This document shows positions 1 through 64,000 of a stretch of 64,000 nucleotides of DNA, piece by piece (the first letter of the stretch is position 1; each line of letters opens with the position of its first letter). Location: contig JANOEP010000016.1 in assembly GCA_031441465.1 (NCBI GenBank), forward strand, positions 96,001 to 160,000. The letters are read 5' to 3'. The notes under the pieces were generated by a model. The model was not told the origin of the DNA. It saw only the letters and a program-made list of their open reading frames with translations, and ran no database searches. The position numbers were made by a program, and so were the translations under genes. This stretch comes from a bacterium (GTDB taxonomy: Bacteria; Krumholzibacteriota; Krumholzibacteriia; LZORAL124-64-63).

Positions 1-1
1 C

Positions 2-139
2 ACGTACAGCGGCAAGTACAAGGCCACCGGCAAGAGCTTCGCGGCGCCGTTCGCCCACGTGTGGGAGTTCCGCGACGGGAAGGTCGTAAAGTTCCGCCAG
101 TACACCGACACTGTGGTGGTCCGGGCCGCACTGACGTAG
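2..139 (+). CDS. SnoaL/NTF2-like (ketosteroid isomerase-like) protein, C-terminal fragment (5' end outside window)
   Basis: Frame 2 reads TYSGKYKATGKSFAAPFAHVWEFRDGKVVKFRQYTDT...*, a typical NTF2-fold C-terminus; not in the ORF track. Confidence 0.75.
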   Translation, partial: TYSGKYKATGKSFAAPFAHVWEFRDGKVVKFRQYTDTVVVRAALT

Positions 140-416
140 AGCCGGACGGCAAGGACACCGGGATGCGGACCATGTGGCAGGGGGCGACCGGCTCCCTGCC
201 GTTGTTCATGCTCTTCAGGCTTGATGACCGCGCACCGCCGCTCCCGTCACAAATGGCATTGAGTCGCCGCGCCGCGCGGGATATCCTGCGGCGATCAACG
301 CCCATCGCGACCGATATCCGCCATGCCGTCAGCGCTGGGGCTGCGAGCATGCGCGAGATGTCGTGGGCGTGGGAGGTCGCGATGCTCGTCCACATCGCAC
401 ACACCAGGGAGGCGCC

Positions 417-1277
417 ATGCGCTGGCAGGGACGTCGCGGCAGCGGGAACGTGGTGGATCGCCGGGGTGTCGGCGGGCGGATGATGGTCGGCGGCGGGCTC
501 GGCGGCGTCGGCATCATCGTCGTGATCGTGTACCTGCTGCTGGGGGGCGACCCTAGCGCGCTGCTGGAACAGACATCGACGGGGACGGACGGCTACACCG
601 AGAAGGGGCAAGCCGGCGTACCCGTGGACGCTTCTTCGGACGAGGGGGCGCGGTTCGTGTCGGTGGTCCTGGCGGACACCGAGGACGTCTGGCGGGAGTT
701 GTTCTCGCAGATGGGGCGCACGTACGAGGAACCGCGGCTGGTGTTGTTCAGCGACGCGGTGGATTCGCGCTGCGGCTACGCCGGGGCGGCGGTGGGGCCG
801 TTCTACTGCCCGGCCGACCGGACCATCTACATCGACCTGGGCTTTTACGAGTTGCTGCGGCGGCGCTTCGGTGCGGCTGGGGACTTCGCCCAGGCCTACG
901 TGATCGCGCACGAGGTGGGGCACCACGTGCAGAACCTGCTGGGGATCTCCGATCAGGCCGACGCGCAGCGGGGTCAGGCGGACGAGCGGGAGATGAACGC
1001 GCTGTCGGTGAAGCTGGAACTGCAGGCGGATTTCCTGGCGGGGGTCTGGGCGCACCATGCGGAACAGCGCTTCGCGATCCTTGAGCCCGGCGATATCGAA
1101 GAGGCTTTGACGGCCGCCAATGCGATCGGGGACGACAACATCCAGAAGCAGACGCAGGGGCGGGTGGTGCCGGACAGCTTCACGCATGGGAGCGGGGAGC
1201 AGCGGGTGCACTGGTTCAGGTTGGGGTTCGAGACGGGGGATCTGGGGCGGGGGGACACGTTCGTGGAAGATCTCTAG
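417..1277 (+). CDS. YpfJ-like neutral zinc metallopeptidase
   Basis: MRWQGRRGSGNVVDRR N-terminus, Gly-rich TM segment, GPFYCP, AHEVGHHVQ (HExxH), LELQAD, SFTHG; AGGGAGG RBS before ATG 417. Confidence 0.9.
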   Translation: MRWQGRRGSGNVVDRRGVGGRMMVGGGLGGVGIIVVIVYLLLGGDPSALLEQTSTGTDGYTEKGQAGVPVDASSDEGARFVSVVLADTEDVWRELFSQMGRTYEEPRLVLFSDAVDSRCGYAGAAVGPFYCPADRTIYIDLGFYELLRRRFGAAGDFAQAYVIAHEVGHHVQNLLGISDQADAQRGQADEREMNALSVKLELQADFLAGVWAHHAEQRFAILEPGDIEEALTAANAIGDDNIQKQTQGRVVPDSFTHGSGEQRVHWFRLGFETGDLGRGDTFVEDL

Positions 1278-1343
1278 TCCGGTCGAGCGGCGGGAACGTC
1301 ACCGGTCGGCGTATTCTATCTGGATCAAGAGAGGATGTGGATC

Positions 1344-1472
1344 ATGAGTAAACTTCTGCGCGGGGTGGCTGCCGGCTGGGGTGCCAAGAAACTCGGCGGC
1401 GGCTGCTTCGGCACCGTCGTCGTCTTCCTGGTGCTCTGGTGGCTGTTGGGGAATTTCGACATCTTCAAATAG
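1344..1472 (+). CDS. 42-aa small membrane protein
   Basis: MSKLLRGVAAGWGAKKLGGGCFGTVVVFLVLWWLLGNFDIFK*; GAGAGGA RBS at ~1329-1335; one hydrophobic segment; below the ORF-track cutoff. Confidence 0.65.
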   Translation: MSKLLRGVAAGWGAKKLGGGCFGTVVVFLVLWWLLGNFDIFK

Positions 1473-1614
1473 TTCACTGGCCTCAATCCAACCCGACTCT
1501 TCGTTCTGGGATTGCTGGTGCTTGCCTCGTTCTCGGTCAACGCCTCTGAATTGTGCCGGGTGTTCGGGGCGTCGGGGTCGCGATGACATCGGCACGCCAA
1601 TCGTCGGGAGACGT

Positions 1615-2028
1615 ATGAACGGCATTTCCAGAGTCCATTTCATCCTCTACATCCGCGACCAGGAAGCCAGCCGAATCTTCTACGAGAGCGTGCTGGGCGG
1701 GCCGCCGACGCTGCACGTGACCGGGATGACGGAGTTCGAGGTCGCGCCGGGGGTAATCCTCGGTCTCATGCCCGAGCGCGGGATCACCAGGCTGCTGAAT
1801 CTGGAGGCGGCGAAGAAGCCTGGCAGTGAGATCCGCGGGGAGGTGTACCTGGTCGTGGGGTCTCCTGGTTCGTATCACCGGCGTGCGCTGGCTGCCGGCG
1901 CGAAGGAACTGAGCGCCTTGGCGCCGCGCGACTGGGGGGCCCGGGTTGCTTACAGTCTGGATGCCGACGGGTATGTGTTGGCGTTTGCGGAGCCGATGGT
2001 GGAGGGTGCGGATGATCTTGCGAATTGA
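1615..2028 (+). CDS. VOC/glyoxalase family protein
   Basis: ILYIRDQEASRIFYESVLG ... RDWGARVAYSLDADGYVLAF; GGGAG upstream. Confidence 0.85.
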   Translation: MNGISRVHFILYIRDQEASRIFYESVLGGPPTLHVTGMTEFEVAPGVILGLMPERGITRLLNLEAAKKPGSEIRGEVYLVVGSPGSYHRRALAAGAKELSALAPRDWGARVAYSLDADGYVLAFAEPMVEGADDLAN

Positions 2029-2196
2029 GCACGGGTCGTGGCATGATGACAAAGGTCGGGATCGGGAAGGAAGGTCCGCCAGGCTCCTGACCAGATGGGC
2101 GTGAGGGAAGAGGACGGACAGCATCATGGACGGTCACCAATCCGCGGATATCAGTCTGATCGCTCGTCGACCAAACTGCTTCCCTCCGATCAGCAG

Positions 2197-2225
2197 AAAG
2201 GCCCCGGTCGTTGCCGGCCGGGGCC
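2197..2225 (-). terminator. Probable intrinsic terminator of the GH16 gene
   Basis: GGCCCCGG...CCGGGGCC hairpin followed by TTTC on the minus strand, ~40 nt after the stop. Confidence 0.55.
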
Positions 2226-2264
2226 CAGGGACAGGCACGTTCTCAGTTGACTAGCCGCTCCATA

Positions 2265-4061
2265 TCATTTCACAAGTATCATCTGCCGAGTCGCCGAATC
2301 AGAACCTGCTTGGAGGCGGTAGTAGTAGACGCCCGACCCCAAGTTGGCGCCCCTGTCGTTGCGGCCGTCCCAGAGCAGCGAGTTGCCTCCGGCGGAGCCC
2401 ACTCCGCCGAAGCCGGCCACCCTGCGCCCGGTGACGTCGTAGATCTCCAGTTCATAAATGCCCGCAGAGGGCAGGTCGAAGCGGATCTCCGTCCGGGCGT
2501 TGAAGGGATTCGGCGTGTTGGCATGGAGATCCAACCGGCGCCCAGAGGCAACGCCATCATCGACGGCGCCGGTGCTGCCGCCTCCGTCCCAGTAGATGTC
2601 GTCCAGGGCGAACGTGCAAGCCGTGCCATTCTCCTCGAGGATGACGAACTCGTAACTCAGCATGCGCAGGTCGATGGCCGTTCCCCTCAGGTCGCTGACA
2701 GGGATCGAGGCCTGTCCCCAACCGCCGTTCCGCACCAGTCCGTATTTCGTCTGGTACGCCGGGAATTGGACGTAGTGCTGGTTGCCCCAGGTATCGATGA
2801 TCCCGATCTTGAAGGTGACGTTCGCGGGAATATTGATCCGGAACTTCAGGTGCCCGTCGCCGAAACCGAACAGGTTCACCGGCTGCATGGACATGATGCC
2901 GGCTCCGAACCAGCCGCTGCCCGCGGTCTGCCAGGAGAGGACGTTGTCGCCCTCGTAAGGGGCGATGGAGCCGTTGGTCAGTGTGCCCTCCCATACGTAG
3001 ATCTCCGCGGACACATCCGGCACCAGACCGTCATCGGTGGGCGTTTCGTCGGTATAGATCCCGAACGTCCCGATTTCCTGGAGCGGTGGTCCCAGGCTGA
3101 CTTCACCCTGGCCGTTCCATTGGTACAGCCGGATGTAATCAACGTACATTTCGGCCGGGAGCGGCATCGAGACCGGAGCGCCGCTGCCGGGGTTGCCGAG
3201 TTGGTACGCATCGGTGAAGGCCCCGCCGATGGCCAGATTCGCGATCAGGTAGAAGGGCGCCTGGAATTCGGCGGAGGCGCTGTCGATGGTGAACGGGGAC
3301 GTGTACAGGTCGTGTTCCACGCCGCCATCGACGACGGTCATGCGCAGGCTGTTATCGTCCCAGTACAACCGGTAGATCAGGAAGCGCTCGACGAGCGGAT
3401 TCGCATAGCTGTAGTACGGGCGGCAGAAATCGTCGTCCGGGTCCCAGGACAGGCTGGCCGCCCCCGAAGGATTCTGGGGCGTGACGGCAGCGGCCGAGTA
3501 GTAGACGGCGTTGGCCGCCACCGACTGATTGACCGTGGAATTGTTCAGTCCGTTGCCGCCGTTGTGCGTGTCGTGCAGATCCCTGTAGGCTTGCTTGGCG
3601 CCCATCTCCGTCATGTCGATCTCGCCGCAACGGGGCCAGGCGTAGTTGGCGGATCCCAGCAGCCAGACCGCGGGCCAGCCGCCCAGATCGATGTCCGGGA
3701 TGCGCACCCTGCACTCGATCATGCCGTACTTGACGGTCACGAACGACTTGCTGACGACCTTTCCCGACGTGTAGGCCAGAGGATTGCCCCACTGATCGAC
3801 GATGCCGGGTCCGCTCTCCTGCCTGGCCGTGATGCGCAGGGCCGTGTTCCCGGCTTCCCCGGGAATCGGCGCGATCCCGACATTCTCCTGCTTGTAGAAT
3901 TCCAGCTCGCCGTTGCCCCAGCCCCAATAGCCGTTCCCGGTGATGGTGAGCCAGTTGTCCAGGTCGTCGAAATTCTCTTCCCAGATCAGGTCGCCGACCT
4001 GGGCCAGAGCGGGGTTGCAGACGAAGAACAGGATCGCCAGCGGCAGGTGGATCTTCTTCAC
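2265..4061 (-). CDS. Secreted GH16 beta-1,3-glucanase/laminarinase-like enzyme with a probable carbohydrate-binding domain and a FlgD-Ig/T9SS-like C-terminal domain
   Basis: Signal peptide (GTG start, GGGAGA RBS); WGNGELEFY; WPAVWLLG..WPRCGEIDMTE catalytic ExDxxE; C-terminal PNPFN..IYDVTGRRV..WDGRND..SGVYYYRL. Confidence 0.88.
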   Translation of the reverse strand: MKKIHLPLAILFFVCNPALAQVGDLIWEENFDDLDNWLTITGNGYWGWGNGELEFYKQENVGIAPIPGEAGNTALRITARQESGPGIVDQWGNPLAYTSGKVVSKSFVTVKYGMIECRVRIPDIDLGGWPAVWLLGSANYAWPRCGEIDMTEMGAKQAYRDLHDTHNGGNGLNNSTVNQSVAANAVYYSAAAVTPQNPSGAASLSWDPDDDFCRPYYSYANPLVERFLIYRLYWDDNSLRMTVVDGGVEHDLYTSPFTIDSASAEFQAPFYLIANLAIGGAFTDAYQLGNPGSGAPVSMPLPAEMYVDYIRLYQWNGQGEVSLGPPLQEIGTFGIYTDETPTDDGLVPDVSAEIYVWEGTLTNGSIAPYEGDNVLSWQTAGSGWFGAGIMSMQPVNLFGFGDGHLKFRINIPANVTFKIGIIDTWGNQHYVQFPAYQTKYGLVRNGGWGQASIPVSDLRGTAIDLRMLSYEFVILEENGTACTFALDDIYWDGGGSTGAVDDGVASGRRLDLHANTPNPFNARTEIRFDLPSAGIYELEIYDVTGRRVAGFGGVGSAGGNSLLWDGRNDRGANLGSGVYYYRLQAGSDSATRQMILVK

Positions 4062-4158
4062 GGCGTTTCTCCCAATTCCATTGCGGACTGAAGAATGCGG
4101 GATCGCGGTCCTTGCGGGTCGTCCCAAGCGGTTCCGTACGGACCTCGTCGCTAGTCGG

Positions 4159-4187
4159 AGTCTACACTTTGTACGGTCTCAGAACAA
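4159..4187 (-). promoter_or_regulatory. Putative sigma70-type promoter with overlapping palindromic operator (GH16 gene)
   Basis: Minus strand TTGTTC-N17-TAGACT; operator TGTACGGTCTCAGAACA at 4170-4186. Confidence 0.5.
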
Positions 4188-4368
4188 TGAGGGAGTTTTC
4201 GCAATCTTGGGAGCCAACCCCACGAGGTGATCACCTAGACCGATCACGAGGCGTCGGGGGTCACAAATCCTAATTGGTGAACCTAACGGTCCGCACATTG
4301 GACTTAATTGTAATAATGACATACATTTATAATTTTATGGCAATCATCGGCAGGAATGAAGAAAGTGA

Positions 4369-4397
4369 TTGTTCGGTAACCGAACATAGTGTAGGAT
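4369..4397 (+). promoter_or_regulatory. Putative sigma70-type promoter with overlapping palindromic operator (CBM-like gene)
   Basis: TTGTTC-N17-TAGGAT; perfect 8-1-8 palindrome TGTTCGGT-A-ACCGAACA at 4370-4386. Confidence 0.55.
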
Positions 4398-4541
4398 GGT
4401 CCCGAGTCGGTCAAGTCGCCTCGTTCCAATTCGTCTTGTCCACGATGGGCATCGCATCATGGGCCGAACCGAGAGCGACATGGCGCAGGACTCGAGGATC
4501 TTCGTGTGATGGGAAAACGGATCGTTGAAAGGAGAATCGTC

Positions 4542-5171
4542 ATGAAATTTGTGAAATCCATCCTGGTGACCGGCGGCATCCTGGCGGTGCTGGCACTTCC
4601 CCTCGTTGGTGGAGTGAGCGTTGCATTGGCTGAAAACCTCCTGTCGAATCCCGGTTTTGAATCCGGCGACTTGACGGGGTGGCTGGTGTTCGGGGAGAGC
4701 CCCGACTCCCACATCGTCGTCCAGACCGGCGACAATGGCCCGTCGGCGCCCGGGACGCACAATGCGTACCTGAGCAATCAGGGAGAGGCTCTGGCTCTGG
4801 TCCTCAAGCAGTCGACTCCGGCCGGCAGTGCGATTCCGGGGACGGTCCTCTACTCGTTCGACCTGAAGCTGGACCAGGCCGACGTCGGCGGCGTGCTCTT
4901 CGTCAACATCTTCGCCGAGCAGGCTGGCGGCGGCGTCATCGGCGGCTCCGGCCTGATGGGTCCCTTCTGGCCGTGGAACGCGTGGGCCTCTTACAACGGC
5001 TCGTTCCAGGCTCCGGCCAACACGAGCTTCCTGACGATCCAGATTGAAGCAGTCACCGGCGCGAACTCCAGCAGCAGCTGCCTGACCCACGTGGACAACG
5101 TGGTCCTGGACCAGGGAACGGTGGCCGCGGAGGAAATGAGCTGGAGCGGCATCAAGACCCTGTATCGCTGA
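4542..5171 (+). CDS. Secreted carbohydrate-binding-module-like protein with C-terminal SWSGIKTLYR tag
   Basis: AAAGGAG RBS; signal peptide; NLLSNPGFESGDLTGW ... VDNVVL (CBM4/9-like jelly roll). Confidence 0.75.
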   Translation: MKFVKSILVTGGILAVLALPLVGGVSVALAENLLSNPGFESGDLTGWLVFGESPDSHIVVQTGDNGPSAPGTHNAYLSNQGEALALVLKQSTPAGSAIPGTVLYSFDLKLDQADVGGVLFVNIFAEQAGGGVIGGSGLMGPFWPWNAWASYNGSFQAPANTSFLTIQIEAVTGANSSSSCLTHVDNVVLDQGTVAAEEMSWSGIKTLYR

Positions 5172-5189
5172 TTTGGAGTGACCCGTGTC

Positions 5190-5227
5190 AAGGCCGTCTT
5201 CCTTCGGGGAGGCGGCCTTTCTCTTTC
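5190..5227 (+). terminator. Intrinsic terminator
   Basis: AGGCCGTCTTCC-TTCG-GGGAGGCGGCCT hairpin followed by TTTCTCTTT. Confidence 0.75.
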
Positions 5228-5431
5228 CCGCGTGCGTTTCCGACCTCAGCAGATGAATCGTTTCCGGTAGGTCGGAACTTTCATTTCGCAAGTGTTGGAT
5301 GATCCCTACGGGACCGGTGTGGGTGGAGTGAGGCATCCCATGCATAGCGGCTTGGCCAACCCCCGTCACAAGTGCTACGCTATCGATCCGATACGCATGC
5401 CGACCGCCCATCCGGCCCCAGGAGCCGACCC

Positions 5432-7663
5432 ATGCCCGCATCCAGCGACCACCGCAGCGTCGGCAACCCCCTACATCGACTGGACGCCTGGGACAAAGTC
5501 ACCGGTGTCACGCTTTTCCTGCCGGACCAGCCCCAGCCGGGCGCTTGGCTCGGCGCCGCCGTCCGTTCCCCGCTCCCGCATGCCCACCTGATCTCGATCT
5601 CGAAGACCGCAACGTTCCCGGCAGAGGCCGTCCTGCTGACAGCCCCCGACCTCCCCTGCGCCAACCTCGTCGCCATGGTCCGCGAAGATCTCCCGCTCCT
5701 GGCCACCGACGAAATCCGCTTCGCGACCCAGCCCGTCGCCCTGGTCGCCGCCCCCGACCGCGACACCCTGAAGGCCGCCCTCGCCGCCGTCATCGTCGAA
5801 CTCGAGGAACTCCCGGCCGTCCTGGGCATCGAAGCTTCCCTGCGTGGCGAAGGCCCCGTCTGGGGCGCGGACAACGTCGTCGCCGAGTACCGCGTCGACC
5901 GCGGCGACCCCGACGCCGCTTTCGCCACGGCCGCCACGGTCGTCGAGGGCACCTACTATACCGGCTACCAGGAACACATGTACCTCGAGCCCCACGGCAT
6001 CGTCGCCACTCCGCGCCCCGACGGCGGCATCGAGATCCTGGGTTCCCTGCAGTGCCCCTACTACATCCACAACGCGATGAAGCGCGCCCTCGGCCTCGAC
6101 GGCGACCGCGTCGTGGTGCGGCAGTCGCCCACCGGCGGCGCCTTCGGGGGCAAGGAGGACTACCCGTCCATCCTGGCCCTGCAGGCCGCCGTGCTGGCGC
6201 TGCGTTGCGGGCATCCGGTGTCGATGATCTACGAGCGGCGCGAGGACGTCGCTTGCACGACCAAGCGGCACCCGTCGCGCACGCGCTACCGCTCGGCCTT
6301 CGACCGGGACGGCAAGCTGCTGGCCGTCGATGTGGACCTGGTGCTCGACGCCGGCGCCTACACGACACTCAGCCCCGTGGTCCTGTCGCGCGGCGTGCTG
6401 CACGTGGCCGGGCCGTACCGCATCCCGCACGCGCGCATCCGCGGCCGCACCGTGGCCACGCACACCCCGCCCAACGGGGCCTTCCGCGGCTTCGGCGTGC
6501 CGCAGGCCGCGTTCGCCTGCGAGCGGCAGATGGACCGCGCGGCGCGCCGGTTGGGCTTGGACCCCGCCGAGCTGCGCCGGCGCAACCTGCTGCGCGACGG
6601 CGACACCTTCGTCTTCGGGCAGACGCTGCGTCCGGGCATGGCCGCGGCCGACCTCGTGCTCGAACGCGTGCTGGAGCGCTCCGGGTACGAGCAGCGCAAA
6701 CGAGAGGCGCACGCCTTCAACGCCGACAACAACCGTGGTGGAGGCGGCCCGCTGCGCCGCGGCGTGGGCGTGACGCTGACCATGCACGGCGGCGGTTTCA
6801 CCGGCGACGGCGAGGACCGCATCAAGGGCAAGGCCGCGGTGCGCCTGGATCCCGATGGTATCGTGACCCTGCTGGTCAGCAGCGTCGAGATGGGCCAGGG
6901 CGCGGCCACCGTGCTGCCGCAGATCGCGGCCGAGGCGCTGGGCGTGCCCATCGAACGGATCCGCTTCCACCAGCCCGACACTTCGGAAGTGCCCGACTCC
7001 GGCCCGACGGTCGCCTCCCGCACCACAATGGTCGTCGGGCGCATCCTGGTCGCGGCTTGCCGGCAGCTCGTGGACAAGGCCCGGGCTTTCGCGGGCGACA
7101 AGTCCGCCGACCCGCTGCTGGACGCCGGTCACGCCGGCCTGACCGCGACCGCGGTCTACGAACCCGATCCCGACATCGAGTGGGACCAGGCCACCTTGCA
7201 TGGCGACGCCTACCAGGGTTGGTCGTGGGCGGCGGCCGTGGCCGAGGTCGAGGTCGACACCGATACCATGGAGGTGCGGCCGGTCAAGCTGACCCACGTC
7301 GTGGAGATCGGGCGCGCCGTCAACCCCGTGCTGTGCGTCGGGCAGGTCGAGGGCGGCGCGCTGCAGGGCCTGGCCTGGGGCCACCTCGAAGAGATGAAGC
7401 TGAAGGACGGGCGCTACTGGAACGACCGCATGTCCACCTACATCATCCCCACCAGCCTCGACGCTCCCGACTTCGACGTGGAACTGGTCGAGCTGCCCAG
7501 CCCGCGCGGCCCCTTCGGCGCCAAGGGCCTAGGAGAGCTGCCGATGAACGCCGGCGCGCCCGCGCTGGCCGCGGCGATCGAGGATGCGCTGGGCATGGAA
7601 GTGTTCGAGGCCCCGGTCACGCCCGAGATTCTGCTGGCGCGCCGGCGGGAGGTGCGCCGATGA
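5432..7663 (+). CDS. Xanthine dehydrogenase family molybdopterin-binding subunit
   Basis: QEHMYLEP, GGAFGGKE, AFRGFGVPQ, VEMGQG, TVASR, GQVEGG, KGLGE motifs; AGGAG RBS. Confidence 0.92.
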   Translation: MPASSDHRSVGNPLHRLDAWDKVTGVTLFLPDQPQPGAWLGAAVRSPLPHAHLISISKTATFPAEAVLLTAPDLPCANLVAMVREDLPLLATDEIRFATQPVALVAAPDRDTLKAALAAVIVELEELPAVLGIEASLRGEGPVWGADNVVAEYRVDRGDPDAAFATAATVVEGTYYTGYQEHMYLEPHGIVATPRPDGGIEILGSLQCPYYIHNAMKRALGLDGDRVVVRQSPTGGAFGGKEDYPSILALQAAVLALRCGHPVSMIYERREDVACTTKRHPSRTRYRSAFDRDGKLLAVDVDLVLDAGAYTTLSPVVLSRGVLHVAGPYRIPHARIRGRTVATHTPPNGAFRGFGVPQAAFACERQMDRAARRLGLDPAELRRRNLLRDGDTFVFGQTLRPGMAAADLVLERVLERSGYEQRKREAHAFNADNNRGGGGPLRRGVGVTLTMHGGGFTGDGEDRIKGKAAVRLDPDGIVTLLVSSVEMGQGAATVLPQIAAEALGVPIERIRFHQPDTSEVPDSGPTVASRTTMVVGRILVAACRQLVDKARAFAGDKSADPLLDAGHAGLTATAVYEPDPDIEWDQATLHGDAYQGWSWAAAVAEVEVDTDTMEVRPVKLTHVVEIGRAVNPVLCVGQVEGGALQGLAWGHLEEMKLKDGRYWNDRMSTYIIPTSLDAPDFDVELVELPSPRGPFGAKGLGELPMNAGAPALAAAIEDALGMEVFEAPVTPEILLARRREVRR

Positions 7664-9033
7664 AGATGTCGATGTGGGTCAACGGCGTGAACCGCACCCT
7701 CGATGTTCAGCCGCTCAAGCGACTCTTGGACGTGCTGCGCGAGGACCTGGGCCTGGTCGGTGCGAAGGAGGGCTGCGGCGAGGGGGAGTGCGGCGCCTGC
7801 GCCGTGATCCTCGACGGACGGCTGGTCAACAGCTGCCTGCTGCCGGCCTACCGCGCCCACGGGCGGGTCGTGCGCACCATCGAGGGGCTGGGCACGCAGG
7901 AGAATCCCGACCCGGTGCAGGCCGCGTTCGTGGCCGAAGGCGCCGTGCAGTGCGGTTACTGCATCCCCGGTCTGGTGATGGCTTCGCGCGCGCTGCTGGA
8001 CGAGGAGGCCGTGCCGTCGCGCCCGCGCATCCGTGAGGCGCTGGCCGGCAATCTCTGTCGCTGCACCGGCTACGAACGGGTCGTGCGGGCCGTGGAGCGT
8101 GCGGCGCAGACGCCGGGGCGCGTCTGCGGGACCGAGCCCGTGGCCAATCCCGCTTCGGACCTCGAGGCTTCGCCCGGCGACGAGGTCTTCGTGCACATGC
8201 CGGGTTCGCTGCGCACGGCCTGCGCGGAACTCGCCGAGGGCGGCGTCACCGTGGTCGGCGGCGCGACCGACCTGGGCGTGCTGCTGCACGAAGAGGTCGT
8301 GACGCCCAAGGTGGTGCTCGACCTGAGCCGCGTGGCGGAGCTGCACGGCGTGCGCCGCGAGCAGGGCGCGCTGGTGATCGGCGCCGCGACTTCCTACGCC
8401 GACCTGCTGCGCGATCCCGACGTCGCGCGCGACCTGTCCTGCCTGCACGCCGCGGTGCGCACCGTGGGCGCTCCCGCCATCCAGAGCCTCGGCACGCTCG
8501 GCGGCAACCTCGTCAACGGTTCGCCCGGCGCCGACGCCGTGCCGCCGCTGCTGGCTCTGGGCGCGCGCATCCGTCTGGTGTCGAACGCGGGCGTGCGCGA
8601 AGTCGCGGCCGAGGCCTTCTTCACCGGCTACCGCGCCACCGTGCGCCGCGCCGACGAACTCGTGGCCGCGGTCGTGGTACCGGTGCCCGTCGCCGGCACG
8701 CGCCAGTCGTTCCGCAAGGCGGGCACGCGCCGGGCCCAAGCCATCGCCAAAGTGAACCTGGCCGCCTGCGCGCGGGTCGAGGACGGCGCGCTGCGCGGGG
8801 TGCGACTGGCGGCGGGGAGCGTGGGGCCGACGGTCGTCCTGCTCCGCGAGGCGATGGCGATTCTGGAGGGTGGGCTGGTTGCCGATCTCGAGCGATTGGC
8901 CCAGGCCGCGGCCGCCGCGGCGCGGGACGAGGTGTCGCCGATCGACGATGTGCGGTCGACGGAAGAGTACCGGCGCGAGGTGACGGGGAATCTGGTGGCG
9001 AGGTTCGTGGTGTTGCTATCTAATTATATTTAA
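7660..9033 (+). CDS. Fused 2x[2Fe-2S] + FAD-binding subunit of a xanthine-dehydrogenase-family enzyme
   Basis: ATGA overlap with the Mo subunit; GCGEGECGAC, QCGYC, NLCRCTGY, then GGATDL, TLGGNLVNGSPGAD, SPIDDVRST. Confidence 0.9.
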   Translation: MKMSMWVNGVNRTLDVQPLKRLLDVLREDLGLVGAKEGCGEGECGACAVILDGRLVNSCLLPAYRAHGRVVRTIEGLGTQENPDPVQAAFVAEGAVQCGYCIPGLVMASRALLDEEAVPSRPRIREALAGNLCRCTGYERVVRAVERAAQTPGRVCGTEPVANPASDLEASPGDEVFVHMPGSLRTACAELAEGGVTVVGGATDLGVLLHEEVVTPKVVLDLSRVAELHGVRREQGALVIGAATSYADLLRDPDVARDLSCLHAAVRTVGAPAIQSLGTLGGNLVNGSPGADAVPPLLALGARIRLVSNAGVREVAAEAFFTGYRATVRRADELVAAVVVPVPVAGTRQSFRKAGTRRAQAIAKVNLAACARVEDGALRGVRLAAGSVGPTVVLLREAMAILEGGLVADLERLAQAAAAAARDEVSPIDDVRSTEEYRREVTGNLVARFVVLLSNYI

Positions 9034-9144
9034 TAAAGTTACAGACACCCATCTATTGTGCAGCGGCATTGCATGATAGCCGGAGGCGTCGGCAGGCACA
9101 AAATATAGCTTGCAAATCGGGAAACAATTCCCATACTGCAAGTC

Positions 9145-10296
9145 ATGATTGCCCGCCGCTACGCCGGTCTCACTCGCGAGAGGCTTGCCGCCTTCCCGGC
9201 TGTCGCCTTACTCGGTCCGCGCCAGTGTGGCAAGACGACGCTCGCCAGGCAGCTCGGGGGCAGCTACTTCGACCTGGAAAACGACGGCCACGCCGCCCGC
9301 CTCGACGCGGAGTGGGACGCGCTGGTCGCAGGCGAGCGGTTGCTCGTGCTCGACGAGGCCCAGCGCGCGCCGTGGGTCTTCTCACGGCTGCGCGGCGCCA
9401 TCGACACCGACCGTAAGCGCAATGGGCGGTTCCTGCTGCTGGGTTCGGTGTCGCCGGCCCTCATGCAGGACGTCTCCGAATCGCTGGCGGGCCGGCTCGG
9501 CCTCGTGCACATGAGCCCGTTGATCCTCCCGGAGCTGAAAGCCGGTCAGCTTGATGACCTCTGGCTGCGCGGCGGCTACCCAGACGGCGGCATCCTCGTT
9601 CCCGGCATGTACCCGGCTTGGCAACAGGCTTACCTGGAACTCCTGGCCACCCGCGACCTCCCGATGTGGGGATTGCCGGCGAAACCGCAGACGACGCAAC
9701 GCCTGATGCAGATGCTGGCTGTCTTGCACGGCCAACCCTGGAACGCCTCGCAGATCGGGTCGAGCCTCTCGCTGGACCATAAGACCGTGTCCAGCTATTG
9801 CGATCATCTCGAGGGCGCCTTCCTGATCCGACGCCTGCCGCCCTACTTCGCCAACACGCGCAAGCGGCTGGTGAAGGCGCCGCGCGTCTATTGGCGGGAC
9901 AGCGGATTGCTGCACTCGTTGATGGGGGTGGCTGGTCTCGACCAGCTCTACCAGCAGCCGTGGCTGGGAGCGAGCTGGGAGGGATTCGTCATCGAACAGA
10001 CTCTCGCGAGCTTGGCGGCCGCGGGCAGGCAGGTGCAGCCCTACTATTTCCGCACGTCCGATGGCCGGGAACTCGACCTCGTGCTCGACTATGGTCACGA
10101 ACGCTGCGCCGTCGAGGTGAAGCTCACTTCGAATCCGACCCGCAGCATGCTGGATCAGTTGATGCTGACGTCCGAACTGGCCCAAGCCGGGCGTGCTGTC
10201 CTGGTCTGCCGCGTCGCGCGGAAGATCGAGAACGACAAGTTGCTGGTCACCAATCTTACCGGCTGGCTCCGCGGGTTGACCGCGAATCCGGGCTAG
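9145..10296 (+). CDS. AAA_14 ATPase with DUF4143 C-terminal PD-(D/E)xK-like domain
   Basis: Walker A GPRQCGKTT, Walker B LVLDEAQ, ESLAGR, RGGYP, ELDLV..AVEVK. Confidence 0.88.
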   Translation: MIARRYAGLTRERLAAFPAVALLGPRQCGKTTLARQLGGSYFDLENDGHAARLDAEWDALVAGERLLVLDEAQRAPWVFSRLRGAIDTDRKRNGRFLLLGSVSPALMQDVSESLAGRLGLVHMSPLILPELKAGQLDDLWLRGGYPDGGILVPGMYPAWQQAYLELLATRDLPMWGLPAKPQTTQRLMQMLAVLHGQPWNASQIGSSLSLDHKTVSSYCDHLEGAFLIRRLPPYFANTRKRLVKAPRVYWRDSGLLHSLMGVAGLDQLYQQPWLGASWEGFVIEQTLASLAAAGRQVQPYYFRTSDGRELDLVLDYGHERCAVEVKLTSNPTRSMLDQLMLTSELAQAGRAVLVCRVARKIENDKLLVTNLTGWLRGLTANPG

Positions 10297-11261
10297 GCCT
10301 GCTGCGCAGGCTCGAGTTCGGTCCGGACCGGGTACGATCGGGCGCTCTTCGCCGTGACACTGTCCCGCCAGCCAGGGTAATGCTCGTCCATCAGCCCCCC
10401 GCAGATCTCCTCGAACTTCTCGCGCTCCTGCGGGGACCACCCGCCGGGCTGCGAAGAAACCCGCCCCGCGTTGGACGTCGGCAGGAGCGGACCGCCGGGC
10501 GGCACCCCGAGGGCGGCCAGCAGTTCGTCCCGCGTGGCCGCCGAGGTGGTCAGATCCTCGAGGCGGAAGGTGTGCGTGGCGATGCGGTCGAGGTTGCGGT
10601 TCGTGTGGACCCAGAACCGGCAAGCCTGGGCGAAGACGTCGCCGGGGAAGACCGGCTTCACGCGGTTCCAGGGGCTGTCCTTGACGTACCAGCCGCGGTT
10701 GAGGCCCGACTGGACGACGCGGCGCCCGTCGCGGATCAGGCGAACGACGGCGTCGGCGCCGATCGCACCAGGCATCAGGGAGAAGTGCGGGGCGCACTCG
10801 ATCTCATGGTTGAAACCATCGACGAAGGCGCGCACTTCTTCGACGCGGCCGTCCGCGATCATCGGCAGCAGGTAGGGCCAGAGCGTCTCGTGGCGGGCGC
10901 GCAGGACGACGCCGTCGAGGTCGGTCCGCCCGTCGAGCCAGTGCGCGACCGACTGCGTCCCGCAGCGGCCCGAGCCGGTGATCAACCCGCGTAGGCGGCG
11001 GGCCTTCGGGCGGGCGTGCAGGGCGACCGGCCGCTTCACCAGGCGGCGCAGCAAGTGGGGGTGCCGCACCGACAGGCTCACCTCGGCCCAGACCGGCAGG
11101 TCGATGATGTCCAGGGTGTCGAGCGCGGCGGGGAACCGCAGGGTGCGTGAATCGATCCCGGGGGCCGAGACGCGCACCAGCCGCTCGCGCTTCCAGTGCG
11201 GCTCGTCCTTGAACAGGCGCAGGGCGCCGCTGCATGCGATCACGTCGTAGGCTTCGTTCAC
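10293..11261 (-). CDS. Sulfotransferase-like protein
   Basis: ITGSGRCGTQS (PSB-loop-like), RLIRDGRRVVQS, FRLEDL; GTGA-coupled to the upstream acyltransferase. Confidence 0.55.
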   Translation of the reverse strand: MNEAYDVIACSGALRLFKDEPHWKRERLVRVSAPGIDSRTLRFPAALDTLDIIDLPVWAEVSLSVRHPHLLRRLVKRPVALHARPKARRLRGLITGSGRCGTQSVAHWLDGRTDLDGVVLRARHETLWPYLLPMIADGRVEEVRAFVDGFNHEIECAPHFSLMPGAIGADAVVRLIRDGRRVVQSGLNRGWYVKDSPWNRVKPVFPGDVFAQACRFWVHTNRNLDRIATHTFRLEDLTTSAATRDELLAALGVPPGGPLLPTSNAGRVSSQPGGWSPQEREKFEEICGGLMDEHYPGWRDSVTAKSARSYPVRTELEPAQQA

Positions 11262-11857
11262 GAGCCGACCGCCTCCATCAAGCTCTTCACTTCGGCCTGC
11301 GCCGGCGTCTCAGGGACGTCGCGGCGACCCACGACGCGCGCCGGGTAGCCGGCCAGGATCGAGAACGGCGGGTAGGCCTTCTTCGCCACGACGCTGCGCG
11401 CGGCCACGACGCAGCCTTCGGGCAGTTCGACGCCGGGCATCACGAAGACGTCGGCGCCCAGCCAGCAGTCGCGGCCGACGACCACCGGCGCGTAGTCGTA
11501 ACCCTGGGCGCTGATCGACTTGCGGAGGTCGTCGAAGCGGTGGTTGATCGTCCAGATCTTCACGCCGGGCCCGAGGATCACATCGTCGCCGAGCCGCAGC
11601 CCGCCGCTGGCCTGCAGGAAGCAGCCGACGCCGATCTCGACGCGGTTGCCGCAGCGGATCTTGTGAGCGCCGCGGTAGCGGACGCCCTCGTGGATGACGA
11701 TGCCGCCGCCGGCGGCGGCGAAGTGCCGCGGGACGTGCCGGTTGCGCCAGATGAAGCCGAGGGTGCCGGGTGTCCGCATCCAGATCGCGTTGAGCAGGTT
11801 GAACCGGCCGATCTCGTCCCGCCAGTCCCAACGCAGCCGCTTGAAGGCTTCGAGCAT
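11258..11857 (-). CDS. Hexapeptide-repeat (LbH) acyltransferase
   Basis: LGDDVILGPGVKIWTINH, VGRDCWLGADVFVMPGV, AGYPARVV; GGGAGG RBS before ATG 11857. Confidence 0.85.
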   Translation of the reverse strand: MLEAFKRLRWDWRDEIGRFNLLNAIWMRTPGTLGFIWRNRHVPRHFAAAGGGIVIHEGVRYRGAHKIRCGNRVEIGVGCFLQASGGLRLGDDVILGPGVKIWTINHRFDDLRKSISAQGYDYAPVVVGRDCWLGADVFVMPGVELPEGCVVAARSVVAKKAYPPFSILAGYPARVVGRRDVPETPAQAEVKSLMEAVGS

Positions 11858-12119
11858 GCCGGTCCTCCCGGGATCGGGTTGGTCGCCGGGAGAACAGGGC
11901 GCGGTCCTCTGAGGTGTGTTGTTGAGGTGCTGGACCGTGCCCATGTCTCCACAGCGTGAGGTGTGGTGCCGGGCCGGGGTGGGGGTCGGGCGTTGCGGTC
12001 CTCGAGGGGACCTCTGCCGGGACCCGGATCCAACCGGCGGCTCAGCTCACGGGAACATGATAGAGGGGCCGTATGTGGGGGAGGTGACGGCGGCGTGAAA
12101 TCTTGACGAAGGAGGGGGA

Positions 12120-13535
12120 TCAGTCGGGGGTGCGGTCGCGCCCGCGCAGGGCCTTTTCCAGGGCCACGGCGGGGCCCCAGTGGCCACGACGGCGCAGCCA
12201 GGCGGCCAGGCGGCGCGGCTCGAAGGAGCGGGCCGCTGTGAAGATCAAGAAACCCAGCGTGACGGCGCGCACGCCCATCCAGGCGGCGTCGCTCCAGGGC
12301 GCGCCGGCGGCCACGACCACGGCGGCGATCACCAGCAGCGGCAGCCAGAACGCGGGTCGCGACAGGTCGCGCAGACCGCTGAGCACGGCCTGCCGGCGCG
12401 TCGGGGGCGGGGCGTCGGCGTCGCGCAGGCCCTCGAGCCGGCGGGCCATGAGATTCTGGAAGCGGCGCGGCAGCGTGCGGCGGCGCCAGGTGATCAGGGT
12501 CGCCGTGCAGGCGACCGCGCCCCACAGCACGATCCAGCCGGCGATGACCGCGCCCAGCGCGGGGGGGCTCACGTGCCAGTGCCGCGCGACCCAGCCGGTC
12601 AGCGCGCCGTAGGCGCGCAGCAGGTGCTCGCCCACCAGCAGCCACTGCAGGACGATGCCCTGCGACGCGGCCCAAGCGCCCACCAGCCAGCCGCCCAGCC
12701 CGACGCCCAGCGCGTTCCAGCCCAGGGTGGAGATCGCGCCGCCGTAGAGCAGGCCCTGCATCGAGATCGCGAGCATCGGCCGCAGGCGGCTGCCGGCCGG
12801 CGACAGCGCCTTGAGGCCCGCGGCGATCAGCGGCACCCAGACCACGCGCCCGCGCCGGCCCAGACCGGAGCCGGCCAGCGTCATGACCGAGGCCTGCAGG
12901 CTGGACATCAGCAGGCCGCGCAGCGGGATCCTCATGCCGTGCAGCGCCGAGCCCAGGCTCATCTCCAGCCCGCCCGCGCCGGCGCCGAAGCCGCCGACGC
13001 GCATCCAGTCGCGGTGCTCGCGGTAGGCGCTGCGCAGCTTCTCCCAGGCGCCAGGGTCCTCGGCGTCGATCACGAGGTCGAAGGGGCGACCCAGTCGCTG
13101 CTTGACCGCATCGAGCACGTCGGTGCGCACGGAGATCACCACGACCTCCGGCTCGGCCGCCGCCAGGTCGGGCCAAAGGGCCAGGTGCCCCTCGCCGCGG
13201 GCCTCGAGCAGGCCGAACTCGTCGAGCACGACCAGGGGACGCGGCGCCTCGCCGCGCAGGCCCGTCGCCCAGACGCGGGCGGCGTTCAGGGTGTCGGCGC
13301 AGAAGACGTAGGCGGGGCGCCCGGGGCCGGAGCGCTCGGCGAAGGGCATGACGCGCCCGTCGGCGACCCATTCCAGTTCGTAGCCCGCGGCGCCGAGCAG
13401 GGGGTTGATGCGGCGCACGGCGCGGGCCAGGAAGCCGTCGGGGGCGAAGCCCTGCGCGCGGGACCAGGCGGCCAACGTGGCCAGCAGCGTGGTCTTGCCC
13501 GAACCGACCGGTCCCGTGACGGCGATCAGCAGCAT
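12120..13535 (-). CDS. NTPase_1/DUF2478-like P-loop NTPase fused to a multi-pass membrane domain
   Basis: N-terminal GPVGSGKTT and LVVLDEFGLLE; C-terminal ~280 aa with several hydrophobic helices. Confidence 0.7.
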   Translation of the reverse strand: MLLIAVTGPVGSGKTTLLATLAAWSRAQGFAPDGFLARAVRRINPLLGAAGYELEWVADGRVMPFAERSGPGRPAYVFCADTLNAARVWATGLRGEAPRPLVVLDEFGLLEARGEGHLALWPDLAAAEPEVVVISVRTDVLDAVKQRLGRPFDLVIDAEDPGAWEKLRSAYREHRDWMRVGGFGAGAGGLEMSLGSALHGMRIPLRGLLMSSLQASVMTLAGSGLGRRGRVVWVPLIAAGLKALSPAGSRLRPMLAISMQGLLYGGAISTLGWNALGVGLGGWLVGAWAASQGIVLQWLLVGEHLLRAYGALTGWVARHWHVSPPALGAVIAGWIVLWGAVACTATLITWRRRTLPRRFQNLMARRLEGLRDADAPPPTRRQAVLSGLRDLSRPAFWLPLLVIAAVVVAAGAPWSDAAWMGVRAVTLGFLIFTAARSFEPRRLAAWLRRRGHWGPAVALEKALRGRDRTPD

Positions 13536-13548
13536 GCCCGCCCCGCCG

Positions 13549-13896
13549 TCACTCGTACTGCCGGGGCACGGCGCAGATGAAGACGAAGGGTTCGTCGCCC
13601 GCGTTGCGGAACTGGTGGGTCTCGTGCGGGGAGACGAAGGCGAAGTCGCCGGGCTCCACGGCGTGGGCCTGGCCGGCGGCGTCGCGCAGCTCGCCGCGCC
13701 CGCTGATGACGTAGTTCAGGTGCTCCGACGGGTGGCTGTGGCAGGGCGTGTGGCCGCCCTTCTCCACGGTGAACACGCGCAGCGAGAAGTTGGGCACGCC
13801 GTCGGCGGAGCCCAGGACGAGCTGCTTGGCGGCATCGCGGACGCCGTCCATGGTCACGGTCTCGCGCGGAACGTCGGCAAGTTTCTTGATCTTCAA
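13549..13896 (-). CDS. Cupin domain protein
   Basis: GGHTPCHSHPSEH...G.G...HETHQFRN; TTG start with GGGAG RBS. Confidence 0.88.
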   Translation of the reverse strand: MKIKKLADVPRETVTMDGVRDAAKQLVLGSADGVPNFSLRVFTVEKGGHTPCHSHPSEHLNYVISGRGELRDAAGQAHAVEPGDFAFVSPHETHQFRNAGDEPFVFICAVPRQYE

Positions 13897-14069
13897 GGCG
13901 GGGCTCCCGGTTCGGGGTGTCTTCGTTCCAGGGGAATCTAACGCCGGGGGGGGCGTCTGTCACCCGCCGGCGGTCGGCCGGCGGCAATACATGGGGTGGG
14001 ACGGTTGAGATCGGGATACTATCATGGTGGAGGTCCGCAGTCGGTCAGGGAGCCAAGGGAGCGCGCGCA

Positions 14070-15308
14070 ATGGTTTCGGAACGGCCACTTCACCGGGTCC
14101 TGGTCATCGACGAGGAATTCGCCATCCGCCCGGACACCGGCAAGCGGCAGCGGTCGTTGTCTTTGATGCGCGGGCTTTTCGGGCGGTACCGCGTGACATA
14201 TCTGGCCTTCGTCGGCGACGAGCACGAGGAGCGGGAAGTCAGGGGTTTCTACGAACCGCTCGGCGTCGAGGTGGTGCCCGTCCGGCGGCCCCGGGTCTAC
14301 AAGAAGGGGGCGAAGCAGACGATCACGGCGCTGAAGGTGCTCGGTCGACGGGAACCGGCCAGCGTCGCCGCCTATCGGAGCCGGGCCTTCCTGGACGCGG
14401 TGTCCCGGCTGCTCGCCGAGCGCAGCTACGATCTGATCCACTGCGAGATCACGCAGATGAGTTGGGCGGTCCCCTTCGGTTGCGGCGTGCCGACCGTCCT
14501 GAACGCGCACAACGTCGAATCCGTCATCTGGAAGCGCTTGGCCGCGGTGTCGAGCCCCGTGCGCCGGCTCGTGTTTTCCAGTCAGGCCGGGAAGATGGCC
14601 GCCTTCGAACGGGAAGTCCTGCCGCGGTTCGACCACGTCGTCAGCGTGAGCGAAGCGGACCGCGACTGCATGTGTCGGGGCTACCGTGACGGGTCGATCG
14701 ACGTCATCGCCAACGGCGCCTGCCTGGACGAGCCCGCACTCCCGCGTCGTCGCGGCGGCACGCCCGTGATCCTGTTTCCGGGCTCCCTGAACTGGCGACC
14801 CGGCCAGGACGCCGCGCACCACCTGGTCACCGCCGTGATGCCCGCGCTCCGGCTCGCGTGCCCGGGCGTGCGCTGCCTGCTGGTCGGCAAGGGGCCTCCG
14901 CAGTGGTTGCTCGACCTGTGCGCGAAGACGCCGGACGTGGAATGCCGGGCCGACGTGCCGTCGATGACCCCCTACTTCGAGCAGTCCGACCTGGTGGTCG
15001 TGCCCCTGCGGGTCGGCAGCGGCAGCCGCCTGAAGATCCTCGAGGCGTTCGCCATGGGACGCGCCGTGGTCTCGACGCCGGTCGGCGCCGAGGGGCTCGC
15101 CGTTCAGGATGGGGTTCACCTCGATCTCGCGGCGCCGGGCCCGCCGTTCGCGGCGGCGGTCCGCGATCTGCTGCTGGACGAAGCGCGACGCGAGCGGTAT
15201 ATCCGCAGTGCGAGGCAGTTCGTCGAGGAGCACCACGCCTGGAACAAGTTGGGCAACGACCTCGACGCAGTCTGGCGACGATTGATCGGCGGCGCCGGTC
15301 GAGCCTGA
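14070..15308 (+). CDS. Glycosyltransferase family 4
   Basis: HNVES, VSEAD, VVPLRVGSGSRLKILEAFAMGRAVVSTPVGAEGL. Confidence 0.9.
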   Translation: MVSERPLHRVLVIDEEFAIRPDTGKRQRSLSLMRGLFGRYRVTYLAFVGDEHEEREVRGFYEPLGVEVVPVRRPRVYKKGAKQTITALKVLGRREPASVAAYRSRAFLDAVSRLLAERSYDLIHCEITQMSWAVPFGCGVPTVLNAHNVESVIWKRLAAVSSPVRRLVFSSQAGKMAAFEREVLPRFDHVVSVSEADRDCMCRGYRDGSIDVIANGACLDEPALPRRRGGTPVILFPGSLNWRPGQDAAHHLVTAVMPALRLACPGVRCLLVGKGPPQWLLDLCAKTPDVECRADVPSMTPYFEQSDLVVVPLRVGSGSRLKILEAFAMGRAVVSTPVGAEGLAVQDGVHLDLAAPGPPFAAAVRDLLLDEARRERYIRSARQFVEEHHAWNKLGNDLDAVWRRLIGGAGRA

Positions 15309-15338
15309 TCCCGGCGACCCGACAAGGAGACCGTTGCG

Positions 15339-16760
15339 ATGCGCCCCCTGGTCTGGTTCCGCAGCGACCTGCGGACCGCCGACAACTCCGCCCTGTACAC
15401 CGCCTGCGCCGCCGCGGAGGGACCGGTCTGCGCCCTGTTCCTGGTCTGCGCCGACCAGTGGCGCGAGCACGACTGGGGCCGGCCGCGCACGGACTTCCTG
15501 CGCCGCTCGGTGGCGCAGTTGGGCGCGGACCTCGCGGCGCTGGACATCCCCCTGCTGGTGCGCGCCGTCGGGTCCTTCGACGCGGCGCCCGCGGCTGTGG
15601 TCGACGTCGCGCGGCATGCCGGTTGCGACGCGGTCTTCTGCAACGTGGAACCGGAGTGGAACGAGCTGCAGCGCGACCTCGCCGCCGCGCGGGCCTGCGC
15701 CGACGCCGGGCTCGCCTGGCACCTCCACGACGACCAGACCGTGCTGCCGCCGTCGTCGCTCGCCACCCGCCAGGGCGGTGCCTACACCGTCTACACGCCC
15801 TACTGGAACACCTGGCGCCTCAACCTGCTGCGCGCGGGCGCGCCGGAGCCCGCACCCGTTCCGCGCGGCCGACCGGCACGCGTGGTGGAGCCCGAGCCCG
15901 GGCCCCCGGATTGGGGGGAGTTCGCGGGACCCGTCGTGCCGGCGACGCGCTGGCCCGCGGGCGAGCGCGCGGCCCGGCGCCGGCTGGACGCCTTCGTCGC
16001 CGGACCGATCAACCTCTACCACGAGCGGCGCAACCAGGCCGATCTCGCGGGAGGCACCAGCGAGCTGTCGCCGTACCTGGCCGTCGGCGCGATCTCGGCG
16101 CGGCAGTGCCTGTCCGCGGTCCTGAAGCGCAACGGCGGCCTGCTGGACACGCTCGGCCTGGGGCCGGCGGTCTGGGTCAAGGAGCTGGTCTGGCGCGAGT
16201 TCTACCGGCACGTGATGACGGGCTACCCGCGCGTGAGTCGCGGGCGCGCCTTCAAGGTCGCGACCGAACGCTTGGCGTGGCGCAGCGACGACGACGAACT
16301 GTCGGCCTGGCAGCAGGGGCGCACCGGCTACCCCTACGTCGATGCCGGCATGAGGCAGCTCGCGGCCGAGGGCTGGATGCACAACCGCCTGCGCATGATC
16401 ACCGCGATGTTCCTGACCAAGCACCTGCTGCACGACTGGCGCGAGGGCGAACAGTGGTTCGCGCAATCGCTGGTCGACGTCGACCTGTCCAGCAACAACG
16501 GCGGCTGGCAGTGGTGCGCCTCTACGGGCACCGACGCCTCGCCCTATTTCCGGGTCTTCAATCCCGCGACCCAGGGTCGCCGCCACGATCCCGACGGCGT
16601 GTACGTGCGACGCTGGGTGCCGGAGCTGGCGGGCCTGAGCGCCCGCGAGGTCCACGAGCCGTCGCCCGCCGCCCGCCGGCACTGTGGCTATCCGGAGCCG
16701 ATCGTGGACCACGTCCTGGCCCGTCACCGCGTCATGGGAGCGTTCCGCGGGCTGATGTGA
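15339..16760 (+). CDS. phrB: Deoxyribodipyrimidine (CPD) photolyase
   Basis: WFRSDLRTADN, TSELSPYL, ELVWREFY, GRTGYPYVDAGMRQL, MHNRLRM, NNGGWQW, RVFNP. Confidence 0.93.
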   Translation: MRPLVWFRSDLRTADNSALYTACAAAEGPVCALFLVCADQWREHDWGRPRTDFLRRSVAQLGADLAALDIPLLVRAVGSFDAAPAAVVDVARHAGCDAVFCNVEPEWNELQRDLAAARACADAGLAWHLHDDQTVLPPSSLATRQGGAYTVYTPYWNTWRLNLLRAGAPEPAPVPRGRPARVVEPEPGPPDWGEFAGPVVPATRWPAGERAARRRLDAFVAGPINLYHERRNQADLAGGTSELSPYLAVGAISARQCLSAVLKRNGGLLDTLGLGPAVWVKELVWREFYRHVMTGYPRVSRGRAFKVATERLAWRSDDDELSAWQQGRTGYPYVDAGMRQLAAEGWMHNRLRMITAMFLTKHLLHDWREGEQWFAQSLVDVDLSSNNGGWQWCASTGTDASPYFRVFNPATQGRRHDPDGVYVRRWVPELAGLSAREVHEPSPAARRHCGYPEPIVDHVLARHRVMGAFRGLM

Positions 16761-16775
16761 GGCGAAGGGGAAGTC

Positions 16776-18212
16776 ATGGAGTCGCACGACAGGGACCAGG
16801 CCGTTCGCGAGAAGCGGTCCGCCGCCGGCAAGTCGGTGGTCGCGGCCGTGGCGCTCACCGGCCTGAAGCTCGTCGTGGGCCTGATGACCGGCAGCCTCGG
16901 CATCCTCGCCGAGGCGCTGCATTCGGCCCTGGATCTCGTGGCGGCGGTGGTGACCTACTTCGCGGTCAGCGTCTCGGACCGCCCCGCCGACCGCGAGCAC
17001 CACTACGGGCACGGCAAGGTCGAGAACCTCGCCGCGATGTTCGAGACCGCGCTGCTGATGGTGACCTGCGTGTGGATCGTCTACGAGGCCGTGCAGCGCC
17101 TGCTCTTCAAGAAGGTGGAGATCGAAGCCACCTGGTGGGCCTTCGGCGTGATGCTCTTCTCGATCGTCGTGGATGTGTCCCGCTCGCGCATGCTGAAGCG
17201 GGCGGCCCTCAAGCACAACAGCCAGGCGCTCGAGGCCGACGCGCTTCACTTCTCGACCGACGTGTGGAGTTCGGCGGTGGTGCTCGTCGGCCTGGGCCTG
17301 GTGTGGCTCGGAGAGCGTTTGGGTTCCACCTGGGGCTGGATGGCGCAGGCCGACGCCGTGGCGGCGTTGGGTGTGGCGGTCATCGTCATGGTGGTCTGCC
17401 TGCAGCTGGGCAAGCGCGCCGTCGCGGCCCTGCTCGACGCGGCCCCGCCGGGCCTCCTGGCCGACGTCGCCGCCGCGGTCGCGGAGGTGCCCGGCGTCCA
17501 GGCGGTCGGGCCGGTGCGCGTGCGTGCGAGCGGGGCGTCGACCTTCGTCGACCTGACCGTGGACGTCGCCCGCAGCGCCGCGCTCGAGGAGGCGCACGCC
17601 GTCGCGGTCGCGGTCGAGGAGCGCGTGCGCTCCCTGGTGCCGCGCTGCGACGTGGTAGTCCACGTCGACCCCGTGAAGAACCGCGACGAGAGCCTGCCGC
17701 GCACCGTGCTGGCCGTGGCCGCGCGGCTCGGCCTGCGCACGCACGGCGTGCATTCCCACGAGGTGCGCGGCCGCTACTTCCTGGACCTGCACGTCGAGAT
17801 GCCCGAGCACCTCACCCTGGCCGAAGCCCACGCCGCGGTCGACCGTTTCGAGGCGGCCGTGCGCGCCGAACTGCCCCACGTCCAGGACATCCGCAGCCAC
17901 CTGGAGCCCTTCGCGGTGCCGCTGGACGAACCATCGCCCCTGACCCCCGCCGCAGAGGCCGAACTCGCGGCGCGGATCGGCGCGGCGGTCGCCGGGGTCT
18001 TCGGCACCGGGCGCTGCCGCGTCGACCGCCTCCACGCGACGCCCGGCGGTCTCGACGCCGTGCTGACCTGCCGGGCCGATCCGGGCCTGACCGTGGGCGA
18101 GGCCCACCAGCTGGCGCACGCGGCCGAAGCCCGCCTGCGCTCGCAGGTGGCCGGGATCGGGCAGGTGCTCATCCACGTGGAGCCCGAGGGCCGGACGGGG
18201 GACCCGCTCTAG
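16776..18212 (+). CDS. Cation diffusion facilitator transporter with three C-terminal dimerisation-type domains
   Basis: EALHSALD, HHYGHGKVE, EADALHFSTD; three repeats of the L.EAH....H[VL][DE]P unit. Confidence 0.88.
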   Translation: MESHDRDQAVREKRSAAGKSVVAAVALTGLKLVVGLMTGSLGILAEALHSALDLVAAVVTYFAVSVSDRPADREHHYGHGKVENLAAMFETALLMVTCVWIVYEAVQRLLFKKVEIEATWWAFGVMLFSIVVDVSRSRMLKRAALKHNSQALEADALHFSTDVWSSAVVLVGLGLVWLGERLGSTWGWMAQADAVAALGVAVIVMVVCLQLGKRAVAALLDAAPPGLLADVAAAVAEVPGVQAVGPVRVRASGASTFVDLTVDVARSAALEEAHAVAVAVEERVRSLVPRCDVVVHVDPVKNRDESLPRTVLAVAARLGLRTHGVHSHEVRGRYFLDLHVEMPEHLTLAEAHAAVDRFEAAVRAELPHVQDIRSHLEPFAVPLDEPSPLTPAAEAELAARIGAAVAGVFGTGRCRVDRLHATPGGLDAVLTCRADPGLTVGEAHQLAHAAEARLRSQVAGIGQVLIHVEPEGRTGDPL

Positions 18213-19717
18213 CGTGCCCGCTTCTTCTCGCCGATCAGGAGCGTCGTCTGGTTGGGACAGTCGCAGACCGTGTATTCGGCGGCGGGAATGGTGTAGACGC
18301 GCCGCTCCTCGAAGCCCGCCATCAGGTTGGTCGACGACCAGGTCGCGGGGAAGACGGCGATCCAGTCCATCTGCTGGTAGAGATCGTTCAGCTTGGTGCG
18401 GCCGAAGGCGCGGCCGTGCAGGTTCAGCCCGATCAGGTCCAGGACGCGGCGGTCGGAGAAATAGCGCAGCGCGCCGGCGTCGTTCACGCCGACGACCGCG
18501 TCGGCGGGCGTGGCGCTGCGCAACCACAGCGCGGGCTGGATGTTCATGCGCGCGATCGCGGCGCCGTCGGATTCCAGGCGGGAGCGGCGCTCGCCCCAGG
18601 CCCCGAGGCAGCCGGCAAGCGCGCTGAACAGCAGCACGCCGCCCAGGACGCGGCCCATCGTGCGCCGTCGGTCGGGCAACAGACCGGGCGCCCGCGCGAT
18701 CGCGATGCCGAAGCCCGCGCCCGCGGCGGCGGTCAGGGCCAGGGCCGGCGGGTCGGCCCAGCGCGTCCAGTAGTAGCCGGACAGACCGATCTGGCGTCCC
18801 GCGACCACGGCCAGCAGGTACACGATCGGCGCCAGCAACAGTGAGAGGCCCACGATGCCGGCCGTGCGCCCGCGGCGTCGCGCGAGCGACAGGGCCAGGG
18901 TTGCGGCCCCGAGCAGCAGGACCGACGCGGTGATCGGGCCGTTCTGCGCGAGCAGGTTCCACGCCAGACGCAGGCGGTCCAACCCCAGCCCGAATCCGGC
19001 GGACTTCACGTAGAAGGTGGCCGGCAGGGGGCGTCCCGTCGCGGACAAGCAGAACAGCACCCACAACACGGCCGGCAGCAGCGCCGCGCCGGCATCGCGC
19101 GCGAGCCGCCGCCGCCCGCCGCGATCCGACCATCCCGGCACCAGCACCGGCAGCGCGACCAGCGGCGCTACGAGCGCCATCTCGGGCCGCGCCGTCACGC
19201 CCAGCCCCAACAGCAGCAGCCCCGCCGTGCGGCGGCCGGCGACAAGCGCCGCCGTCCCGCCCAGCCACAGCGCGAGCGTCAGCGGGGTCTCCATCCCCGA
19301 CAGGGCGGCGAAGGCCAGTCGCGGGTCCGCCGCCAGCACGCAGGCCGCGACGATCCCCGCAGTGCGCGATCCGGCCGTCTTTTCCGTCAGCGAGACCAGC
19401 GCGAACAGAGCGGCGAGCGCCGCCAGCAGTCCGATCACCTTGACGGCCAGCACGACGGCGTCGTCGCCGGCGAACTGCAGCGCATGGGCCGGCGCGCTGA
19501 CGATCGCCCACAAGGGGCTCGTGGCGCCGGTCTCCTGCTGTCCGGGGTTGTAGGCGAAGCCCTGCAGGTGCGCGAAGGAGCGGGCATAGACGCGGTGGAT
19601 CCAGGCATCGTCCAGCGGGAAGCCGGTGCGCGCGTGCGGGCCGCCGCCCAGCAGCCAGGCGGCGCCGGCCAGCAGGACGAGGGCGGGCAGCAGATCGAGC
19701 GGGCGCGGCCTGGGCAT
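18209..19717 (-). CDS. Integral membrane protein, GT-C-like glycosyltransferase
   Basis: LDDAWIH..YA, G.TSPLW, SGMET, RPE, DAGALRYF..DLIGL; many TM helices. Confidence 0.65.
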   Translation of the reverse strand: MPRPRPLDLLPALVLLAGAAWLLGGGPHARTGFPLDDAWIHRVYARSFAHLQGFAYNPGQQETGATSPLWAIVSAPAHALQFAGDDAVVLAVKVIGLLAALAALFALVSLTEKTAGSRTAGIVAACVLAADPRLAFAALSGMETPLTLALWLGGTAALVAGRRTAGLLLLGLGVTARPEMALVAPLVALPVLVPGWSDRGGRRRLARDAGAALLPAVLWVLFCLSATGRPLPATFYVKSAGFGLGLDRLRLAWNLLAQNGPITASVLLLGAATLALSLARRRGRTAGIVGLSLLLAPIVYLLAVVAGRQIGLSGYYWTRWADPPALALTAAAGAGFGIAIARAPGLLPDRRRTMGRVLGGVLLFSALAGCLGAWGERRSRLESDGAAIARMNIQPALWLRSATPADAVVGVNDAGALRYFSDRRVLDLIGLNLHGRAFGRTKLNDLYQQMDWIAVFPATWSSTNLMAGFEERRVYTIPAAEYTVCDCPNQTTLLIGEKKRAR

Positions 19718-19851
19718 GGGGAATCCTTTCGTCGGCGGACTCCCGGAACCATAGAAGAACCAGTGATCCGCGTCCAGGCGCCTATTGCAACGACCGCCGG
19801 CCGGCGCGACAATGTCTCCGGAGGACGAATCCTCTCTCCGGGGACGGTATC

Positions 19852-20811
19852 GTGAGACCAGCCAGCAAGCCGTTCGTACTCGTTCTCCTGATCGCGGCGT
19901 TGACCGTGCCGATGCGAGCCGCCGGTCAACCTGCAGGGGACGCCGTTCCCACGACCGTGATGTCCTTCAACATCCGCTACGGGACCGCGGACGACGGCCC
20001 GAACGCCTGGGAGCACCGTCGCTACCTCGTACGCCTGGCGATCCGCGAGCGGCAGCCGGCGATCCTCGCGGTCCAGGAGTGCCTCTGGGACCAGGGCCTC
20101 GAACTGGAACGCGCCTTCTCCGAGTACCGGATCACGGGCGTCGGGCGCGACGACGGCAAGCGCGCCGGAGAGATGTGCCTGATCTTCACGTGCCGCGACC
20201 GCTACCGCCTGCTGGACCAGGGCAACTTCTGGCTGAGCGAGACGCCGCAGACGCCGGGCAGCCGGGGCTGGGACGCCGCCTGCCCGCGCCTCGTGACCTG
20301 GGTGAAGCTCTACGACCGCGCCTGCGATCCCGACACGCTCTACGTGTTCAACACCCACCTCGACCACCAGGGTGAACGGGCCCGCGAACAGGGCGCCCTG
20401 CTGCTGCGGCGGCGGATGGGCGAGATCGCCCGCCACCACGCCGCGCTGCTGCTGGGCGACTTCAACGCGCCGGCCGATCCCGGCAGCCCGCCCTACCGGA
20501 TCCTGGCGCAGGAAGGCTGGCGCGACGGCATCGCCCTGCGCGACTCTTGGCACGCCGCGACACCGGCGGCGCGCGCTCAGCCGGACGGCACCTTCCACGG
20601 CTTCACCGGCACGCCCAGCCGGGGGCGCATCGACTGGATCCTGGCCGGGGCCGCGCTGCCGCCCGCCGGCGCCGGGATCGCGCGCTTCAGCCAGGACGGG
20701 CGCTGGCCCTCGGACCACTTCCCGGTCTGGGCCGTCTTCCGCCAAACGCGCCACCCGCCCCGCCCCGGCGATGTGGTCGACGGCGCGACGGGCGCTTCCC
20801 CCCGCTACTGA
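19852..20811 (+). CDS. Secreted endonuclease/exonuclease/phosphatase family protein
   Basis: Signal peptide; SFNIRY, VQE, NTHLD, GDFN, IDWI, SDHFPV. Confidence 0.9.
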   Translation: MRPASKPFVLVLLIAALTVPMRAAGQPAGDAVPTTVMSFNIRYGTADDGPNAWEHRRYLVRLAIRERQPAILAVQECLWDQGLELERAFSEYRITGVGRDDGKRAGEMCLIFTCRDRYRLLDQGNFWLSETPQTPGSRGWDAACPRLVTWVKLYDRACDPDTLYVFNTHLDHQGERAREQGALLLRRRMGEIARHHAALLLGDFNAPADPGSPPYRILAQEGWRDGIALRDSWHAATPAARAQPDGTFHGFTGTPSRGRIDWILAGAALPPAGAGIARFSQDGRWPSDHFPVWAVFRQTRHPPRPGDVVDGATGASPRY

Positions 20812-21074
20812 ACGGCGGATATTCCCGAACGAAGCGAGTCGGGGGAGTCCGGTATCGTCGCCGGCGCCCGGCGTCCAGACCGCCCGCCGGTTCCCGGACG
20901 TGCCGCCGCGCGACGATACCGTGGGGCTGGACCCGGGCGGCGGTTCCCGGTACGATGTCGGCCGCTGTGATGCGGGTCGGCGCGAGGCCGAGTCCGCCCG
21001 GCACGCCGGCCGGCCATGGAAGTCATGGCTGCGTGGGCGGCAGCCGGCGGCAGCACGAACAAGGGAGTGGCTGG

Positions 21075-23468
<2,394 letters not shown>

Positions 23469-23541
23469 CGCGGAGGCGGGGCGGCGAGCCCATCGGCGGC
23501 ATCGCTGGACTATTTGCGGTTTGGGCCGGTCCGAGCCGCCG

Positions 23542-23567
23542 ATTCACCGAAAATTCACAATATTCAA
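23542..23567 (+). promoter_or_regulatory. Putative Pho-box-like direct repeats upstream of pstS
   Basis: ATTCAC at 23542 and 23553 (11-bp period) plus ATTCAA at 23562, in an AT-rich patch ~90 nt before pstS. Confidence 0.55.
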
Positions 23568-23653
23568 ACTCCGCCCACATGATCCGGAGCGATGCTGTGG
23601 GCACCGCTCCCGGTATCCTTTCCGCCGGGGCACAACCGCGATGGAGGCCGAAG

Positions 23654-24700
23654 TTGAACAAGCTCCTTGCCTGGATCCTGATGTGCCTGGCGGTCGCGAT
23701 GGCCGCCGGTTCCGCGACCGTCGCCGCCGCCGCCGACCTCACGGGCGCGGGCGCCACGTTCCCCTACCCGCTTTATGGCCAGTGGGCCGACACCTACAAG
23801 AAGCTGACCGGCGTGGGCCTGAACTACCAGTCGATCGGCTCGGGCGGCGGCATCGCGCAGATCAAGGCGAAGACCGTGGACTTCGGGGCTTCGGACGCGC
23901 CGCTGACCAAGGCGGACCTCGACGCGGCCGGCCTGCTGCAGTTCCCGATGATCGTCGGCGGCGTGGTGCCGGTCGTGCACATCGAGGGCGTCGACGCCGG
24001 CGCGTTGAAACTGTCGGCGGCGCTGCTGGCCGACATCTACCTCGGCGCGGTGACGAAGTGGAACGACCCCGCCGTGGCCGCCCTGAACCCCGGCCTGGCC
24101 CTGCCCGCGCGCGACATCACCGTGGTCCACCGCGCCGACGGCTCGGGCACGACCTGGATCTTCACGAACTACCTCGACAAGGTGTCGCCCGCGTGGCACG
24201 ACAAGGTCGGCTGCGGCAAGGAAGTCGCCTGGCCCGCCGGCGTCGGCGGCAAGGGCAACGAGGGCGTCGCCGCCTACGTCCAGCGCATCAACGGCGCCGT
24301 CGGGTACGTCGAGTACGCCTACGCGCTGCAGAACAAGCTGGCGCACATCCTGCTCGAGAACCGCGCCGGCAAGTTCGTGGCGCCCACGCAGGCGTCCTTC
24401 CAGTCCGCCGCCGCCGGCGCCGACTGGAAAACGGCGCCCGGCCTCTACCTGGTGCTCACCGACCAGCCCGGCGACGGCAGCTGGCCGATCACGGGCGCCT
24501 CGTTCGTGCTCATCCACCGCGAACAGCAGGACGCCGCCCGCGCGAAGTCGATGCTCGACTTCTTCGCCTGGTGCTTCGCCAGCGGCGACGAGGCCGCCAG
24601 CAAGCTCGACTACGTGCCCATGCCCGACGACGTGGTCGCCCTGGTCGAATCGCTGTGGGGCACCACGGTGAAGTCCGCCGGCGTCCCTGTCTGGAAGTGA
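23654..24700 (+). CDS. pstS: Phosphate ABC transporter substrate-binding protein
   Basis: GAGATFPYP, YQSIGSGGGI, DFGASD, RADGSGTT, GKGNEGV; TTG start after GGAGG. Confidence 0.95.
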   Translation: MNKLLAWILMCLAVAMAAGSATVAAAADLTGAGATFPYPLYGQWADTYKKLTGVGLNYQSIGSGGGIAQIKAKTVDFGASDAPLTKADLDAAGLLQFPMIVGGVVPVVHIEGVDAGALKLSAALLADIYLGAVTKWNDPAVAALNPGLALPARDITVVHRADGSGTTWIFTNYLDKVSPAWHDKVGCGKEVAWPAGVGGKGNEGVAAYVQRINGAVGYVEYAYALQNKLAHILLENRAGKFVAPTQASFQSAAAGADWKTAPGLYLVLTDQPGDGSWPITGASFVLIHREQQDAARAKSMLDFFAWCFASGDEAASKLDYVPMPDDVVALVESLWGTTVKSAGVPVWK

Positions 24701-24734
24701 TCTGTCTGGAAGTGACTCGACCGCGGGAGTGCCC

Positions 24735-25700
24735 ATGATGCCGAACCGCGGCGCGACCGCGCCGGAGCCGGCCCGCCGTCGTCCGCGACCGTGGGGGGAT
24801 CCCCTGTTCCGCAGTCTCGCCGCGGCGGCTGCCGGGATCTTTCTGGTGCTGACCGCGGCGATCTGCCTGGAGTTGGTGCGCGGATCGGCGCTCTCGCTGG
24901 CGAAGTTCGGCCCCGGGTTCCTGTGGAGCGCGTCCTGGAATCCGGTGACCCAGGACTTCGGCGCGCTCTCCTCGATCGCCGGCACGCTGGTCTCCACGCT
25001 TATCGCGATGCTGCTGGCCGTGCCGCTGTCGCTCATCATCGCGCTGTTCCTGGTCGAGCTGGCCCCGCCGGCGATCTCGAAGCCGGTGGGCGCGGCCATC
25101 GAGCTGCTGGCGGCCGTGCCCAGCATCATCTACGGCATGTGGGGCCTCTTCGTGTTCGCGCCGTTCATGTCCGACCACATCCAGCCCTTCCTGTCGTCCC
25201 GCTTCGGCTGGCTGCCCCTGTTCAAGGGCCCGCCCATGGGCATCGGCCTGCTCACGGCGGGCATCATCCTGGCCCTGATGATCCTGCCTTTCATCACCTC
25301 GGTGATGCGCGACGTCCTGCGGATGGTCCCGCCCGTGGTGAAAGAGGCGGGCTACGGCATGGGCAGCACCGTCTGGGAAGTGGCCCGCAAGGTCACCGTG
25401 CGCTACGGCGTGCGCGGCATGGCCGGCGCCTGCCTGCTGGGCCTCGGCCGCGCGGTGGGCGAGACGATGGCCGTGACCTTCGTCATCGGCAACGACCACC
25501 GCGTGAGCGCGTCGCTCTTCGCCGCCGGCAACTCCATCGCCTCGGCCCTGGCCAACGAGTTCGCCGAGGCGTCCGAACCCCTGTACCTCTCGGCGCTGGT
25601 CGAACTGGGCCTGGTGCTCTTCCTGATGACCTTCGCCATCCAGGGCCTGACCCACGCCTGGATCCGGCGCCTGGAGCGCAGCGCGGGGAGGGGGCTCTGA
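24735..25700 (+). CDS. pstC: Phosphate ABC transporter permease
   Basis: ELLAAVPSIIYG, LGRAVGETMAV, LANEFAEA. Confidence 0.95.
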   Translation: MMPNRGATAPEPARRRPRPWGDPLFRSLAAAAAGIFLVLTAAICLELVRGSALSLAKFGPGFLWSASWNPVTQDFGALSSIAGTLVSTLIAMLLAVPLSLIIALFLVELAPPAISKPVGAAIELLAAVPSIIYGMWGLFVFAPFMSDHIQPFLSSRFGWLPLFKGPPMGIGLLTAGIILALMILPFITSVMRDVLRMVPPVVKEAGYGMGSTVWEVARKVTVRYGVRGMAGACLLGLGRAVGETMAVTFVIGNDHRVSASLFAAGNSIASALANEFAEASEPLYLSALVELGLVLFLMTFAIQGLTHAWIRRLERSAGRGL

Positions 25701-26542
25701 TGGAGCGCCGCGACGCCCGTGGCCGCAAGGCCGTCGACTTCGCGGTGCGCACGGCCGCGAGCCTCGCCGCGCTGCTCGGCATCGGCGCGCTGATCTGGAT
25801 CCTCACCGAGGTTGTCCGTCGCGGCGCGCCCGCGCTCAATCCCGCCTTCTTCACTGCCCTGCCCGGCCCGCCCGGCGTCGCCGGGGGTGGCCTGGCCAAC
25901 GCCATCCTGGGCACGATGGCGCTCACGGTCGCGGCGACCGCGGTCGGTGTGCCCCTGGGCATGCTCGCCGGCGTCTACCTGTCGGAGTTCGGGCGCGACA
26001 CGCGCCTGGGCGCGGCGGTGCGCTTCTGCGTGAACGTGTTGATGGGCCTGCCCTCGATCCTGGTGGGCCTGTTCGTTTGGACCGTGCTGGTGGTGCCTTT
26101 CCGCAGCTTCTCCGGCTACGCCGGCGCCACGGCGCTGGCGCTGATCATGCTGCCGGTGGTCGCCCGCACCACTGAGGACATGCTGTCGCTGGTGCCGCAC
26201 GCCCTGCGCGAGGGGGCGCTGGCCCTGGGCACGCCGCGCTGGCGCACCACCCTGATCGCCTTCAAGGCGGCCCGCGGTGGTCTGATCACCGGCGTGCTGC
26301 TGGCCGTGGCCCGCGTCAGCGGCGAGACCGCGCCGCTGCTGTTCACGGCCCTGAACAGCCCCTTCTGGCCCCGGTCGATGTCCGAGCCCGTCGCCAACCT
26401 GACGGTCACCGTCTTCCAGTACGCCATGTCGCCCTACGCCGACTGGCAGGCCAAGGCCTGGGGCGCCTCGCTGCTGATCATGGCCGCCGTGCTGACCACC
26501 TCGCTGCTGGCGCGCACCTTCGCCAGGGAGAGAACGCGATGA
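25700..26542 (+). CDS. pstA: Phosphate ABC transporter permease
   Basis: [36 protein letters not shown] coupling. Confidence 0.95.
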
Positions 26543-27390
26543 ACGCCACGTCCCCAGAGTCCCCGCTTTCGGCGCTGCCGTTCGCCGCGCCCCGTCCCCG
26601 CGCCGTCGACCGACCCGGCGACCCCGAGGGATCCGTGCCGCCGAAGATCTCGGTCCGCGGCTTGAACTTCTACTACGGCAAACAGCAGGCCCTCTTCGGC
26701 AACGACCTCGACGTCGCGACCAACCGCGTGACCGCGGTCATCGGCCCCTCCGGCTGCGGCAAGTCGACGCACCTGCGCGTCTACAACCGCATCTACCAGC
26801 TCTACCGCGACCAGCGCGCCGAGGGGAGCGTCGTGCTCGACGGCGAGGACCTGCTGTCGCCGACCACCGACCTCATCGAACTGCGGCGCAAGGTCGGCAT
26901 GATCTTCCAGAAGCCGACGCCCTTCCCCATGAGCGTCTACGAAAATGTGGCCTACGGCCTGAAGCTGCACTACAGTCTGTCGAAGAGCGGGCTGGCCGAG
27001 GCCGTCGAGAAGGCCCTGCGCGGCGCCGCGCTCTGGGACGAGGTCAAGGATGCGCTCGATCGCCCGGGCACGGCACTCTCCGGCGGCCAGCAGCAGCGGC
27101 TCTGCATCGCACGCGCGATCGCGGTGCGCCCCGAGGTGCTGCTCATGGACGAACCCACTTCGGCCATCGACCCGGTCGCCACGGCCAAGATCGAGGACCT
27201 GATCGAGGAGCTGAAACGGGAGTTCACGATCGTCATCGTGACGCACAACATGCAGCAGGCGGCGCGCGTCTCGGACTACACGGCCTTCTTCTTCGAGGGC
27301 CGCATCGTCGAGTTCGGGGCCACGCAGCAGATCTTCACGAAGCCGGTGCACCGCCAGACCGAGGATTACATCACGGGCCGGTTCGGGTAG
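26539..27390 (+). CDS. pstB: Phosphate ABC transporter ATPase
   Basis: [52 protein letters not shown]. Confidence 0.97.
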
Positions 27391-27406
27391 CCCGGGGGAG
27401 TGGAGC

Positions 27407-28114
27407 ATGTCCGTTCATCTCAGACGCGCGATCGAGCAGCTCAAGGAACAGGTGCTGGCCCTCAGCGCGACGGTCGAAGAAGCCGTCTGGCTGGCGGTGC
27501 GCGCCGTGCAGGAGCACGACCCGGCCCTGGCCCGCAGCGTGCTGGCGGGCGACCGCGCCATCGACGAGTGCGAGGTGCGGGTCGAGGAGGAGTGCCTGAA
27601 GATCCTGGCGCTGCACCAGCCGGTGGCCAGCGACCTGCGCTTCCTGGTGACGGTCCTGAAGATCACCAACGACCTCGAGCGCATCGGCGACCTCGCCGTG
27701 AACATCGCGGAACGCGCCATCTACCTGGCGTCCCGCGAGGAAGCGCCGACCACCTTCGACTTCGTGGGCATGGCGACCCGGACGCAGGAGATGCTGCACA
27801 CCGCGCTGGACGCCCTGGTCAACGTCGACCCGGTGCGTGCACGGGACGTCTGCGCCATGGACGACGAGGTCGACGCCATCAACCGCGGGATGTACGGGCA
27901 GGTGCAGGCGGGGATCCGCGAGCGCCCCGCGCAGGCGGACTTCTACCTCCAGCAGCTATCCATCTCCCGACAGCTCGAGCGCATCGCCGACCACGCGACG
28001 AACATCGCCGAGGACGTCATCTACATGTCCGAGGGGAGGGTCGTGCGGCACCACGTCGAGGAATTCCGCGTGCCGGAAAGGGGCGCGGCTCCGGAGCCGC
28101 CCGCCGCCGATTGA
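27407..28114 (+). CDS. phoU: Phosphate signalling complex protein PhoU
   Basis: QPVASDLR, DLERIGD, LERIADHATNIAE. Confidence 0.95.
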   Translation: MSVHLRRAIEQLKEQVLALSATVEEAVWLAVRAVQEHDPALARSVLAGDRAIDECEVRVEEECLKILALHQPVASDLRFLVTVLKITNDLERIGDLAVNIAERAIYLASREEAPTTFDFVGMATRTQEMLHTALDALVNVDPVRARDVCAMDDEVDAINRGMYGQVQAGIRERPAQADFYLQQLSISRQLERIADHATNIAEDVIYMSEGRVVRHHVEEFRVPERGAAPEPPAAD

Positions 28115-28271
28115 GCGCGGCCGGGCACCCCGCCCGCGAGCCCCCGGACCCCCGCCCTGTACGAACCCGGACGGATGTGCTAGCTTCCCGCCCGCGCGCA
28201 CCCGCACCGGCGCCTGCTGGTTGGCGCGCAACCGGTCGGCGTCCGGAATCGGCGCGGCATTCCCGGCGGTG

Positions 28272-30011
28272 ATGATGACCCACAAGACAACCGTGCTGGT
28301 GTTGCTCGCAACGCTGGCTTCCGCGCCGGCGCTCGGCGCCGAAGACGCGTCGCGGGGCGGGCGCGTCGGCGACCGGCTGCGGCAGCGGCTCGAGGCGGTC
28401 CCGGCGGGGTCGGTCGTGACGGCGCTCGGCGAGCCCCTGCACCGCGGCGATCTCGTTCTGCGCTTCTACCAGGGCCGCGACTACGCTCCAGCCTGGACCG
28501 GCGACCGCGGCCCCCTGGCCGTGGCCGATTCGCTGGGCGCGGCGCTCGCCGGCCTCGACGCCGACGGCCTGCAGCTCCGCGACTACCATCCCGACGCGCT
28601 CGCCCAGGGCCTCGCCCGCCTGCACGACCGACGGTGGTGGCGAACCAGCCCCGATCCGGGAGATCTCGCCGAACTCGATCTGCTGGCGACCGACGCCTAC
28701 CTGCTCGCCGCGACCCAATGCCTGGGCGGCCGCTTGGACCCGCGAGCCTTCGACCCCGACTGGATCGCCGAGCGCCGCTCCGCCGACGTGGTCGCGGTGC
28801 TGTCGGGAGCCCTGGCCGCCGACGAGATCGGCGGCTCGCTACACCGGTTGCTGCCCGCGCAGCCCGAGTACGCCCGGCTGCGGCGCGCGTTCGCGCAGCA
28901 CCGTGCCCTCGCCACGGTGGGCGCCTGGCCGGTCGTGCCGGCCGGCGACAAGCTCGAGCCCGGCGATCTCGACTCCCGCGTGCCCTTGCTGCGGGCGCGC
29001 CTCGCGGCCGCGGGCGACCTCGCCCCGGGCAGCGCCCTGAGTCCCGACCCCGAGTACTACGACGAGGACCTCGCCGCCGCGGTCCGCCGGTTCCAGACCC
29101 GATTCGGTCTCGATCAGGACGGGGTGATCGGCCAGGCCACGCAGGCCGAACTCGGCGCTTCGGTCGAGGACCGCATCCGGCAGATCCGGGTGAATCTCGA
29201 GCGCTGGCGCTGGTTGCCGGCGGATCTCGGCCACCGTCGCGTCGAGGTCAACATCCCCGATTATCGGCTCCAGGTGCTCCACGGAGACAGCGTGGTGCTC
29301 GCCATGCCCGTCATCGTCGGCCTCCCGACGCGGCGCACGCCGGTCTTCAGCGCGAAGCTGAACTCGCTGGTGTTCAGTCCCGACTGGGAGGTCCCGCCCA
29401 AGCTCGCGATCGAGGACAAGCTCCCGCTGATCCAGCAGGATCCCGGCTACCTCCAGGAATTCGGCTTCGAGGTGATCGCGGGCTGGGGGGAGAAGGCGAC
29501 GGTGGTCGACCCCGCCGGTGTGGAGTGGGGCAACGTGCCGGCCGGCAGTTTCCCGTACCGACTGCGCCAGCTGCCGGGCCCGCTCAACGCGCTCGGGCTG
29601 GTGAAGTTCAACTTGCCGAACCGCTTCAACGTGTACCTGCACGACACGGCGAATCGGGGTCTCTTCGCGCGGGCGAAGCGCGCCTTCAGCGCCGGCTGCG
29701 TCCGCATCCAGAAGCCCGAGGAATTCGCGGTCTACCTGCTGACCGGCGACGTTCGTTGGCCGCGCTCGCGCATCGCCGAGGCCATGGCTTCGGGCCGCGA
29801 GCAGGCCGTGCGCCTGCCCGCGCCGATCCCGATCCACCTGCTGTACTGGACGGCGTGGGTCGACCGGCAGGGGTCGATCGTCTTCCGCCCCGACATCTAC
29901 CAGATCGACAACCTGACCGCGGCGGCCCTCGAGGCTCCCTACCAGTGGATCGTGGAGCTGAAGCCGCCCCCGGACAACGCCGTTCCCAAGGACGTGATCG
30001 CCGTCCCGTAG
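28272..30011 (+). CDS. L,D-transpeptidase, YcbB/LdtD-like, with peptidoglycan-binding domain
   Basis: AVRRFQ..GL..DG, NLERWRW, VNIP, RQLPGPLNALG, YLHDT...FSAGCVR catalytic His/Cys. Confidence 0.9.
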   Translation: MMTHKTTVLVLLATLASAPALGAEDASRGGRVGDRLRQRLEAVPAGSVVTALGEPLHRGDLVLRFYQGRDYAPAWTGDRGPLAVADSLGAALAGLDADGLQLRDYHPDALAQGLARLHDRRWWRTSPDPGDLAELDLLATDAYLLAATQCLGGRLDPRAFDPDWIAERRSADVVAVLSGALAADEIGGSLHRLLPAQPEYARLRRAFAQHRALATVGAWPVVPAGDKLEPGDLDSRVPLLRARLAAAGDLAPGSALSPDPEYYDEDLAAAVRRFQTRFGLDQDGVIGQATQAELGASVEDRIRQIRVNLERWRWLPADLGHRRVEVNIPDYRLQVLHGDSVVLAMPVIVGLPTRRTPVFSAKLNSLVFSPDWEVPPKLAIEDKLPLIQQDPGYLQEFGFEVIAGWGEKATVVDPAGVEWGNVPAGSFPYRLRQLPGPLNALGLVKFNLPNRFNVYLHDTANRGLFARAKRAFSAGCVRIQKPEEFAVYLLTGDVRWPRSRIAEAMASGREQAVRLPAPIPIHLLYWTAWVDRQGSIVFRPDIYQIDNLTAAALEAPYQWIVELKPPPDNAVPKDVIAVP

Positions 30012-30012
30012 G

Positions 30013-31383
30013 CTAGGTCTCGCGGCTCCGTCCGTCGCTGCCCAGCAGGACGGCGACCGCCAGCGTCGCCGTGATCAGCGGCGCCGTCCGGTTGCCGAGT
30101 CCCGTCTCGGCCAGACCCACCAGCAACAGCCCGACCAATCCGGCGGCGACCCCCCAGGCCACCGACGTCCGGGACAACCCGGCGTCGCCTGCGACGGCGC
30201 CGACCGCGGGGCGCCGTGCCGTCCGCCAGGCCGCGACCGCGGCGGCGACCAGGGAGGCCAGGGCGAGCAGCGCCGCGGGTAGGCCCAGGCGCCGCGCCAG
30301 CTCCAGGGGGATGCTGGGGGCGAAGGCCTCGGCGCCCTCGCCGGTCAGCGGGTGCGCGGCGATCGCGCCGAACGATTCGCGCCAGGCCGGCACGCGCGTG
30401 GAGAAGAAGTCCCCGGCCAGGGAAGCCCGCAGCTTGTAGGCGAAGGAGTCGCCCGCCAACTCGGGCCGCAGCACGAGCACGATCGCGACGGCGCCCAGCG
30501 CCGCCAGCGCGATCAGCGGTGCGCGCAGACGCCGCCGGTCGCCGGTCAGGGCCGTCGCGATGACGAGGACCGCCGCGGTCGCCGCCAGGCTGCCCATCGC
30601 GCCGCGCGAGGCGGTCAGGGGCAGGCAGGCCGCGGCCGCGAGCCAGGCGAGGGCGCCGGCCAGGCGCCAGCGGCGGCCGGAATCGCCGAGCCAGAGGGCC
30701 AGGCCCAGCGGCGCGAAGAACGCCAGGTGCACGGCCAGGCCCACCGAGCCGCGGTAGAAGGAGCCCGGCTCCTCGTCCGACTTGCCGGCGATCGCCAGCA
30801 GAAACTCCGCGATACCCCCCACCGCCAGCAGGACCACCGCTCCCAACGTGGCGGCCGTCCACCAGACCGGCAGTCCGGGCTGTCGGTCGCCGTCGTCGGT
30901 CAGCAGCAGCGGGATGCACCCGGCCAGCCAAAGCAGGCGGACGCCCCGCAGCCAGGTCGCACTCGCGGGGCCGCCGCCCGGTCCGGCCGCCAGGGCGACG
31001 AAGCCGAACGTGGCTACCAAGCCGACCGCGGCGAAGGCGAGCCACAGCAGGATCGCCGGTGCCGGCCGGACCCAGGGACGCGGCGCGAGCGCGCGGCGCG
31101 CCAGCCACCAGGCCGCCGCGGCGAGCAGCACGACCTCGGTGGCGTAGATCTCGCGACCAGGGGTCAGGAAGAAGAAGTCGAGCAGGGGGCCGACCGGGAT
31201 GATCGCCGCGACCGGCAGGCGCGGCCGCGGCTGTGCGAACCAGGCCAGCGCGCCGACGCCGAGCAGCAGCAGCGGCAGCCTTCCCGACGAGGTTGCGCCC
31301 GCGCCGGCCAGCGCACCGACCAGCAGGGCCAGGCAGAGCAGGGCGCCGAGCGTCGCGGGCGCCACGCGCAGGATGCGGCTCAC
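30013..31383 (-). CDS. O-antigen ligase/Wzy-like membrane protein
   Basis: About 12 TM helices; LTASRGA and R...W...HPLTGEG motifs. Confidence 0.65.
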   Translation of the reverse strand: MSRILRVAPATLGALLCLALLVGALAGAGATSSGRLPLLLLGVGALAWFAQPRPRLPVAAIIPVGPLLDFFFLTPGREIYATEVVLLAAAAWWLARRALAPRPWVRPAPAILLWLAFAAVGLVATFGFVALAAGPGGGPASATWLRGVRLLWLAGCIPLLLTDDGDRQPGLPVWWTAATLGAVVLLAVGGIAEFLLAIAGKSDEEPGSFYRGSVGLAVHLAFFAPLGLALWLGDSGRRWRLAGALAWLAAAACLPLTASRGAMGSLAATAAVLVIATALTGDRRRLRAPLIALAALGAVAIVLVLRPELAGDSFAYKLRASLAGDFFSTRVPAWRESFGAIAAHPLTGEGAEAFAPSIPLELARRLGLPAALLALASLVAAAVAAWRTARRPAVGAVAGDAGLSRTSVAWGVAAGLVGLLLVGLAETGLGNRTAPLITATLAVAVLLGSDGRSRET

Positions 31384-31766
31384 GGCGTCACCTCCCGGTC
31401 CCGGTCCTGATCCCCGTCACGCGGCGGCGATCCTCGGCGGCGCGGTGGGAAGCGCCGGGCCAGGTAGCAGCCCAGGGCCAGGCCCACGAGACCGGCGGTG
31501 ACGTCCAGGGCCAGGTCGACGCCGGGCGGCCGGATGTACTCGACGCGCGTCTTGGCGAAGACGTCGAACAGCTCCTTGCCCGCGATCAGGGCGACGGCCA
31601 GCAGCACGACCCGCCGCAGCGGCAGCACGCGCGAGGCGCCCCAGGCGATCGCGGCCGCGAAGACCAGGTGGAAGAACCAGTCCACCGGCACGCCCAGCAC
31701 GCGCATCTTGCTGAAGAATTCCAGTCCGCCGCGGATCTCCCGCAGTACATCCAGGACCTGCTCCAT
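31380..31766 (-). CDS. Small membrane protein (VanZ/YfiM-like motif)
   Basis: DWFFH...GKELFD...DVTAG pattern; GGGAGG upstream; GTGA coupling to the next gene. Confidence 0.55.
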   Translation of the reverse strand: MEQVLDVLREIRGGLEFFSKMRVLGVPVDWFFHLVFAAAIAWGASRVLPLRRVVLLAVALIAGKELFDVFAKTRVEYIRPPGVDLALDVTAGLVGLALGCYLARRFPPRRRGSPPRDGDQDRDREVTP

Positions 31767-32007
31767 GCCTCGACCCTCCCGGGTTGGGTCGGCGCGCCCG
31801 ACCGGCGGGCATGATAGCAGCGATCCCGACGTCACGACAGTCCCGAACCAGCCCCGACCCGTCCCGGACAAATCCGCGGTCGACCTCCGAAAAGGCTGTT
31901 GACTTTCCCACACACGCATATAGTTTGACGCAACTCGCGAGGGTGTCGCCGGGATCGGCGTCCACCGGGATCGCGGGTCCGTGCTCGTGCCCAGGGAGGG
32001 ATACCAC

Positions 32008-33375
32008 ATGCGCCGCTGCCCCACGTCCGCCCGCAGCGACCACAGCGTCGACGCCGTCGTGGCCGTCGAGCGAGAGGAGGAGCGCTCCGAGGAGCCTCCT
32101 TCCCCATCCGTCAACGTCGCCGACGTTCAGTTCGCCCCTGAACCGACCACCTTTCCTCCTGGAGCGCCGGGTGGATTTTTTTATCCCCACAAGGGAGCGA
32201 GGGTCGGAGAGCGCACGCGCGAATTCCGCCGGGCCTTCTTCCCCGAGGCGACCAGCGCCGAGTGGAATGACTGGCACTGGCAGCTGCGCAACCGCGTCCG
32301 CACCTTCGAGCAGTTCGACCGCATGCTCTCGCTGTCGCCGGCCGAACGGCTGGCGCTGCAGCGCGACGGTAGCATGCTGCCGGTGGCGGTGACCCCGTAC
32401 TACATGAGCCTGCTCGACCCTGCCAACCCGCAGCAACCCCTGCGGCGCACCGTCGTGCCGACCCAGGCCGAGCACCTGCGCATGCCGGGCGAGGCCGACG
32501 ATCCCCTGGGAGAGGATAGCCACAGCCCGGTGCAGGGCATCGTGCACCGCTACCCGGACCGCGTCCTGTTCCTGGTGCACGACTTCTGCCCCACCTACTG
32601 CCGCTACTGCACCCGGTCGCGCCTGGTGGGCCACGGTGAATATTCGCCGAAGCAGGAGCAACTGGAGGCGCGGATCGACTACATCCGCCGCACGCCGGCG
32701 GTCCGCGACGTGCTGCTGTCGGGCGGCGAGCCCCTGAGCATCGCCGACGACAAGCTGGACTGGATCCTCACGGAGCTGCGCCGCATCCCTCACGTGGAGA
32801 TCGTGCGCATCGGCACCAAGTCGCCCGCGGTGATGCCGCAACGCATCACGCCCGCGCTGGCCAAGATGCTGCGCAAACACCACCCGCTGCTGATGAGCAT
32901 CCACTTCCTGCACCCCGACGAGTGCACGCCGGAGTCGGCGACCGCCTGCGCGCGCCTGGCCGACGCCGGCATCCCGCTCGGCTCGCAGACGGTGCTGCTC
33001 AAGGGCGTCAACGACGACGTCGAGACCATGAAGCGCCTCATGCAGAACCTGCTCATGATGCGCGTGCGCCCGTACTACCTGTACCAGTGCGACCCCATCT
33101 CCGGGTCGTCGCACTTCCGCACGACGGTCGCCAAGGGCCTCGAGATCATCCAGGGCCTGCGCGGCTGGACCACCGGCTACGGGGTGCCGACCTACGTGAT
33201 CGACGCTCCCGGCGGCGGCGGCAAGATCCCCCTGCAGCCGGACTACCTGATCGGCCGCGAGGGAGAGGACGTCGTGCTGCGCAACTTCGAGGGCCGGCAG
33301 TACCGCTACCCCGACCCCCGCGGACGCGGCGCCGCCAAGCTGGAGAAAGCCCGGAGCCCCCGGCGCAAGTCCTGA
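32008..33375 (+). CDS. KamA-family radical SAM/PLP enzyme (lysine 2,3-aminomutase-like)
   Basis: WNDWHWQ, DPLGE, HRYPDR, CPTYCRYCTR (CxxxCxxC), PYYLYQCD, YVIDAPGGGGKIP (PLP lysine); AGGGAGG RBS. Confidence 0.92.
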   Translation: MRRCPTSARSDHSVDAVVAVEREEERSEEPPSPSVNVADVQFAPEPTTFPPGAPGGFFYPHKGARVGERTREFRRAFFPEATSAEWNDWHWQLRNRVRTFEQFDRMLSLSPAERLALQRDGSMLPVAVTPYYMSLLDPANPQQPLRRTVVPTQAEHLRMPGEADDPLGEDSHSPVQGIVHRYPDRVLFLVHDFCPTYCRYCTRSRLVGHGEYSPKQEQLEARIDYIRRTPAVRDVLLSGGEPLSIADDKLDWILTELRRIPHVEIVRIGTKSPAVMPQRITPALAKMLRKHHPLLMSIHFLHPDECTPESATACARLADAGIPLGSQTVLLKGVNDDVETMKRLMQNLLMMRVRPYYLYQCDPISGSSHFRTTVAKGLEIIQGLRGWTTGYGVPTYVIDAPGGGGKIPLQPDYLIGREGEDVVLRNFEGRQYRYPDPRGRGAAKLEKARSPRRKS

Positions 33376-33393
33376 CACCGCAGTCCCGACGGA

Positions 33394-33426
33394 ACCGCGC
33401 CCGGAGGCACGACCTCCGGGCGCGGT
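33394..33426. repeat. Intergenic 14-bp perfect hairpin (REP-like or mRNA stabiliser)
   Basis: ACCGCGCCCGGAGG-CACGA-CCTCCGGGCGCGGT; no U-tract. Confidence 0.6.
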
Positions 33427-33453
33427 CACGGCGCACCAGCCGGGGGAGCCAGC

Positions 33454-34488
33454 ATGCACGTCGGCCTGACCTACGACCTGCGCGACGACTACCTCGCCGC
33501 CGGTTACGGCGAGGAGGAGACCGCGGAGTTCGATCGCATCTCCACGGTCGAGGCGCTCGAGGGGGCCCTGCGCGCGGGCGGCCACCGCACCGAACGCATC
33601 GGCAACGCGGCGCGGCTCGCCCGCCTGCTGACGGTCGGCCGGCGCTGGGATCTCGTGTTCAACATCGCCGAGGGCCTGCACGGCATCGGGCGCGAGGCCC
33701 AGGTGCCGGTCCTGCTCGAGCTGTACGGCATCGCCTACACCTTTGGCGACCCCCTGACGATGTCCCTGACCCTGCACAAGGGCATGACCAAGCGCGTCCT
33801 GCGTGACGCCGGCCTGCCGACGCCCGCGTTCGCCGAGGTGGCGCGGCTCGAGGACCTCGCCGGCGTCGATCTGCCGTACCCGCTGTTCGCCAAGCCGATC
33901 GCCGAGGGCACGGGCAAGGGCGTCGACGGCGCCTCGAAGCTGCGCACGCCGCAGGAGCTGGCCGAGCGCTGCCGGTCGCTGCTGGAGCGGTTTCGCCAGC
34001 CCGTGCTGGTCGAGACGTTCCTGCCGGGGCGCGAACTCACCGTCGGGATCGTGGGCACCGGGGACGAGGCGCGCGTGGTGGGCACCATGGAGGTGGTCCT
34101 GCTGCCGCAGGCTGAGGCCGACGCCTACACCTACGTCAACAAGGAGCGCTGCGAGGAGCTGATCGAGTACCGCTTCCCGGACGCCGCCGCCGATCCCCAA
34201 GTGGCGACGGCCGAGCGCACCGCGCTCGCGGCCTGGCGCGTGCTGGGCTGCCGCGACGCCGGGCGGGTCGACCTGCGGGCCGACGCGAGGGGCGAGCCCC
34301 AGATCATGGAACTCAACCCCCTGGCCGGCCTGCATCCCGAACATTCGGACCTGCCGATGATCGCCACGGCCAGGGGCCTGCCCTACGCCGACCTCATCGA
34401 CATCATCGTCCGGTCGGCCGCGGTGCGCCGCGGCGAAATTCCCCCGCTGCGCGCGGAGCTGCTCCATGCGGATCCTGATCCTGCATAA
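33454..34488 (+). CDS. D-Ala-D-Ala ligase-like ATP-grasp protein 1
   Basis: VFNIAEG, KPIAEGTGKG, ETFLPGRELTV, GRVDLR, ELNPLAG; lacks the canonical GGxSxE N-terminus. Confidence 0.85.
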   Translation: MHVGLTYDLRDDYLAAGYGEEETAEFDRISTVEALEGALRAGGHRTERIGNAARLARLLTVGRRWDLVFNIAEGLHGIGREAQVPVLLELYGIAYTFGDPLTMSLTLHKGMTKRVLRDAGLPTPAFAEVARLEDLAGVDLPYPLFAKPIAEGTGKGVDGASKLRTPQELAERCRSLLERFRQPVLVETFLPGRELTVGIVGTGDEARVVGTMEVVLLPQAEADAYTYVNKERCEELIEYRFPDAAADPQVATAERTALAAWRVLGCRDAGRVDLRADARGEPQIMELNPLAGLHPEHSDLPMIATARGLPYADLIDIIVRSAAVRRGEIPPLRAELLHADPDPA

Positions 34489-35461
34489 CGCGGTCGCCGC
34501 CGACGCGGCGCCCGACGAGCGCGACGTCCTGGACCAGGTCGCGGCGGTCGCGGAAGCCCTCGCGCGCCTGGGCCACGAGCCCGACGCCCTGGGCTGCGAC
34601 CTGGACCTGCCGGAGCTGGGCGACCGCCTCGTCGATGTGCGTCCCGACCTCGTGTTCAACCTCGTGGAGAGCCTGGGCGGCGAGGGCCGCCTCATCCATG
34701 TCGTGCCCGCCCTGCTGGACGCGCTGGGCGTGCGCTACGCCGGCTGCCCGTCCGAGGCCATGTTCACCACCTCGCACAAGATCCTCGCCAAGCAGCTGCT
34801 GGCCGGCGCCGGCCTGCCCACGCCCGCCTGGTACGAGCTGCGCCGCGGCCGGCTCGTCGCCGCCGGCGGCGGCGTTTCGGCGCCCGCGCGCTGCCTGGTG
34901 AAGTCGGTGTGGGAGGACGCGTCCCTGGGCATGGACGACGACGCGGTGGTGGCCGCCGATCCGGCGACCCTGCGCTCGGCCCTCGCGGCGCGAGCCGGCC
35001 GTCCCGGCGCCCCGTGGTTCGCCGAGGCTTTCGTCGACGGCCGCGAGTTCAACCTCTCGGTGCTCGACGGCCCCGACGGCCCGCAGGTGCTGCCGCCGGC
35101 CGAGCTGACCTTCGTCGACTACCCGCCGGACAAGCCGCGCATCGTGGGCTACGCCGCGAAGTGGGACGAGGGCTCCTTCGAGTACTCCCACACCGTGCGC
35201 ACCTTCGACCTCGCGCCCGCCGACGCGCCGCTGCTGGCGCGCCTGCGGGAGCAGGCCCTGGCCTGCTGGGACCTGTTCGGCCTGCGCGGCTGGGCCCGAG
35301 TCGATTTCCGCGTGGACGCCGCCGGCGAGCCTTGGATCCTCGAGGCGAACGCCAATCCCTGCCTGTCCGCGGACGCCGGCTTCCAGGCCGCCGTCGCCCG
35401 CGCGGGCCTGACCTTCGACGACGCGGTCGCGCGCATCCTCGCGGCCGTAACCGGAGCGTGA
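34466..35461 (+). CDS. D-Ala-D-Ala ligase-like ATP-grasp protein 2
   Basis: VFNLVES, KSVWEDASLG, EAFVDGREFN, YAAKW, ARVDFR, EANANPC; overlaps protein 1 by 23 nt. Confidence 0.85.
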   Translation: MRILILHNAVAADAAPDERDVLDQVAAVAEALARLGHEPDALGCDLDLPELGDRLVDVRPDLVFNLVESLGGEGRLIHVVPALLDALGVRYAGCPSEAMFTTSHKILAKQLLAGAGLPTPAWYELRRGRLVAAGGGVSAPARCLVKSVWEDASLGMDDDAVVAADPATLRSALAARAGRPGAPWFAEAFVDGREFNLSVLDGPDGPQVLPPAELTFVDYPPDKPRIVGYAAKWDEGSFEYSHTVRTFDLAPADAPLLARLREQALACWDLFGLRGWARVDFRVDAAGEPWILEANANPCLSADAGFQAAVARAGLTFDDAVARILAAVTGA

Positions 35462-35466
35462 TCGCG

Positions 35467-35970
35467 ATGACGACCCCTACCGAGTTCCGCACCGAGACCC
35501 GCCCGGCCGACGTCGCGGCCGTCCGCGACTTGGCCGCGGCCACCGCCTACTTCTCCCCGTCGGAGGTGGCGATCGCCGCCGAGCTGGTCGAGGAGCGCCT
35601 ACAGAAGGGGCCGGCCAGCGGCTACGAGTTCCTCTACGCCGACGGCGCCGACCGTCTCGAGGGCTACGCCTGCTACGGCCTGATCCCCTGCACACTATCC
35701 AGCTACGACCTCTACTGGATCGCCGTGCAACCCGACACCCAGGGCAGCGGTCTGGGCCGCCGCATCCTGGAGGACTGCGAGCACCGCATCCGCGCCTTCG
35801 GCGGCACGGCCGTCTACGCCGAGACCAGCGGGAAGCCCCAGTACGTCAGCACCCGGAAGTTCTACGAGCGGTGCGGGTACGACACGGGCGCGGTCTTCGC
35901 AGACTTCTACGGGCCCGGGGACGACAAATACGTCTTCGTCAAGAAACTGGGCGTGGTATCCCCGTCGTGA
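35467..35970 (+). CDS. GNAT family N-acetyltransferase
   Basis: YDLYWIAVQPDTQGSGLG (acetyl-CoA motif A), AETSG, FYERCGY, DFYGPGDDK; alternative GTG start at 35458. Confidence 0.88.
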   Translation: MTTPTEFRTETRPADVAAVRDLAAATAYFSPSEVAIAAELVEERLQKGPASGYEFLYADGADRLEGYACYGLIPCTLSSYDLYWIAVQPDTQGSGLGRRILEDCEHRIRAFGGTAVYAETSGKPQYVSTRKFYERCGYDTGAVFADFYGPGDDKYVFVKKLGVVSPS

Positions 35971-36085
35971 CAGGGGACGCGCGCCGGGCACCTCCTGTGC
36001 CCGGCGCGCTTGACCTCCAGGCCCCTTCGCCATCCTGGCTCCGGGGCCTTCCGGACACCCCTGTCACGACGGGGATGACACGCCC
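35949..36085. repeat. Y-shaped inverted-repeat element (MITE/REP-like or structured RNA)
   Basis: 19-bp perfect IR ATCCCCGTCGTGACAGGGG (35958-35976) / CCCCTGTCACGACGGGGAT (36058-36076), extendable by 7 bp, enclosing two hairpins. Confidence 0.65.
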
Positions 36086-36188
36086 GAGACAATAGACGCC
36101 CACGCAGCCGCTTGATACACCTGAACGTCCCCAACTGAAGTATCATGATGCGGGTGGTGGGTTGATTGCACCCTTGGAAGGACGCACG

Positions 36189-38846
36189 ATGAATCTCCGC
36201 CGTAGTATGGTCCTGGTCGCCTTGGTCTGCGCCTGCGCGGCATGGGGTGAGCCGGCGAACGCCGCCGTCGCGGATCTGCCGGACGAGGTGTTCTACCACA
36301 TCATGCCGATCGCTTGGCGGGACGGGAACAACGATGCGCAGCGGTTCGGGGACTTCGGTGGGCTGACGGCGTCGCTGCCGTACCTGCAGGGCCTCGGCGT
36401 GACGGCGATCTGGCTCAACCCGATCTTCCCGTCGCCCGCCTACCACGGCTACCAGCACGGGCCGGCTGATCAGCTCAACCCGTGGTTCGGGAACGAGGCC
36501 CAGCTGGTGTCGTTCCTGGAGGCGGCCCACGCCGCCGGCCTGAAGGTCTTCGTGGACTTCGTGGCCTACGGCATCAGCCGCGACGCGGTCTACTTCCAGG
36601 ACGCCTACGCGAACCCGTCCAGCGTCTACGACACCTGGTTGGCCTTCACCAACGCGGCCAACACGCAGTACCAGGGCTCGACCTTCACCACCTGGAACGG
36701 GGCCACGGTGCGGCAGATCTGGTGGGACCTGCGCGACCCCGGACCGGTTGGACTAGTCACGCAGTGGGCGCAGCACTGGCTCGACCCCGACGCCGACGGC
36801 GACTTCGGCGACGGCCTGGACGGCTACCGCCTCGACCACGTCTGGTCGACCTACCCCAACGGCACCGGTGGCTGGGGCTACCACATCGGCTCGTTCTGGG
36901 CCCCCTGGCGCGCGGCGCTGCGCGCGGTCAACCCCGACGTGGTCGTCTTCGCCGAGCAGGCCGACTGGGGCAGCTACGGCACCGACCTGTTCCCCGGGAT
37001 GGACGCCGCCTTCACCAAGCCCTTCGAGTTCGCCGCCCGCGACGCCCTGAGCTGGGAGGACGCCGGCCCGCTGTACTCGTCGATGTCCGCCACGGTCGCC
37101 GCCCGCGACGCGGCCGCGGTCGAGGGCACCTTCCTCTGCACGATCGGCAACCACGACGTCGGCCGCCTGGCCACCTCGATCGGCGATTCGTTCGCCAAGG
37201 GCAAGGCCGCCGCCGCCGTCCTGCTGACCCAGCCCTTCGCCCCGAACCTGTACTACGGCGACGAGATCGGCATGCGCGGCGCCAAGAACACGGGCTACGC
37301 GGGCGACGCCGCCGACATCCCCATGCGCGAGCCCTTCAAGTGGAACGCCGTGGCCGGCCCGCCGATGAGCAACTACTTCGTGCTGAACGCGGCCGCCTAC
37401 ACGGGGCGCATCTCGCAGAACAACGACGGCCGCAGCGTCGCCGAGCAGCAGGGCGTCTCCGGCTCCCTGCTGGAGGCCTACCGCGGGCTGATCGCCGCCC
37501 GCAGGGCCAGCGTCGCCCTGCGCCGCGGCGGCTACGCGCCGGTGACGGCGAGTGTGGCCTCCGTCTGGTCCTTCGTGCGCGACCACGCGGACCAGCAGGT
37601 CCTGGTCGCGATCAACGTGAGCGGCTCGTCGCGCTCACTCAGTCTGGACCTAGGCGATTTCGCGATCGCCGGCGGCGCGACCACCCCGACGGACCTGCTG
37701 ACCGGCGCGACGCTGCCCGCGCTCACCGACGCCAACAAAGGCGCCTACCCGCTGACTCTCGGCGCCTACGGCTACCGGCTGCTGCAGGTCGCGGTGACCG
37801 CTCCAGAGCCGCCGGCGAGCCTGCTGGACGGCCTCGCCGTGGCGAACCTCGCGCCGCCGCTGGCCCTCCAGGACACGCCGACCAACCTGGGCGACAACGT
37901 CTCGGAGCTGGACCGGCTGTTCGCCCGCGTCGCGGGCGATTCGCTCTTCGTCGGGCTGACCGGCAACCTCGCCACCGACGGAACCGGCCTCTGCCTGCTG
38001 CTGGACACCGCGCCCGGCGGCCAAATGGTCCTGGATCTCGGCGGCGTGCCCGTCCCGCCCAGCGGCCCCGAGCAGCTGACCGGGCTGCGCCTGGACGCGG
38101 GCTTCGCGCCGGACCAGCTGCTGTTCGTCAACGCCTACGCCGGCAACGTCTACGTGGACCAGTACACCCTGCCGGCGGGCGGCGGCGCCGTGAAGACCTA
38201 TCGTGGTGCGGGCGTCGTCGGCAGCGGCGGCGGCCTGCTGGCGGGCGGCGACAACCCCGATGGGATCCAGGTCGCGCTGGACAACCGCAACACCGCCGGC
38301 GTCACCGCGACCAGCGCGGCCGCGGCGGCCACCGCCGTCACCGGCTTCGAGATCTACCTGCCCGCGCTCAGCGTGGGCCTGGTGCCCGGCGAGGGCGCGG
38401 CGCCGCAGCTGGCGGCCTTCCTACTGCGGACCGACGGCGCGGTCACCAACCAGTGGCTGCCCGGACTGGGCGGCACGCTGACGGAGCCCGGCCTCGCACC
38501 GGACCTGGCCGACTACCCCGGCGACCAGTTCGTCGCCCTGCCGGCCGCCACCGCCGTGCCCGACACCGCCCCGTCGGTCTTCGGTCTGCGCGTCGAGCGG
38601 AACGCCGGTGCGGACACCGAGTTCTGGTTCCGCCTGCCCGAGGCCGCGGTCGCCCGCCTGGAGATCATCGATCTGCGCGGCCGCCGCGTGCGCACGCTGC
38701 TGGCCGGACCGGCCGTCGCGGGCGAGCAGATGGTCGCCTGGGACGGCGCCGACGACCGCGGGTCCCGCCAGCCGGGCGGGCTCTACCTGGCCAAGTTGAC
38801 GTCGGAGGGCCGCAGCGAGGTGCGGCGGGCGGTGCTGGTGCGGTGA
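36189..38846 (+). CDS. Secreted GH13 alpha-amylase family protein with FlgD-Ig/T9SS-like C-terminal domain
   Basis: Signal peptide; IWLNP..YHGY, DGYRLD, FAEQ, NHD, YYGDEIG; C-terminal IIDLRGRRVRTL..WDGADD.G..GLY. Confidence 0.9.
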   Translation: MNLRRSMVLVALVCACAAWGEPANAAVADLPDEVFYHIMPIAWRDGNNDAQRFGDFGGLTASLPYLQGLGVTAIWLNPIFPSPAYHGYQHGPADQLNPWFGNEAQLVSFLEAAHAAGLKVFVDFVAYGISRDAVYFQDAYANPSSVYDTWLAFTNAANTQYQGSTFTTWNGATVRQIWWDLRDPGPVGLVTQWAQHWLDPDADGDFGDGLDGYRLDHVWSTYPNGTGGWGYHIGSFWAPWRAALRAVNPDVVVFAEQADWGSYGTDLFPGMDAAFTKPFEFAARDALSWEDAGPLYSSMSATVAARDAAAVEGTFLCTIGNHDVGRLATSIGDSFAKGKAAAAVLLTQPFAPNLYYGDEIGMRGAKNTGYAGDAADIPMREPFKWNAVAGPPMSNYFVLNAAAYTGRISQNNDGRSVAEQQGVSGSLLEAYRGLIAARRASVALRRGGYAPVTASVASVWSFVRDHADQQVLVAINVSGSSRSLSLDLGDFAIAGGATTPTDLLTGATLPALTDANKGAYPLTLGAYGYRLLQVAVTAPEPPASLLDGLAVANLAPPLALQDTPTNLGDNVSELDRLFARVAGDSLFVGLTGNLATDGTGLCLLLDTAPGGQMVLDLGGVPVPPSGPEQLTGLRLDAGFAPDQLLFVNAYAGNVYVDQYTLPAGGGAVKTYRGAGVVGSGGGLLAGGDNPDGIQVALDNRNTAGVTATSAAAAATAVTGFEIYLPALSVGLVPGEGAAPQLAAFLLRTDGAVTNQWLPGLGGTLTEPGLAPDLADYPGDQFVALPAATAVPDTAPSVFGLRVERNAGADTEFWFRLPEAAVARLEIIDLRGRRVRTLLAGPAVAGEQMVAWDGADDRGSRQPGGLYLAKLTSEGRSEVRRAVLVR

Positions 38847-39289
38847 GGCGCTCGTCCCCGCGGTTCGTAAAGTTCTGCGTGGTCGGCGCCACGGGCGTGG
38901 TGGTCAATTCCGGGTCGTTGTGGTTGCTCACACGGCAGGCCGGTCTGGACTACCGCCTGGCCAGCCTCGTCGCCATCGAGCTGGCGATCGCCAACAACTT
39001 CCTCTGGAACGCCCGCTGGACCTTCCGCGCCCGCACGCGCGTCGCCCGCCCCGCGCTGGGGCGCATGTTCCTGAAGTTCAACCTGACCTCCGGGCTGACC
39101 GCGATGGCGGTCAACTGGGGACTGCTGCTCCTGCTGAAGGAAAAGGCGGGGATGGGCGTGGGCGCGGCCAACCTCGTCGGTATCGCGGCCGGCACGGCGG
39201 CCAACTTCCTGCTGAGCCGGGGCTGGGCCTTCCGCTCCGGGTCCGGCAACGCAGAGGACCCGGGTCGCCCCGGGTCCCCGCGCGGATGA
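38843..39289 (+). CDS. GtrA family protein
   Basis: KFCVVGATGVVVN, NNFLWNARWTF, NFLLSRGWAF; GTGA coupling. Confidence 0.88.
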   Translation: MRRSSPRFVKFCVVGATGVVVNSGSLWLLTRQAGLDYRLASLVAIELAIANNFLWNARWTFRARTRVARPALGRMFLKFNLTSGLTAMAVNWGLLLLLKEKAGMGVGAANLVGIAAGTAANFLLSRGWAFRSGSGNAEDPGRPGSPRG

Positions 39290-39318
39290 AGAGCCGGCGC
39301 CGGCCCTCCTCCGTGTAC

Positions 39319-40107
39319 CTACCTGTAGAGCGTCTTCACGGAACCCCAGGACGCGGCCTGTTCGGCGACGGGATCGCCCAGGGAATCGCCGGTCTGGCCG
39401 ATGCGCATGATCAGACCGGCACAGTCCGAGGTCATGCAGCTGGCGCAGGTCATGTCGTTGTGCAGGTCGACCTGCAACGCGAGGCTGCTGCCGCACTGGC
39501 CGTTGGGGCAGGTAGGAGGCCCCACCCGGACGTCGGTGACGCTCAGGAGAGGGCAGACTTCTCCGTGCAGGTGGAAGCCGTGATGCTCGCTCGGCGAGAA
39601 GGCGACCTCGTAGAAGATGTCGAAGAACGAACCGGCATGGGACACGTCGAAGTAGCGTCGCGCGTCACCCTCCGGGAACTCGGGGTGCATGGGCACCAGC
39701 GCGGCGGGCGCGCCGGTGGCGGTCGTGTAGTCGCAGAAGATGTCGAAGAAGCTGTCGGCCGCGAAGGAGGGCCCGCCGATGGCGGTGTCGTAGAAGATGT
39801 CGAAGAAGCTGTCGGCGGCCCAGCTGCCGCCGGGGCCGGTGCTGCTCGAGCAGCTCGCATACATCGGGAGCTGGGAGCCAGTGCCGCTGTCGCAACGATC
39901 CAGGTGCATGAAGTCGCGGCCGACGATGGTGATGATCCCGGAACTCGAGCTGGCGCCGACGGCCATCTCCAGCGAACCGCCGGGGTAGGGGGGCGACGCG
40001 ACGGACACCTCGGTGAAGATGTCGAAGAACGAACTGCCGGCCTGGGCGACTAGGGGCAGCGCGCACAGGGCCGACAGGACGCAGGAGAGCGTGAGCATTC
40101 GACGCAT
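39319..40107 (-). CDS. Secreted Cys-rich protein with four SFFDIF repeats and C-terminal SWGSVKTLYR tag
   Basis: GGAGG RBS; signal peptide ending AQA; repeats and tag read directly from the translation. Confidence 0.8.
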   Translation of the reverse strand: MRRMLTLSCVLSALCALPLVAQAGSSFFDIFTEVSVASPPYPGGSLEMAVGASSSSGIITIVGRDFMHLDRCDSGTGSQLPMYASCSSSTGPGGSWAADSFFDIFYDTAIGGPSFAADSFFDIFCDYTTATGAPAALVPMHPEFPEGDARRYFDVSHAGSFFDIFYEVAFSPSEHHGFHLHGEVCPLLSVTDVRVGPPTCPNGQCGSSLALQVDLHNDMTCASCMTSDCAGLIMRIGQTGDSLGDPVAEQAASWGSVKTLYR

Positions 40108-40184
40108 AGCGGCCTCCGGAGATGGTGGAAACTGTTCCGAACCTCCTCTGAGTCTAAATGAAAATAAGACTTATATCCACTTAA

Positions 40185-42425
40185 TTAATGATCTTCAATA
40201 AATACAACTAGTTGCGACATTGCAGCCGCTGCGGTTGGGTCCGTGCCGGCGAGCGCCCGCAGGCGCGCCAGGTCCCGTGACGCCGCCGCCGGATCCCGGA
40301 AATCGGGGTGCCGGGCCCGCAGCAGACCGCTCGCCAGGACCAGTTCGACCCGCCACGGCGGAGCGGCCGCGTCGTAGCGCGCCAGGAAGTGGTCGAGCAC
40401 GGCCAGGCCCGGATGATCTGCGCTGCGGATGTCGTGCGCCGAAGCCTCCGCGAGCAACCGCGCCGCCCGGGCGACGACGTCCTCGACCCGCCGCCGCTCC
40501 GCCGCCTCGAAGCTCCAGGGATCCTGCCGCCGGAAATACGAGTCGAGGCGCATCCCCGCCAGCAGGTCGGCCGCCGCCAGCGCCTGCTCCCGCAGCGAGG
40601 AAGCGTCACCTTTCGGCACGACCAGCCAGACGAAGCCGTGCGGCACCAGTTCGTACCGCAGCTGGAAGCTCGGCTCCTTCTCGCCGATGACTGCGACGGG
40701 CCGCCGCGGCGTCAGGTGGTCGAACCAGAACAGGTTCACCGAGCCCGGCAGGCCGCTGTAGCGGTCGGCGCTTTCTTGTCGCAGCCCGCCGGGGTTCATC
40801 GCCGCCCATTCCCGCGCGAACACTTCGACGGCCGGCAGGTCGCGCTCGATCCCCGCGACCTGCGCCTGCGGCAGCGTGCGCCAGCCCGCGGTCGTCAGCA
40901 GGGCGAGGTCGCCGTCGCCCCGGTCGGCGAGGCGGCCCCCGAGCACGCTCCTGTCGGTCAGCCGGACGCGGTCGGCGCGATCCAGCGGCGGCAGCAGGTC
41001 GGGCCGGCGCCGTCGCAGGCCGCGCACGTACCAGTCGTGGGTCATCAGCTCCTGGTCGGCCCAGGCCACGTCGGGGCGCTCCCCGCGCACGAAGGTCTCG
41101 TAGGCGAGCGCGTTGTGCAGGACGTCGCCCCGCACGAAGAGCGCGGCGTCGGGCGGCACACTGAGCAGGAGGTTGTGCGCGAGGTCGGCGTTGAACGTGT
41201 TGCCGCGCTGGTCGACCGCGCCGGCGTTGACCAGCAGCGCCGCGGCGACGGCCGTCGCGCCCATGGGCAGGGCCGCGCGCGGGAGGCGCCGGGCGAGCGC
41301 CTCCAGACCGAACCCCGCGCACAGGGCCACCGCGAATGCGGGCAGCGCGTGGAAGCGCTCGACCACGCCGCGCAGGTAGGCCGGCTCAGTCGGGAAACCG
41401 ATCCGCATGAAGAACAGCAACTGCAGGGCGAAGAAGGCGACCAGCACGGCGAGCAGGGAGCGCGCGCCGGGCCGGCCGCGCCGCGCGCGCACCGCCAGGT
41501 CGGTCAGACCGGCGACGGCCAGGACCGCGCCGAGATAGCCGAAGGCGCGGGGCAGCCCGGCCAGCCAGAGCAGCGCCTGGGAGCGGTCGGCCGTGTACCC
41601 GGCGGCCCGGGCGTCCAGCGACAGCGTCCCGTAGTCCATGCGCAGCAGGTGGTGGAACAGGCCGCGCCAGGACGCCGTGTTGCCCCAGGCGATGGCCGGG
41701 TCGCCGGACGGCAGGACCTTCAGCGCCAGCAGCGGCAGCAGGCAGACCAGCGCGATCGCCGCCGCCGCCAGCAGCGCGCGACCGGCGGGCGGCGCGACGC
41801 GCGGCTCCCGTCTCCACGTTCGCCAGGCGATCGCGGCCGTGGCCGCGTCGACGGGCACGGCCAGCAACAACAGGGTGTGGTGGTGGGAGAGGGCCAGGAC
41901 CGTCAGGCCGAGCAGAGCCAGCAGGCGCCTTCCCAACCGATGTCCCTCGGCGGTCACGACGCCGGCGAACACCCACAGCATCGCCGCGGCCAGCAGGCTG
42001 TTCAGGGCGAAGACCTCGGCGACCAGCGACATCTTCCAGGCCGGCGCGCAGAAAGCCCACAGCAGCGCGACGCACACCGCGACGGTCGAACGCATCCCCA
42101 GGCGCCGCGCCGCCGCCGCCAGGAAGCCGGCGGCCAGGCCGTGCGCCACGGCGGACAGCAGCGCCAGGCTCGTCGCGGGTTCGCCGAGCGGGACCAGGCG
42201 CAACCAGAGGTGGCCCAGCAGCGTGTACAGGGGATAGCCGGGTGGGTGCGCGACGCCGAGCCGGTCGGCGACGGCGATCAGCTCGCCGCTGTCGCCGGCG
42301 GGCAGGGTGCGCTGCAGCGTCGCGAGGGCCGCGGCGAGGGCCGCCGCGGCGGTGAGAAGCGCGACGCCCGCTCCCTGGAGGGGGCGGGCGCCGTCGAGGA
42401 TGTTCCGTGCTACGGACCTGCGCAT
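40185..42425 (-). CDS. DUF2723/TMEM260-like membrane protein (putative protein O-mannosyltransferase, GT-C)
   Basis: GDSGEL...GVAHPPGYPLY, AEVFAL, HHHT, WG....G...H..R.DYG. Confidence 0.82.
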   Translation of the reverse strand: MRRSVARNILDGARPLQGAGVALLTAAAALAAALATLQRTLPAGDSGELIAVADRLGVAHPPGYPLYTLLGHLWLRLVPLGEPATSLALLSAVAHGLAAGFLAAAARRLGMRSTVAVCVALLWAFCAPAWKMSLVAEVFALNSLLAAAMLWVFAGVVTAEGHRLGRRLLALLGLTVLALSHHHTLLLLAVPVDAATAAIAWRTWRREPRVAPPAGRALLAAAAIALVCLLPLLALKVLPSGDPAIAWGNTASWRGLFHHLLRMDYGTLSLDARAAGYTADRSQALLWLAGLPRAFGYLGAVLAVAGLTDLAVRARRGRPGARSLLAVLVAFFALQLLFFMRIGFPTEPAYLRGVVERFHALPAFAVALCAGFGLEALARRLPRAALPMGATAVAAALLVNAGAVDQRGNTFNADLAHNLLLSVPPDAALFVRGDVLHNALAYETFVRGERPDVAWADQELMTHDWYVRGLRRRRPDLLPPLDRADRVRLTDRSVLGGRLADRGDGDLALLTTAGWRTLPQAQVAGIERDLPAVEVFAREWAAMNPGGLRQESADRYSGLPGSVNLFWFDHLTPRRPVAVIGEKEPSFQLRYELVPHGFVWLVVPKGDASSLREQALAAADLLAGMRLDSYFRRQDPWSFEAAERRRVEDVVARAARLLAEASAHDIRSADHPGLAVLDHFLARYDAAAPPWRVELVLASGLLRARHPDFRDPAAASRDLARLRALAGTDPTAAAAMSQLVVFIEDH

Positions 42426-42528
42426 GGGAAAATCCTAGCTCCGGCAGTGGTGTTCGGCAAGATCACGGCCGGGAGGTTGCCCCTGCGTTCGTGGTTCGTC
42501 ACCCGTCCCGTCCGATTCGTTGCGCCGC

Positions 42529-43632
42529 TCAGCGCGCGCCGGCGGAGAAGAACAGTCCGGGCAGGGCGTCGCCCGCGAAGTCGAAGAGCGCCAAGTTCTC
42601 CACCGGACTGCCCGCGGATCCGGGCACGACCGTCCAGGCCGGCTCCCAGGCGATCACCGCCGCGCCGAGGCCGTCGGGCAACCCTTCGACGCTGTCGTAC
42701 AGATCCGCCAGGAAGCGGCGCTGCCCTTCGGGCGTCGCCTGGTAGCCCTCGTGCAGCTGCTCGGCGAGCCCCATCACGTTGTGCGTGTCGTCGGCCCAGC
42801 CCAGCGTCCACGGGTAGGCGGTCTCGACGACCATCACCGGCTTGCCGTAACGCTGCGCGAGATCTGCGAGGTTGGCTCCGAGCTGCTCCAGCGTACCGTG
42901 CCACCACGGGTAGAACGAGACGCCGATCGCGTCGAAGGGCACGCCTGCCTCGACCAGGTGGTCGAAGAAGCGGCGGCCGGCCGCCTTCTCTCCGCCGCCG
43001 GCGATGTGCAGGACGATCTGCGGCAGCGAGTCCGCCGGCGCGGCGTCGCGCACCCCCGCGGCCGCCGCCACGAGCAGTGCCGTCAGTCGCGACCACTGTG
43101 CCGGCGTGTCCCAGGCGCTCCGTCCCGCGCCCACGCGCCCCAGATCCCAAAGCAGACCTTTGTCGATCTCGTTGCCGAGCTGGATGCGCTCCGGCAGGGC
43201 GCCGGCGTCGCGGAACGCCCGCACCACGCCGGCGGTGTAGGAGCGCACCGAGTCGGCGAGCGCTGCTTGGGAGAGTCCGACCCAAGCCGCCGGCGGGTCC
43301 TGCCGGCCGGGATCGGCCCAGGTATCGGAGTAGTGCAGGTCGAGCAGGATCTCGAAGCCGGCCGCGCGGACCCGCCGCGCGAAGGCGACAACGGCGGGCA
43401 GGCTGTCGAGGGAGTCGGCGGGCGCGTGCCACAGGCGCAGGCGCACGAGGCGGTAGCCGGCGTCGTGGAAGATCACGAGGGGGTCGCGGGCGACGCCGTC
43501 GACGCGGTAGATCGCGCCGGCGGTTTCCAGGTGCGGGAGCGAGGAGATGTCGGCGCCGGCGAGCGGCGCGGCGGCGGCGATGCTCGAGCAGAGGCAACCC
43601 AGCAGCAGGACTATCGCGCAGACGCGTGTCAC
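42529..43632 (-). CDS. GH53 arabinogalactan endo-beta-1,4-galactanase
   Basis: Signal peptide; [47 protein letters not shown] start overlaps the carB stop. Confidence 0.92.
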
Positions 43633-46600
43633 GTACCCGCCTCCGTTGCAGCGCCGTGATGCTCCTGCAACGACCGCACCCGCAACTCCCTGTCCCGCAG
43701 CGCCCTGATCCCCGCGACCGCCGCCTGCGCCGCCGACATCGTCGTCAGCAGCGGCACCCGGTGGCGCACCGCGGCGGCGTACATCGCAGCCTGGTCCGCG
43801 TGGGCCTGCTGCCCCAGCGGCGTGTTCAGGATGAGATCGACCGCTCCCTCCTCGATCAGCTGCACGGTGGTGCGCCCCGCACGCCCGGCCTTCGGTGCCA
43901 CGGTCACCGGCAACCCCACACGCCGCAGAGCGTCGGCCGTGCCCTCGGTGGCGAACAGCGCGAAGCCCATGCGGTGCAAATCGCGGGCGACCTTCAGGGC
44001 AGCGGACTTGTCGTAGTCGTTGACGGTCAGCAGCACGCTGCCGGTCTTCGGCAGCACGACGCCGGCGGCCAGCTCGGCCTTGGCGAAGGCGTGCCCGAAG
44101 TGCGAGGCGTGGCCCATGACCTCGCCGGTGGAGCGCATTTCTGGGCTCAGGCGCACGTCCGCGCCGGGCAGCTTGTCGAAGGGCATGACCGCTTCCTTCA
44201 CGAAGAAGCCGTCGACCCGGGGCGTGGCGACGAAGCCGAGCTCCGCGAGCGTGCGGCCCGCCTGCACCCGCGCCGCCAGGCCGGCGACGGGCGCGCCGGT
44301 CGCCTTGCAGACGAAGGGCACCGTGCGGCTGGCCCGCGGGTTCACCTCCAGCACGTAGACGACGTCGTCCTTGATGGCGAACTGGACGTTCATCAGACCG
44401 CGCACGCCGAGCGCGCGGCCGAGGGTCTCGGTGTACTCGCGCACGATGTCCAGGTGGTACTGGCTGATCTTGAAGGGTGGCAGCACGCAGGCGCTGTCGC
44501 CGGAATGGACGCCCGCCTCCTCGATGTGCTGCATGATCCCCGCCACGACCACGCGCTCGCCGTCGGCCAGCGCGTCGACGTCCACCTCGAAGGCGTCCTC
44601 CAGGTACTGGTCCACCAGGATCGGTCCTCCGTCGGCGGCCCGCAGGGCCGCGGCGAGGAAGCGTCCGAGCTGCTCGTCGTCGTACGCGACGGCCATTGCG
44701 CGCCCCCCCAGCACGAACGACGGTCGCACCAGCACCGGGTAGCCGAGCCGCCGGGCGATCGCCAGGGCCTCGTCGCCGTCGCGGGCCATCCCCCAGGCGG
44801 GGCAGTCGATGTTCAGCTCTCGCAGCAGAGCGCCGAAGCGGCCGCGGTCCTCGGCCAGGGCGATCGCGTCGGGCGGCGTGCCCCAGATCGGCGCACCAGC
44901 GGCGGCCAGACCCGCGGTCAGATTGACCGGCGTCTGACCGCCGAACTGCACGATGACGCCGTCGGGGCGCTCCAGCTCGATCACGTTCAGCACGTCCTCG
45001 TGCGTCACCGGCTCGAAGTAGAGGCGGTCGGCGGTGTCGTAGTCGGTGCTGACGGTCTCGGGGTTGCAGTTGACCATGATCGTCTCGTAGCCCAGCGCTG
45101 AGAGGGCCCAGCAGGCCTGCACGCAGCAGAAGTCGAACTCCAGGCCCTGGCCGATGCGGTTGGGCCCGCCGCCCAGGACCACGACCTTCGGCCGCGTCGA
45201 CGGCGCCGCCTCGCAGCCGCGCTCGTAGCACGAGTAGAGGTAGGGCGTGCGGGCCGCGAACTCCGCGGCGCAGGTGTCGACGCGGTAGTAGGACGGCACG
45301 ACGCCCAGCCCGGTCCTCAGCGCCCGCACCGCGGCCGGCTCCAGCCCGCGCAGGCGGCCGATCTGAGTGTCGGCGTAGCCCAGCCGCTTGGCCGCGCGCA
45401 GCAGGTCCGCGTCCAGGGCGGGCGCATCTCGCAGCTCGACCTCGAAGTCCAGCAGGCGCACGAGCTGCGCCGTGAACCAGGGATCGTAGCCGGCGTCGGC
45501 CGCGGCCAGCGCGCCGGCGGCGCGGTCGGCCCCCAGCAGGGCGGCCAGGTGGAAGAGGCGGTCGGCGGTCGGCAGCCGTGCGGCCTGCGGGTCCGGCGCG
45601 TAGCGGGCGGACAGGTCCGCGCCGAACCCGTCGAGCCCGATCTCCAGGCTGCGGATCGCCTTGTTCAGCGCCGCGGGGAAGGTGCGGCCGATGGCCATCG
45701 CCTCGCCCACGCTCTTCATCTGCGGCCCGAGGGTCGCGTCCACGCCGGGGAACTTCTCGAAGTTCCAGCGCGGGATCTTCACCACGCAGAAGTCGAGGCT
45801 GGGCTCGAAGCTGGCGGGTGTGACGCCCGTGATGTCGTTGGTGATCTCGTCGAGGGTGTAGCCGACGGCGATCAGGGCCGCCAGCTTGGCGATGGGAAAG
45901 CCGGTCGCCTTGCTGGCCAGGGCCGAGGAGCGCGAGACGCGCGGGTTCATCTCGATGACCATGGTCTCGCCGGTGCGCGGGTCGACCGCGAACTGGACGT
46001 TGCTGCCGCCGGTCTCGACGCCCACGGCGTTGGTGACGCGGCGCGCGAGGTCGCGCAGATCCTGCAGCTCGACGTCGGTGAGCGTCTGGGCGGGCGCCAC
46101 GGTGATGCTGTCGCCGGTGTGCACGCCCATCGGGTCGAGGTTCTCGATCGTGCAGACCACGACGAAGTTGCCGGCCCCGTCGCGCATCACCTCCAGCTCG
46201 AACTCCTTCCAGCCCAGCAGCGACCGCTCGACCAGCACCTCGCCGACCGGGCTCTGCCGCAGCCCGTGCGCGACGGCCGCCTGCAGCTCCGCGAGGTCGC
46301 GGGCGACGCCGCCGCCGGCGCCGCCGAGGGTGCGCGAGGCGCGCACCAGGGCGGGGAAGCCCACCTCGCGGGCGGCGTCGGCCACCTCGTCGACCGCGCG
46401 CACGAAGCGGCTGACCGGCACCGGCAAGCCGGCCTCGAGCATGGCGGCCTTGAACCGGGAGCGGTCCTCGGCGGTGCGGATCGCCTCGAGGCGGGCGCCG
46501 ATCAGCTCCACCCCGAACCTTTCCAGCGTGCCGCGCTCGGCCAGCTCCACGGCCAGGTTGAGCGCCGTCTGGCCGCCCACGGTCGGTAGTAACGCGTCGG

Positions 46601-46847
46601 GCCGCTCGCGCTCGATGATCCGCTCCAGGAAGCCGTCGGTCAGCGGCTCGATGTAGGTGGCGTCGGCCAGCTCGGGGTCGGTCATGATCGTCGCTGGGTT
46701 CGAGTTCGCCAGCACGACGCGGTAGCCCTCGGCGCGCAGGGCCTTGCAGGCCTGCACGCCCGAGTAGTCGAACTCGCAGCCCTGGCCGATGGCGATCGGC
46801 CCGGCGCCCACGATCAGGATGGTCCGCAGGTCGTCACGCCTGGGCAT
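43629..46847 (-). CDS. carB: Carbamoyl-phosphate synthase large subunit
   Basis: [62 protein letters not shown] domain. Confidence 0.97.
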
Positions 46848-47946
46848 GGCCGGCCTCCCCGTGAGAGGCCGCCATCAGGGCGACGAAATCGTCGAAGTGC
46901 CGCAGCGAGTCGCGCGGTCCCGGCGCGCTCTCGGGATGGTACTGCACCGCGAAGGCCCGCAGCGCCGGCGCGGCCAAGCCCTCGCAGCAGCCGTCGTTCA
47001 GGTTGACCAGGGTGACCGCGGCGCCGTCGGGCAGCGTGGCGGGGTCGACGGCGAAGCCGTGGTTGTGGGCGGAGATCTCCACGCGGCCGCCGGCCGGCGC
47101 GCGCACGGGCTGGTTCCCGCCGCGGTGACCGAACTTCAGCTTGTACGTCTGCGCCCCCAGGGCCAGCGCCAGGATCTGGTGCCCGAGGCAGATGCCGAAG
47201 ATCGGCACGCGCCCCAGCAGCTCCCGCACCGCGGCGATCGCCGCGGTCACCGCCGCCGGGTCGCCCGGCCCGTTGGACAGGAAGACCCCGTCGGGCATCA
47301 GGGCTAGCGCTTCGGTGGCCGTCGTGTCCGCGGGCACGACCGTGACGCGGCAATCGCGCGCCGCCAGCTGCCGCAGGATGCTGTGCTTGATCCCGAAGTC
47401 GTAGGCGACCACGTGACGGCGGCCGGTGCCGTTCCAGGCGTACGGCCGCGCACAGGTGACCTCGCGGGCGAGATCGAGACCGCTCATGTCGCGCGCCGCG
47501 CGGGCCAGGGCGATCAGGCGCGCGGGATCGGGGTCGGCGGTCGACAGCGAGGCGCGCATCGCGCCCCGCTCGCGGATGTGCCGCACCAGGGCGCGGGTCT
47601 CCACACCGGTGATCGCGGGCCGGCCGTGCTCGCGCAGCCAGCCGTCGAGGTCGCGCCCTGCTCGCCAGCTGCTGACCACCGGGCTGATATCGCGCACGAC
47701 CAGGGCGGCGGCCCACACGCGGCCGCTCTCGCCGTCCTGGTCGTTGACGCCCGTGTTGCCGACGTGGGGGCAGGTCAGAGTCACCAGCTGGCCGTGGTAG
47801 GAGGGATCGGTGAGGATCTCCTGGTAGCCGGCGAGGCTGGTGTTGAAGACGATCTCGCCGACGGCGTCGGCGCTGGCGCCGAAGCCGAGGCCGGGCCAGG
47901 TCGAGCCATCCTCGAGGGTGAGCAGGGCGGGGGAGAAGCCGGTCAT
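46834..47946 (-). CDS. carA: Carbamoyl-phosphate synthase small subunit
   Basis: [49 protein letters not shown] at 47946. Confidence 0.95.
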
Positions 47947-48047
47947 GGAACGTCCCGTCGCGCTGGGTCGCGCGCTGGTCCGCACGTCGGGGGGGCAGGA
48001 ACCCACGCGACCCGTTCGGGTCAAGACGGATACCCCGCTCCCAGAGG

Positions 48048-48086
48048 AAAAGCCAGGGGAGATTGCGCCGTGGCGCGAATCTCCCC
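48048..48086 (-). terminator. Hairpin after the porin gene, probable terminator
   Basis: GGGGAGATT(C)GCGCC-AC-GGCGCAATCTCCCC, then TGGCTTTT on the minus strand. Confidence 0.5.
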
Positions 48087-48097
48087 CCAACCGACTG

Positions 48098-49216
48098 CTA
48101 GAGCTTGAACTGGTACTGAAGGCGGACGACTGTCTGGCCCGCTGCGGACCCCGCGAGCAGCCCGGAACCGGTGTTGGCGACCGGGATGCGGTCCAGGGCG
48201 CGGACCAGGTCCAGGGTCCAGCGGGAGGACTGGCCGTCGCGGTACCAGTTGACGCCCAGGGTGGCGATGTCCAGGGCCTCGTCGTCGACCGTCGCGGTGG
48301 CACCCGAAACGCCGGCGCCCTTGTTGCGGTGGTAGACGCCGTCGAAGTCCAGGTGTTCCCAGCGGCCGAACGCGTCCCAGGATCCCGGCACGATGCACAC
48401 CGAGCCCTGGGCCACCAGGGCCGTCTGGTCGGCGATCGCCGCGCCATGGGAGCCGTCCAGGCTCTGCATGATCACGGCGGCGAAGAGGCTGTAGCCGGGG
48501 CCGCCGACCGCCACGTCGGCGCTGGCCTTCAAAACGTCGGGGTCCACGCCCTGCTCGAAGTCCGCAGACACGCCCAGCAGGACGGCCGTGCCCGCGTCCG
48601 GCAGGGCGCGGAAGTCGGCGCAGCGCTTGCGGTCCCCGCGCAGGGCGAACTCGCCGCGCGCGGCCAGCGCGATGTCGGTGCGGTCGCCGCCGAGGTCGGT
48701 GCCGGCAGAGTAGGAGCCGTCGTGCAGGGCCACGGCCACCCGCGAGCGCGCGAACTCGCGCATCAGCGCCGCGCCCTCGGCGTAGTCCACGGTGAAGTAG
48801 TCGGCGGTGTAGGAGCGCTCGGCGGCCAGCTGGTCGGTGCTGCCGACGTTCTCCTCGCGCAGGAACTCGGGCTTGAACTGGCCGACCCGCAGGCGCCACA
48901 GCTGCGGCAGCGCGAGGTCTGCGTAGGCGTACTCGATCTCGATCCCGCCGGAGGCGCGGTCGGCGCCCACCATGAAGCGGCCGCTCATGCGCCCGTCCTC
49001 GGACTTGGCGCGCACGTCCAGGCGCGCGGTCCGCACCTGCACCCCGCCCTCGTTCCCGGGGTTGCCACCGGGCTCGTCGAGATGGGACAGCATGGCGCGC
49101 AGCTGCGTCTCGAGCCCGTACTTGAGCGTCGGCCCCTCGCCGGCGACAGCCGGCAGCGCGATCGCGGCGACCAGCGCCAGGGTCATGATCGGTCCGTGAA
49201 TCCGCCGCAGCACCAT
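48098..49216 (-). CDS. Outer-membrane porin-like beta-barrel (OprO/OprP-like)
   Basis: Signal peptide; [16 protein letters not shown] motif; LGVNWY; C-terminal RLQYQFKL. Confidence 0.7.
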
Positions 49217-49322
49217 GGTCTCGTCCTTCCGTCCGGGATGGGTCGGCGCCGGAACGCGCCGCCGTTCTCAGGTCCCATGTCTCGTTGTCTAGCATGTGAT
49301 ATTCCCATGAAAAAGACACTCA

Positions 49323-49335
49323 CAACTTGTTGATT
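49323..49335. promoter_or_regulatory. IHF consensus site in a divergent intergenic region
   Basis: CAACTTGTTGATT matches YAANNNNTTGATW within an AT-rich patch. Confidence 0.45.
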
Positions 49336-49561
49336 TTCAATGAAACGACCTTCGGTCAACGCACATCTTGATCAAATATGGCGGCCGAATCCGTCGTATA
49401 TGATGGATATACCGTGCATTATCGCGGTATCGGGTGATGCCTTCCGGCCGGCATCAACGGAAAACGTTCAATCATCACCTCCCAGGGCCGATCACTACTA
49501 CCAGTCGGCGAGCACGCCCACGAGGGGCTTGAACCTGTCCCGATGACGGAGGTGGACCCGG

Positions 49562-50023
49562 ATGGAGGAAGTGAAATGGAATGCCGCCCTGAGTATCGGC
49601 GTCGAAGCGGTCGACGATCAGCATAAGCAGCTGTTTGCCATCGTCAGGGAATTGCAGGACGCCATCGCTCTGAGCAAGGGTCAGAAGCGGATGCACCAGC
49701 TCCTGGAGAAGCTCATCGTCTACACCGAGACGCATTTCCGGGACGAGGAAGCCTACATGGATGAGATCGGTTATCCCGCTCTGGAGAATCACCGGCACGA
49801 GCACGAGCAACTCGTGCAGAAAGTCCGCCGCTTCCAGAGGCGCCTCGAGATGGAACGAATCAGCATGCCGGTGCTGGAATTCCTGATCAACTGGGTCGGG
49901 CACCACATCATGACGTCGGACCAGGAGATCGGTCGCTACGCCAGGGGCTGTTCCGGGGCCGAGGCCGTGGCCGATGAAGTGGTCGAGGACGAGGTGACCA
50001 GCCCGGCCGGATCCAGCCTGTAA
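49562..50023 (+). CDS. Bacteriohemerythrin
   Basis: W...SIG...DDQHK, HFRDEE, YP...HRHEH, W...HI...D. Confidence 0.92.
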   Translation: MEEVKWNAALSIGVEAVDDQHKQLFAIVRELQDAIALSKGQKRMHQLLEKLIVYTETHFRDEEAYMDEIGYPALENHRHEHEQLVQKVRRFQRRLEMERISMPVLEFLINWVGHHIMTSDQEIGRYARGCSGAEAVADEVVEDEVTSPAGSSL

Positions 50024-50754
50024 AGACCCTGCAACTGCGCGTAGAGGTCGGCGTGCCGGCGGCGCAGCGCGACGGGGTCCTCGAAGAAGCTCTCGGTCGC
50101 CACCGCGAAGAACTCCGACGGGTCTTCGGCGCCGTATGTGTCCAGCACCGTGGGCCGCCTCTTGTCCGCATCCGACTGCAGCTTCTGGTAGGCTTCGGCG
50201 AACACCCGCGCCCATTCCGCATGACCCGACGCCAGGCGGGGCGTGCCGTCGGCCTCACCGGTCTCCTGGTCCAGCTGGTGGGCGAACTCGTGCAGCACGA
50301 CGTGGCGCCCGTCGCGCCCCCGCCGGGCGTCGTGGAGCACCTCGTCCCAGGCCAGCACGACCGCGCCGGTGTCCCAAGCCTCGCCGTCCATCGAGTCGTC
50401 GTACTCGTTGACCAGCCCCGTCTCGTCCTCCTCCGCGATCTGCGCCACGAAGGTCGTCGGGTAGAGCAGCACCGAGTGCAGCCGCGGGTAGACGCCGGTC
50501 TCGCGCCCCAGCAGCAGCAGGCAGGCGGTGCCGGCGATCGTCACGCGCATCTCGTCGGTCAGCGCCAGCCCGCCGCAGCCTTCGAAGTTCTTCTCGGCCA
50601 GGAAGACCTGCGCCAGACCCAGCAACTCGGCGCGGCCGTCGGGGGGCAGGTGCCGCCAAAAGGGGACGTTCTTCTCGATGATGGCAAGCCGGTCGGCGGG
50701 GAAGGGCTGCGCCCGCAGCTTGGCGTGACGACGGCGCTTGAAGAAGTCCAGCAT
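49936..50754 (-). CDS. MtfA-family (M90) zinc-dependent peptidase
   Basis: FEGCGGL, GEAW..G.VVL.W, HEFAHQLD, EFFAVATESFF. Confidence 0.9.
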   Translation of the reverse strand: MLDFFKRRRHAKLRAQPFPADRLAIIEKNVPFWRHLPPDGRAELLGLAQVFLAEKNFEGCGGLALTDEMRVTIAGTACLLLLGRETGVYPRLHSVLLYPTTFVAQIAEEDETGLVNEYDDSMDGEAWDTGAVVLAWDEVLHDARRGRDGRHVVLHEFAHQLDQETGEADGTPRLASGHAEWARVFAEAYQKLQSDADKRRPTVLDTYGAEDPSEFFAVATESFFEDPVALRRRHADLYAQLQGLYRLDPAGLVTSSSTTSSATASAPEQPLA

Positions 50755-50829
50755 GCGGTGCCTCCGGGACGAGGAACGGGTCCGGTCATTGTCGGCCGGA
50801 CCCGTTCGATCGTCAACCGGTTGCCGGGG

Positions 50830-52107
50830 TCATTTCACGTCGTAGCAGATGACTTCCATGGGCGCGGGCTCCTCGTCGCCCTCGGGTCCGCCGGCGGCCC
50901 CCTGCGTCTGCAGGGTGACCATGGCGTCGGTGAAGCCCTTGACCACCACGAAGCGACCCTTGCCGCACTCCATCAGGGCGTCCTTGCTGCTGTCGCCGGG
51001 GCAGGCCACGCGGACCTGCTCGAGGAACTCGCCCGTCGGGGTGAACACGTCGTAGGTGGCCAGGATGCCGGCCGGCTGCTCGTGCCAGCCGCGGCTGCTC
51101 AGGACCCACAGGTTGCCGTCTCCGCCCAGCATCATGCCGTTGATCGTCTCCTCGGTCTTGGAAACCGAGTGCTCGACGGGGAAGGGGATGTTGCGCAGCT
51201 GGGCCGACATGATCGACTCGACCAGCGCGGTTTCCTCGGGCGTGCGGGTCCAGTTCACGTACTGGCGCTCGATCACGCGCTCGAGCTTGCCGTCGGGCGT
51301 GTAGACGTCGATGGCGTAGGCGTTGCGCTGCGAGGCGACGAAGACGCGGCCGTCGTTGCCGAGCACCCACTTGCGGAACTGTGGGAAGTACTCGGTCTCC
51401 TCGTCGATGACGAGCTTGCCGAACTCGTACTTGCGGGACTTGTGCGCGTAGGTCACCAGCGGCTTGCCGTCGGCCGCGTAGCTGCGGATGAAGTTGTCGC
51501 GGATCTGGAAGCCCTCGGTCTGGTTGATCGTGCTCTCGACGCCGCCGAGCACGAGTCGCCCGCTGCGGCCCTGCACGTCGGACAGCGTCAGGAACCCGCC
51601 CTCGGCGGGAGCGTCGCCGCCCGGCACGAAGGTCTTGGCCGGCGTGTCCTTGAGGTCGACGCAGACGATGCGGCCGGGGAAGGTCTGCACCAGGCCCAGC
51701 GTCCCGTCGGGCATGAAGAGCATGTCGACGGGGTAGCGCACCTCGCCGGGACCCTCGCCCTCGCGGCTGAGGGTGCGCGTGAACGCGCCCTGGCCGTCGA
51801 AGACATGAACCTGGTGGAGCTGCGTGTCCAGCAGGTAGACGTTGCCGGCGGCGTCGCCGACGACGCGGGTGATCAGGCCGAAGATGCTCTCCTCGTCGTC
51901 CGCCCCGCCGGCGCGCCAGACCTCCTTCAGGGCCAGAGTCCGCACCCCGACCGAGGGTTGAGCGCCGTTGCGGACGTGCAGCACGCCGTCGACGGTGACC
52001 TGCTCGGCGGCGAACGCCGTCCCGGCCGCCATCGGGATGCAGGAGAGCAGGAAGCAGGCGGCCAGAACGGCGGCCGGACGTGGTAAGCGGTTGCACTTGG
52101 ACATCAT
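50830..52107 (-). CDS. Secreted 6-bladed beta-propeller-like protein
   Basis: Signal peptide; D..GNVYLLD...VHVFD..G...GEGPGE; YDVFTPTGEFL. Confidence 0.7.
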   Translation of the reverse strand: MMSKCNRLPRPAAVLAACFLLSCIPMAAGTAFAAEQVTVDGVLHVRNGAQPSVGVRTLALKEVWRAGGADDEESIFGLITRVVGDAAGNVYLLDTQLHQVHVFDGQGAFTRTLSREGEGPGEVRYPVDMLFMPDGTLGLVQTFPGRIVCVDLKDTPAKTFVPGGDAPAEGGFLTLSDVQGRSGRLVLGGVESTINQTEGFQIRDNFIRSYAADGKPLVTYAHKSRKYEFGKLVIDEETEYFPQFRKWVLGNDGRVFVASQRNAYAIDVYTPDGKLERVIERQYVNWTRTPEETALVESIMSAQLRNIPFPVEHSVSKTEETINGMMLGGDGNLWVLSSRGWHEQPAGILATYDVFTPTGEFLEQVRVACPGDSSKDALMECGKGRFVVVKGFTDAMVTLQTQGAAGGPEGDEEPAPMEVICYDVK

Positions 52108-52278
52108 CGGAACCTCCCGGTGTAGTGGACCGGGGCGCTCCTACGCGCCCGGCCGCCCGAGGTTGCCCCCGGGACGGAATCCTGTCAACCGGGGCGATCC
52201 CCGGCAGTTGTGGGGTCGGAGCCACCGGATACCGCCGCCACCGCCCCGAATCAAGCCACCCGAATCTCGCTTCGGTAA

Positions 52279-52308
52279 TTGACAAAGCGTGTTCTCTTGG
52301 TCTATGAT
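52279..52308 (+). promoter_or_regulatory. sigma70-type promoter
   Basis: TTGACA-N18-TATGAT, ~115 nt upstream of ATG 52424. Confidence 0.65.
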
Positions 52309-52423
52309 CGGTCCTCGGGGGTCGGACCCGCCCACCCGCTCTCTCGCCCAACATCGTGCTGTCAGGTCCGGTCGCAGCCTTGCGTCCGGCGTTGTCGATC
52401 GTCGCACAAACGGGGGAGTCATC

Positions 52424-53119
52424 ATGAAGATCTTGAGCAAGCTGTCCGTCATCGCCCTGCTGCTGAGCGTGGCCACCGCCGCTTGGGCGGTCTGCCCAGA
52501 CGCCGTCGGCACCTTCGCCTACTACAACGGCACGCTGCTCGGCGGCCGTGTTTCGGAAGCCTGGTGCAACGGCGCCGCCGGCCAGCCGGGCAACACCGAG
52601 GACGCCCTGTCCTGGGACGGCGTTGCCCTGGGCACGCAGTGGAGGATCTGGAACCAGGCCATCGACGCCAACGGTCCGCAGCTTTTGAGCGACACCGTCA
52701 ACGGCAGCGGCAACGGCACCCGCCTCTACCGCACCTACTACGAGGGCGGCCAGTTCTGGCTTTCGAAGGACGGGGCCTGGGGCAACGGGATCGACGACCT
52801 GACGGGCTCGATCACGAGCTGCATCGTCGACGTGACGCTCACCTTCATCGGCGGCCAGATCGTCGGCGCGAACTCGAACGTCAACATGACCGGCAGCTTC
52901 GACAACTGCTCGTCCGGTTGCCTGATCGATTATGCGATCTCCAACGCCGCGCTGGTCTGGATGCCGGGGATGGGCACGATGCCCAACGGCTACCCGAGCT
53001 TCCTTTGCGGCGCCACCCTCGGCGAGCTGTTCAACGCCTGCTGCCCGCTGCTGCACATCAGCTGCGTGGTCGCCAACGAAGAGAGCGACTGGAGCTCCGT
53101 CAAGAGCCTGTACCGCTAA
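52424..53119 (+). CDS. Secreted Cys/Gly-rich protein with C-terminal DWSSVKSLYR tag
   Basis: GGGGGAG RBS; signal peptide ending AWA; own promoter and terminator. Confidence 0.8.
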   Translation: MKILSKLSVIALLLSVATAAWAVCPDAVGTFAYYNGTLLGGRVSEAWCNGAAGQPGNTEDALSWDGVALGTQWRIWNQAIDANGPQLLSDTVNGSGNGTRLYRTYYEGGQFWLSKDGAWGNGIDDLTGSITSCIVDVTLTFIGGQIVGANSNVNMTGSFDNCSSGCLIDYAISNAALVWMPGMGTMPNGYPSFLCGATLGELFNACCPLLHISCVVANEESDWSSVKSLYR

Positions 53120-53140
53120 ACGCTCCGCGTACCGTCGCCA

Positions 53141-53168
53141 GGGCCGCCTCCCGAACGGGAGGCGGCCC
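53141..53168 (+). terminator. Probable terminator hairpin
   Basis: GGGCCGCCTCCC-GAAC-GGGAGGCGGCCC, 22 nt after the stop; weak U-tract. Confidence 0.6.
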
Positions 53169-53286
53169 ATTCCATAGGGGGTCGCCGCGCCGATGCAACC
53201 GCGGGTGAGCGCGGTGCGTATCCCGGTTGCCGCGCGACCGGGACACCACCCGGGCGGTGTCCACGTCCGTGTCCAGGAGGCCCGTC

Positions 53287-54372
53287 ATGCGCCGATCCGC
53301 CGTCGTCCCCGTCGCCGCCCTGCTGGTGTTGCTGCTGGCCGGGCCGCTGGCCGCACAGGAATTCACCGAGAGCTTCACCCTCGATTTCACGTCGCTCCAC
53401 GTGGTCGACCTGATCGGGGAGGTGCGCGTCCTGCCGGCGACGGGCGACGCGTTCGAAGTCGAGGTCGCGGTGCGCGGCGAGGACGCCGGTCGCGACCGCC
53501 TGACCTTCGTCGTCGACAAGGACAAGCGCACGCTGCGGATCGACTTCCCGCTGGACAAGGAGCGCGACTACGTCTACCCGCCGCTGAAGAACGGCAAGAC
53601 CTCGATCCGGTTCGACCCGGACGATGCAGGGGATCACGATTTCTGGGACGCCGTGGCCTCGCTGCTCGGCAGCGAGCGCGTGACCGTGCGCGGCAGGGGC
53701 CGCGGCCTGCAGGTCTGGGCCGACGTGACCGTGCGCGTGCCCGCGGGCCGCGAGGCCGACGTTCGCCTGGGCGTGGGCCGCATCGAGGCCGAGGGCGTGC
53801 GCGGCGAACTGGTGCTGGACATCTCCTCCGGGTCGGTGTCGGCGCACGATGTCGACGGCTCGGTCCTGGCCGACACCGGCAGCGGTGCGGTGGAGTTCCT
53901 GGACGTCAGGGGCGACGCCACTGCCGACACCGGCAGCGGCGACGTTGTCATGCGCCGCTGCCGCGGAGACGAGATCAAGGCCGACACCGGCAGCGGCTGC
54001 GTGACCTTCGAGGACGTGGTCTGCAAGCGGCTCGCCGCCGACACCGGCAGCGGCGGCGTGCAGGCCGAGGCCGTCGATGCGGAGTCGGTGCAGATCGACA
54101 CCGGCAGCGGGTCCGTCCTGCTGCAGCTGACGCGCATGGGGGACGGCCGGTTCGAGGTCGACACCGGCAGCGGCGGGGTGGAACTGGTCCTGCCGCGCGA
54201 CGCGTCCTGCCGCGTCGCGGCCGAGACCGGCAGCGGGGGCGTCCGCGTCGACGTGCCGGGCATCGCGGCGCCGGAGCGCGGCGCGGACGTGTACGAGTTC
54301 ACCGTGGGCGGCGGGGCGGCCCCGGTCGGCCTGGATACCGGCAGCGGCGGGATCATGGTTCGCATGCAGTAG
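53287..54372 (+). CDS. DUF4097-type beta-strand repeat protein
   Basis: Signal peptide; eight [DE]TGSG repeats mostly 18-21 aa apart; AGGAGG RBS. Confidence 0.85.
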   Translation: MRRSAVVPVAALLVLLLAGPLAAQEFTESFTLDFTSLHVVDLIGEVRVLPATGDAFEVEVAVRGEDAGRDRLTFVVDKDKRTLRIDFPLDKERDYVYPPLKNGKTSIRFDPDDAGDHDFWDAVASLLGSERVTVRGRGRGLQVWADVTVRVPAGREADVRLGVGRIEAEGVRGELVLDISSGSVSAHDVDGSVLADTGSGAVEFLDVRGDATADTGSGDVVMRRCRGDEIKADTGSGCVTFEDVVCKRLAADTGSGGVQAEAVDAESVQIDTGSGSVLLQLTRMGDGRFEVDTGSGGVELVLPRDASCRVAAETGSGGVRVDVPGIAAPERGADVYEFTVGGGAAPVGLDTGSGGIMVRMQ

Positions 54373-54423
54373 GGTCGTGTTATCATCCCCGGCAGGCTCG
54401 GACCCGAACCGGGGAGTGGTCCC

Positions 54424-56133
54424 ATGAAGAGATTCGTCCAGGTCTTCGCGGCGCCGCTGCTCGCGGCGCTGGTGTCGCTGTCCGGCTGCGGGGAGAAGAT
54501 CGCCGAGACCGCCGAGGTCCCCGCGACCGGGCTGCGGGACGCCGAGGCGCTGCTGGGCCTGGAGTTCACGCCGCGGGAGCGGGCGCTGATGCGCGAGGAT
54601 CTCGCCGAGCAGCGCGCCGCCTACCTCGCCCTGCGGGCCCGCACGCCGCCCAACGACGTGGCGCCGCCGCTGGGGTTCGACCCGCGGCCGGCGGGCTTCC
54701 GCCTGACGATCCCCGACCGTCCGCCGCGCTGGAGCGACGCCGCCGCGCCGCCGCGCCCCGCCGATCTCCAGGAACTCGCCTTCGCGACCGTCGGCGAGCT
54801 GTCCGCTCTGCTGCGTTCGCGGCGGGTCACCTCCCTGGAAATCACCGAGATGTGCCTCGACCGCCTGGCCCGCTTCGGCCCGGAGTTGGCGTGCGTCGTC
54901 TCGCTGACGCCCGAGATCGCGCGGGAGCAGGCTCGTCGCGCCGACCGCGAGATCGCCGCCGGGCGCTGGCGCGGACCCCTGCACGGCGTTCCCTACGGCG
55001 TGAAGGACCTGCTGGCCGTCCGCGGCACGCGCACGACCTGGGGCGCGGAACCCTACCGGGACCAGACGATCGATGAGACGGCCACGGTCGTCGCGAAGCT
55101 GGAGGCGCAGGGCGCCGTGCTCTGCGCCAAGCTGACCCTGGGCGCGCTGGCCATGGGCGACCAGTGGTTCGGCGGCCAGACCCGCAACCCGTGGGATCTG
55201 GAGCAGGGCAGCAGCGGCTCCTCGGCCGGACCCGCCTCGGCGGTGTCGGCGGGGCTGCTGCCTTTCGCCATCGGGTCGGAGACCTGGGGCTCGATCGTCT
55301 CGCCGTCGATGCGCTGCGGCGTGACCGGTCTGCGGCCGACCTTCGGCCGCGTCAGCCGCGCCGGGGCGATGGCCCTGAGCTGGTCGATGGACAAGCTCGG
55401 ACCGATGGCCCGCAGCGCGGAGGACTGCGCGCTGGTGTTCGAGGCGATCCGCGGTGCCGACGGCCGCGACCCCTCGGTGATCGACGCCCCGTTCCCCTAC
55501 GCCCCGCGCGCGGACCTGAGCGGGCTGCGCATCGGTTTCGCGCCGGCGGCCTTCGACACCGCGGGCGACCGCGAGGATCCCGGCCTCGCCCTGGACCGCG
55601 CCGCGCTCGCGGCGCTGCGCGAACTCGGCGCCGAACTGGTGCCGGTCGAACTGCCGCCGGCCGACGCGATGCCGCTGTCGGTGATCCTGACCGCCGAGGC
55701 GGCTGCCGCCTTCGAAGAGTTGACGCTCTCGGGTCGCGACGACCTGCTCTCGCAGCAGGGCCGCGGCGACTGGCCCAACATCTTCCGCGCTGCGCGCCTG
55801 ATCCCCGCGGTGGAGTACCTCCAGGCCAACCGTTTGCGCGCACAGCTCATGGCGGAGGTCGGCCGGCTGTTCGAAGGGATCGACCTGTACGTGGGGCCAT
55901 CGTTCGCGGGGCAGGACCTGCTGATCTTCAACCTCACCGGGCACCCGTGCGTCGTCGTGCCCGACGGGTTCGACGGCGAGGGGCACCCGCGCGCGTGGTG
56001 CTTCGTGGGCCGGCTTTTCGACGAGGCGACCGTGCTCGCCGCGGCGGGTGTCTGGCAGGAAGCGACCGGCTGGCACCGGGCGCACCCGCCTCGTTACGCG
56101 GAGTCCTCGACGGGGGCGGCCGCGGCGCGGTAG
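54424..56133 (+). CDS. Amidase-signature family enzyme (probable lipoprotein)
   Basis: LSGC lipobox-like; GPLHGVPYGVKD, GSSGSSAG, GSETWGSI (Ser-cisSer-Lys triad). Confidence 0.9.
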   Translation: MKRFVQVFAAPLLAALVSLSGCGEKIAETAEVPATGLRDAEALLGLEFTPRERALMREDLAEQRAAYLALRARTPPNDVAPPLGFDPRPAGFRLTIPDRPPRWSDAAAPPRPADLQELAFATVGELSALLRSRRVTSLEITEMCLDRLARFGPELACVVSLTPEIAREQARRADREIAAGRWRGPLHGVPYGVKDLLAVRGTRTTWGAEPYRDQTIDETATVVAKLEAQGAVLCAKLTLGALAMGDQWFGGQTRNPWDLEQGSSGSSAGPASAVSAGLLPFAIGSETWGSIVSPSMRCGVTGLRPTFGRVSRAGAMALSWSMDKLGPMARSAEDCALVFEAIRGADGRDPSVIDAPFPYAPRADLSGLRIGFAPAAFDTAGDREDPGLALDRAALAALRELGAELVPVELPPADAMPLSVILTAEAAAAFEELTLSGRDDLLSQQGRGDWPNIFRAARLIPAVEYLQANRLRAQLMAEVGRLFEGIDLYVGPSFAGQDLLIFNLTGHPCVVVPDGFDGEGHPRAWCFVGRLFDEATVLAAAGVWQEATGWHRAHPPRYAESSTGAAAAR

Positions 56134-57203
56134 CGCCGCAGGCGCGGTCGGACGCGGAAAACGGCGAGGCGCAGCAGGGCGGGGACCGCGCCGCGCCCGA
56201 ATGCCACGGCGCGCACGTTCGGCCGGTCCTCGGGACGGAAGCGGGACTTCATGTAGGAGGCGCCCCGCAGGAAATCGACGGCGCGCAGGCCGTCCTCGCT
56301 GCAGGCCTGCACCGTGCGGTGCATGATCCACTTCCCCGGCGAACCCTTTTCGAAGCCCGGCAGGTGGGCCGTGTTGTAGGCGTGGTAGACGCCGCCGTGG
56401 ACGAAGCCCAGCAGGTAGGCCACCACGCCGCCCCGGACTTCGAGCGTCGAGAGCACCGGCTCGAGCGGGCCCGGCGCGGCGAGCAGGCGCCGCATGAAGT
56501 CCAGGTTGCGGGGGTCGCCGTAGAAGGCGCGGCCCTTGGCCGTCTTGTGGCTGGCGCTCTCCACCGCGACCGTCTCGTCGAGCCGGTCGAGGATGGCGCT
56601 CCCGCGCAGCTGTCGGAAGGACCAATCCCCCCAGGTGTCGTAGACCTTCGGGCGCGTGCGCATTTCGGAGCGGTACTTGCGCGGCAGTCCGGCCTCGAGC
56701 GCCTCCCAGCCGGGCGTCAAATCCAGGTAGGGCAGCCACGAGCTTGGCTCGCTCTCCAGGGCGGGCCAGACCCCGCGCCCCCGCGCGACGGCGGGTTCGT
56801 CCGCGCTCATCTCCTCGAGCCGGACGATGGCGCTGCCGCGGGGAGCCTCGCGCAACCGCCGCCAGATCGCGTCCAGCGCCGCCTCGTGCCCGATGACGAA
56901 CGGGAAGCCCTGGCGGTCGGAAGCCACGTCGCCCACGAAGCAGGTCTCACGCAGGGGGACGCCGTAGTAGCGCGTCCGGCCGGAGCAGAGGGGGGCGCCG
57001 GCGACCAGGCGATCCCCGACGAAGGCGCAGAGGATGCGCAGCGAACGGTTTCGGCCGTGGGCCCGCCACCAGGCGGTGAGCCAGGCCGAAGTCAGGAACA
57101 GGGAGTCGCGGCCCGATCCGGCCAGGCAGGCGTCCCAGGCCGGGGCCAGCGGCAGGAAGTCGTCCAGGTGTTCGATTTCACGGATCTCGTACGGCAAGGC
57201 CAT
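56094..57203 (-). CDS. GNAT family protein, CelD/BcsL-like
   Basis: FLTSAWLTAWW, SPGKWI, VDFLRGASYMK; AAAGGA RBS; 40-nt convergent overlap with the amidase. Confidence 0.8.
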   Translation of the reverse strand: MALPYEIREIEHLDDFLPLAPAWDACLAGSGRDSLFLTSAWLTAWWRAHGRNRSLRILCAFVGDRLVAGAPLCSGRTRYYGVPLRETCFVGDVASDRQGFPFVIGHEAALDAIWRRLREAPRGSAIVRLEEMSADEPAVARGRGVWPALESEPSSWLPYLDLTPGWEALEAGLPRKYRSEMRTRPKVYDTWGDWSFRQLRGSAILDRLDETVAVESASHKTAKGRAFYGDPRNLDFMRRLLAAPGPLEPVLSTLEVRGGVVAYLLGFVHGGVYHAYNTAHLPGFEKGSPGKWIMHRTVQACSEDGLRAVDFLRGASYMKSRFRPEDRPNVRAVAFGRGAVPALLRLAVFRVRPRLRRYRAAAAPVEDSA

Positions 57204-57410
57204 CGGGTCCTTTCGGGGGGAGTCGGGCGAGCGGGACAATCTTGGGTCAAACCGGGTATCCGTCAAGTGGGCGGCCCCGTCGGCCGCCGCTTGACTCCTT
57301 CCCGCCGCCGCTTGACTCCCGCTGTCGGCGCAATAACGTTCCCCGCAGGCACGGACCGGCGTCTCCGACGTCGACACTTCCGTGCGCGGGATTCGTGGAA
57401 GGGGAGAGAG

Positions 57411-58937
57411 ATGACGGTCGTGCTGAACGGCTCCGGCCTGACCATCGACAAGCTGGCGCGCGTGGCGCGCCAAGGCGAACAAGTGGAGCTGGCGCCCGAG
57501 GCGCTGGCGCGTATCGGGGTTTGCCGGGCGATGCTCGAGGAGAAGATCCAGGCGCACGAGATCATGTACGGGGTCAACACGGGCATCGGGGAGTTCTCCG
57601 AGATCGTGCTGAACGACGACCAGGTCAAGGATTTCCAGAAATACCTCATCTACAACCACTCCGCCGGCATCGGCGACCCCGCGCCCGCGGAGTACGTGCG
57701 CGGCGCCATGGTCGGCCGGATCAACGTCCACGCCCACGGCAACAGCGGCTGCCGGCCCGTGATCACGCAGACGCTCGTGGCGATGCTCAACCAGGGCGTC
57801 ACGCCCTACGTCTGCCAGAAGGGCTCGGTCGGCGCCTGCGGCGACCTGGCGCCGATGAGCCAGATCGCGCAGCTGCTGATGGGCGAGGGTCGCGCCTGGT
57901 ACAAGGGCGAGCTGCTGCCCGGCCGGGAAGCCTTCGCCCGCGCCGGCATCCCCGTCCCCGGCCTCGAGGCCCGCGACGGCCTGGCCACCATCAACGGCAG
58001 CAACCTGCTGACCGCGATGAGCGCGCTGCACCTCCACGACATGGACCGGCTGCTGAAGCAGGCCGAAATCGCCTGCTCGATGACGCTCGAGGCGCTGCTG
58101 GCGAACCTCAAGCCCTACACTTCCCAGCTGCACGAGATGCGCGGCTTCCCCGGCGCGGTGCGCAGCGCGGGCGCCATCCGCCGCTGCATCGAGGGCTCGG
58201 ACCTGCAGACCGGCAAGATCAAGACCAAGGTGCAGGACGCCTACTCCATGCGCTCCAGCCCGCAGGTCATCGGCGCGGCGCACGACGCCGTGCGCTGGGC
58301 GCGCGAGCAGGTCGAGATCGAGCTGAACGGGGTCGGCGACAACCCGATCTTCGTGCCCGAGAAGAAGCTGACCCTGACCGGGGCCAACTTCCAGGGCTCG
58401 CCGGTGTCGCTGCCCATGGACATGGCCGGTGCGGCCATGACGATGGTCTGCGTGCTGAGCGAGCGGCGCCTGAACCGCCTGCTCAACCCGGCCCTGAGCG
58501 TGGGCCTGCCGGCCTTCCTGACCAAGGGGGCGGGCATGTTCTCGGGCATGATGCTCAGCCAGTACACCGCCGACTCGCTCATCGTCGAGCAGCGGATCCT
58601 CTGCGCGCCCGCGTCGGTCCAGTCCATCCCCGCTGCGGCGGACCAGGAGGACTTCGTCTCGATGGGCATGAACACGGCCCTGAAGAACAAGCAGATCGTC
58701 GAGAACGCCTGCGGCATCCTGGGCATCGAGTTCATGGCCGCGGCGCAGGCCCTGGACTTCCGCGACTTCCAGAAGGGCAAGGGCGTCGCCGCCGGCCACG
58801 CCGCGGTGCGCGGGTGCGTGGCGTTCCTGGACATCGACCGCCCCCTGCACGACGACCACACCGCGATGATGGAACTGGTGAGGACGTGCGCGATCCTCGA
58901 CCAGGTCGAAGCGGTGGTGGGGGATCTGGCCGGTTGA
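57411..58937 (+). CDS. hutH: MIO-dependent aromatic amino acid ammonia-lyase, probably histidine ammonia-lyase
   Basis: YGVNTGIG, YNHSAG, GSVGACGDLAP, GLATING, VQDAYSMR, DNP, GANFQG, QEDFVSMG. Confidence 0.85.
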   Translation: MTVVLNGSGLTIDKLARVARQGEQVELAPEALARIGVCRAMLEEKIQAHEIMYGVNTGIGEFSEIVLNDDQVKDFQKYLIYNHSAGIGDPAPAEYVRGAMVGRINVHAHGNSGCRPVITQTLVAMLNQGVTPYVCQKGSVGACGDLAPMSQIAQLLMGEGRAWYKGELLPGREAFARAGIPVPGLEARDGLATINGSNLLTAMSALHLHDMDRLLKQAEIACSMTLEALLANLKPYTSQLHEMRGFPGAVRSAGAIRRCIEGSDLQTGKIKTKVQDAYSMRSSPQVIGAAHDAVRWAREQVEIELNGVGDNPIFVPEKKLTLTGANFQGSPVSLPMDMAGAAMTMVCVLSERRLNRLLNPALSVGLPAFLTKGAGMFSGMMLSQYTADSLIVEQRILCAPASVQSIPAAADQEDFVSMGMNTALKNKQIVENACGILGIEFMAAAQALDFRDFQKGKGVAAGHAAVRGCVAFLDIDRPLHDDHTAMMELVRTCAILDQVEAVVGDLAG

Positions 58938-58958
58938 CCGACTCGCTGAGGGTCGCGA

Positions 58959-58986
58959 GAAGGCCGCCCCCGTCGGGGCGGCCTTC
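58959..58986. terminator. Hairpin between convergent genes
   Basis: GAAGGCCGCCCC-CGTC-GGGGCGGCCTTC, perfect 12-bp stem. Confidence 0.6.
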
Positions 58987-59048
58987 GCCGTTGGGCCGGC
59001 CGGTGGATCAGGCGGTCGCTGCGTGCGCGGCCGCCTTCCGGCCGGGAA

Positions 59049-59738
59049 TCAGTCGAGGCGGGTGAAGAAGCGGCCCAGCCTCGGGCGCCAGCCGCGGTCC
59101 CGGTCGACCGAGGCCACGACGGCCAGGGCCCGGCCCTGCAGCGCGTCGCGGCCCACGAACCCGAAATAGCGCGAATCGAAACTGTTGTCGCGGTTGTCGC
59201 CCATGACCAGGTAGGAATCGGGCGGCACCGTCACCGGGCCGAAGTCCCGCAGGGCGCGCCCGTCCGGGGTCAGCATCACGGCGTGGCGGCGGCCGTCGAG
59301 GTCCTCGGTCAGCAGCTCGTGCCGGGCGGTGTCGTCGGGCGGGAGCGCCCAGCGCAGGTCCCCGGCGCGCGGCGTGCAGGCCAGAGGACGGCCGTCGATC
59401 GACAGCCGACCGTCGCGCATCGCCACCGAGTCGCCGGGCAGGCCGACCACGCGCTTGACCAGGCGGGTGCCGTCGTGGGGAGAGGACAGGACGACCACGT
59501 CGCCGTGCCGCGGCTCGCCGGTGCGCGCCAGTTCCCAGCCCGCCAGCGGCGCGCGCAGGGAGAAGGCGGTGCGGTCCACCAAGATGCGGTCGCCCTCGTA
59601 GATGGTGGGCTGCATCGAGCCCGTCGGGACGTCGTACCAGTTGGCGACCGCCGAGCGGAAGCTCAGCGCGCTCAGGACGACCACCAGCAGGGGCAGCTGG
59701 GAACGCAGGCGGCGGGCGAGGGAACTGGTCGGCGACAT
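59049..59738 (-). CDS. lepB: Signal peptidase I
   Basis: VPTGSMQPT (Ser), LVKRVVGLPGD (Lys), MGDNRDNSFDSRYFG. Confidence 0.93.
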   Translation of the reverse strand: MSPTSSLARRLRSQLPLLVVVLSALSFRSAVANWYDVPTGSMQPTIYEGDRILVDRTAFSLRAPLAGWELARTGEPRHGDVVVLSSPHDGTRLVKRVVGLPGDSVAMRDGRLSIDGRPLACTPRAGDLRWALPPDDTARHELLTEDLDGRRHAVMLTPDGRALRDFGPVTVPPDSYLVMGDNRDNSFDSRYFGFVGRDALQGRALAVVASVDRDRGWRPRLGRFFTRLD

Positions 59739-59856
59739 CGGCGGGCCTCCGGCGGCGAGGAGGGCGGGTTGGCGGAGATCTTCATGTATACGTCCGCCTG
59801 GAAGACGCGGTTCCCGAGTCGTGGCGGGCCCCGTCGCCCGCGGCTATCCTGGACGC

Positions 59857-60180
59857 ATGTTCCACCCCGCGACACCGTCGTCCCGCGCTCCCGTTTTCAG
59901 GATCTTGACGGTCCTGCTCCTGCTGGCGAGCCTCGGCGCCTTCCAGGCCTCGCACCTCAAGCACCACTACGACCACGCGGATCGGCAGGCCCACGACGAT
60001 CGCTGCGCCCACAGCGGCCTCTGCGTCGTCTTCCATACCGGGACGCTCACCGAGGACGCCTTCGCGGCGCCTCGGGCCGGCTCCGCCGTCATCGCGCAGC
60101 TCCCGACCGCAGAGGTGCGAACGCTGGGCTTGCTCGTCCTGCCGAGGCGCGAGGCGCGTGCTCCGCCTGTTCCCGCCTGA
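59857..60180 (+). CDS. DUF2946-like His/Cys-rich leader protein with C-terminal RAPP motif
   Basis: 107 aa: hydrophobic segment, HLKHHYDH..H...CAHSGLC...H, ends ARAPPVPA*; lies directly upstream of a metal uptake operon. Confidence 0.7.
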   Translation: MFHPATPSSRAPVFRILTVLLLLASLGAFQASHLKHHYDHADRQAHDDRCAHSGLCVVFHTGTLTEDAFAAPRAGSAVIAQLPTAEVRTLGLLVLPRREARAPPVPA

Positions 60181-60281
60181 TCCCCACGACATCGCCCGAT
60201 ACTGATATGTTCCAGGTTCGGCGCGCCCGACGACCGCCGTCCGCGGTTCCCCGCGCGCGCCCGGAAACAAGGAGAGCGATC

Positions 60282-61424
60282 ATGTGCACCCGCATTCCCG
60301 TGGCGATCCTCATCGCCCTGGCGGCCCCGGCGCTCGGCATCGCCGCCGCGTCCTCCAGCACGGTCACCGGCATCTCGAGCCTGATGAATCCCGCCATCAG
60401 CGTCAACGCCCTGTTCCTGGGCGAAACGTCGCTCAACGACGACAGCGACGAAGCCAACCGCATCGGCCTGCAGGAGGCCGAGATGCAGTTCACGTCCGTG
60501 GTCGACCCGTTCTGGACCGCGGACCTGGTCATCGCCTACCACCAGGAGGCCGGCCACGACCACGGCGACGAGGAGGCCGCCGAGGCCGGGGGCGCGGCCG
60601 CCTTCGTCACCGACGTCGAGGTGGCGCGCATCCGCGCGCGCAGCCTGCCGGCAGGCCTGGGCCTGGTTCTGGGCAAGGACTACCTGCCCTTCGGCAAACA
60701 CGCGCCGTTGCACACCCACCAGTTCGCCTTCACGCGCGCGCCGCTGGCCGTGCGCACGTTCCTGGGCGACCACGGCCTCACCGAGGTCGGTGCGCGCGTC
60801 GAAGCGACGGTGCCGCTGCCCTGGTACTCGGAGGTCGTCGCCTACGCCGTCAACGGCGACGCCGAGATCTTCGACGCTCACGACCGCGACCTCGCCTGGG
60901 GAGCGCGCTGGACGCAACTCTGGGACGTGGCGCCGACCGCCACGCTGGAACTGGGCGGCTCGCTGCTGAATGGGCCGGGCGCCCGCGAACCGGACGGGCC
61001 GGCCGTCGGCCTGAGCGTCTCCGGCCTCGATCTCACCTACAAGTGGGTCGACGGTGGGCAGGCCCACGGCCCGGCCGTGGTCTGGACGAGCGAGCTGATC
61101 CTGCCCGACACGGCGGCCTTCGGGCACGAGCCGTGGGGCTGGTATTCGCATCTGCAGGCCCGATTCCGCCGCAACTTGTGGCTGGGCCTGGGAGCGAGCG
61201 GCATCGCCGACTTGCCGCACGAAGAGGCCGGCCCCGACGAAGTGGATGCCGGCTCGTACAGGTGGGACGAATACCGGTTGGACCTGACCTTCGTCCCCAG
61301 TGAATATAGCTCGCTGCGCGCCGAGGTGTCGGCCATCGTCCCGCAGTCCAGTGAGGCTGACGACCTGCGCTTCTCGCTGCAGTGGAACTTCACCATCGGG
61401 TCGCACCCGGCCCATCTCTACTAG
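60282..61424 (+). CDS. Outer-membrane beta-barrel metal uptake protein (His-rich loop)
   Basis: Signal peptide; NPAIS, EAE......VDPF, HDHGDEE, FGK....HTH; C-terminal WNFTIGSHPAHLY. Confidence 0.72.
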   Translation: MCTRIPVAILIALAAPALGIAAASSSTVTGISSLMNPAISVNALFLGETSLNDDSDEANRIGLQEAEMQFTSVVDPFWTADLVIAYHQEAGHDHGDEEAAEAGGAAAFVTDVEVARIRARSLPAGLGLVLGKDYLPFGKHAPLHTHQFAFTRAPLAVRTFLGDHGLTEVGARVEATVPLPWYSEVVAYAVNGDAEIFDAHDRDLAWGARWTQLWDVAPTATLELGGSLLNGPGAREPDGPAVGLSVSGLDLTYKWVDGGQAHGPAVVWTSELILPDTAAFGHEPWGWYSHLQARFRRNLWLGLGASGIADLPHEEAGPDEVDAGSYRWDEYRLDLTFVPSEYSSLRAEVSAIVPQSSEADDLRFSLQWNFTIGSHPAHLY

Positions 61425-61434
61425 GAGGCTCGTC

Positions 61435-62388
61435 ATGAGGATCCGCACCAGGATCGCGACGGTCGCCGTCGGGCTGGCAGTCTGCCTCTCTTGCCTCGTC
61501 GCTCCGCCGTGCGCGGCCGCCGACGGTCCGCTGCAGGTGGCGGCCACCCTCTCGGATCTCGCCTGCGTGGCGCGCGCCGTGGGCGGCGCGGACGTCGAGG
61601 TCACGGTCCTCTGCCCCGGCGGCATGGACCCGCACTACCTGCCCGCCAAGCCCTCGCTGTCGCGCAAGCTGGGCCAGGCCGACGCGCTGCTGTTCAACGG
61701 CCTCGAGCTGGAGATCGGCTGGCTGCCGCCGCTGCTGGAGAAGGCCCGCAACCCGCGCGTGCGCGACGGCGCGCCCGGGCTGATCGACTGCTCCGCGGCC
61801 CTGGACGCGGTTCTGGATGTCCCGAGCGGCCCCGTCGACCGCGGGATGGGCGACATCCATCCGCAGGGCAACCCGCACTACACCGTCGACCCGCGACGGA
61901 TGATCGACGTGACGCTGTTCGTCGGGCGCCGCTTCGGCGAACTGGATCCACCGCGCGCCGCGGCGTACCGGGACCGGGCCGAGGCCTACGCCGCGCTGTT
62001 GCGCGGCCGTTTGCCGGTCTGGCAGGAGCGGACCGCCGGTCTGCGCACCCGTCACGTCCTGCTGAACCACCAGCACTGGAACTACCTCTGCGACTGGCTC
62101 GGCCTGGACGTGATCGGCGAGATCGAACACCGCCCCGGCATCGCGCCCTCGCCGCGGCACGTGCAGGACATGGTGGAGAAGTCCCGCGCGCTGGGCGATG
62201 TCGTGATCGTGGCCGCGAACTGGGACCATCTCGACGTGGTGCGCGAGATCGCGAGCCGGGCCGGCGCGTCCCTGGCGATCCTGCCGGGACACTCCGGCGC
62301 GGAGGCGGGCACCGACGACTACGTCGCGTTCCTGGACGAGCTGACGCGGCGCCTGGCCGGAGCGGCCGCGGCGCCGGGCAAGGAGTAG
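61435..62388 (+). CDS. Zn/Mn ABC transporter substrate-binding protein (ZnuA/TroA-like)
   Basis: DPHY, NGLELEIGW, GDIHPQGNPHY, IEHRPGIAPSPRH. Confidence 0.9.
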   Translation: MRIRTRIATVAVGLAVCLSCLVAPPCAAADGPLQVAATLSDLACVARAVGGADVEVTVLCPGGMDPHYLPAKPSLSRKLGQADALLFNGLELEIGWLPPLLEKARNPRVRDGAPGLIDCSAALDAVLDVPSGPVDRGMGDIHPQGNPHYTVDPRRMIDVTLFVGRRFGELDPPRAAAYRDRAEAYAALLRGRLPVWQERTAGLRTRHVLLNHQHWNYLCDWLGLDVIGEIEHRPGIAPSPRHVQDMVEKSRALGDVVIVAANWDHLDVVREIASRAGASLAILPGHSGAEAGTDDYVAFLDELTRRLAGAAAAPGKE

Positions 62389-62390
62389 TC

Positions 62391-63212
62391 ATGGACGGCT
62401 TCCTGGAGATGATGGCGGCGCCGGTCGTGATGGCGCTGGTGCTGGTGGCGATGCACTCCCACCTCGGCCACCACGTGGTGCGGCGCGGCGTGATCTTCGT
62501 CGACATCGCCCTGGCCCAGGTCGCCGCCTTCGGGGTGGCGATCTCCCTGCTGCTGGGCGGGGAGATCGGCACCGACAGCACGTACGCCGTGGCCCTGGGC
62601 AGCACCTTCCTGGGCGCCCTGCTGATCTCGCGCACGCGCGGCAAATCGGAGCGCGTGCCGCAGGAGGCGTACATCGGGATCATCTACGCCGTCTGCAGCG
62701 CGGCGATGATCCTGGTGCTGACCCAGGTGCCGCACGGCGGGGAGGAGATCAACCACCTGCTGGTCGGGGCGATCCTCTGGGTCACCTGGCCGACCCTGCT
62801 GAAGACCGCCGCTCTCTACGCCGTCCTGGGCTTCCTGCTCTGGCGGTGGCGCGGGCCGCTGGACCGGATCTCCGCCGACGCCGAGGCGGCCCGGCGCGAG
62901 GGGCTGCCGCTGCGGCGCTGGGATTTCGCGTTCTACCTGATCCTGGGCACGGTCGTGACCTCCAGCGTGCAGATCGCGGGCGTGCTGCTGGTGTTCACGC
63001 TGCTGGTGGTGCCCACGGTCATGAGCGTGCGCCTGTTCGCCGACCACCGCCGCCACTTCGGCTACACGCTGGCGGTGGGTGTCGCGGCGGTGGTGCTCGG
63101 CGCCGCGCTGAGCTACGTGCTGGACCTGCCCACCGGCGCGGCCATCGTCTGCGTGTTCGGGCTGCTGCTGGGGCTGCAGGTCCTGCTGGAGTCCCTGCTG
63201 CGGCGCGGTTGA
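62391..63212 (+). CDS. Zn/Mn ABC transporter permease (ZnuB/MntB-like)
   Basis: HVVRRGVIFVDIALAQ, QEAYIG, LLVGAILW, GVLLVFTLLVVP, DLPTGAAIV. Confidence 0.9.
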   Translation: MDGFLEMMAAPVVMALVLVAMHSHLGHHVVRRGVIFVDIALAQVAAFGVAISLLLGGEIGTDSTYAVALGSTFLGALLISRTRGKSERVPQEAYIGIIYAVCSAAMILVLTQVPHGGEEINHLLVGAILWVTWPTLLKTAALYAVLGFLLWRWRGPLDRISADAEAARREGLPLRRWDFAFYLILGTVVTSSVQIAGVLLVFTLLVVPTVMSVRLFADHRRHFGYTLAVGVAAVVLGAALSYVLDLPTGAAIVCVFGLLLGLQVLLESLLRRG

Positions 63213-63327
63213 CGGCCGATTCCCGGTTGCCCCGCTCCTCCGCATGTCGCATTCTCGACACCGGCGCCGTTCCCCGCTGGGACGGCGCCGGCGCCCGTAC
63301 CGCCCCACGCCGATCCGGGAGAACACC

Positions 63328-64000
63328 ATGAAGAGAACGCTGTGGATCCTCGCCGCCGTCGCGCTGCTCACTGCGCCCGCCGCCGCGCCGGCGAAAGACA
63401 AGGAAGAGACGGACAAGAACCCCCTGAACGCCGACACCTTCGCGGGGCTCGGGCTGCGCCTGCTGGGGCCGGCCGTCTCTTCAGGGCGCGTGGGCGACTT
63501 CGCCGTCAACCCCGCCGACCCCGCCGAGTATTACGTGGCGGTCAGCAGCGGCGGCGTCTGGAAGACGGTCAACGCCGGCACCACCTACGAGCCGGTCTTC
63601 GACGGCGAGGGATCCTTCTCGATCGGCTGCGTGACCCTCGACCCGCGCGACCCGAAGATCGTCTGGGTGGGCACCGGCGAGAACAACAGCCAGCGCAGCG
63701 TCGCCTACGGTGACGGCGTCTACAAGTCGGTCGACGGCGGCAAGCACTGGTCGAACACCGGCTTGAAGGAGTCCGAGCACATCGGCATGATCGTCGTGGA
63801 CCCCCGCGACTCCGACGTGGTCTACGTCGCCGCCCAGGGCCCGCTGTGGCGTTCCGGCGGCGACCGGGGTCTCTACCGCACGGCCGACGGCGGCGCCACC
63901 TGGCTGAAGATCCTCGACATCTCGCCCGACACCGGCGTCAGCGAGTTGCGCCTGGACCCGCGCGACCCCGACGTGATGTACGCCGTCAGCTACCAGCGCC
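63328..64000 (+). CDS. Secreted VPS10/BNR-repeat glycosyl-hydrolase-like protein (runs off the window)
   Basis: Signal peptide; R.LGP..SGR, GGVWKTVNAG, WVGTGE, GDGVYKSVDGG, GLYRTADGG Asp-box repeats; not in the ORF track. Confidence 0.85.
   Translation, partial: MKRTLWILAAVALLTAPAAAPAKDKEETDKNPLNADTFAGLGLRLLGPAVSSGRVGDFAVNPADPAEYYVAVSSGGVWKTVNAGTTYEPVFDGEGSFSIGCVTLDPRDPKIVWVGTGENNSQRSVAYGDGVYKSVDGGKHWSNTGLKESEHIGMIVVDPRDSDVVYVAAQGPLWRSGGDRGLYRTADGGATWLKILDISPDTGVSELRLDPRDPDVMYAVSYQR

Follow-up and report, generated by a model that had tools for sequence, protein, structure and literature searches.

Three tagged genes and two comparator enzymes in the window

The window, by which we mean the whole 64,000-nucleotide stretch of DNA analysed, contains three genes whose products share a C-terminal tail, together with a GH16-type glucanase and a GH13 alpha-amylase that end in a different kind of C-terminal domain (CTD) (Table 1). 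The three tails, which had been picked out earlier from the DNA sequence alone, were found where they had been placed, with a stop codon directly after each. Each of the three N-termini has a basic n-region that leads into a hydrophobic core and an A-x-A-like site. The body of the first protein gave a weak CBM_4_9-like match at its N-terminus (Pfam E 0.0017, below the cut-off); that of the second contains four SFFDIF repeats and matches nothing in Pfam or NCBIfam above noise; and that of the third is Cys-rich, with no family match in Pfam or NCBIfam. An all-against-all BLAST of tagged bodies bore out that the bodies are unrelated, since two of the three window proteins are singletons; the sole partner of the third is one other tagged gene, located on contig C67. 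No T9SS CTD was matched by any of the three at E up to 1 (Pfam, NCBIfam), and their tail is matched by no Pfam or NCBIfam model.

Table 1. Coordinates of the tagged genes and of the CTD-bearing comparators in the window
Feature	Position	Strand	Length (aa)	N-terminal part	C-terminal part
GH16-type glucanase	2265–4127	−	620		T9SS type A / FlgD_ig domain, ~2277–2516
Tagged gene 1	4542–5171	+	209	predicted signal peptide, ~4542–4631	tail 5121–5171: tag 5121–5168, stop 5169–5171
GH13 alpha-amylase	36162–38846	+	894		FlgD_ig-type CTD, residues 819–882, ~38616–38807
Tagged gene 2	39319–40107	−	262	predicted signal peptide, ~40039–40107	tail 39319–39369: tag 39322–39369, stop 39319–39321
Tagged gene 3	52424–53119	+	231	predicted signal peptide, ~52424–52489	tail 53069–53119: tag 53069–53116, stop 53117–53119

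The comparison drawn in the sequence-only reading with the two enzymes holds, as a FlgD_ig / Por_Secre_tail CTD terminates both: in the GH16 enzyme TIGR04183 scores over its cut-off (E 2.3e-8) and PF13860 at its cut-off, and the GH13 enzyme matches Pfam Alpha-amylase (E 4e-38) and FlgD_ig (E 1.3e-7). The position of the CTD in the GH16 enzyme is the slot that the tag takes on other proteins.

The tag is modular and strictly C-terminal

We searched the six-frame translation of the 3.49-Mb genome with the loose pattern W-x-x-[IVLM]-K-x-[LMIVF]-[YF]-[RK]. Of 35 matches, 32 abut a stop codon, one has a single extra residue and two are internal, the latter having neither G/S after the W nor the upstream context; the reversed six-frame proteome gave no match to the pattern. 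With a profile made from 32 tails, 64 of the best 70 rows were stop-to-stop segments in which the match ended 0–4 residues from the stop. Pattern and profile scans of the genome thus agree that the motif is essentially never internal, and in a global search of 1.84 billion representative proteins the core lay at most three residues from the C-terminus in 148 of the 150 best matches.

At least 60 genes of the genome, mostly monocistronic and scattered, carry the tag, with the consensus V-[AP]-N-E-x-x-[ST]-W-[GS]-x-[VIL]-K-[AST]-[LM]-[YF]-[RK]-stop. The consensus first proposed, VA-x4-[SD]W-x2-[IV]K-[TS]LYR, proved too narrow: V-P, V-G or T-P often replaces V-A, most tails have [ST]W instead of [SD]W and the next residue is always G or S, and the terminal R can be K, missing or trailed by one or two residues. 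The conserved Lys, the G/S and the [VIL] are each present in 60/60 tails, and W in 55, with F in the other five. R or K closes the sequence in 48/60. The distance from the conserved Lys to the C-terminus is mostly fixed too, at exactly four residues in 46/60.

On proteins that are exported by Sec and whose bodies are unrelated, the tag forms a genuine module confined strictly to the C-terminus. By one and the same crude rule (signal-peptide and gene calls were both heuristics of this analysis), a signal-peptide-like start was called in 58/60 tagged genes versus 984/2655 genes overall; the expectation that every tagged protein has a Sec signal is by this rule borne out for all but two. BLAST sorts the 60 tagged bodies into 44 families, of which 34 are singletons and ten are small groups of 2–4 members. 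Among the domains present are choice-of-anchor E, J and C, DNRLRE, LTD, CBM20, cohesin and CHRD. Choice-of-anchor domains are presented in a preprint as bodies that carry interchangeable anchors (bioRxiv 10.1101/2023.03.06.531300). Most of the tagged proteins are presently annotated as 'hypothetical'. Among the 120 best relatives of window protein 1, 111 have the canonical tag and nine have near variants; its retention in all 120, over bodies that are 60–100% identical, suggests purifying selection on the tag.

An AlphaFold model has a confidently predicted body of alpha/beta fold, followed by a coil (residues 254–262) and an eight-residue helix (263–270) that does not pack on the body and is of low confidence (pLDDT 51–66). 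This helix lends weak support to the amphipathic helix proposed earlier, while the hydrophobic moment, 0.40 both as helix and as strand, favours neither. The absence of a transmembrane helix was confirmed: only ~10 residues, K and R among them, follow the N-E signature, and the tag is therefore not a PEP-CTERM, LPXTG or GlyGly-CTERM signal.

The tag and the T9SS CTD occupy the same position

Tag and T9SS CTD were predicted never to co-occur, and this was the case for all 60 tagged proteins: none matched Por_Secre_tail, FlgD_ig or CHU_C at E up to 0.01, with GH16 and GH13 matching as positive controls. Seven tagged proteins have untagged paralogues, and for all seven these include paralogues ending in a CTD; when the two are aligned, the tag starts where the linker and CTD of the paralogue start. 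We built a tree of one enzyme family from the body only (119 rows, including 32 with tag, 59 with CTD and 27 with no signal), on which the tag label needs seven changes and well-supported branches force at least three. The tree indicates that tag and CTD have been exchanged at least three times within this family. Such exchange on homologous bodies, together with the choice-of-anchor bodies, gives strong circumstantial support to the earlier inference that the tail is a sorting signal. In our judgement the tag is probably an alternative to the 70–100-residue T9SS CTD, filling the same architectural and evolutionary slot, rather than a fragment of it.

Distribution of the tag and search for its machinery

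The tag is abundant in 205/208 genomes of Krumholzibacteriota, 55/61 of Eisenbacteria and 12/12 of a third small phylum, with the same core kept across the three; there were ~3,400 real matches across the 208 genomes versus ~13 for a reversed-pattern DNA control. SprA was present in 15/15 tag-rich genomes tested, comprising the genome of the window (G000), 12/12 in a second phylum, G208 and G209. In G000, SprA lies on contig C54 and PorU adjoins PorV on C10. SprA was equally present in all five zero-tag Eisenbacteria tested, and in a Zixibacteria genome with one match. The tag may run alongside T9SS or piggy-back on it, as had been suggested: SprA accompanies it in every tag-rich genome tested, but SprA-positive tagless genomes exist and the tag cannot be predicted from the presence of T9SS. 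All 208 Krumholzibacteriota genomes, even the three in which the tag had no match, have abundant CTD cargo, and PorV-family barrels, 2–7 in number, do not follow tag load.

A PorV paralogue clustered with a tagged gene was found in 20/41 family genomes. In the surroundings of 20 tag loci from low-tag genomes, CTD proteins alone recur among the neighbours, at about the chance rate because CTD genes are so common. Neither gene neighbourhoods nor PorV paralogues yielded a receptor or enzyme reading the tag, and no protease or transpeptidase linked to tagged genes was seen in the neighbourhoods; the window itself, as had been noted, holds no identifiable machinery. Exosortase (PF09721) had no match in G000, which is 96.8% complete. 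No existing family model covers the tail in Pfam (60 proteins, E up to 0.01) or NCBIfam (60, E up to 1), and a literature search found no description of the tag.

Interpretation of the tag

Since the tag sits exactly where relatives carry a secretion-and-anchoring domain, it is very probably an address label that has not been described. More specifically, the evidence points, with better than even confidence, to a modular tag at the C-terminus, V-[AP]-N-E-x-x-[ST]-W-[GS]-x-[VIL]-K-[AST]-[LM]-[YF]-[RK]-COOH, that serves in sorting or anchoring. Judging from the N-termini, the protein would be exported by Sec and lose its signal peptide; the tail would then remain exposed on a flexible linker, as in the low-confidence part of the AlphaFold model, where a cell-envelope receptor or processing enzyme could read it as a linear peptide and so settle where the protein ends up, at or on the outer membrane or the cell surface. 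As for the reader, a component acting together with the T9SS of these phyla, or in parallel with it, is the most economical guess. Each CTD type, A and B, has a separate outer-membrane shuttle, and by analogy the tag may have its own. A broader proposition, which we advance tentatively and hold somewhat short of even odds, is a new envelope sorting pathway in several candidate phyla of the FCB group, in which a peptide devoid of a transmembrane helix, with its own receptor or sortase-like enzyme, would serve ~2% of the proteome as the alternative to CTD anchoring for small surface-binding proteins.

These readings have to be weighed against several others. The T9SS itself, through its translocon, a PorV-type shuttle or the periplasmic ring, might read the tag as a minimal signal and export small cargo lacking a folded CTD. 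This would fit the replacement of CTD by tag on homologous bodies and the presence of SprA in every tag-rich genome tested, and bodies such as CBM20, cohesin, LTD and choice-of-anchor domains bind extracellular polymers and therefore have to cross the outer membrane by some route. The tag end, K-x-[LM]-[YF]-[RK], also resembles the local CTD ends, [KR]-h-x-L-[VA]-[KR], but the likeness is weak and one residue out of register. In type A CTDs a Lys close to the C-terminus, almost invariant and important for function, contacts PorV; however, the Bacteroidota signal is a folded Ig-like domain, its fold specified by conserved motifs, that buries ~1,850 square angstroms in SprA and PorV (PMC10994853), which a 16-residue peptide could not reproduce. 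Given this, the tagless SprA-positive genomes and a CTD load that does not track tag load, we consider direct reading by the T9SS unlikely. It is less likely still that no machinery is involved and that a short amphipathic, cationic-aromatic helix by itself holds a membrane leaflet, LPS or peptidoglycan. The C-terminal helices of MinD and PBP5 are the natural comparison, and here too the prediction is of a short helix borne on a flexible linker, with W, [VIL], [LM] and [YF] interleaved with K and the terminal R/K, and with an acidic N-E-[DE] before the helix and a basic end that would stabilise the helix dipole; neither a conserved neighbour nor candidate machinery was found, as this account would have it. 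The conservation is, however, far tighter than expected of a general lipid-binding helix, with three positions invariant in 60/60 tails, the distance to the C-terminus fixed in most and the core kept across three phyla, whereas the helix spans merely ~8–10 residues and its moment is modest and no greater than that of a strand.

We find it improbable that the tail is a substrate, either cut off as a pro-peptide by a C-terminal processing protease or joined covalently to peptidoglycan through its Lys. Braun's lipoprotein ends in Y-R-K, and the Lys of all 60 tails, the aromatic-basic end and the conserved V-[AP] followed by N-E, which could mark a cleavage site, might be viewed in that light. Yet Q or N replaces the Lys in 7/120 of the best relatives of window protein 1, which makes an obligatory Lys linkage unlikely; tagged genes have no protease or transpeptidase linked to them, and a pro-peptide role would leave the repeated exchange with an anchoring domain unexplained. 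That the tails are remnants of paralogy, or arose by accident from the composition of a 70% GC genome, is refuted: some tagged genes are indeed paralogues (the ten BLAST groups), but the singleton bodies, the reversed-proteome and reversed-pattern controls and the C-terminal placement of the best global matches leave this explanation with a negligible chance.

LPXTG, PEP-CTERM, GlyGly-CTERM and the T9SS CTD each led to a dedicated enzyme or machine, and genome annotation uses C-terminal sorting signals for predicting cell-surface proteins. In Krumholzibacteriota, Eisenbacteria and the third small phylum, ~60 proteins of each genome bear the tag; these phyla are uncultured polymer degraders that abound in soils, sediments and wastewater. 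With a profile of the tag, thousands of proteins would at once be reassigned to the envelope or surface, and there would be a handle for finding the machinery by phylogenetic profiling or peptide pull-down. If T9SS reads the tag, a linear peptide would be an acceptable T9SS signal, contrary to the Bacteroidota picture; if it does not, there would be a sorting system that nobody has described.

Comparison with known C-terminal signals

Like the T9SS type A CTD (TIGR04183 / PF18962 Por_Secre_tail, FlgD_ig PF13860-type), the tag lies at the extreme C-terminus of Sec-exported proteins, has a conserved Lys near a basic C-terminal residue and occurs in genomes with SprA, PorU and PorV. Unlike the CTD, an Ig-like beta-sandwich of 70–100 residues, it is a linear peptide of 16–20 residues whose load is independent of CTD load. 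The beta-signal of outer-membrane beta-barrels, which has an aromatic final residue (F, Y or W), was rejected as a match, as most tags end in R/K and the modelled body is alpha/beta; the PorV-type barrels of this genome end in F.

With PEP-CTERM/exosortase, LPXTG/sortase and GlyGly-CTERM/rhombosortase the tag shares a short C-terminal signature and a large per-genome repertoire, carried by choice-of-anchor domains and by small, otherwise unrelated secreted proteins, many without known function. In these tripartite signals, as in PEP-CTERM/exosortase, the signature motif is followed by a transmembrane helix of ~20 hydrophobic residues. The tag likewise proceeds from a signature, V-[AP]-x-E, to a more hydrophobic stretch and a basic end, but it has no transmembrane helix, its genome no PF09721 and its tail no PEP-CTERM-type NCBIfam match. 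NF053834 (ultrashort_CTERM) and NF050076 (sort_motif_YLP) are also short putative C-terminal sorting motifs without a transmembrane helix; neither these nor other NCBIfam models matched the tail in 63 tagged proteins (E up to 1).

Linear C-terminal peptides that bind receptors are represented by the secretin S-domain, bound by pilotins, by PTS1, bound by the TPRs of PEX5, and by KDEL. The tag resembles them in being short, exposed on a linker at the very C-terminus and fixed in its distance to the free carboxylate, and it is probably disordered until bound. Whereas those signals serve one protein family or eukaryotic organelles, the tag is found on ~2% of a bacterial proteome.

Three window proteins end in a shared tag

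The three tails that the sequence-only reading had proposed as a sorting signal were all found where it had placed them, with a stop codon immediately after each. The tag is a 16-residue C-terminal peptide, V-[AP]-N-E-x-x-[ST]-W-[GS]-x-[VIL]-K-[AST]-[LM]-[YF]-[RK], whose hydrophobic run is, as had been noted, too short for a membrane span. At its N-terminus each protein has a basic n-region, then a hydrophobic core and a site resembling A-x-A, in keeping with the signal peptides described for them. Their bodies are indeed unrelated: when all tagged bodies were compared with one another by BLAST, two of the three had no partner, and the third matched only one gene, on a different contig. The T9SS C-terminal domain (CTD; TIGR04183/Por_Secre_tail, FlgD_ig PF13860) read on the GH16 and GH13 enzymes ends both, and no Pfam or NCBIfam model matched the three window tails. 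The body of tagged protein 2 is family-less and Cys-containing, with four SFFDIF copies spaced along it.

Table. Tagged genes of the window and their CTD-bearing comparators
Feature	Coordinates	Strand	Remarks
Tagged gene 1	4542-5171	+	209 aa; tail ends at stop codon
Tagged gene 2	39319-40107	-	262 aa; tail ends at stop codon
Tagged gene 3	52424-53119	+	231 aa; tail ends at stop codon
GH16	2265-4127	-	Ends in T9SS-type CTD; comparator
GH13	36162-38846	+	Ends in T9SS-type CTD; comparator

Census and composition of the tag in the window's genome

A loose core pattern gave 35 matches in the six-frame translation of the assembly (3.49 Mb, 74 contigs, 69.6% GC, 96.8% completeness), in which the window is C16:96001-160000. 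Thirty-two abut a stop codon, one has a single extra residue, and the two internal matches have neither the G/S that follows W nor the expected context ahead of it; the reversed proteome of this genome gave no match. A profile built from the 32 tails was then scanned against 31,842 stop-to-stop segments, and 64 segments among the best 70 matches end 0-4 residues from the stop. Our own gene calling, a crude procedure based on GC3 that gave 2,655 genes in this genome, recovered 60 tagged genes, encoding proteins with a median length of 229 aa (range 46-381). The expectation that every tagged protein carries a Sec signal held for 58 of the 60 and failed for two, as judged by a lenient heuristic that, under the same rule, accepts 984 of all 2,655 genes. 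A lipobox-like site is present in 2/60.

Table. Composition of the tag in the 60 tagged proteins, counted from the conserved Lys (position 0)
Position	Residue	Occurrence
-11	V	41/60
-10	A, P or G	53/60
-9	N	29/60
-8	E	43/60
-5	S or T	44/60
-4	W (F in the remaining 5)	55/60
-3	G (47) or S (13)	60/60
-1	V, I or L	60/60
0	K	60/60
+1	A, S or T	57/60
+3	Y, F or W	59/60
+4	R or K	46/60

The C-terminus lies exactly four residues past the Lys in 46 proteins and 3-6 residues past it in the rest. The stretch before the W is acidic (mean 1.6 D/E versus 0.08 K/R, n=60), whereas the Eisenbacteria tag has a basic flavour, P-T-P-[TA]-R-x-x-[ST]-W-G-R-[IL]-K. In 26/60 a Cys precedes the conserved Lys by 9-18 residues, often as C-x(1-3)-V-[AP]-N-E, and may form a disulfide closing the body just before the tag. 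In three genomes of one family of the window's phylum (G196-G198, family f9) Q or N often follows the aromatic residue (LYQ-stop, LYN-stop), so a basic terminus is not universal.

Tag and CTD replace one another on related bodies

By BLAST the 60 tagged bodies form 44 families, of which 34 have a single member; 49 of the proteins have no Pfam match. Among the recognisable bodies are NCBIfam choice-of-anchor types (E and J score over the cut-off, C and another J under it), DNRLRE, the ExeM/NucH N-terminal LTD, CBM20, cohesin, CHRD and DUF642. According to the accessible part of the source, choice-of-anchor proteins are surface proteins with interchangeable LPXTG, PEP-CTERM or T9SS anchors (bioRxiv 10.1101/2023.03.06.531300).

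The idea that tag and CTD never occur together was upheld: a CTD family was found in none of the 60 tagged proteins, in a genome with 97 TIGR04183 and 120 PF13860 matches. For seven tagged proteins, which represent four body families, the same genome also encodes untagged paralogues, and every such paralogue ends in a CTD. In the clearest pair, a 271-aa tagged protein is 67% identical to a 360-aa CTD paralogue, and the start of the tag aligns exactly with the start of the paralogue's linker and CTD.

For this family we built a tree from a body-only alignment of the best 120 database relatives and three paralogues, leaving out four rows without the anchor motif. The resulting 119 rows comprise 32 with the tag, 59 with a CTD, 27 without a C-terminal signal and one unclassed. 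The tag label needs seven changes on the tree, of which at least three are forced by branches with SH-aLRT support of at least 95%, and one tagged protein has a CTD protein as its sister, a short distance away. Since the tree is a quick one and the clustering is inflated by near-copies, we limit the firm claim to at least three exchanges. In the family of window protein 1 the tag is retained: of the best 120 relatives, which are 60-100% identical, 111 have its canonical form and the other nine a near-variant.

The tag is shared by three phyla

Counts across genomes were made with a 30-base degenerate DNA pattern for W-[GS..]-x-h-K-x-h-[YF]-[RK..]-stop. Within the window's phylum, genomes of the window's own family mostly have 10-65 matches each; counts of 0-8 are seen in three families and in part of a fourth. 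The reversed pattern gave about 13 matches in total over the 208 genomes. Close relatives go by the name Krumholzibacteria in the sources. Without the unpublished genome G317 the Eisenbacteria count is 54/60. The Polyangiaceae match is probably a binning error.

Table. Genomes containing the degenerate tag pattern
Group	Genomes with pattern	Matches
Window's own phylum	205/208	
Eisenbacteria sample	55/61	Up to 46 per genome
Third GTDB phylum, reached via a MAG labelled Gemmatimonadota	12/12	13-55 each
Zixibacteria, one MAG		1
Polyangiaceae, one MAG		1, on a 2.2-kb contig

A stricter pattern, applied to one genome per prokaryote species, found at least 124 loci; about 118 of the 124 listed look genuine and six are chance matches with in-frame stops upstream. 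The first 80 or so are mostly assigned to Eisenbacteria or Krumholzibacteriia or bear coarse names that denote these lineages too. In a search of 1.84 billion representative proteins, 359 matched the tail profile at E up to 0.001; with a profile this short, that is a minimum number. That the motif is strictly C-terminal, as had been predicted, is also seen here: the core lies at most three residues from the end in 148 of the best 150 global matches. A signal-peptide-like start is present in 74 of the 93 full-length proteins among these 150.

The public labels 'uncultured Fibrobacteraceae', 'Latescibacterota' and 'Gemmatimonadota' on some MAGs (loci L031, L032 and L108 among them) disagree with the grouping in the species collection, where the first belongs to the window's phylum and the last to the 12-species phylum. 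Two genomes of this third phylum hold tandem arrays of seven (G217:C6:9858-14254) and eight (G215:C1:3010563-3018486) tagged genes, spaced by about 650-1,300 bases; the window's genome has smaller arrays on contigs C32, C44 and C13.

Search for partner machinery

No recurring neighbour was found within three genes either side of the 60 tagged genes, nor was a conserved 'core' tagged protein in low-tag neighbourhoods (20 loci of 8-16 kb, 15 genomes). There, the only family beside tags in at least three loci is a cluster linked through CTDs that its members have in common (9 loci). One same-strand cluster of the window's genome (C47:20-9705, L190) encodes a TBDR-like protein, a large CTD protein, a PorV-like barrel (6165-7166), a 540-aa CTD protein and a tagged gene (8917-9705), the last where GC is lower (about 0.60 versus 0.69). 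This PorV paralogue was considered as a required partner and dropped because it is absent from several very tag-rich genomes and present in only 20/41 family genomes (E up to 1e-40). Tag load is related neither to the number of PorV-family barrels (2-7 per genome in 61 Eisenbacteria) nor, over 208 genomes, to CTD load, taken as first-look candidate numbers because scored matches reach at most 26 per genome.

On contig C37 (8491-14448) a gene for a PorU-like protein of the C25 peptidase family (1,399 aa, with its own CTD) is directly preceded by two tagged paralogues (8491-9087 and 9493-10113); the genome holds several more large C25-like CTD proteins. A single secretin-domain gene (C48:33146-33961; T2SS or type IV pilus) falls below the GspD cut-off and matches the C-terminal half of that model only. 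No exosortase was found in this genome.

Proposed readings of the tag

The tag stands strictly at the C-terminus, is modular, excludes the CTD and has repeatedly changed places with it, is conserved in three phyla, and has neither a TM segment nor a matching database model. Chance or paralogy has a negligible probability, and we lean towards the tag being a sorting signal read by a putative envelope receptor or enzyme. Tagged proteins would be exported by Sec, as their N-termini suggest; the tail, judging from a low-confidence model, would be exposed and flexible; and the envelope factor would recognise it and set the final location of the protein. Reading of the tag by the T9SS itself is unlikely.

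The window's genome encodes SprA and a PorU orthologue (403 bits versus a 420-bit cut-off) adjoining a PorV orthologue, with at least four further PorV-family barrels. SprA is present in 15/15 tag-rich genomes tested, and also in 5/5 zero-hit Eisenbacteria and the one-hit Zixibacteria genome; the tag has thus been observed so far only in genomes with a T9SS, and a T9SS can be present without it. CTD cargo is plentiful in 208/208 genomes of the window's phylum at every tag load. A complex prediction of the PorV orthologue (residues 26-341, 39-row alignment) with a 36-residue tail (62-row alignment) gave a score of 0.00 without controls, which counts neither for nor against their binding. As far as the accessible parts of the papers go, type A CTDs have one conserved contact residue, a near-invariant Lys close to the C-terminus (PMC10994853), one CTD needs its last 22 residues for secretion and binds PorM through motif D (bioRxiv 10.1101/483123), and the outer-membrane shuttles of type A and type B CTDs differ (PMC12618676). 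On these findings it is conceivable that a third type of signal has a shuttle of its own, and unlikely that a 16-residue peptide simply imitates a CTD. Zero- and low-tag Eisenbacteria mostly have a best PorV match of E 1e-33 to 1e-39 to the Bacteroidota model and most tag-rich ones a weaker one of 1e-23 to 1e-31, with four genomes (G308, G350, G329 and G318) as exceptions; this difference may be phylogeny only.

An AlphaFold2 model of the 271-aa tagged protein (34-row alignment, mean pLDDT 88.6) shows a body with a confidently modelled alpha/beta fold, and a tail that is a coil (254-262) followed by a short helix (263-270) that does not pack on the body. A helix, as the sequence-only reading proposed, was thus modelled, but at pLDDT 51-66 and with equal hydrophobic moments as helix and as strand (0.40 each), so the helix is a prediction rather than a finding. 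A self-sufficient amphipathic anchor is quite improbable. A cleaved pro-peptide or a cross-link through the Lys is very improbable. Seven of the nine near-variants in the family of window protein 1 (P0466, P0473, P0485, P0489, P0493, P0496 and P0511) have Q or N for the Lys, which weakens the cross-link version.

Comparison with known sorting signals

A full-text search of the literature outside subscription journals found no description of the tag among the papers listed; it covered C-terminal sorting in Eisenbacteria, exosortase and T9SS signals, choice-of-anchor proteins and type IX secretion in Krumholzibacteria. New here are the tag census for a Krumholzibacteria genome, the number of tag/CTD exchanges counted on a tree, the finding of choice-of-anchor bodies and the third phylum, together with a test of SprA co-occurrence in both directions and negative results on candidate partners. 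The cryo-EM papers listed for the SprA/PorV/CTD translocon concern, to judge from title and abstract, canonical CTDs. We would place the tag among the C-terminal protein-sorting signals, and the chance is substantial that the pathway it marks is categorically new.

Follow-up and report, generated by a model that had tools for sequence, protein, structure and literature searches.

A unit of four tightly packed genes, located at positions 32008 to 35970 of the 64,000-nucleotide stretch of DNA that was analysed (the window), probably encodes a small-molecule pathway in which lysine is converted into beta-lysine, carried through two amide ligations and N-acetylated. Neither the AblA/AblB osmolyte route nor lysine fermentation nor the EpmAB system accounts for the cassette.

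All four genes (kamA, lig1, lig2 and GNAT) are real and lie on the plus strand, and all match Pfam or NCBIfam profiles. The first, kamA (32008–33375), codes for a predicted KamA-family radical SAM/PLP lysine 2,3-aminomutase of 455 amino acids. Its ATG start codon is preceded by a GGGAGG Shine–Dalgarno sequence, with alternative in-frame GTG starts at 31981, 31987 and 32059. This is followed, after a gap of 78 nucleotides, by lig1 (33454–34488), which encodes an ATP-grasp ligase of the Ddl fold whose substrate pocket is altered, and by lig2 (34466–35461), which encodes a second and more divergent Ddl-like ATP-grasp ligase. The two ligase genes overlap by 23 nucleotides. The GNAT gene (35467–35970) starts 5 nucleotides past the stop codon of lig2 and encodes a small N-acyltransferase of 167 amino acids with the acetyl-CoA motif QGSGLGRR. 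These coordinates confirm the co-directional unit of the original prediction, in which the ligases overlap and the GNAT comes right after lig2. The GC3 of kamA, lig1 and lig2 is 0.91–0.95. Contigs from RNA libraries span the cassette genes, but they belong to relatives and are no proof of transcription.

The spacer between kamA and lig1 contains a perfect, GC-rich 14-bp hairpin on the plus strand (33396–33424), which occurs only once within the window. Folding of positions 33370–33460 resulted in a minimum free energy of −47.1 kcal/mol (z −3.3), and none of 200 shuffled sequences was equally stable. The hairpin resides inside a 56-nucleotide stretch missing from relatives, and the RNA-library contigs of relatives join position 33380 to 33437 in three of four runs.

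The gene order was surveyed in the best 80 of 539 confirmed lig1 relatives, which carry a dozen or more phylum-level labels. The neighbours of lig1 were kamA in 67 of the 80 loci, lig2 in 65 and GNAT in 56; all four genes were present together in 52, and in 50 of these the ligases lie between kamA and GNAT. As this order recurs across phyla, the four-gene unit is far beyond chance, and the concern that the arrangement might not be conserved no longer applies. A deacetylase gene of the acetylpolyamine amidohydrolase type is inserted in 27 of the 80 loci. No family outside the cassette is found as a neighbour in more than 8 loci, and no recurrent transporter, exporter, immunity, regulator or stress-linked gene stands beside the cassette in the 80. 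There are 15 loci in which the flanking DNA examined shows lig1 alone or with kamA only; thus, the lig1 family also has outputs other than the four-gene product. The two ligases may act as a heterodimer, as the original prediction suggested, but in these 15 loci lig1 stands without lig2. Natural fusions obey the cassette gene order. Among 298 proteins of greater length, the best 120 include 92 lig1-lig2, 22 KamA-lig1, two lig1-lig2-GNAT and one CxxC-lig1-lig2 fusion, and two lig2-GNAT fusions occur among the 80 loci (L073 and L077).

Among 41 related genomes, lig1 is present in 18, and 17 of these also encode a KamA at E ≤ 1e-99. In the lone exception, a genome that is 83% complete, lig1 is cut at query position 8 and KamA was not found. 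None of the 23 lig1-negative relatives has a KamA at this threshold, and all nine genomes with lig1 but without an adjacent kamA carry a KamA-family gene elsewhere. The conserved order, the fusions and this co-occurrence of lig1 with a KamA-type gene bear out the view of the four genes as one functional unit around beta-lysine. Within the class, lig1 is found in 17 of the 24 members of the same family and in none of 16 genomes from the other families. As the distribution among relatives is patchy, the function of the cassette is dispensable. Many of the carrier records bear freshwater or wastewater taxon names.

The KamA protein matches Radical_SAM (PF04055) and LAM_C in Pfam and passes the subfamily model TIGR00238 (cutoff 199.2) with 341.5 bits. 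Among the equivalog models, the AblA-type lysine 2,3-aminomutase model TIGR03820 fits best, with a score of 492.3 bits that lies below the cutoff of 525.4. The scores are 425.7 against the glutamate-type model (cutoff 650), 382.8 against the arginine-type model (cutoff 600) and 239.9 bits against the EpmB model (cutoff 369.3). In an alignment to the solved aminomutase 2A5H (458.5 bits), Cys194, Cys198 and Cys201 correspond to Cys125, Cys129 and Cys132 of the radical SAM CxxxCxxC motif. Arg203, Asp362, Asp399 and Lys406 correspond to Arg134, Asp293, Asp330 and Lys337, all of which are kept. In 2A5H, we take Lys337 to be the PLP lysine, Arg134 to bind the carboxylate, and Asp293 and Asp330 to hold the epsilon-ammonium of lysine. 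The residues on which the original prediction relied (the CTR arginine, the YQCD and YVID aspartates and the PLP lysine) are all present in this alignment. KamA therefore carries lysine-type residues, and conversion of lysine to beta-lysine is its predicted activity. In the original prediction, these residues argued for a lysine substrate over the glutamate or EpmB type. The N-terminal 74 or so residues fall outside the 2A5H alignment and are matched in tblastn by 93–94% identical loci only. The genome encodes no other member of the KamA family.

Lysine fermentation (kamA-kamDE-kdd-kce) was rejected, as searches of the genome, which is 96.8% complete, found neither kamD nor the 3-keto-5-aminohexanoate cleavage enzyme (BKACE, PF05853). 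The search for the beta-lysine 5,6-aminomutase (PF09043) gave no match in the genome, but is weak since its control was silent.

The C-terminal domain of Ddl (PF07478) is the sole Pfam match of either ligase, with 90.6 bits for lig1 and 59.6 bits for lig2. Against the Ddl model NF002378, scores of 140.1 and 100.6 are far below the cutoff of 243. The N-terminal domain of Ddl (PF01820) was undetected by Pfam in both, in agreement with the earlier remark that the usual GGxSxE D-Ala-binding N-terminus is lacking, and the motifs ELNPLAG (lig1) and EANANPC (lig2) were found in the translations. The AF2 model of lig1 (pLDDT 93.4) has Ddl as its best fold match, with TM scores of 0.73–0.84. The ligases share with D-alanine–D-alanine ligase both this fold and the full set of ATP, magnesium and catalytic residues. 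Residues were tabulated for 78 lig1 and 62 lig2 family members, with invariant columns computed in 42 and 43 sequences, respectively. None of the 78 or the 62 deviates at K97, K144, E180, E187, K215, R255, D257, E270 or N272 (DdlB numbering); at the level of sequence, this machinery of Ddl is intact in both ligases.

The two ligases differ from Ddl in the substrate pocket, where the replacements are consistent within each family. In DdlB, H63, S150, Y216, S281 and L282 are presumably the D-Ala-binding residues, and their roles are carried to the ligases by alignment. H63 is replaced by glutamate in every lig1 and lig2, and S150 by threonine in lig1 and alanine in lig2. Y216 has become glutamate in 75 of 78 lig1 and tryptophan in all 62 lig2, while L282 has become aspartate in all 78 and glycine in all 62. 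S281, which we take to be the anchor for the free carboxylate of the second substrate, is retained in 78 of 78 lig1 and is alanine or serine in lig2, with alanine in 44 of 62. In their own numbering, the pocket residues of lig1 are Glu73, Thr153, Glu231, Ser298 and Asp299, and the distinctive residues of lig2 are Glu68, Trp233, Cys299 and Gly305.

A canonical ddl with all of the DdlB substrate residues (H, S, Y, S, L) is located elsewhere in the genome, on contig C40. For this reason, lig1 and lig2 are, judging from their residues, not the Ddl of the cell, and the possibility that they are its only ddl genes is removed. It is quite unlikely that the Ddl-like ligases instead modify the cell wall by making a beta-lysine-containing dipeptide for the stem of peptidoglycan or for some other polymer of the envelope. 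Their fold and closest relatives are those of Ddl, an L,D-transpeptidase gene and a Wzy_C gene lie upstream in this window, and a MraY-like GT4 gene precedes kamA in both Kuenenia-type loci scanned (L026 and L029), the latter also with a class IV aminotransferase downstream. However, such neighbours are not conserved, the cassette has no Mur-type ligase, and neither a small GNAT nor a polyamine-type deacetylase belongs to the machinery that builds walls. The absence of lig1 from 7 of the 24 genomes of the same family, along with the canonical ddl, also speaks against this role.

The GNAT matches Acetyltransf_1 (PF00583) and Acetyltransf_7 (PF13508), and its residues 6–157 align with PDB 2R7H at E 1.3e-43. 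This close relative with a solved structure is an uncharacterised structural-genomics GNAT, entered as “putative D-alanine N-acetyltransferase of GNAT family”, a label that looks like a guess made during annotation. The AblA/AblB system, which makes N-epsilon-acetyl-beta-lysine in methanogens and some bacteria, likewise encodes a KamA-type aminomutase with a GNAT, though the KamA of the cassette scores under the AblA cutoff. This pairing, together with AblA being the best equivalog model of KamA, would suit a reading in which KamA and the GNAT make that osmolyte and the ligases are unrelated passengers. Such an arrangement is extremely unlikely. The GNAT has no match at all to the AblB model TIGR03827 and is far shorter than its 266 positions, so it is not AblB-type, and TIGR03827 is absent from the 96.8% complete genome. 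Unlike AblA/AblB, the cassette has its two ATP-grasp ligases in between, often fused, including to KamA and to the GNAT, and some kamA-lig1 units have no GNAT in the flanking DNA examined.

In E. coli, the KamA-type EpmB feeds the beta-lysylation of EF-P, and protein modification by ATP-grasp enzymes is exemplified by RimK. These precedents could be extended to an ATP-grasp ligase that places beta-lysine on a protein lysine, such as that of EF-P in lineages without EpmA, with the GNAT and deacetylase tuning the modification. In favour of this, a 2026 review (PMC13602936) states that the EF-P of roughly one in two bacterial genomes is of a type that falls into none of the known modification classes. 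The best match to the EpmA (GenX) model TIGR00462 in this genome, in a 612-amino acid frame, scores 246.7 against a cutoff of 286.9 bits; EpmAB was rejected since EpmA does not exceed its cutoff and KamA is below that of EpmB. Protein modification is nonetheless very unlikely. In every readable relative, 14 cassette-positive and 14 cassette-negative, the EF-P loop is KPGKG (two more positive genomes gave spurious regex hits only, and 11 of the 41 were left out), so the type of EF-P does not track with the cassette. The free-carboxylate anchor Ser281 persists throughout lig1, and KamA is far better as an AblA type than as an EpmB type (492 versus 240 bits). The inserted deacetylase is closest to acetylpolyamine amidohydrolases (9gkz, E 6.2e-75), enzymes of small molecules. 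In EpmA/EpmB and the cassette alike, a KamA-family enzyme would supply beta-lysine for ligation through its carboxylate, but EpmA is a LysRS paralogue, unlike the ATP-grasp ligases of the cassette. The peptidoglycan stem and protein modification, both offered by the original prediction as roles of the ligases, have thus found no support.

The small-molecule pathway has several partial precedents. Sagot et al. are said to have described in 2010 the Ngg/AsnO pathway to N-acetylglutaminylglutamine amide. Here, a dipeptide solute with an N-acetyl group is produced by a GNAT and an ATP-grasp ligase, the closest analogue of the proposed logic; it differs in its ligase family and substrates, lacks an aminomutase and has the two domains fused in one protein. 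MysC and MysD of mycosporine-like amino acid synthesis are two sequential ATP-grasp ligases, of which MysD is Ddl-like, and carnosine synthase is an ATP-grasp enzyme that activates a beta-amino acid. Unlike the cassette, these act on unrelated scaffolds and without a radical SAM aminomutase or GNAT.

For the substrates after beta-lysine, the order of the steps and the physiological role, we infer the following scheme. KamA would convert L-lysine into beta-lysine, and lig1 would form the first ATP-dependent amide bond through an acyl-phosphate. Beta-lysine would probably provide the accepting amine, with another cationic amino acid (perhaps beta-lysine once more) as the donor. The second amide bond would be made by lig2 with a partner that is bulkier and has no carboxylate anchor of the usual kind, and the GNAT would N-acetylate a leftover amine. 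The pathway would end in a di- or tri-amide of beta-lysine bearing an N-acetyl group, a product that may correspond to the di- or tripeptide envisaged earlier. It could serve as a compatible solute or polyamine-like cation, a role for which no transporter, regulator or stress-linked neighbour recurs in support among the 80 loci. The acetyl group may be removable in lineages with the acetylpolyamine-amidohydrolase-type gene, of which there is none in this genome.

Streptothricins carry a beta-lysine chain, and streptothricin acetyltransferases target the beta-lysine amine. It is conceivable, but unlikely, that the cassette likewise yields a secondary metabolite with bioactivity, namely a cationic oligomer of beta-lysine that is harmless in the cell when acetylated by the GNAT and is activated by the deacetylase where present. 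The acidic replacements in the lig1 pocket (the E63, E216 and D282 positions) suit cationic substrates at both sites, the pairing of GNAT and deacetylase resembles a prodrug or self-resistance logic, and the cassette is patchy among relatives. However, exporter, immunity and regulator genes are not recurrent. The lig1 identity of 51–72% across phyla and the presence of the module in a record labelled Dependentiae (L064) better suit a housekeeping-type metabolite than a weapon.

The pathway proposed here can be extended to bacteria of a dozen or more phyla, which might make a family of amides of beta-lysine, for instance N-acetylated oligomers of the beta-lysyl-beta-lysine type, with a dedicated Ddl-derived ligase pair and with the GNAT and a polyamine-type deacetylase balancing free and acetylated forms; we hold this at slightly under an even chance. 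If true, these amides would be widespread metabolites of a new class, polyamine-like or protective in nature, and the Ddl fold would gain a new class of substrates. No description of this cassette or of its acetylated beta-lysine compound was found in the literature. Beta-lysine is known in bacteria and archaea as an osmolyte precursor, a fermentation intermediate, a modifier of EF-P and a building block of antibiotics. With a fifth beta-lysine route, fused into single proteins in many lineages and conserved over many phyla, bacterial physiology would include a common metabolite that has so far gone unseen, and thousands of family proteins annotated as “D-alanine–D-alanine ligase” would receive a proper name.

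The cassette comprises four genes on the forward strand of contig C16, within a window of approximately 72% G+C; the assembly that holds this contig is 3.49 Mb in length and 96.8% complete. The first gene, kamA (32008-33375), encodes a lysine 2,3-aminomutase-type radical SAM protein and has a GGGAGG box preceding its ATG at 32008. It is followed by two genes for Ddl-like ATP-grasp ligases, lig1 (33454-34488) and lig2 (34466-35461), which overlap by 23 nt. The small acetyltransferase gene, GNAT (35467-35970; 167 amino acids), starts 5 nt past the lig2 stop. The GC3 values of kamA and both ligase genes fall in the 0.91-0.95 range.

The gene set is conserved well beyond this genome. A search with lig1, using one genome per species, confirmed 539 relatives, and the best 80 loci were retained. 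The record labels among these best 80 of 539 include Planctomycetota, Desulfobacterota lineages, Ignavibacteria, Bacteroidota, Spirochaetota, Acidobacteriota, Krumholzibacteria, KSB1, Marinimicrobia, Gamma- and Alphaproteobacteria, Myxococcota and Dependentiae; individual titles mention Melioribacter roseus, Thermogutta and Fuerstiella. In these best 80 of 539, tblastn places kamA next to lig1 in 67, lig2 in 65 and GNAT in 56, with all four genes together in 52; several loci short of the full cassette end at contig edges. The order kamA-lig1-lig2-GNAT is among the commonest (22/80). A further 17 of the 80 carry an extra gene of ~580 amino acids between lig2 and GNAT, and six have this five-gene order plus a small CxxCxxCC gene after kamA.

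Reduced forms also exist, as 16 of the 80 loci show no lig2. Nine of these have kamA or the CxxC gene adjoining lig1, including the Kuenenia-labelled loci L016 and L026, and six have lig1 alone. No shared partner was found among the neighbours of the loci with lig1 only or kamA and lig1 only. In the Kuenenia-type loci L026 and L029, an MraY-like GT4 gene lies upstream of the reduced unit kamA-CxxCxxCC-lig1; in L029 a DAO-family oxidoreductase lies downstream of the unit, with a class IV aminotransferase beyond it. The Kuenenia-type reduced unit may put the lig1 product to another use.

KamA scores over the cutoff of the KamA subfamily model. Among the equivalog models, AblA-type lysine 2,3-aminomutase scores highest, at 492.3 bits and just under the cutoff of 525.4, with lower scores for the glutamate (425.7), arginine (382.8) and EpmB (239.9) types. 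Residues 75-437 align with the solved Clostridium lysine 2,3-aminomutase (2A5H) at 458.5 bits, and KamA preserves the three cysteines of the cluster in that enzyme together with its Arg134, Asp293, Asp330 and PLP lysine (Lys337). The roles of these residues are taken here to be those in the literature on the structure. The original prediction held that two aspartates argue for a lysine substrate, and both are indeed present, corresponding to Asp293 and Asp330. KamA is the single member of its family in this genome. Its ~74 N-terminal residues (32008-32229) lie outside the 2A5H alignment and gave tblastn matches only in L009 and L011, two loci of 93-94% identity; more distant loci gave shorter hits.

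The nearest solved relatives of lig1 and lig2 are Ddl and VanA. In the Pfam and model search both proteins match the C-terminal Ddl domain only, far under the Ddl cutoffs, and the AlphaFold model of lig1 (pLDDT 93.4) superposes on Ddl structures with TM values of 0.73-0.84. Sequences of 78 lig1 and 62 lig2 proteins were aligned with E. coli DdlB and with the Ddl of this genome. The positions that serve ATP, Mg and catalysis (K97, K144, E180, E187, K215, R255, D257, E270 and N272 in DdlB numbering) are invariant in both families, so lig1 and lig2 should both be active ligases. The DdlB positions that bind D-alanine are substituted in both families, in a family-specific and nearly invariant manner. 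H63 is replaced by Glu in every member of either family; S150 by Thr in lig1 and by Ala in 57/62 lig2; Y216 by Glu in 75/78 lig1 and by Trp in all 62 lig2; and L282 by Asp in 78/78 lig1 and by Gly in 62/62 lig2. S281 is retained in all lig1 sequences, with Ala (44/62) or Ser (15/62) in lig2, and G276 is Cys in 59/62 lig2.

Read from these residues, the first site of lig1 would have gained acidic residues that fit a cationic donor, and its second site would retain the free-carboxylate anchor beside a new acidic residue, an arrangement consistent with beta-lysine as the acceptor; in this lig1 the acidic pocket residues are Glu73, Glu231 and Asp299. The second site of lig2 is predicted to be roomier and to have no carboxylate anchor. 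The check for a canonical ddl located the genome's Ddl on another contig (C40) with all of the DdlB residues present. Prediction of a lig1-lig2 complex returned a score of 0.09 (mark 0.32), which bears neither for nor against a heterodimer.

Of 298 longer lig1 relatives, the best 120 contain 92 lig1-lig2 fusions and 22 KamA-lig1 fusions; the same best 120 of 298 include lig1-lig2-GNAT (two), CxxC-lig1-lig2 (one) and CxxC-lig1 (one) fusions, as well as two proteins with two lig1-like halves. Fusions of lig2 to GNAT occur in two of the 80 loci. As the fusions match the gene order, the enzymes would most simply act in the sequence KamA, lig1, lig2 and GNAT. Of 41 related genomes, 18 carry lig1, and 17 of those 18 have KamA at E <= 1e-99, compared with none of the 23 lig1-negative genomes; these genomes are kin, and thus the counts are not independent. 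In the eighteenth lig1 genome (83% complete), lig1 is cut at query position 8 and KamA was not found. A KamA-family gene is present elsewhere in 9/9 genomes with lig1 and no adjoining kamA, a weak point since the same model exceeds its cutoff in 7/14 control genomes.

The GNAT protein has the usual acetyl-CoA motif and matches general GNAT models. The model for AblB, the acetyltransferase that acts with AblA to form N-epsilon-acetyl-beta-lysine, does not match it. A close relative is PDB 2R7H (E 1.3e-43), a structural-genomics entry titled “putative D-alanine N-acetyltransferase”, for which the literature search found no functional study. The ~580-amino acid gene that precedes GNAT in some loci encodes a deacetylase with a weak GNAT-like domain attached (for example at L013:7988-9745), the nearest solved relatives being acetylpolyamine amidohydrolases (E 6.2e-75). 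No deacetylase gene of this kind is present in the window's genome.

Known routes for beta-lysine were also considered. A genome-wide search of the 96.8% complete assembly did not find AblB, the 3-keto-5-aminohexanoate cleavage enzyme or EpmA, which with EpmB serves EF-P beta-lysylation. The alpha subunit of 5,6-aminomutase was likewise not found in the genome, a weak result since the search control matched nowhere. The readable relatives, 14/14 cassette-positive and 14/14 cassette-negative, share KPGKG as the tip loop of EF-P, with two further positive genomes giving spurious hits only and 11 of the 41 outside the survey. As the loop is the same with and without the cassette, EF-P type does not track it. 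PMC13602936 reports that a known modification is missing for many EF-P types.

The cassette is flanked by genes of unrelated function. Upstream are an L,D-transpeptidase that also bears Scaffold and PG-binding domains (27837-30011), a Wzy_C, O-antigen-ligase-like protein (30013-31383, reverse strand) and, divergent from kamA, a small protein predicted to be membrane-bound and lacking any Pfam match (31380-31766, reverse strand). An alpha-amylase-family gene lies downstream, and a TMEM260-like protein O-mannosyltransferase (40185-42425, reverse strand) is nearby. A link to the cell wall gains no support here, as the wall-related neighbours of this window and of the Kuenenia-type loci are not conserved. 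The phosphate transport genes pstC/pstA/pstB/phoU (24729-28114) are located ~4 kb upstream. Two unrelated lineages have phosphate genes close to the cassette, namely this one and the Smithella-labelled loci L075, L079 and L085, where a PhoU_div and PHO4 pair lies downstream of GNAT; this proximity may be a coincidence. ORF clustering of all 80 loci placed each non-cassette neighbour family in at most eight. The sole recurring transporter and regulator candidates are a divergent BT1/MFS-type transporter upstream of kamA in five loci (L015 and four others) and a sigma-54 response regulator in eight.

With regard to expression, an Rfam scan of 31000-36500 (E <= 1) gave zero matches and the 5′ leader (31935-32015) folds no more stably than its shuffles (z 0.58); thus, no riboswitch-like leader is seen upstream of kamA. 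No sigma-70-like site emerged from the promoter scan. A TTGACT...TATAGT pair spotted by eye at approximately 31899-31924 fails to qualify, with a spacer of 14 nt, and the single terminator-like hit (32158-32171) equals chance expectation. The kamA-lig1 spacer contains a perfect 14-bp GC hairpin at 33396-33424 (z -3.3), held within a 56-nt stretch (33381-33436). Contigs of close relatives in three of four runs join 33380 to 33437 exactly, and the stretch resembles a small palindromic element inserted specifically in this strain. In four RNA-library runs, 7-16% of sampled words were present, and contigs 92-99% alike cover most of the cassette, one of 1502 nt corresponding to 34137-35638. As these contigs belong to relatives and possibly include DNA, the libraries do not prove transcription of the cassette or an operon transcript.

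PMC3543383 and PMC11201294 deal with the plain AblA/AblB pair. A Klebsiella paper on CfmP describes a TupA-like ATP-grasp and has no bearing here. Full-text searches of main articles, the 2009 amidoligase survey of Iyer et al. not among them, found no paper describing this gene set; that survey may bear on priority. The operon is real and conserved, with no published characterization found. It most likely yields a di- or tri-amide of beta-lysine that is N-acetylated. Its enzymes belong to known families, but neither their combination nor the predicted product is among those described.
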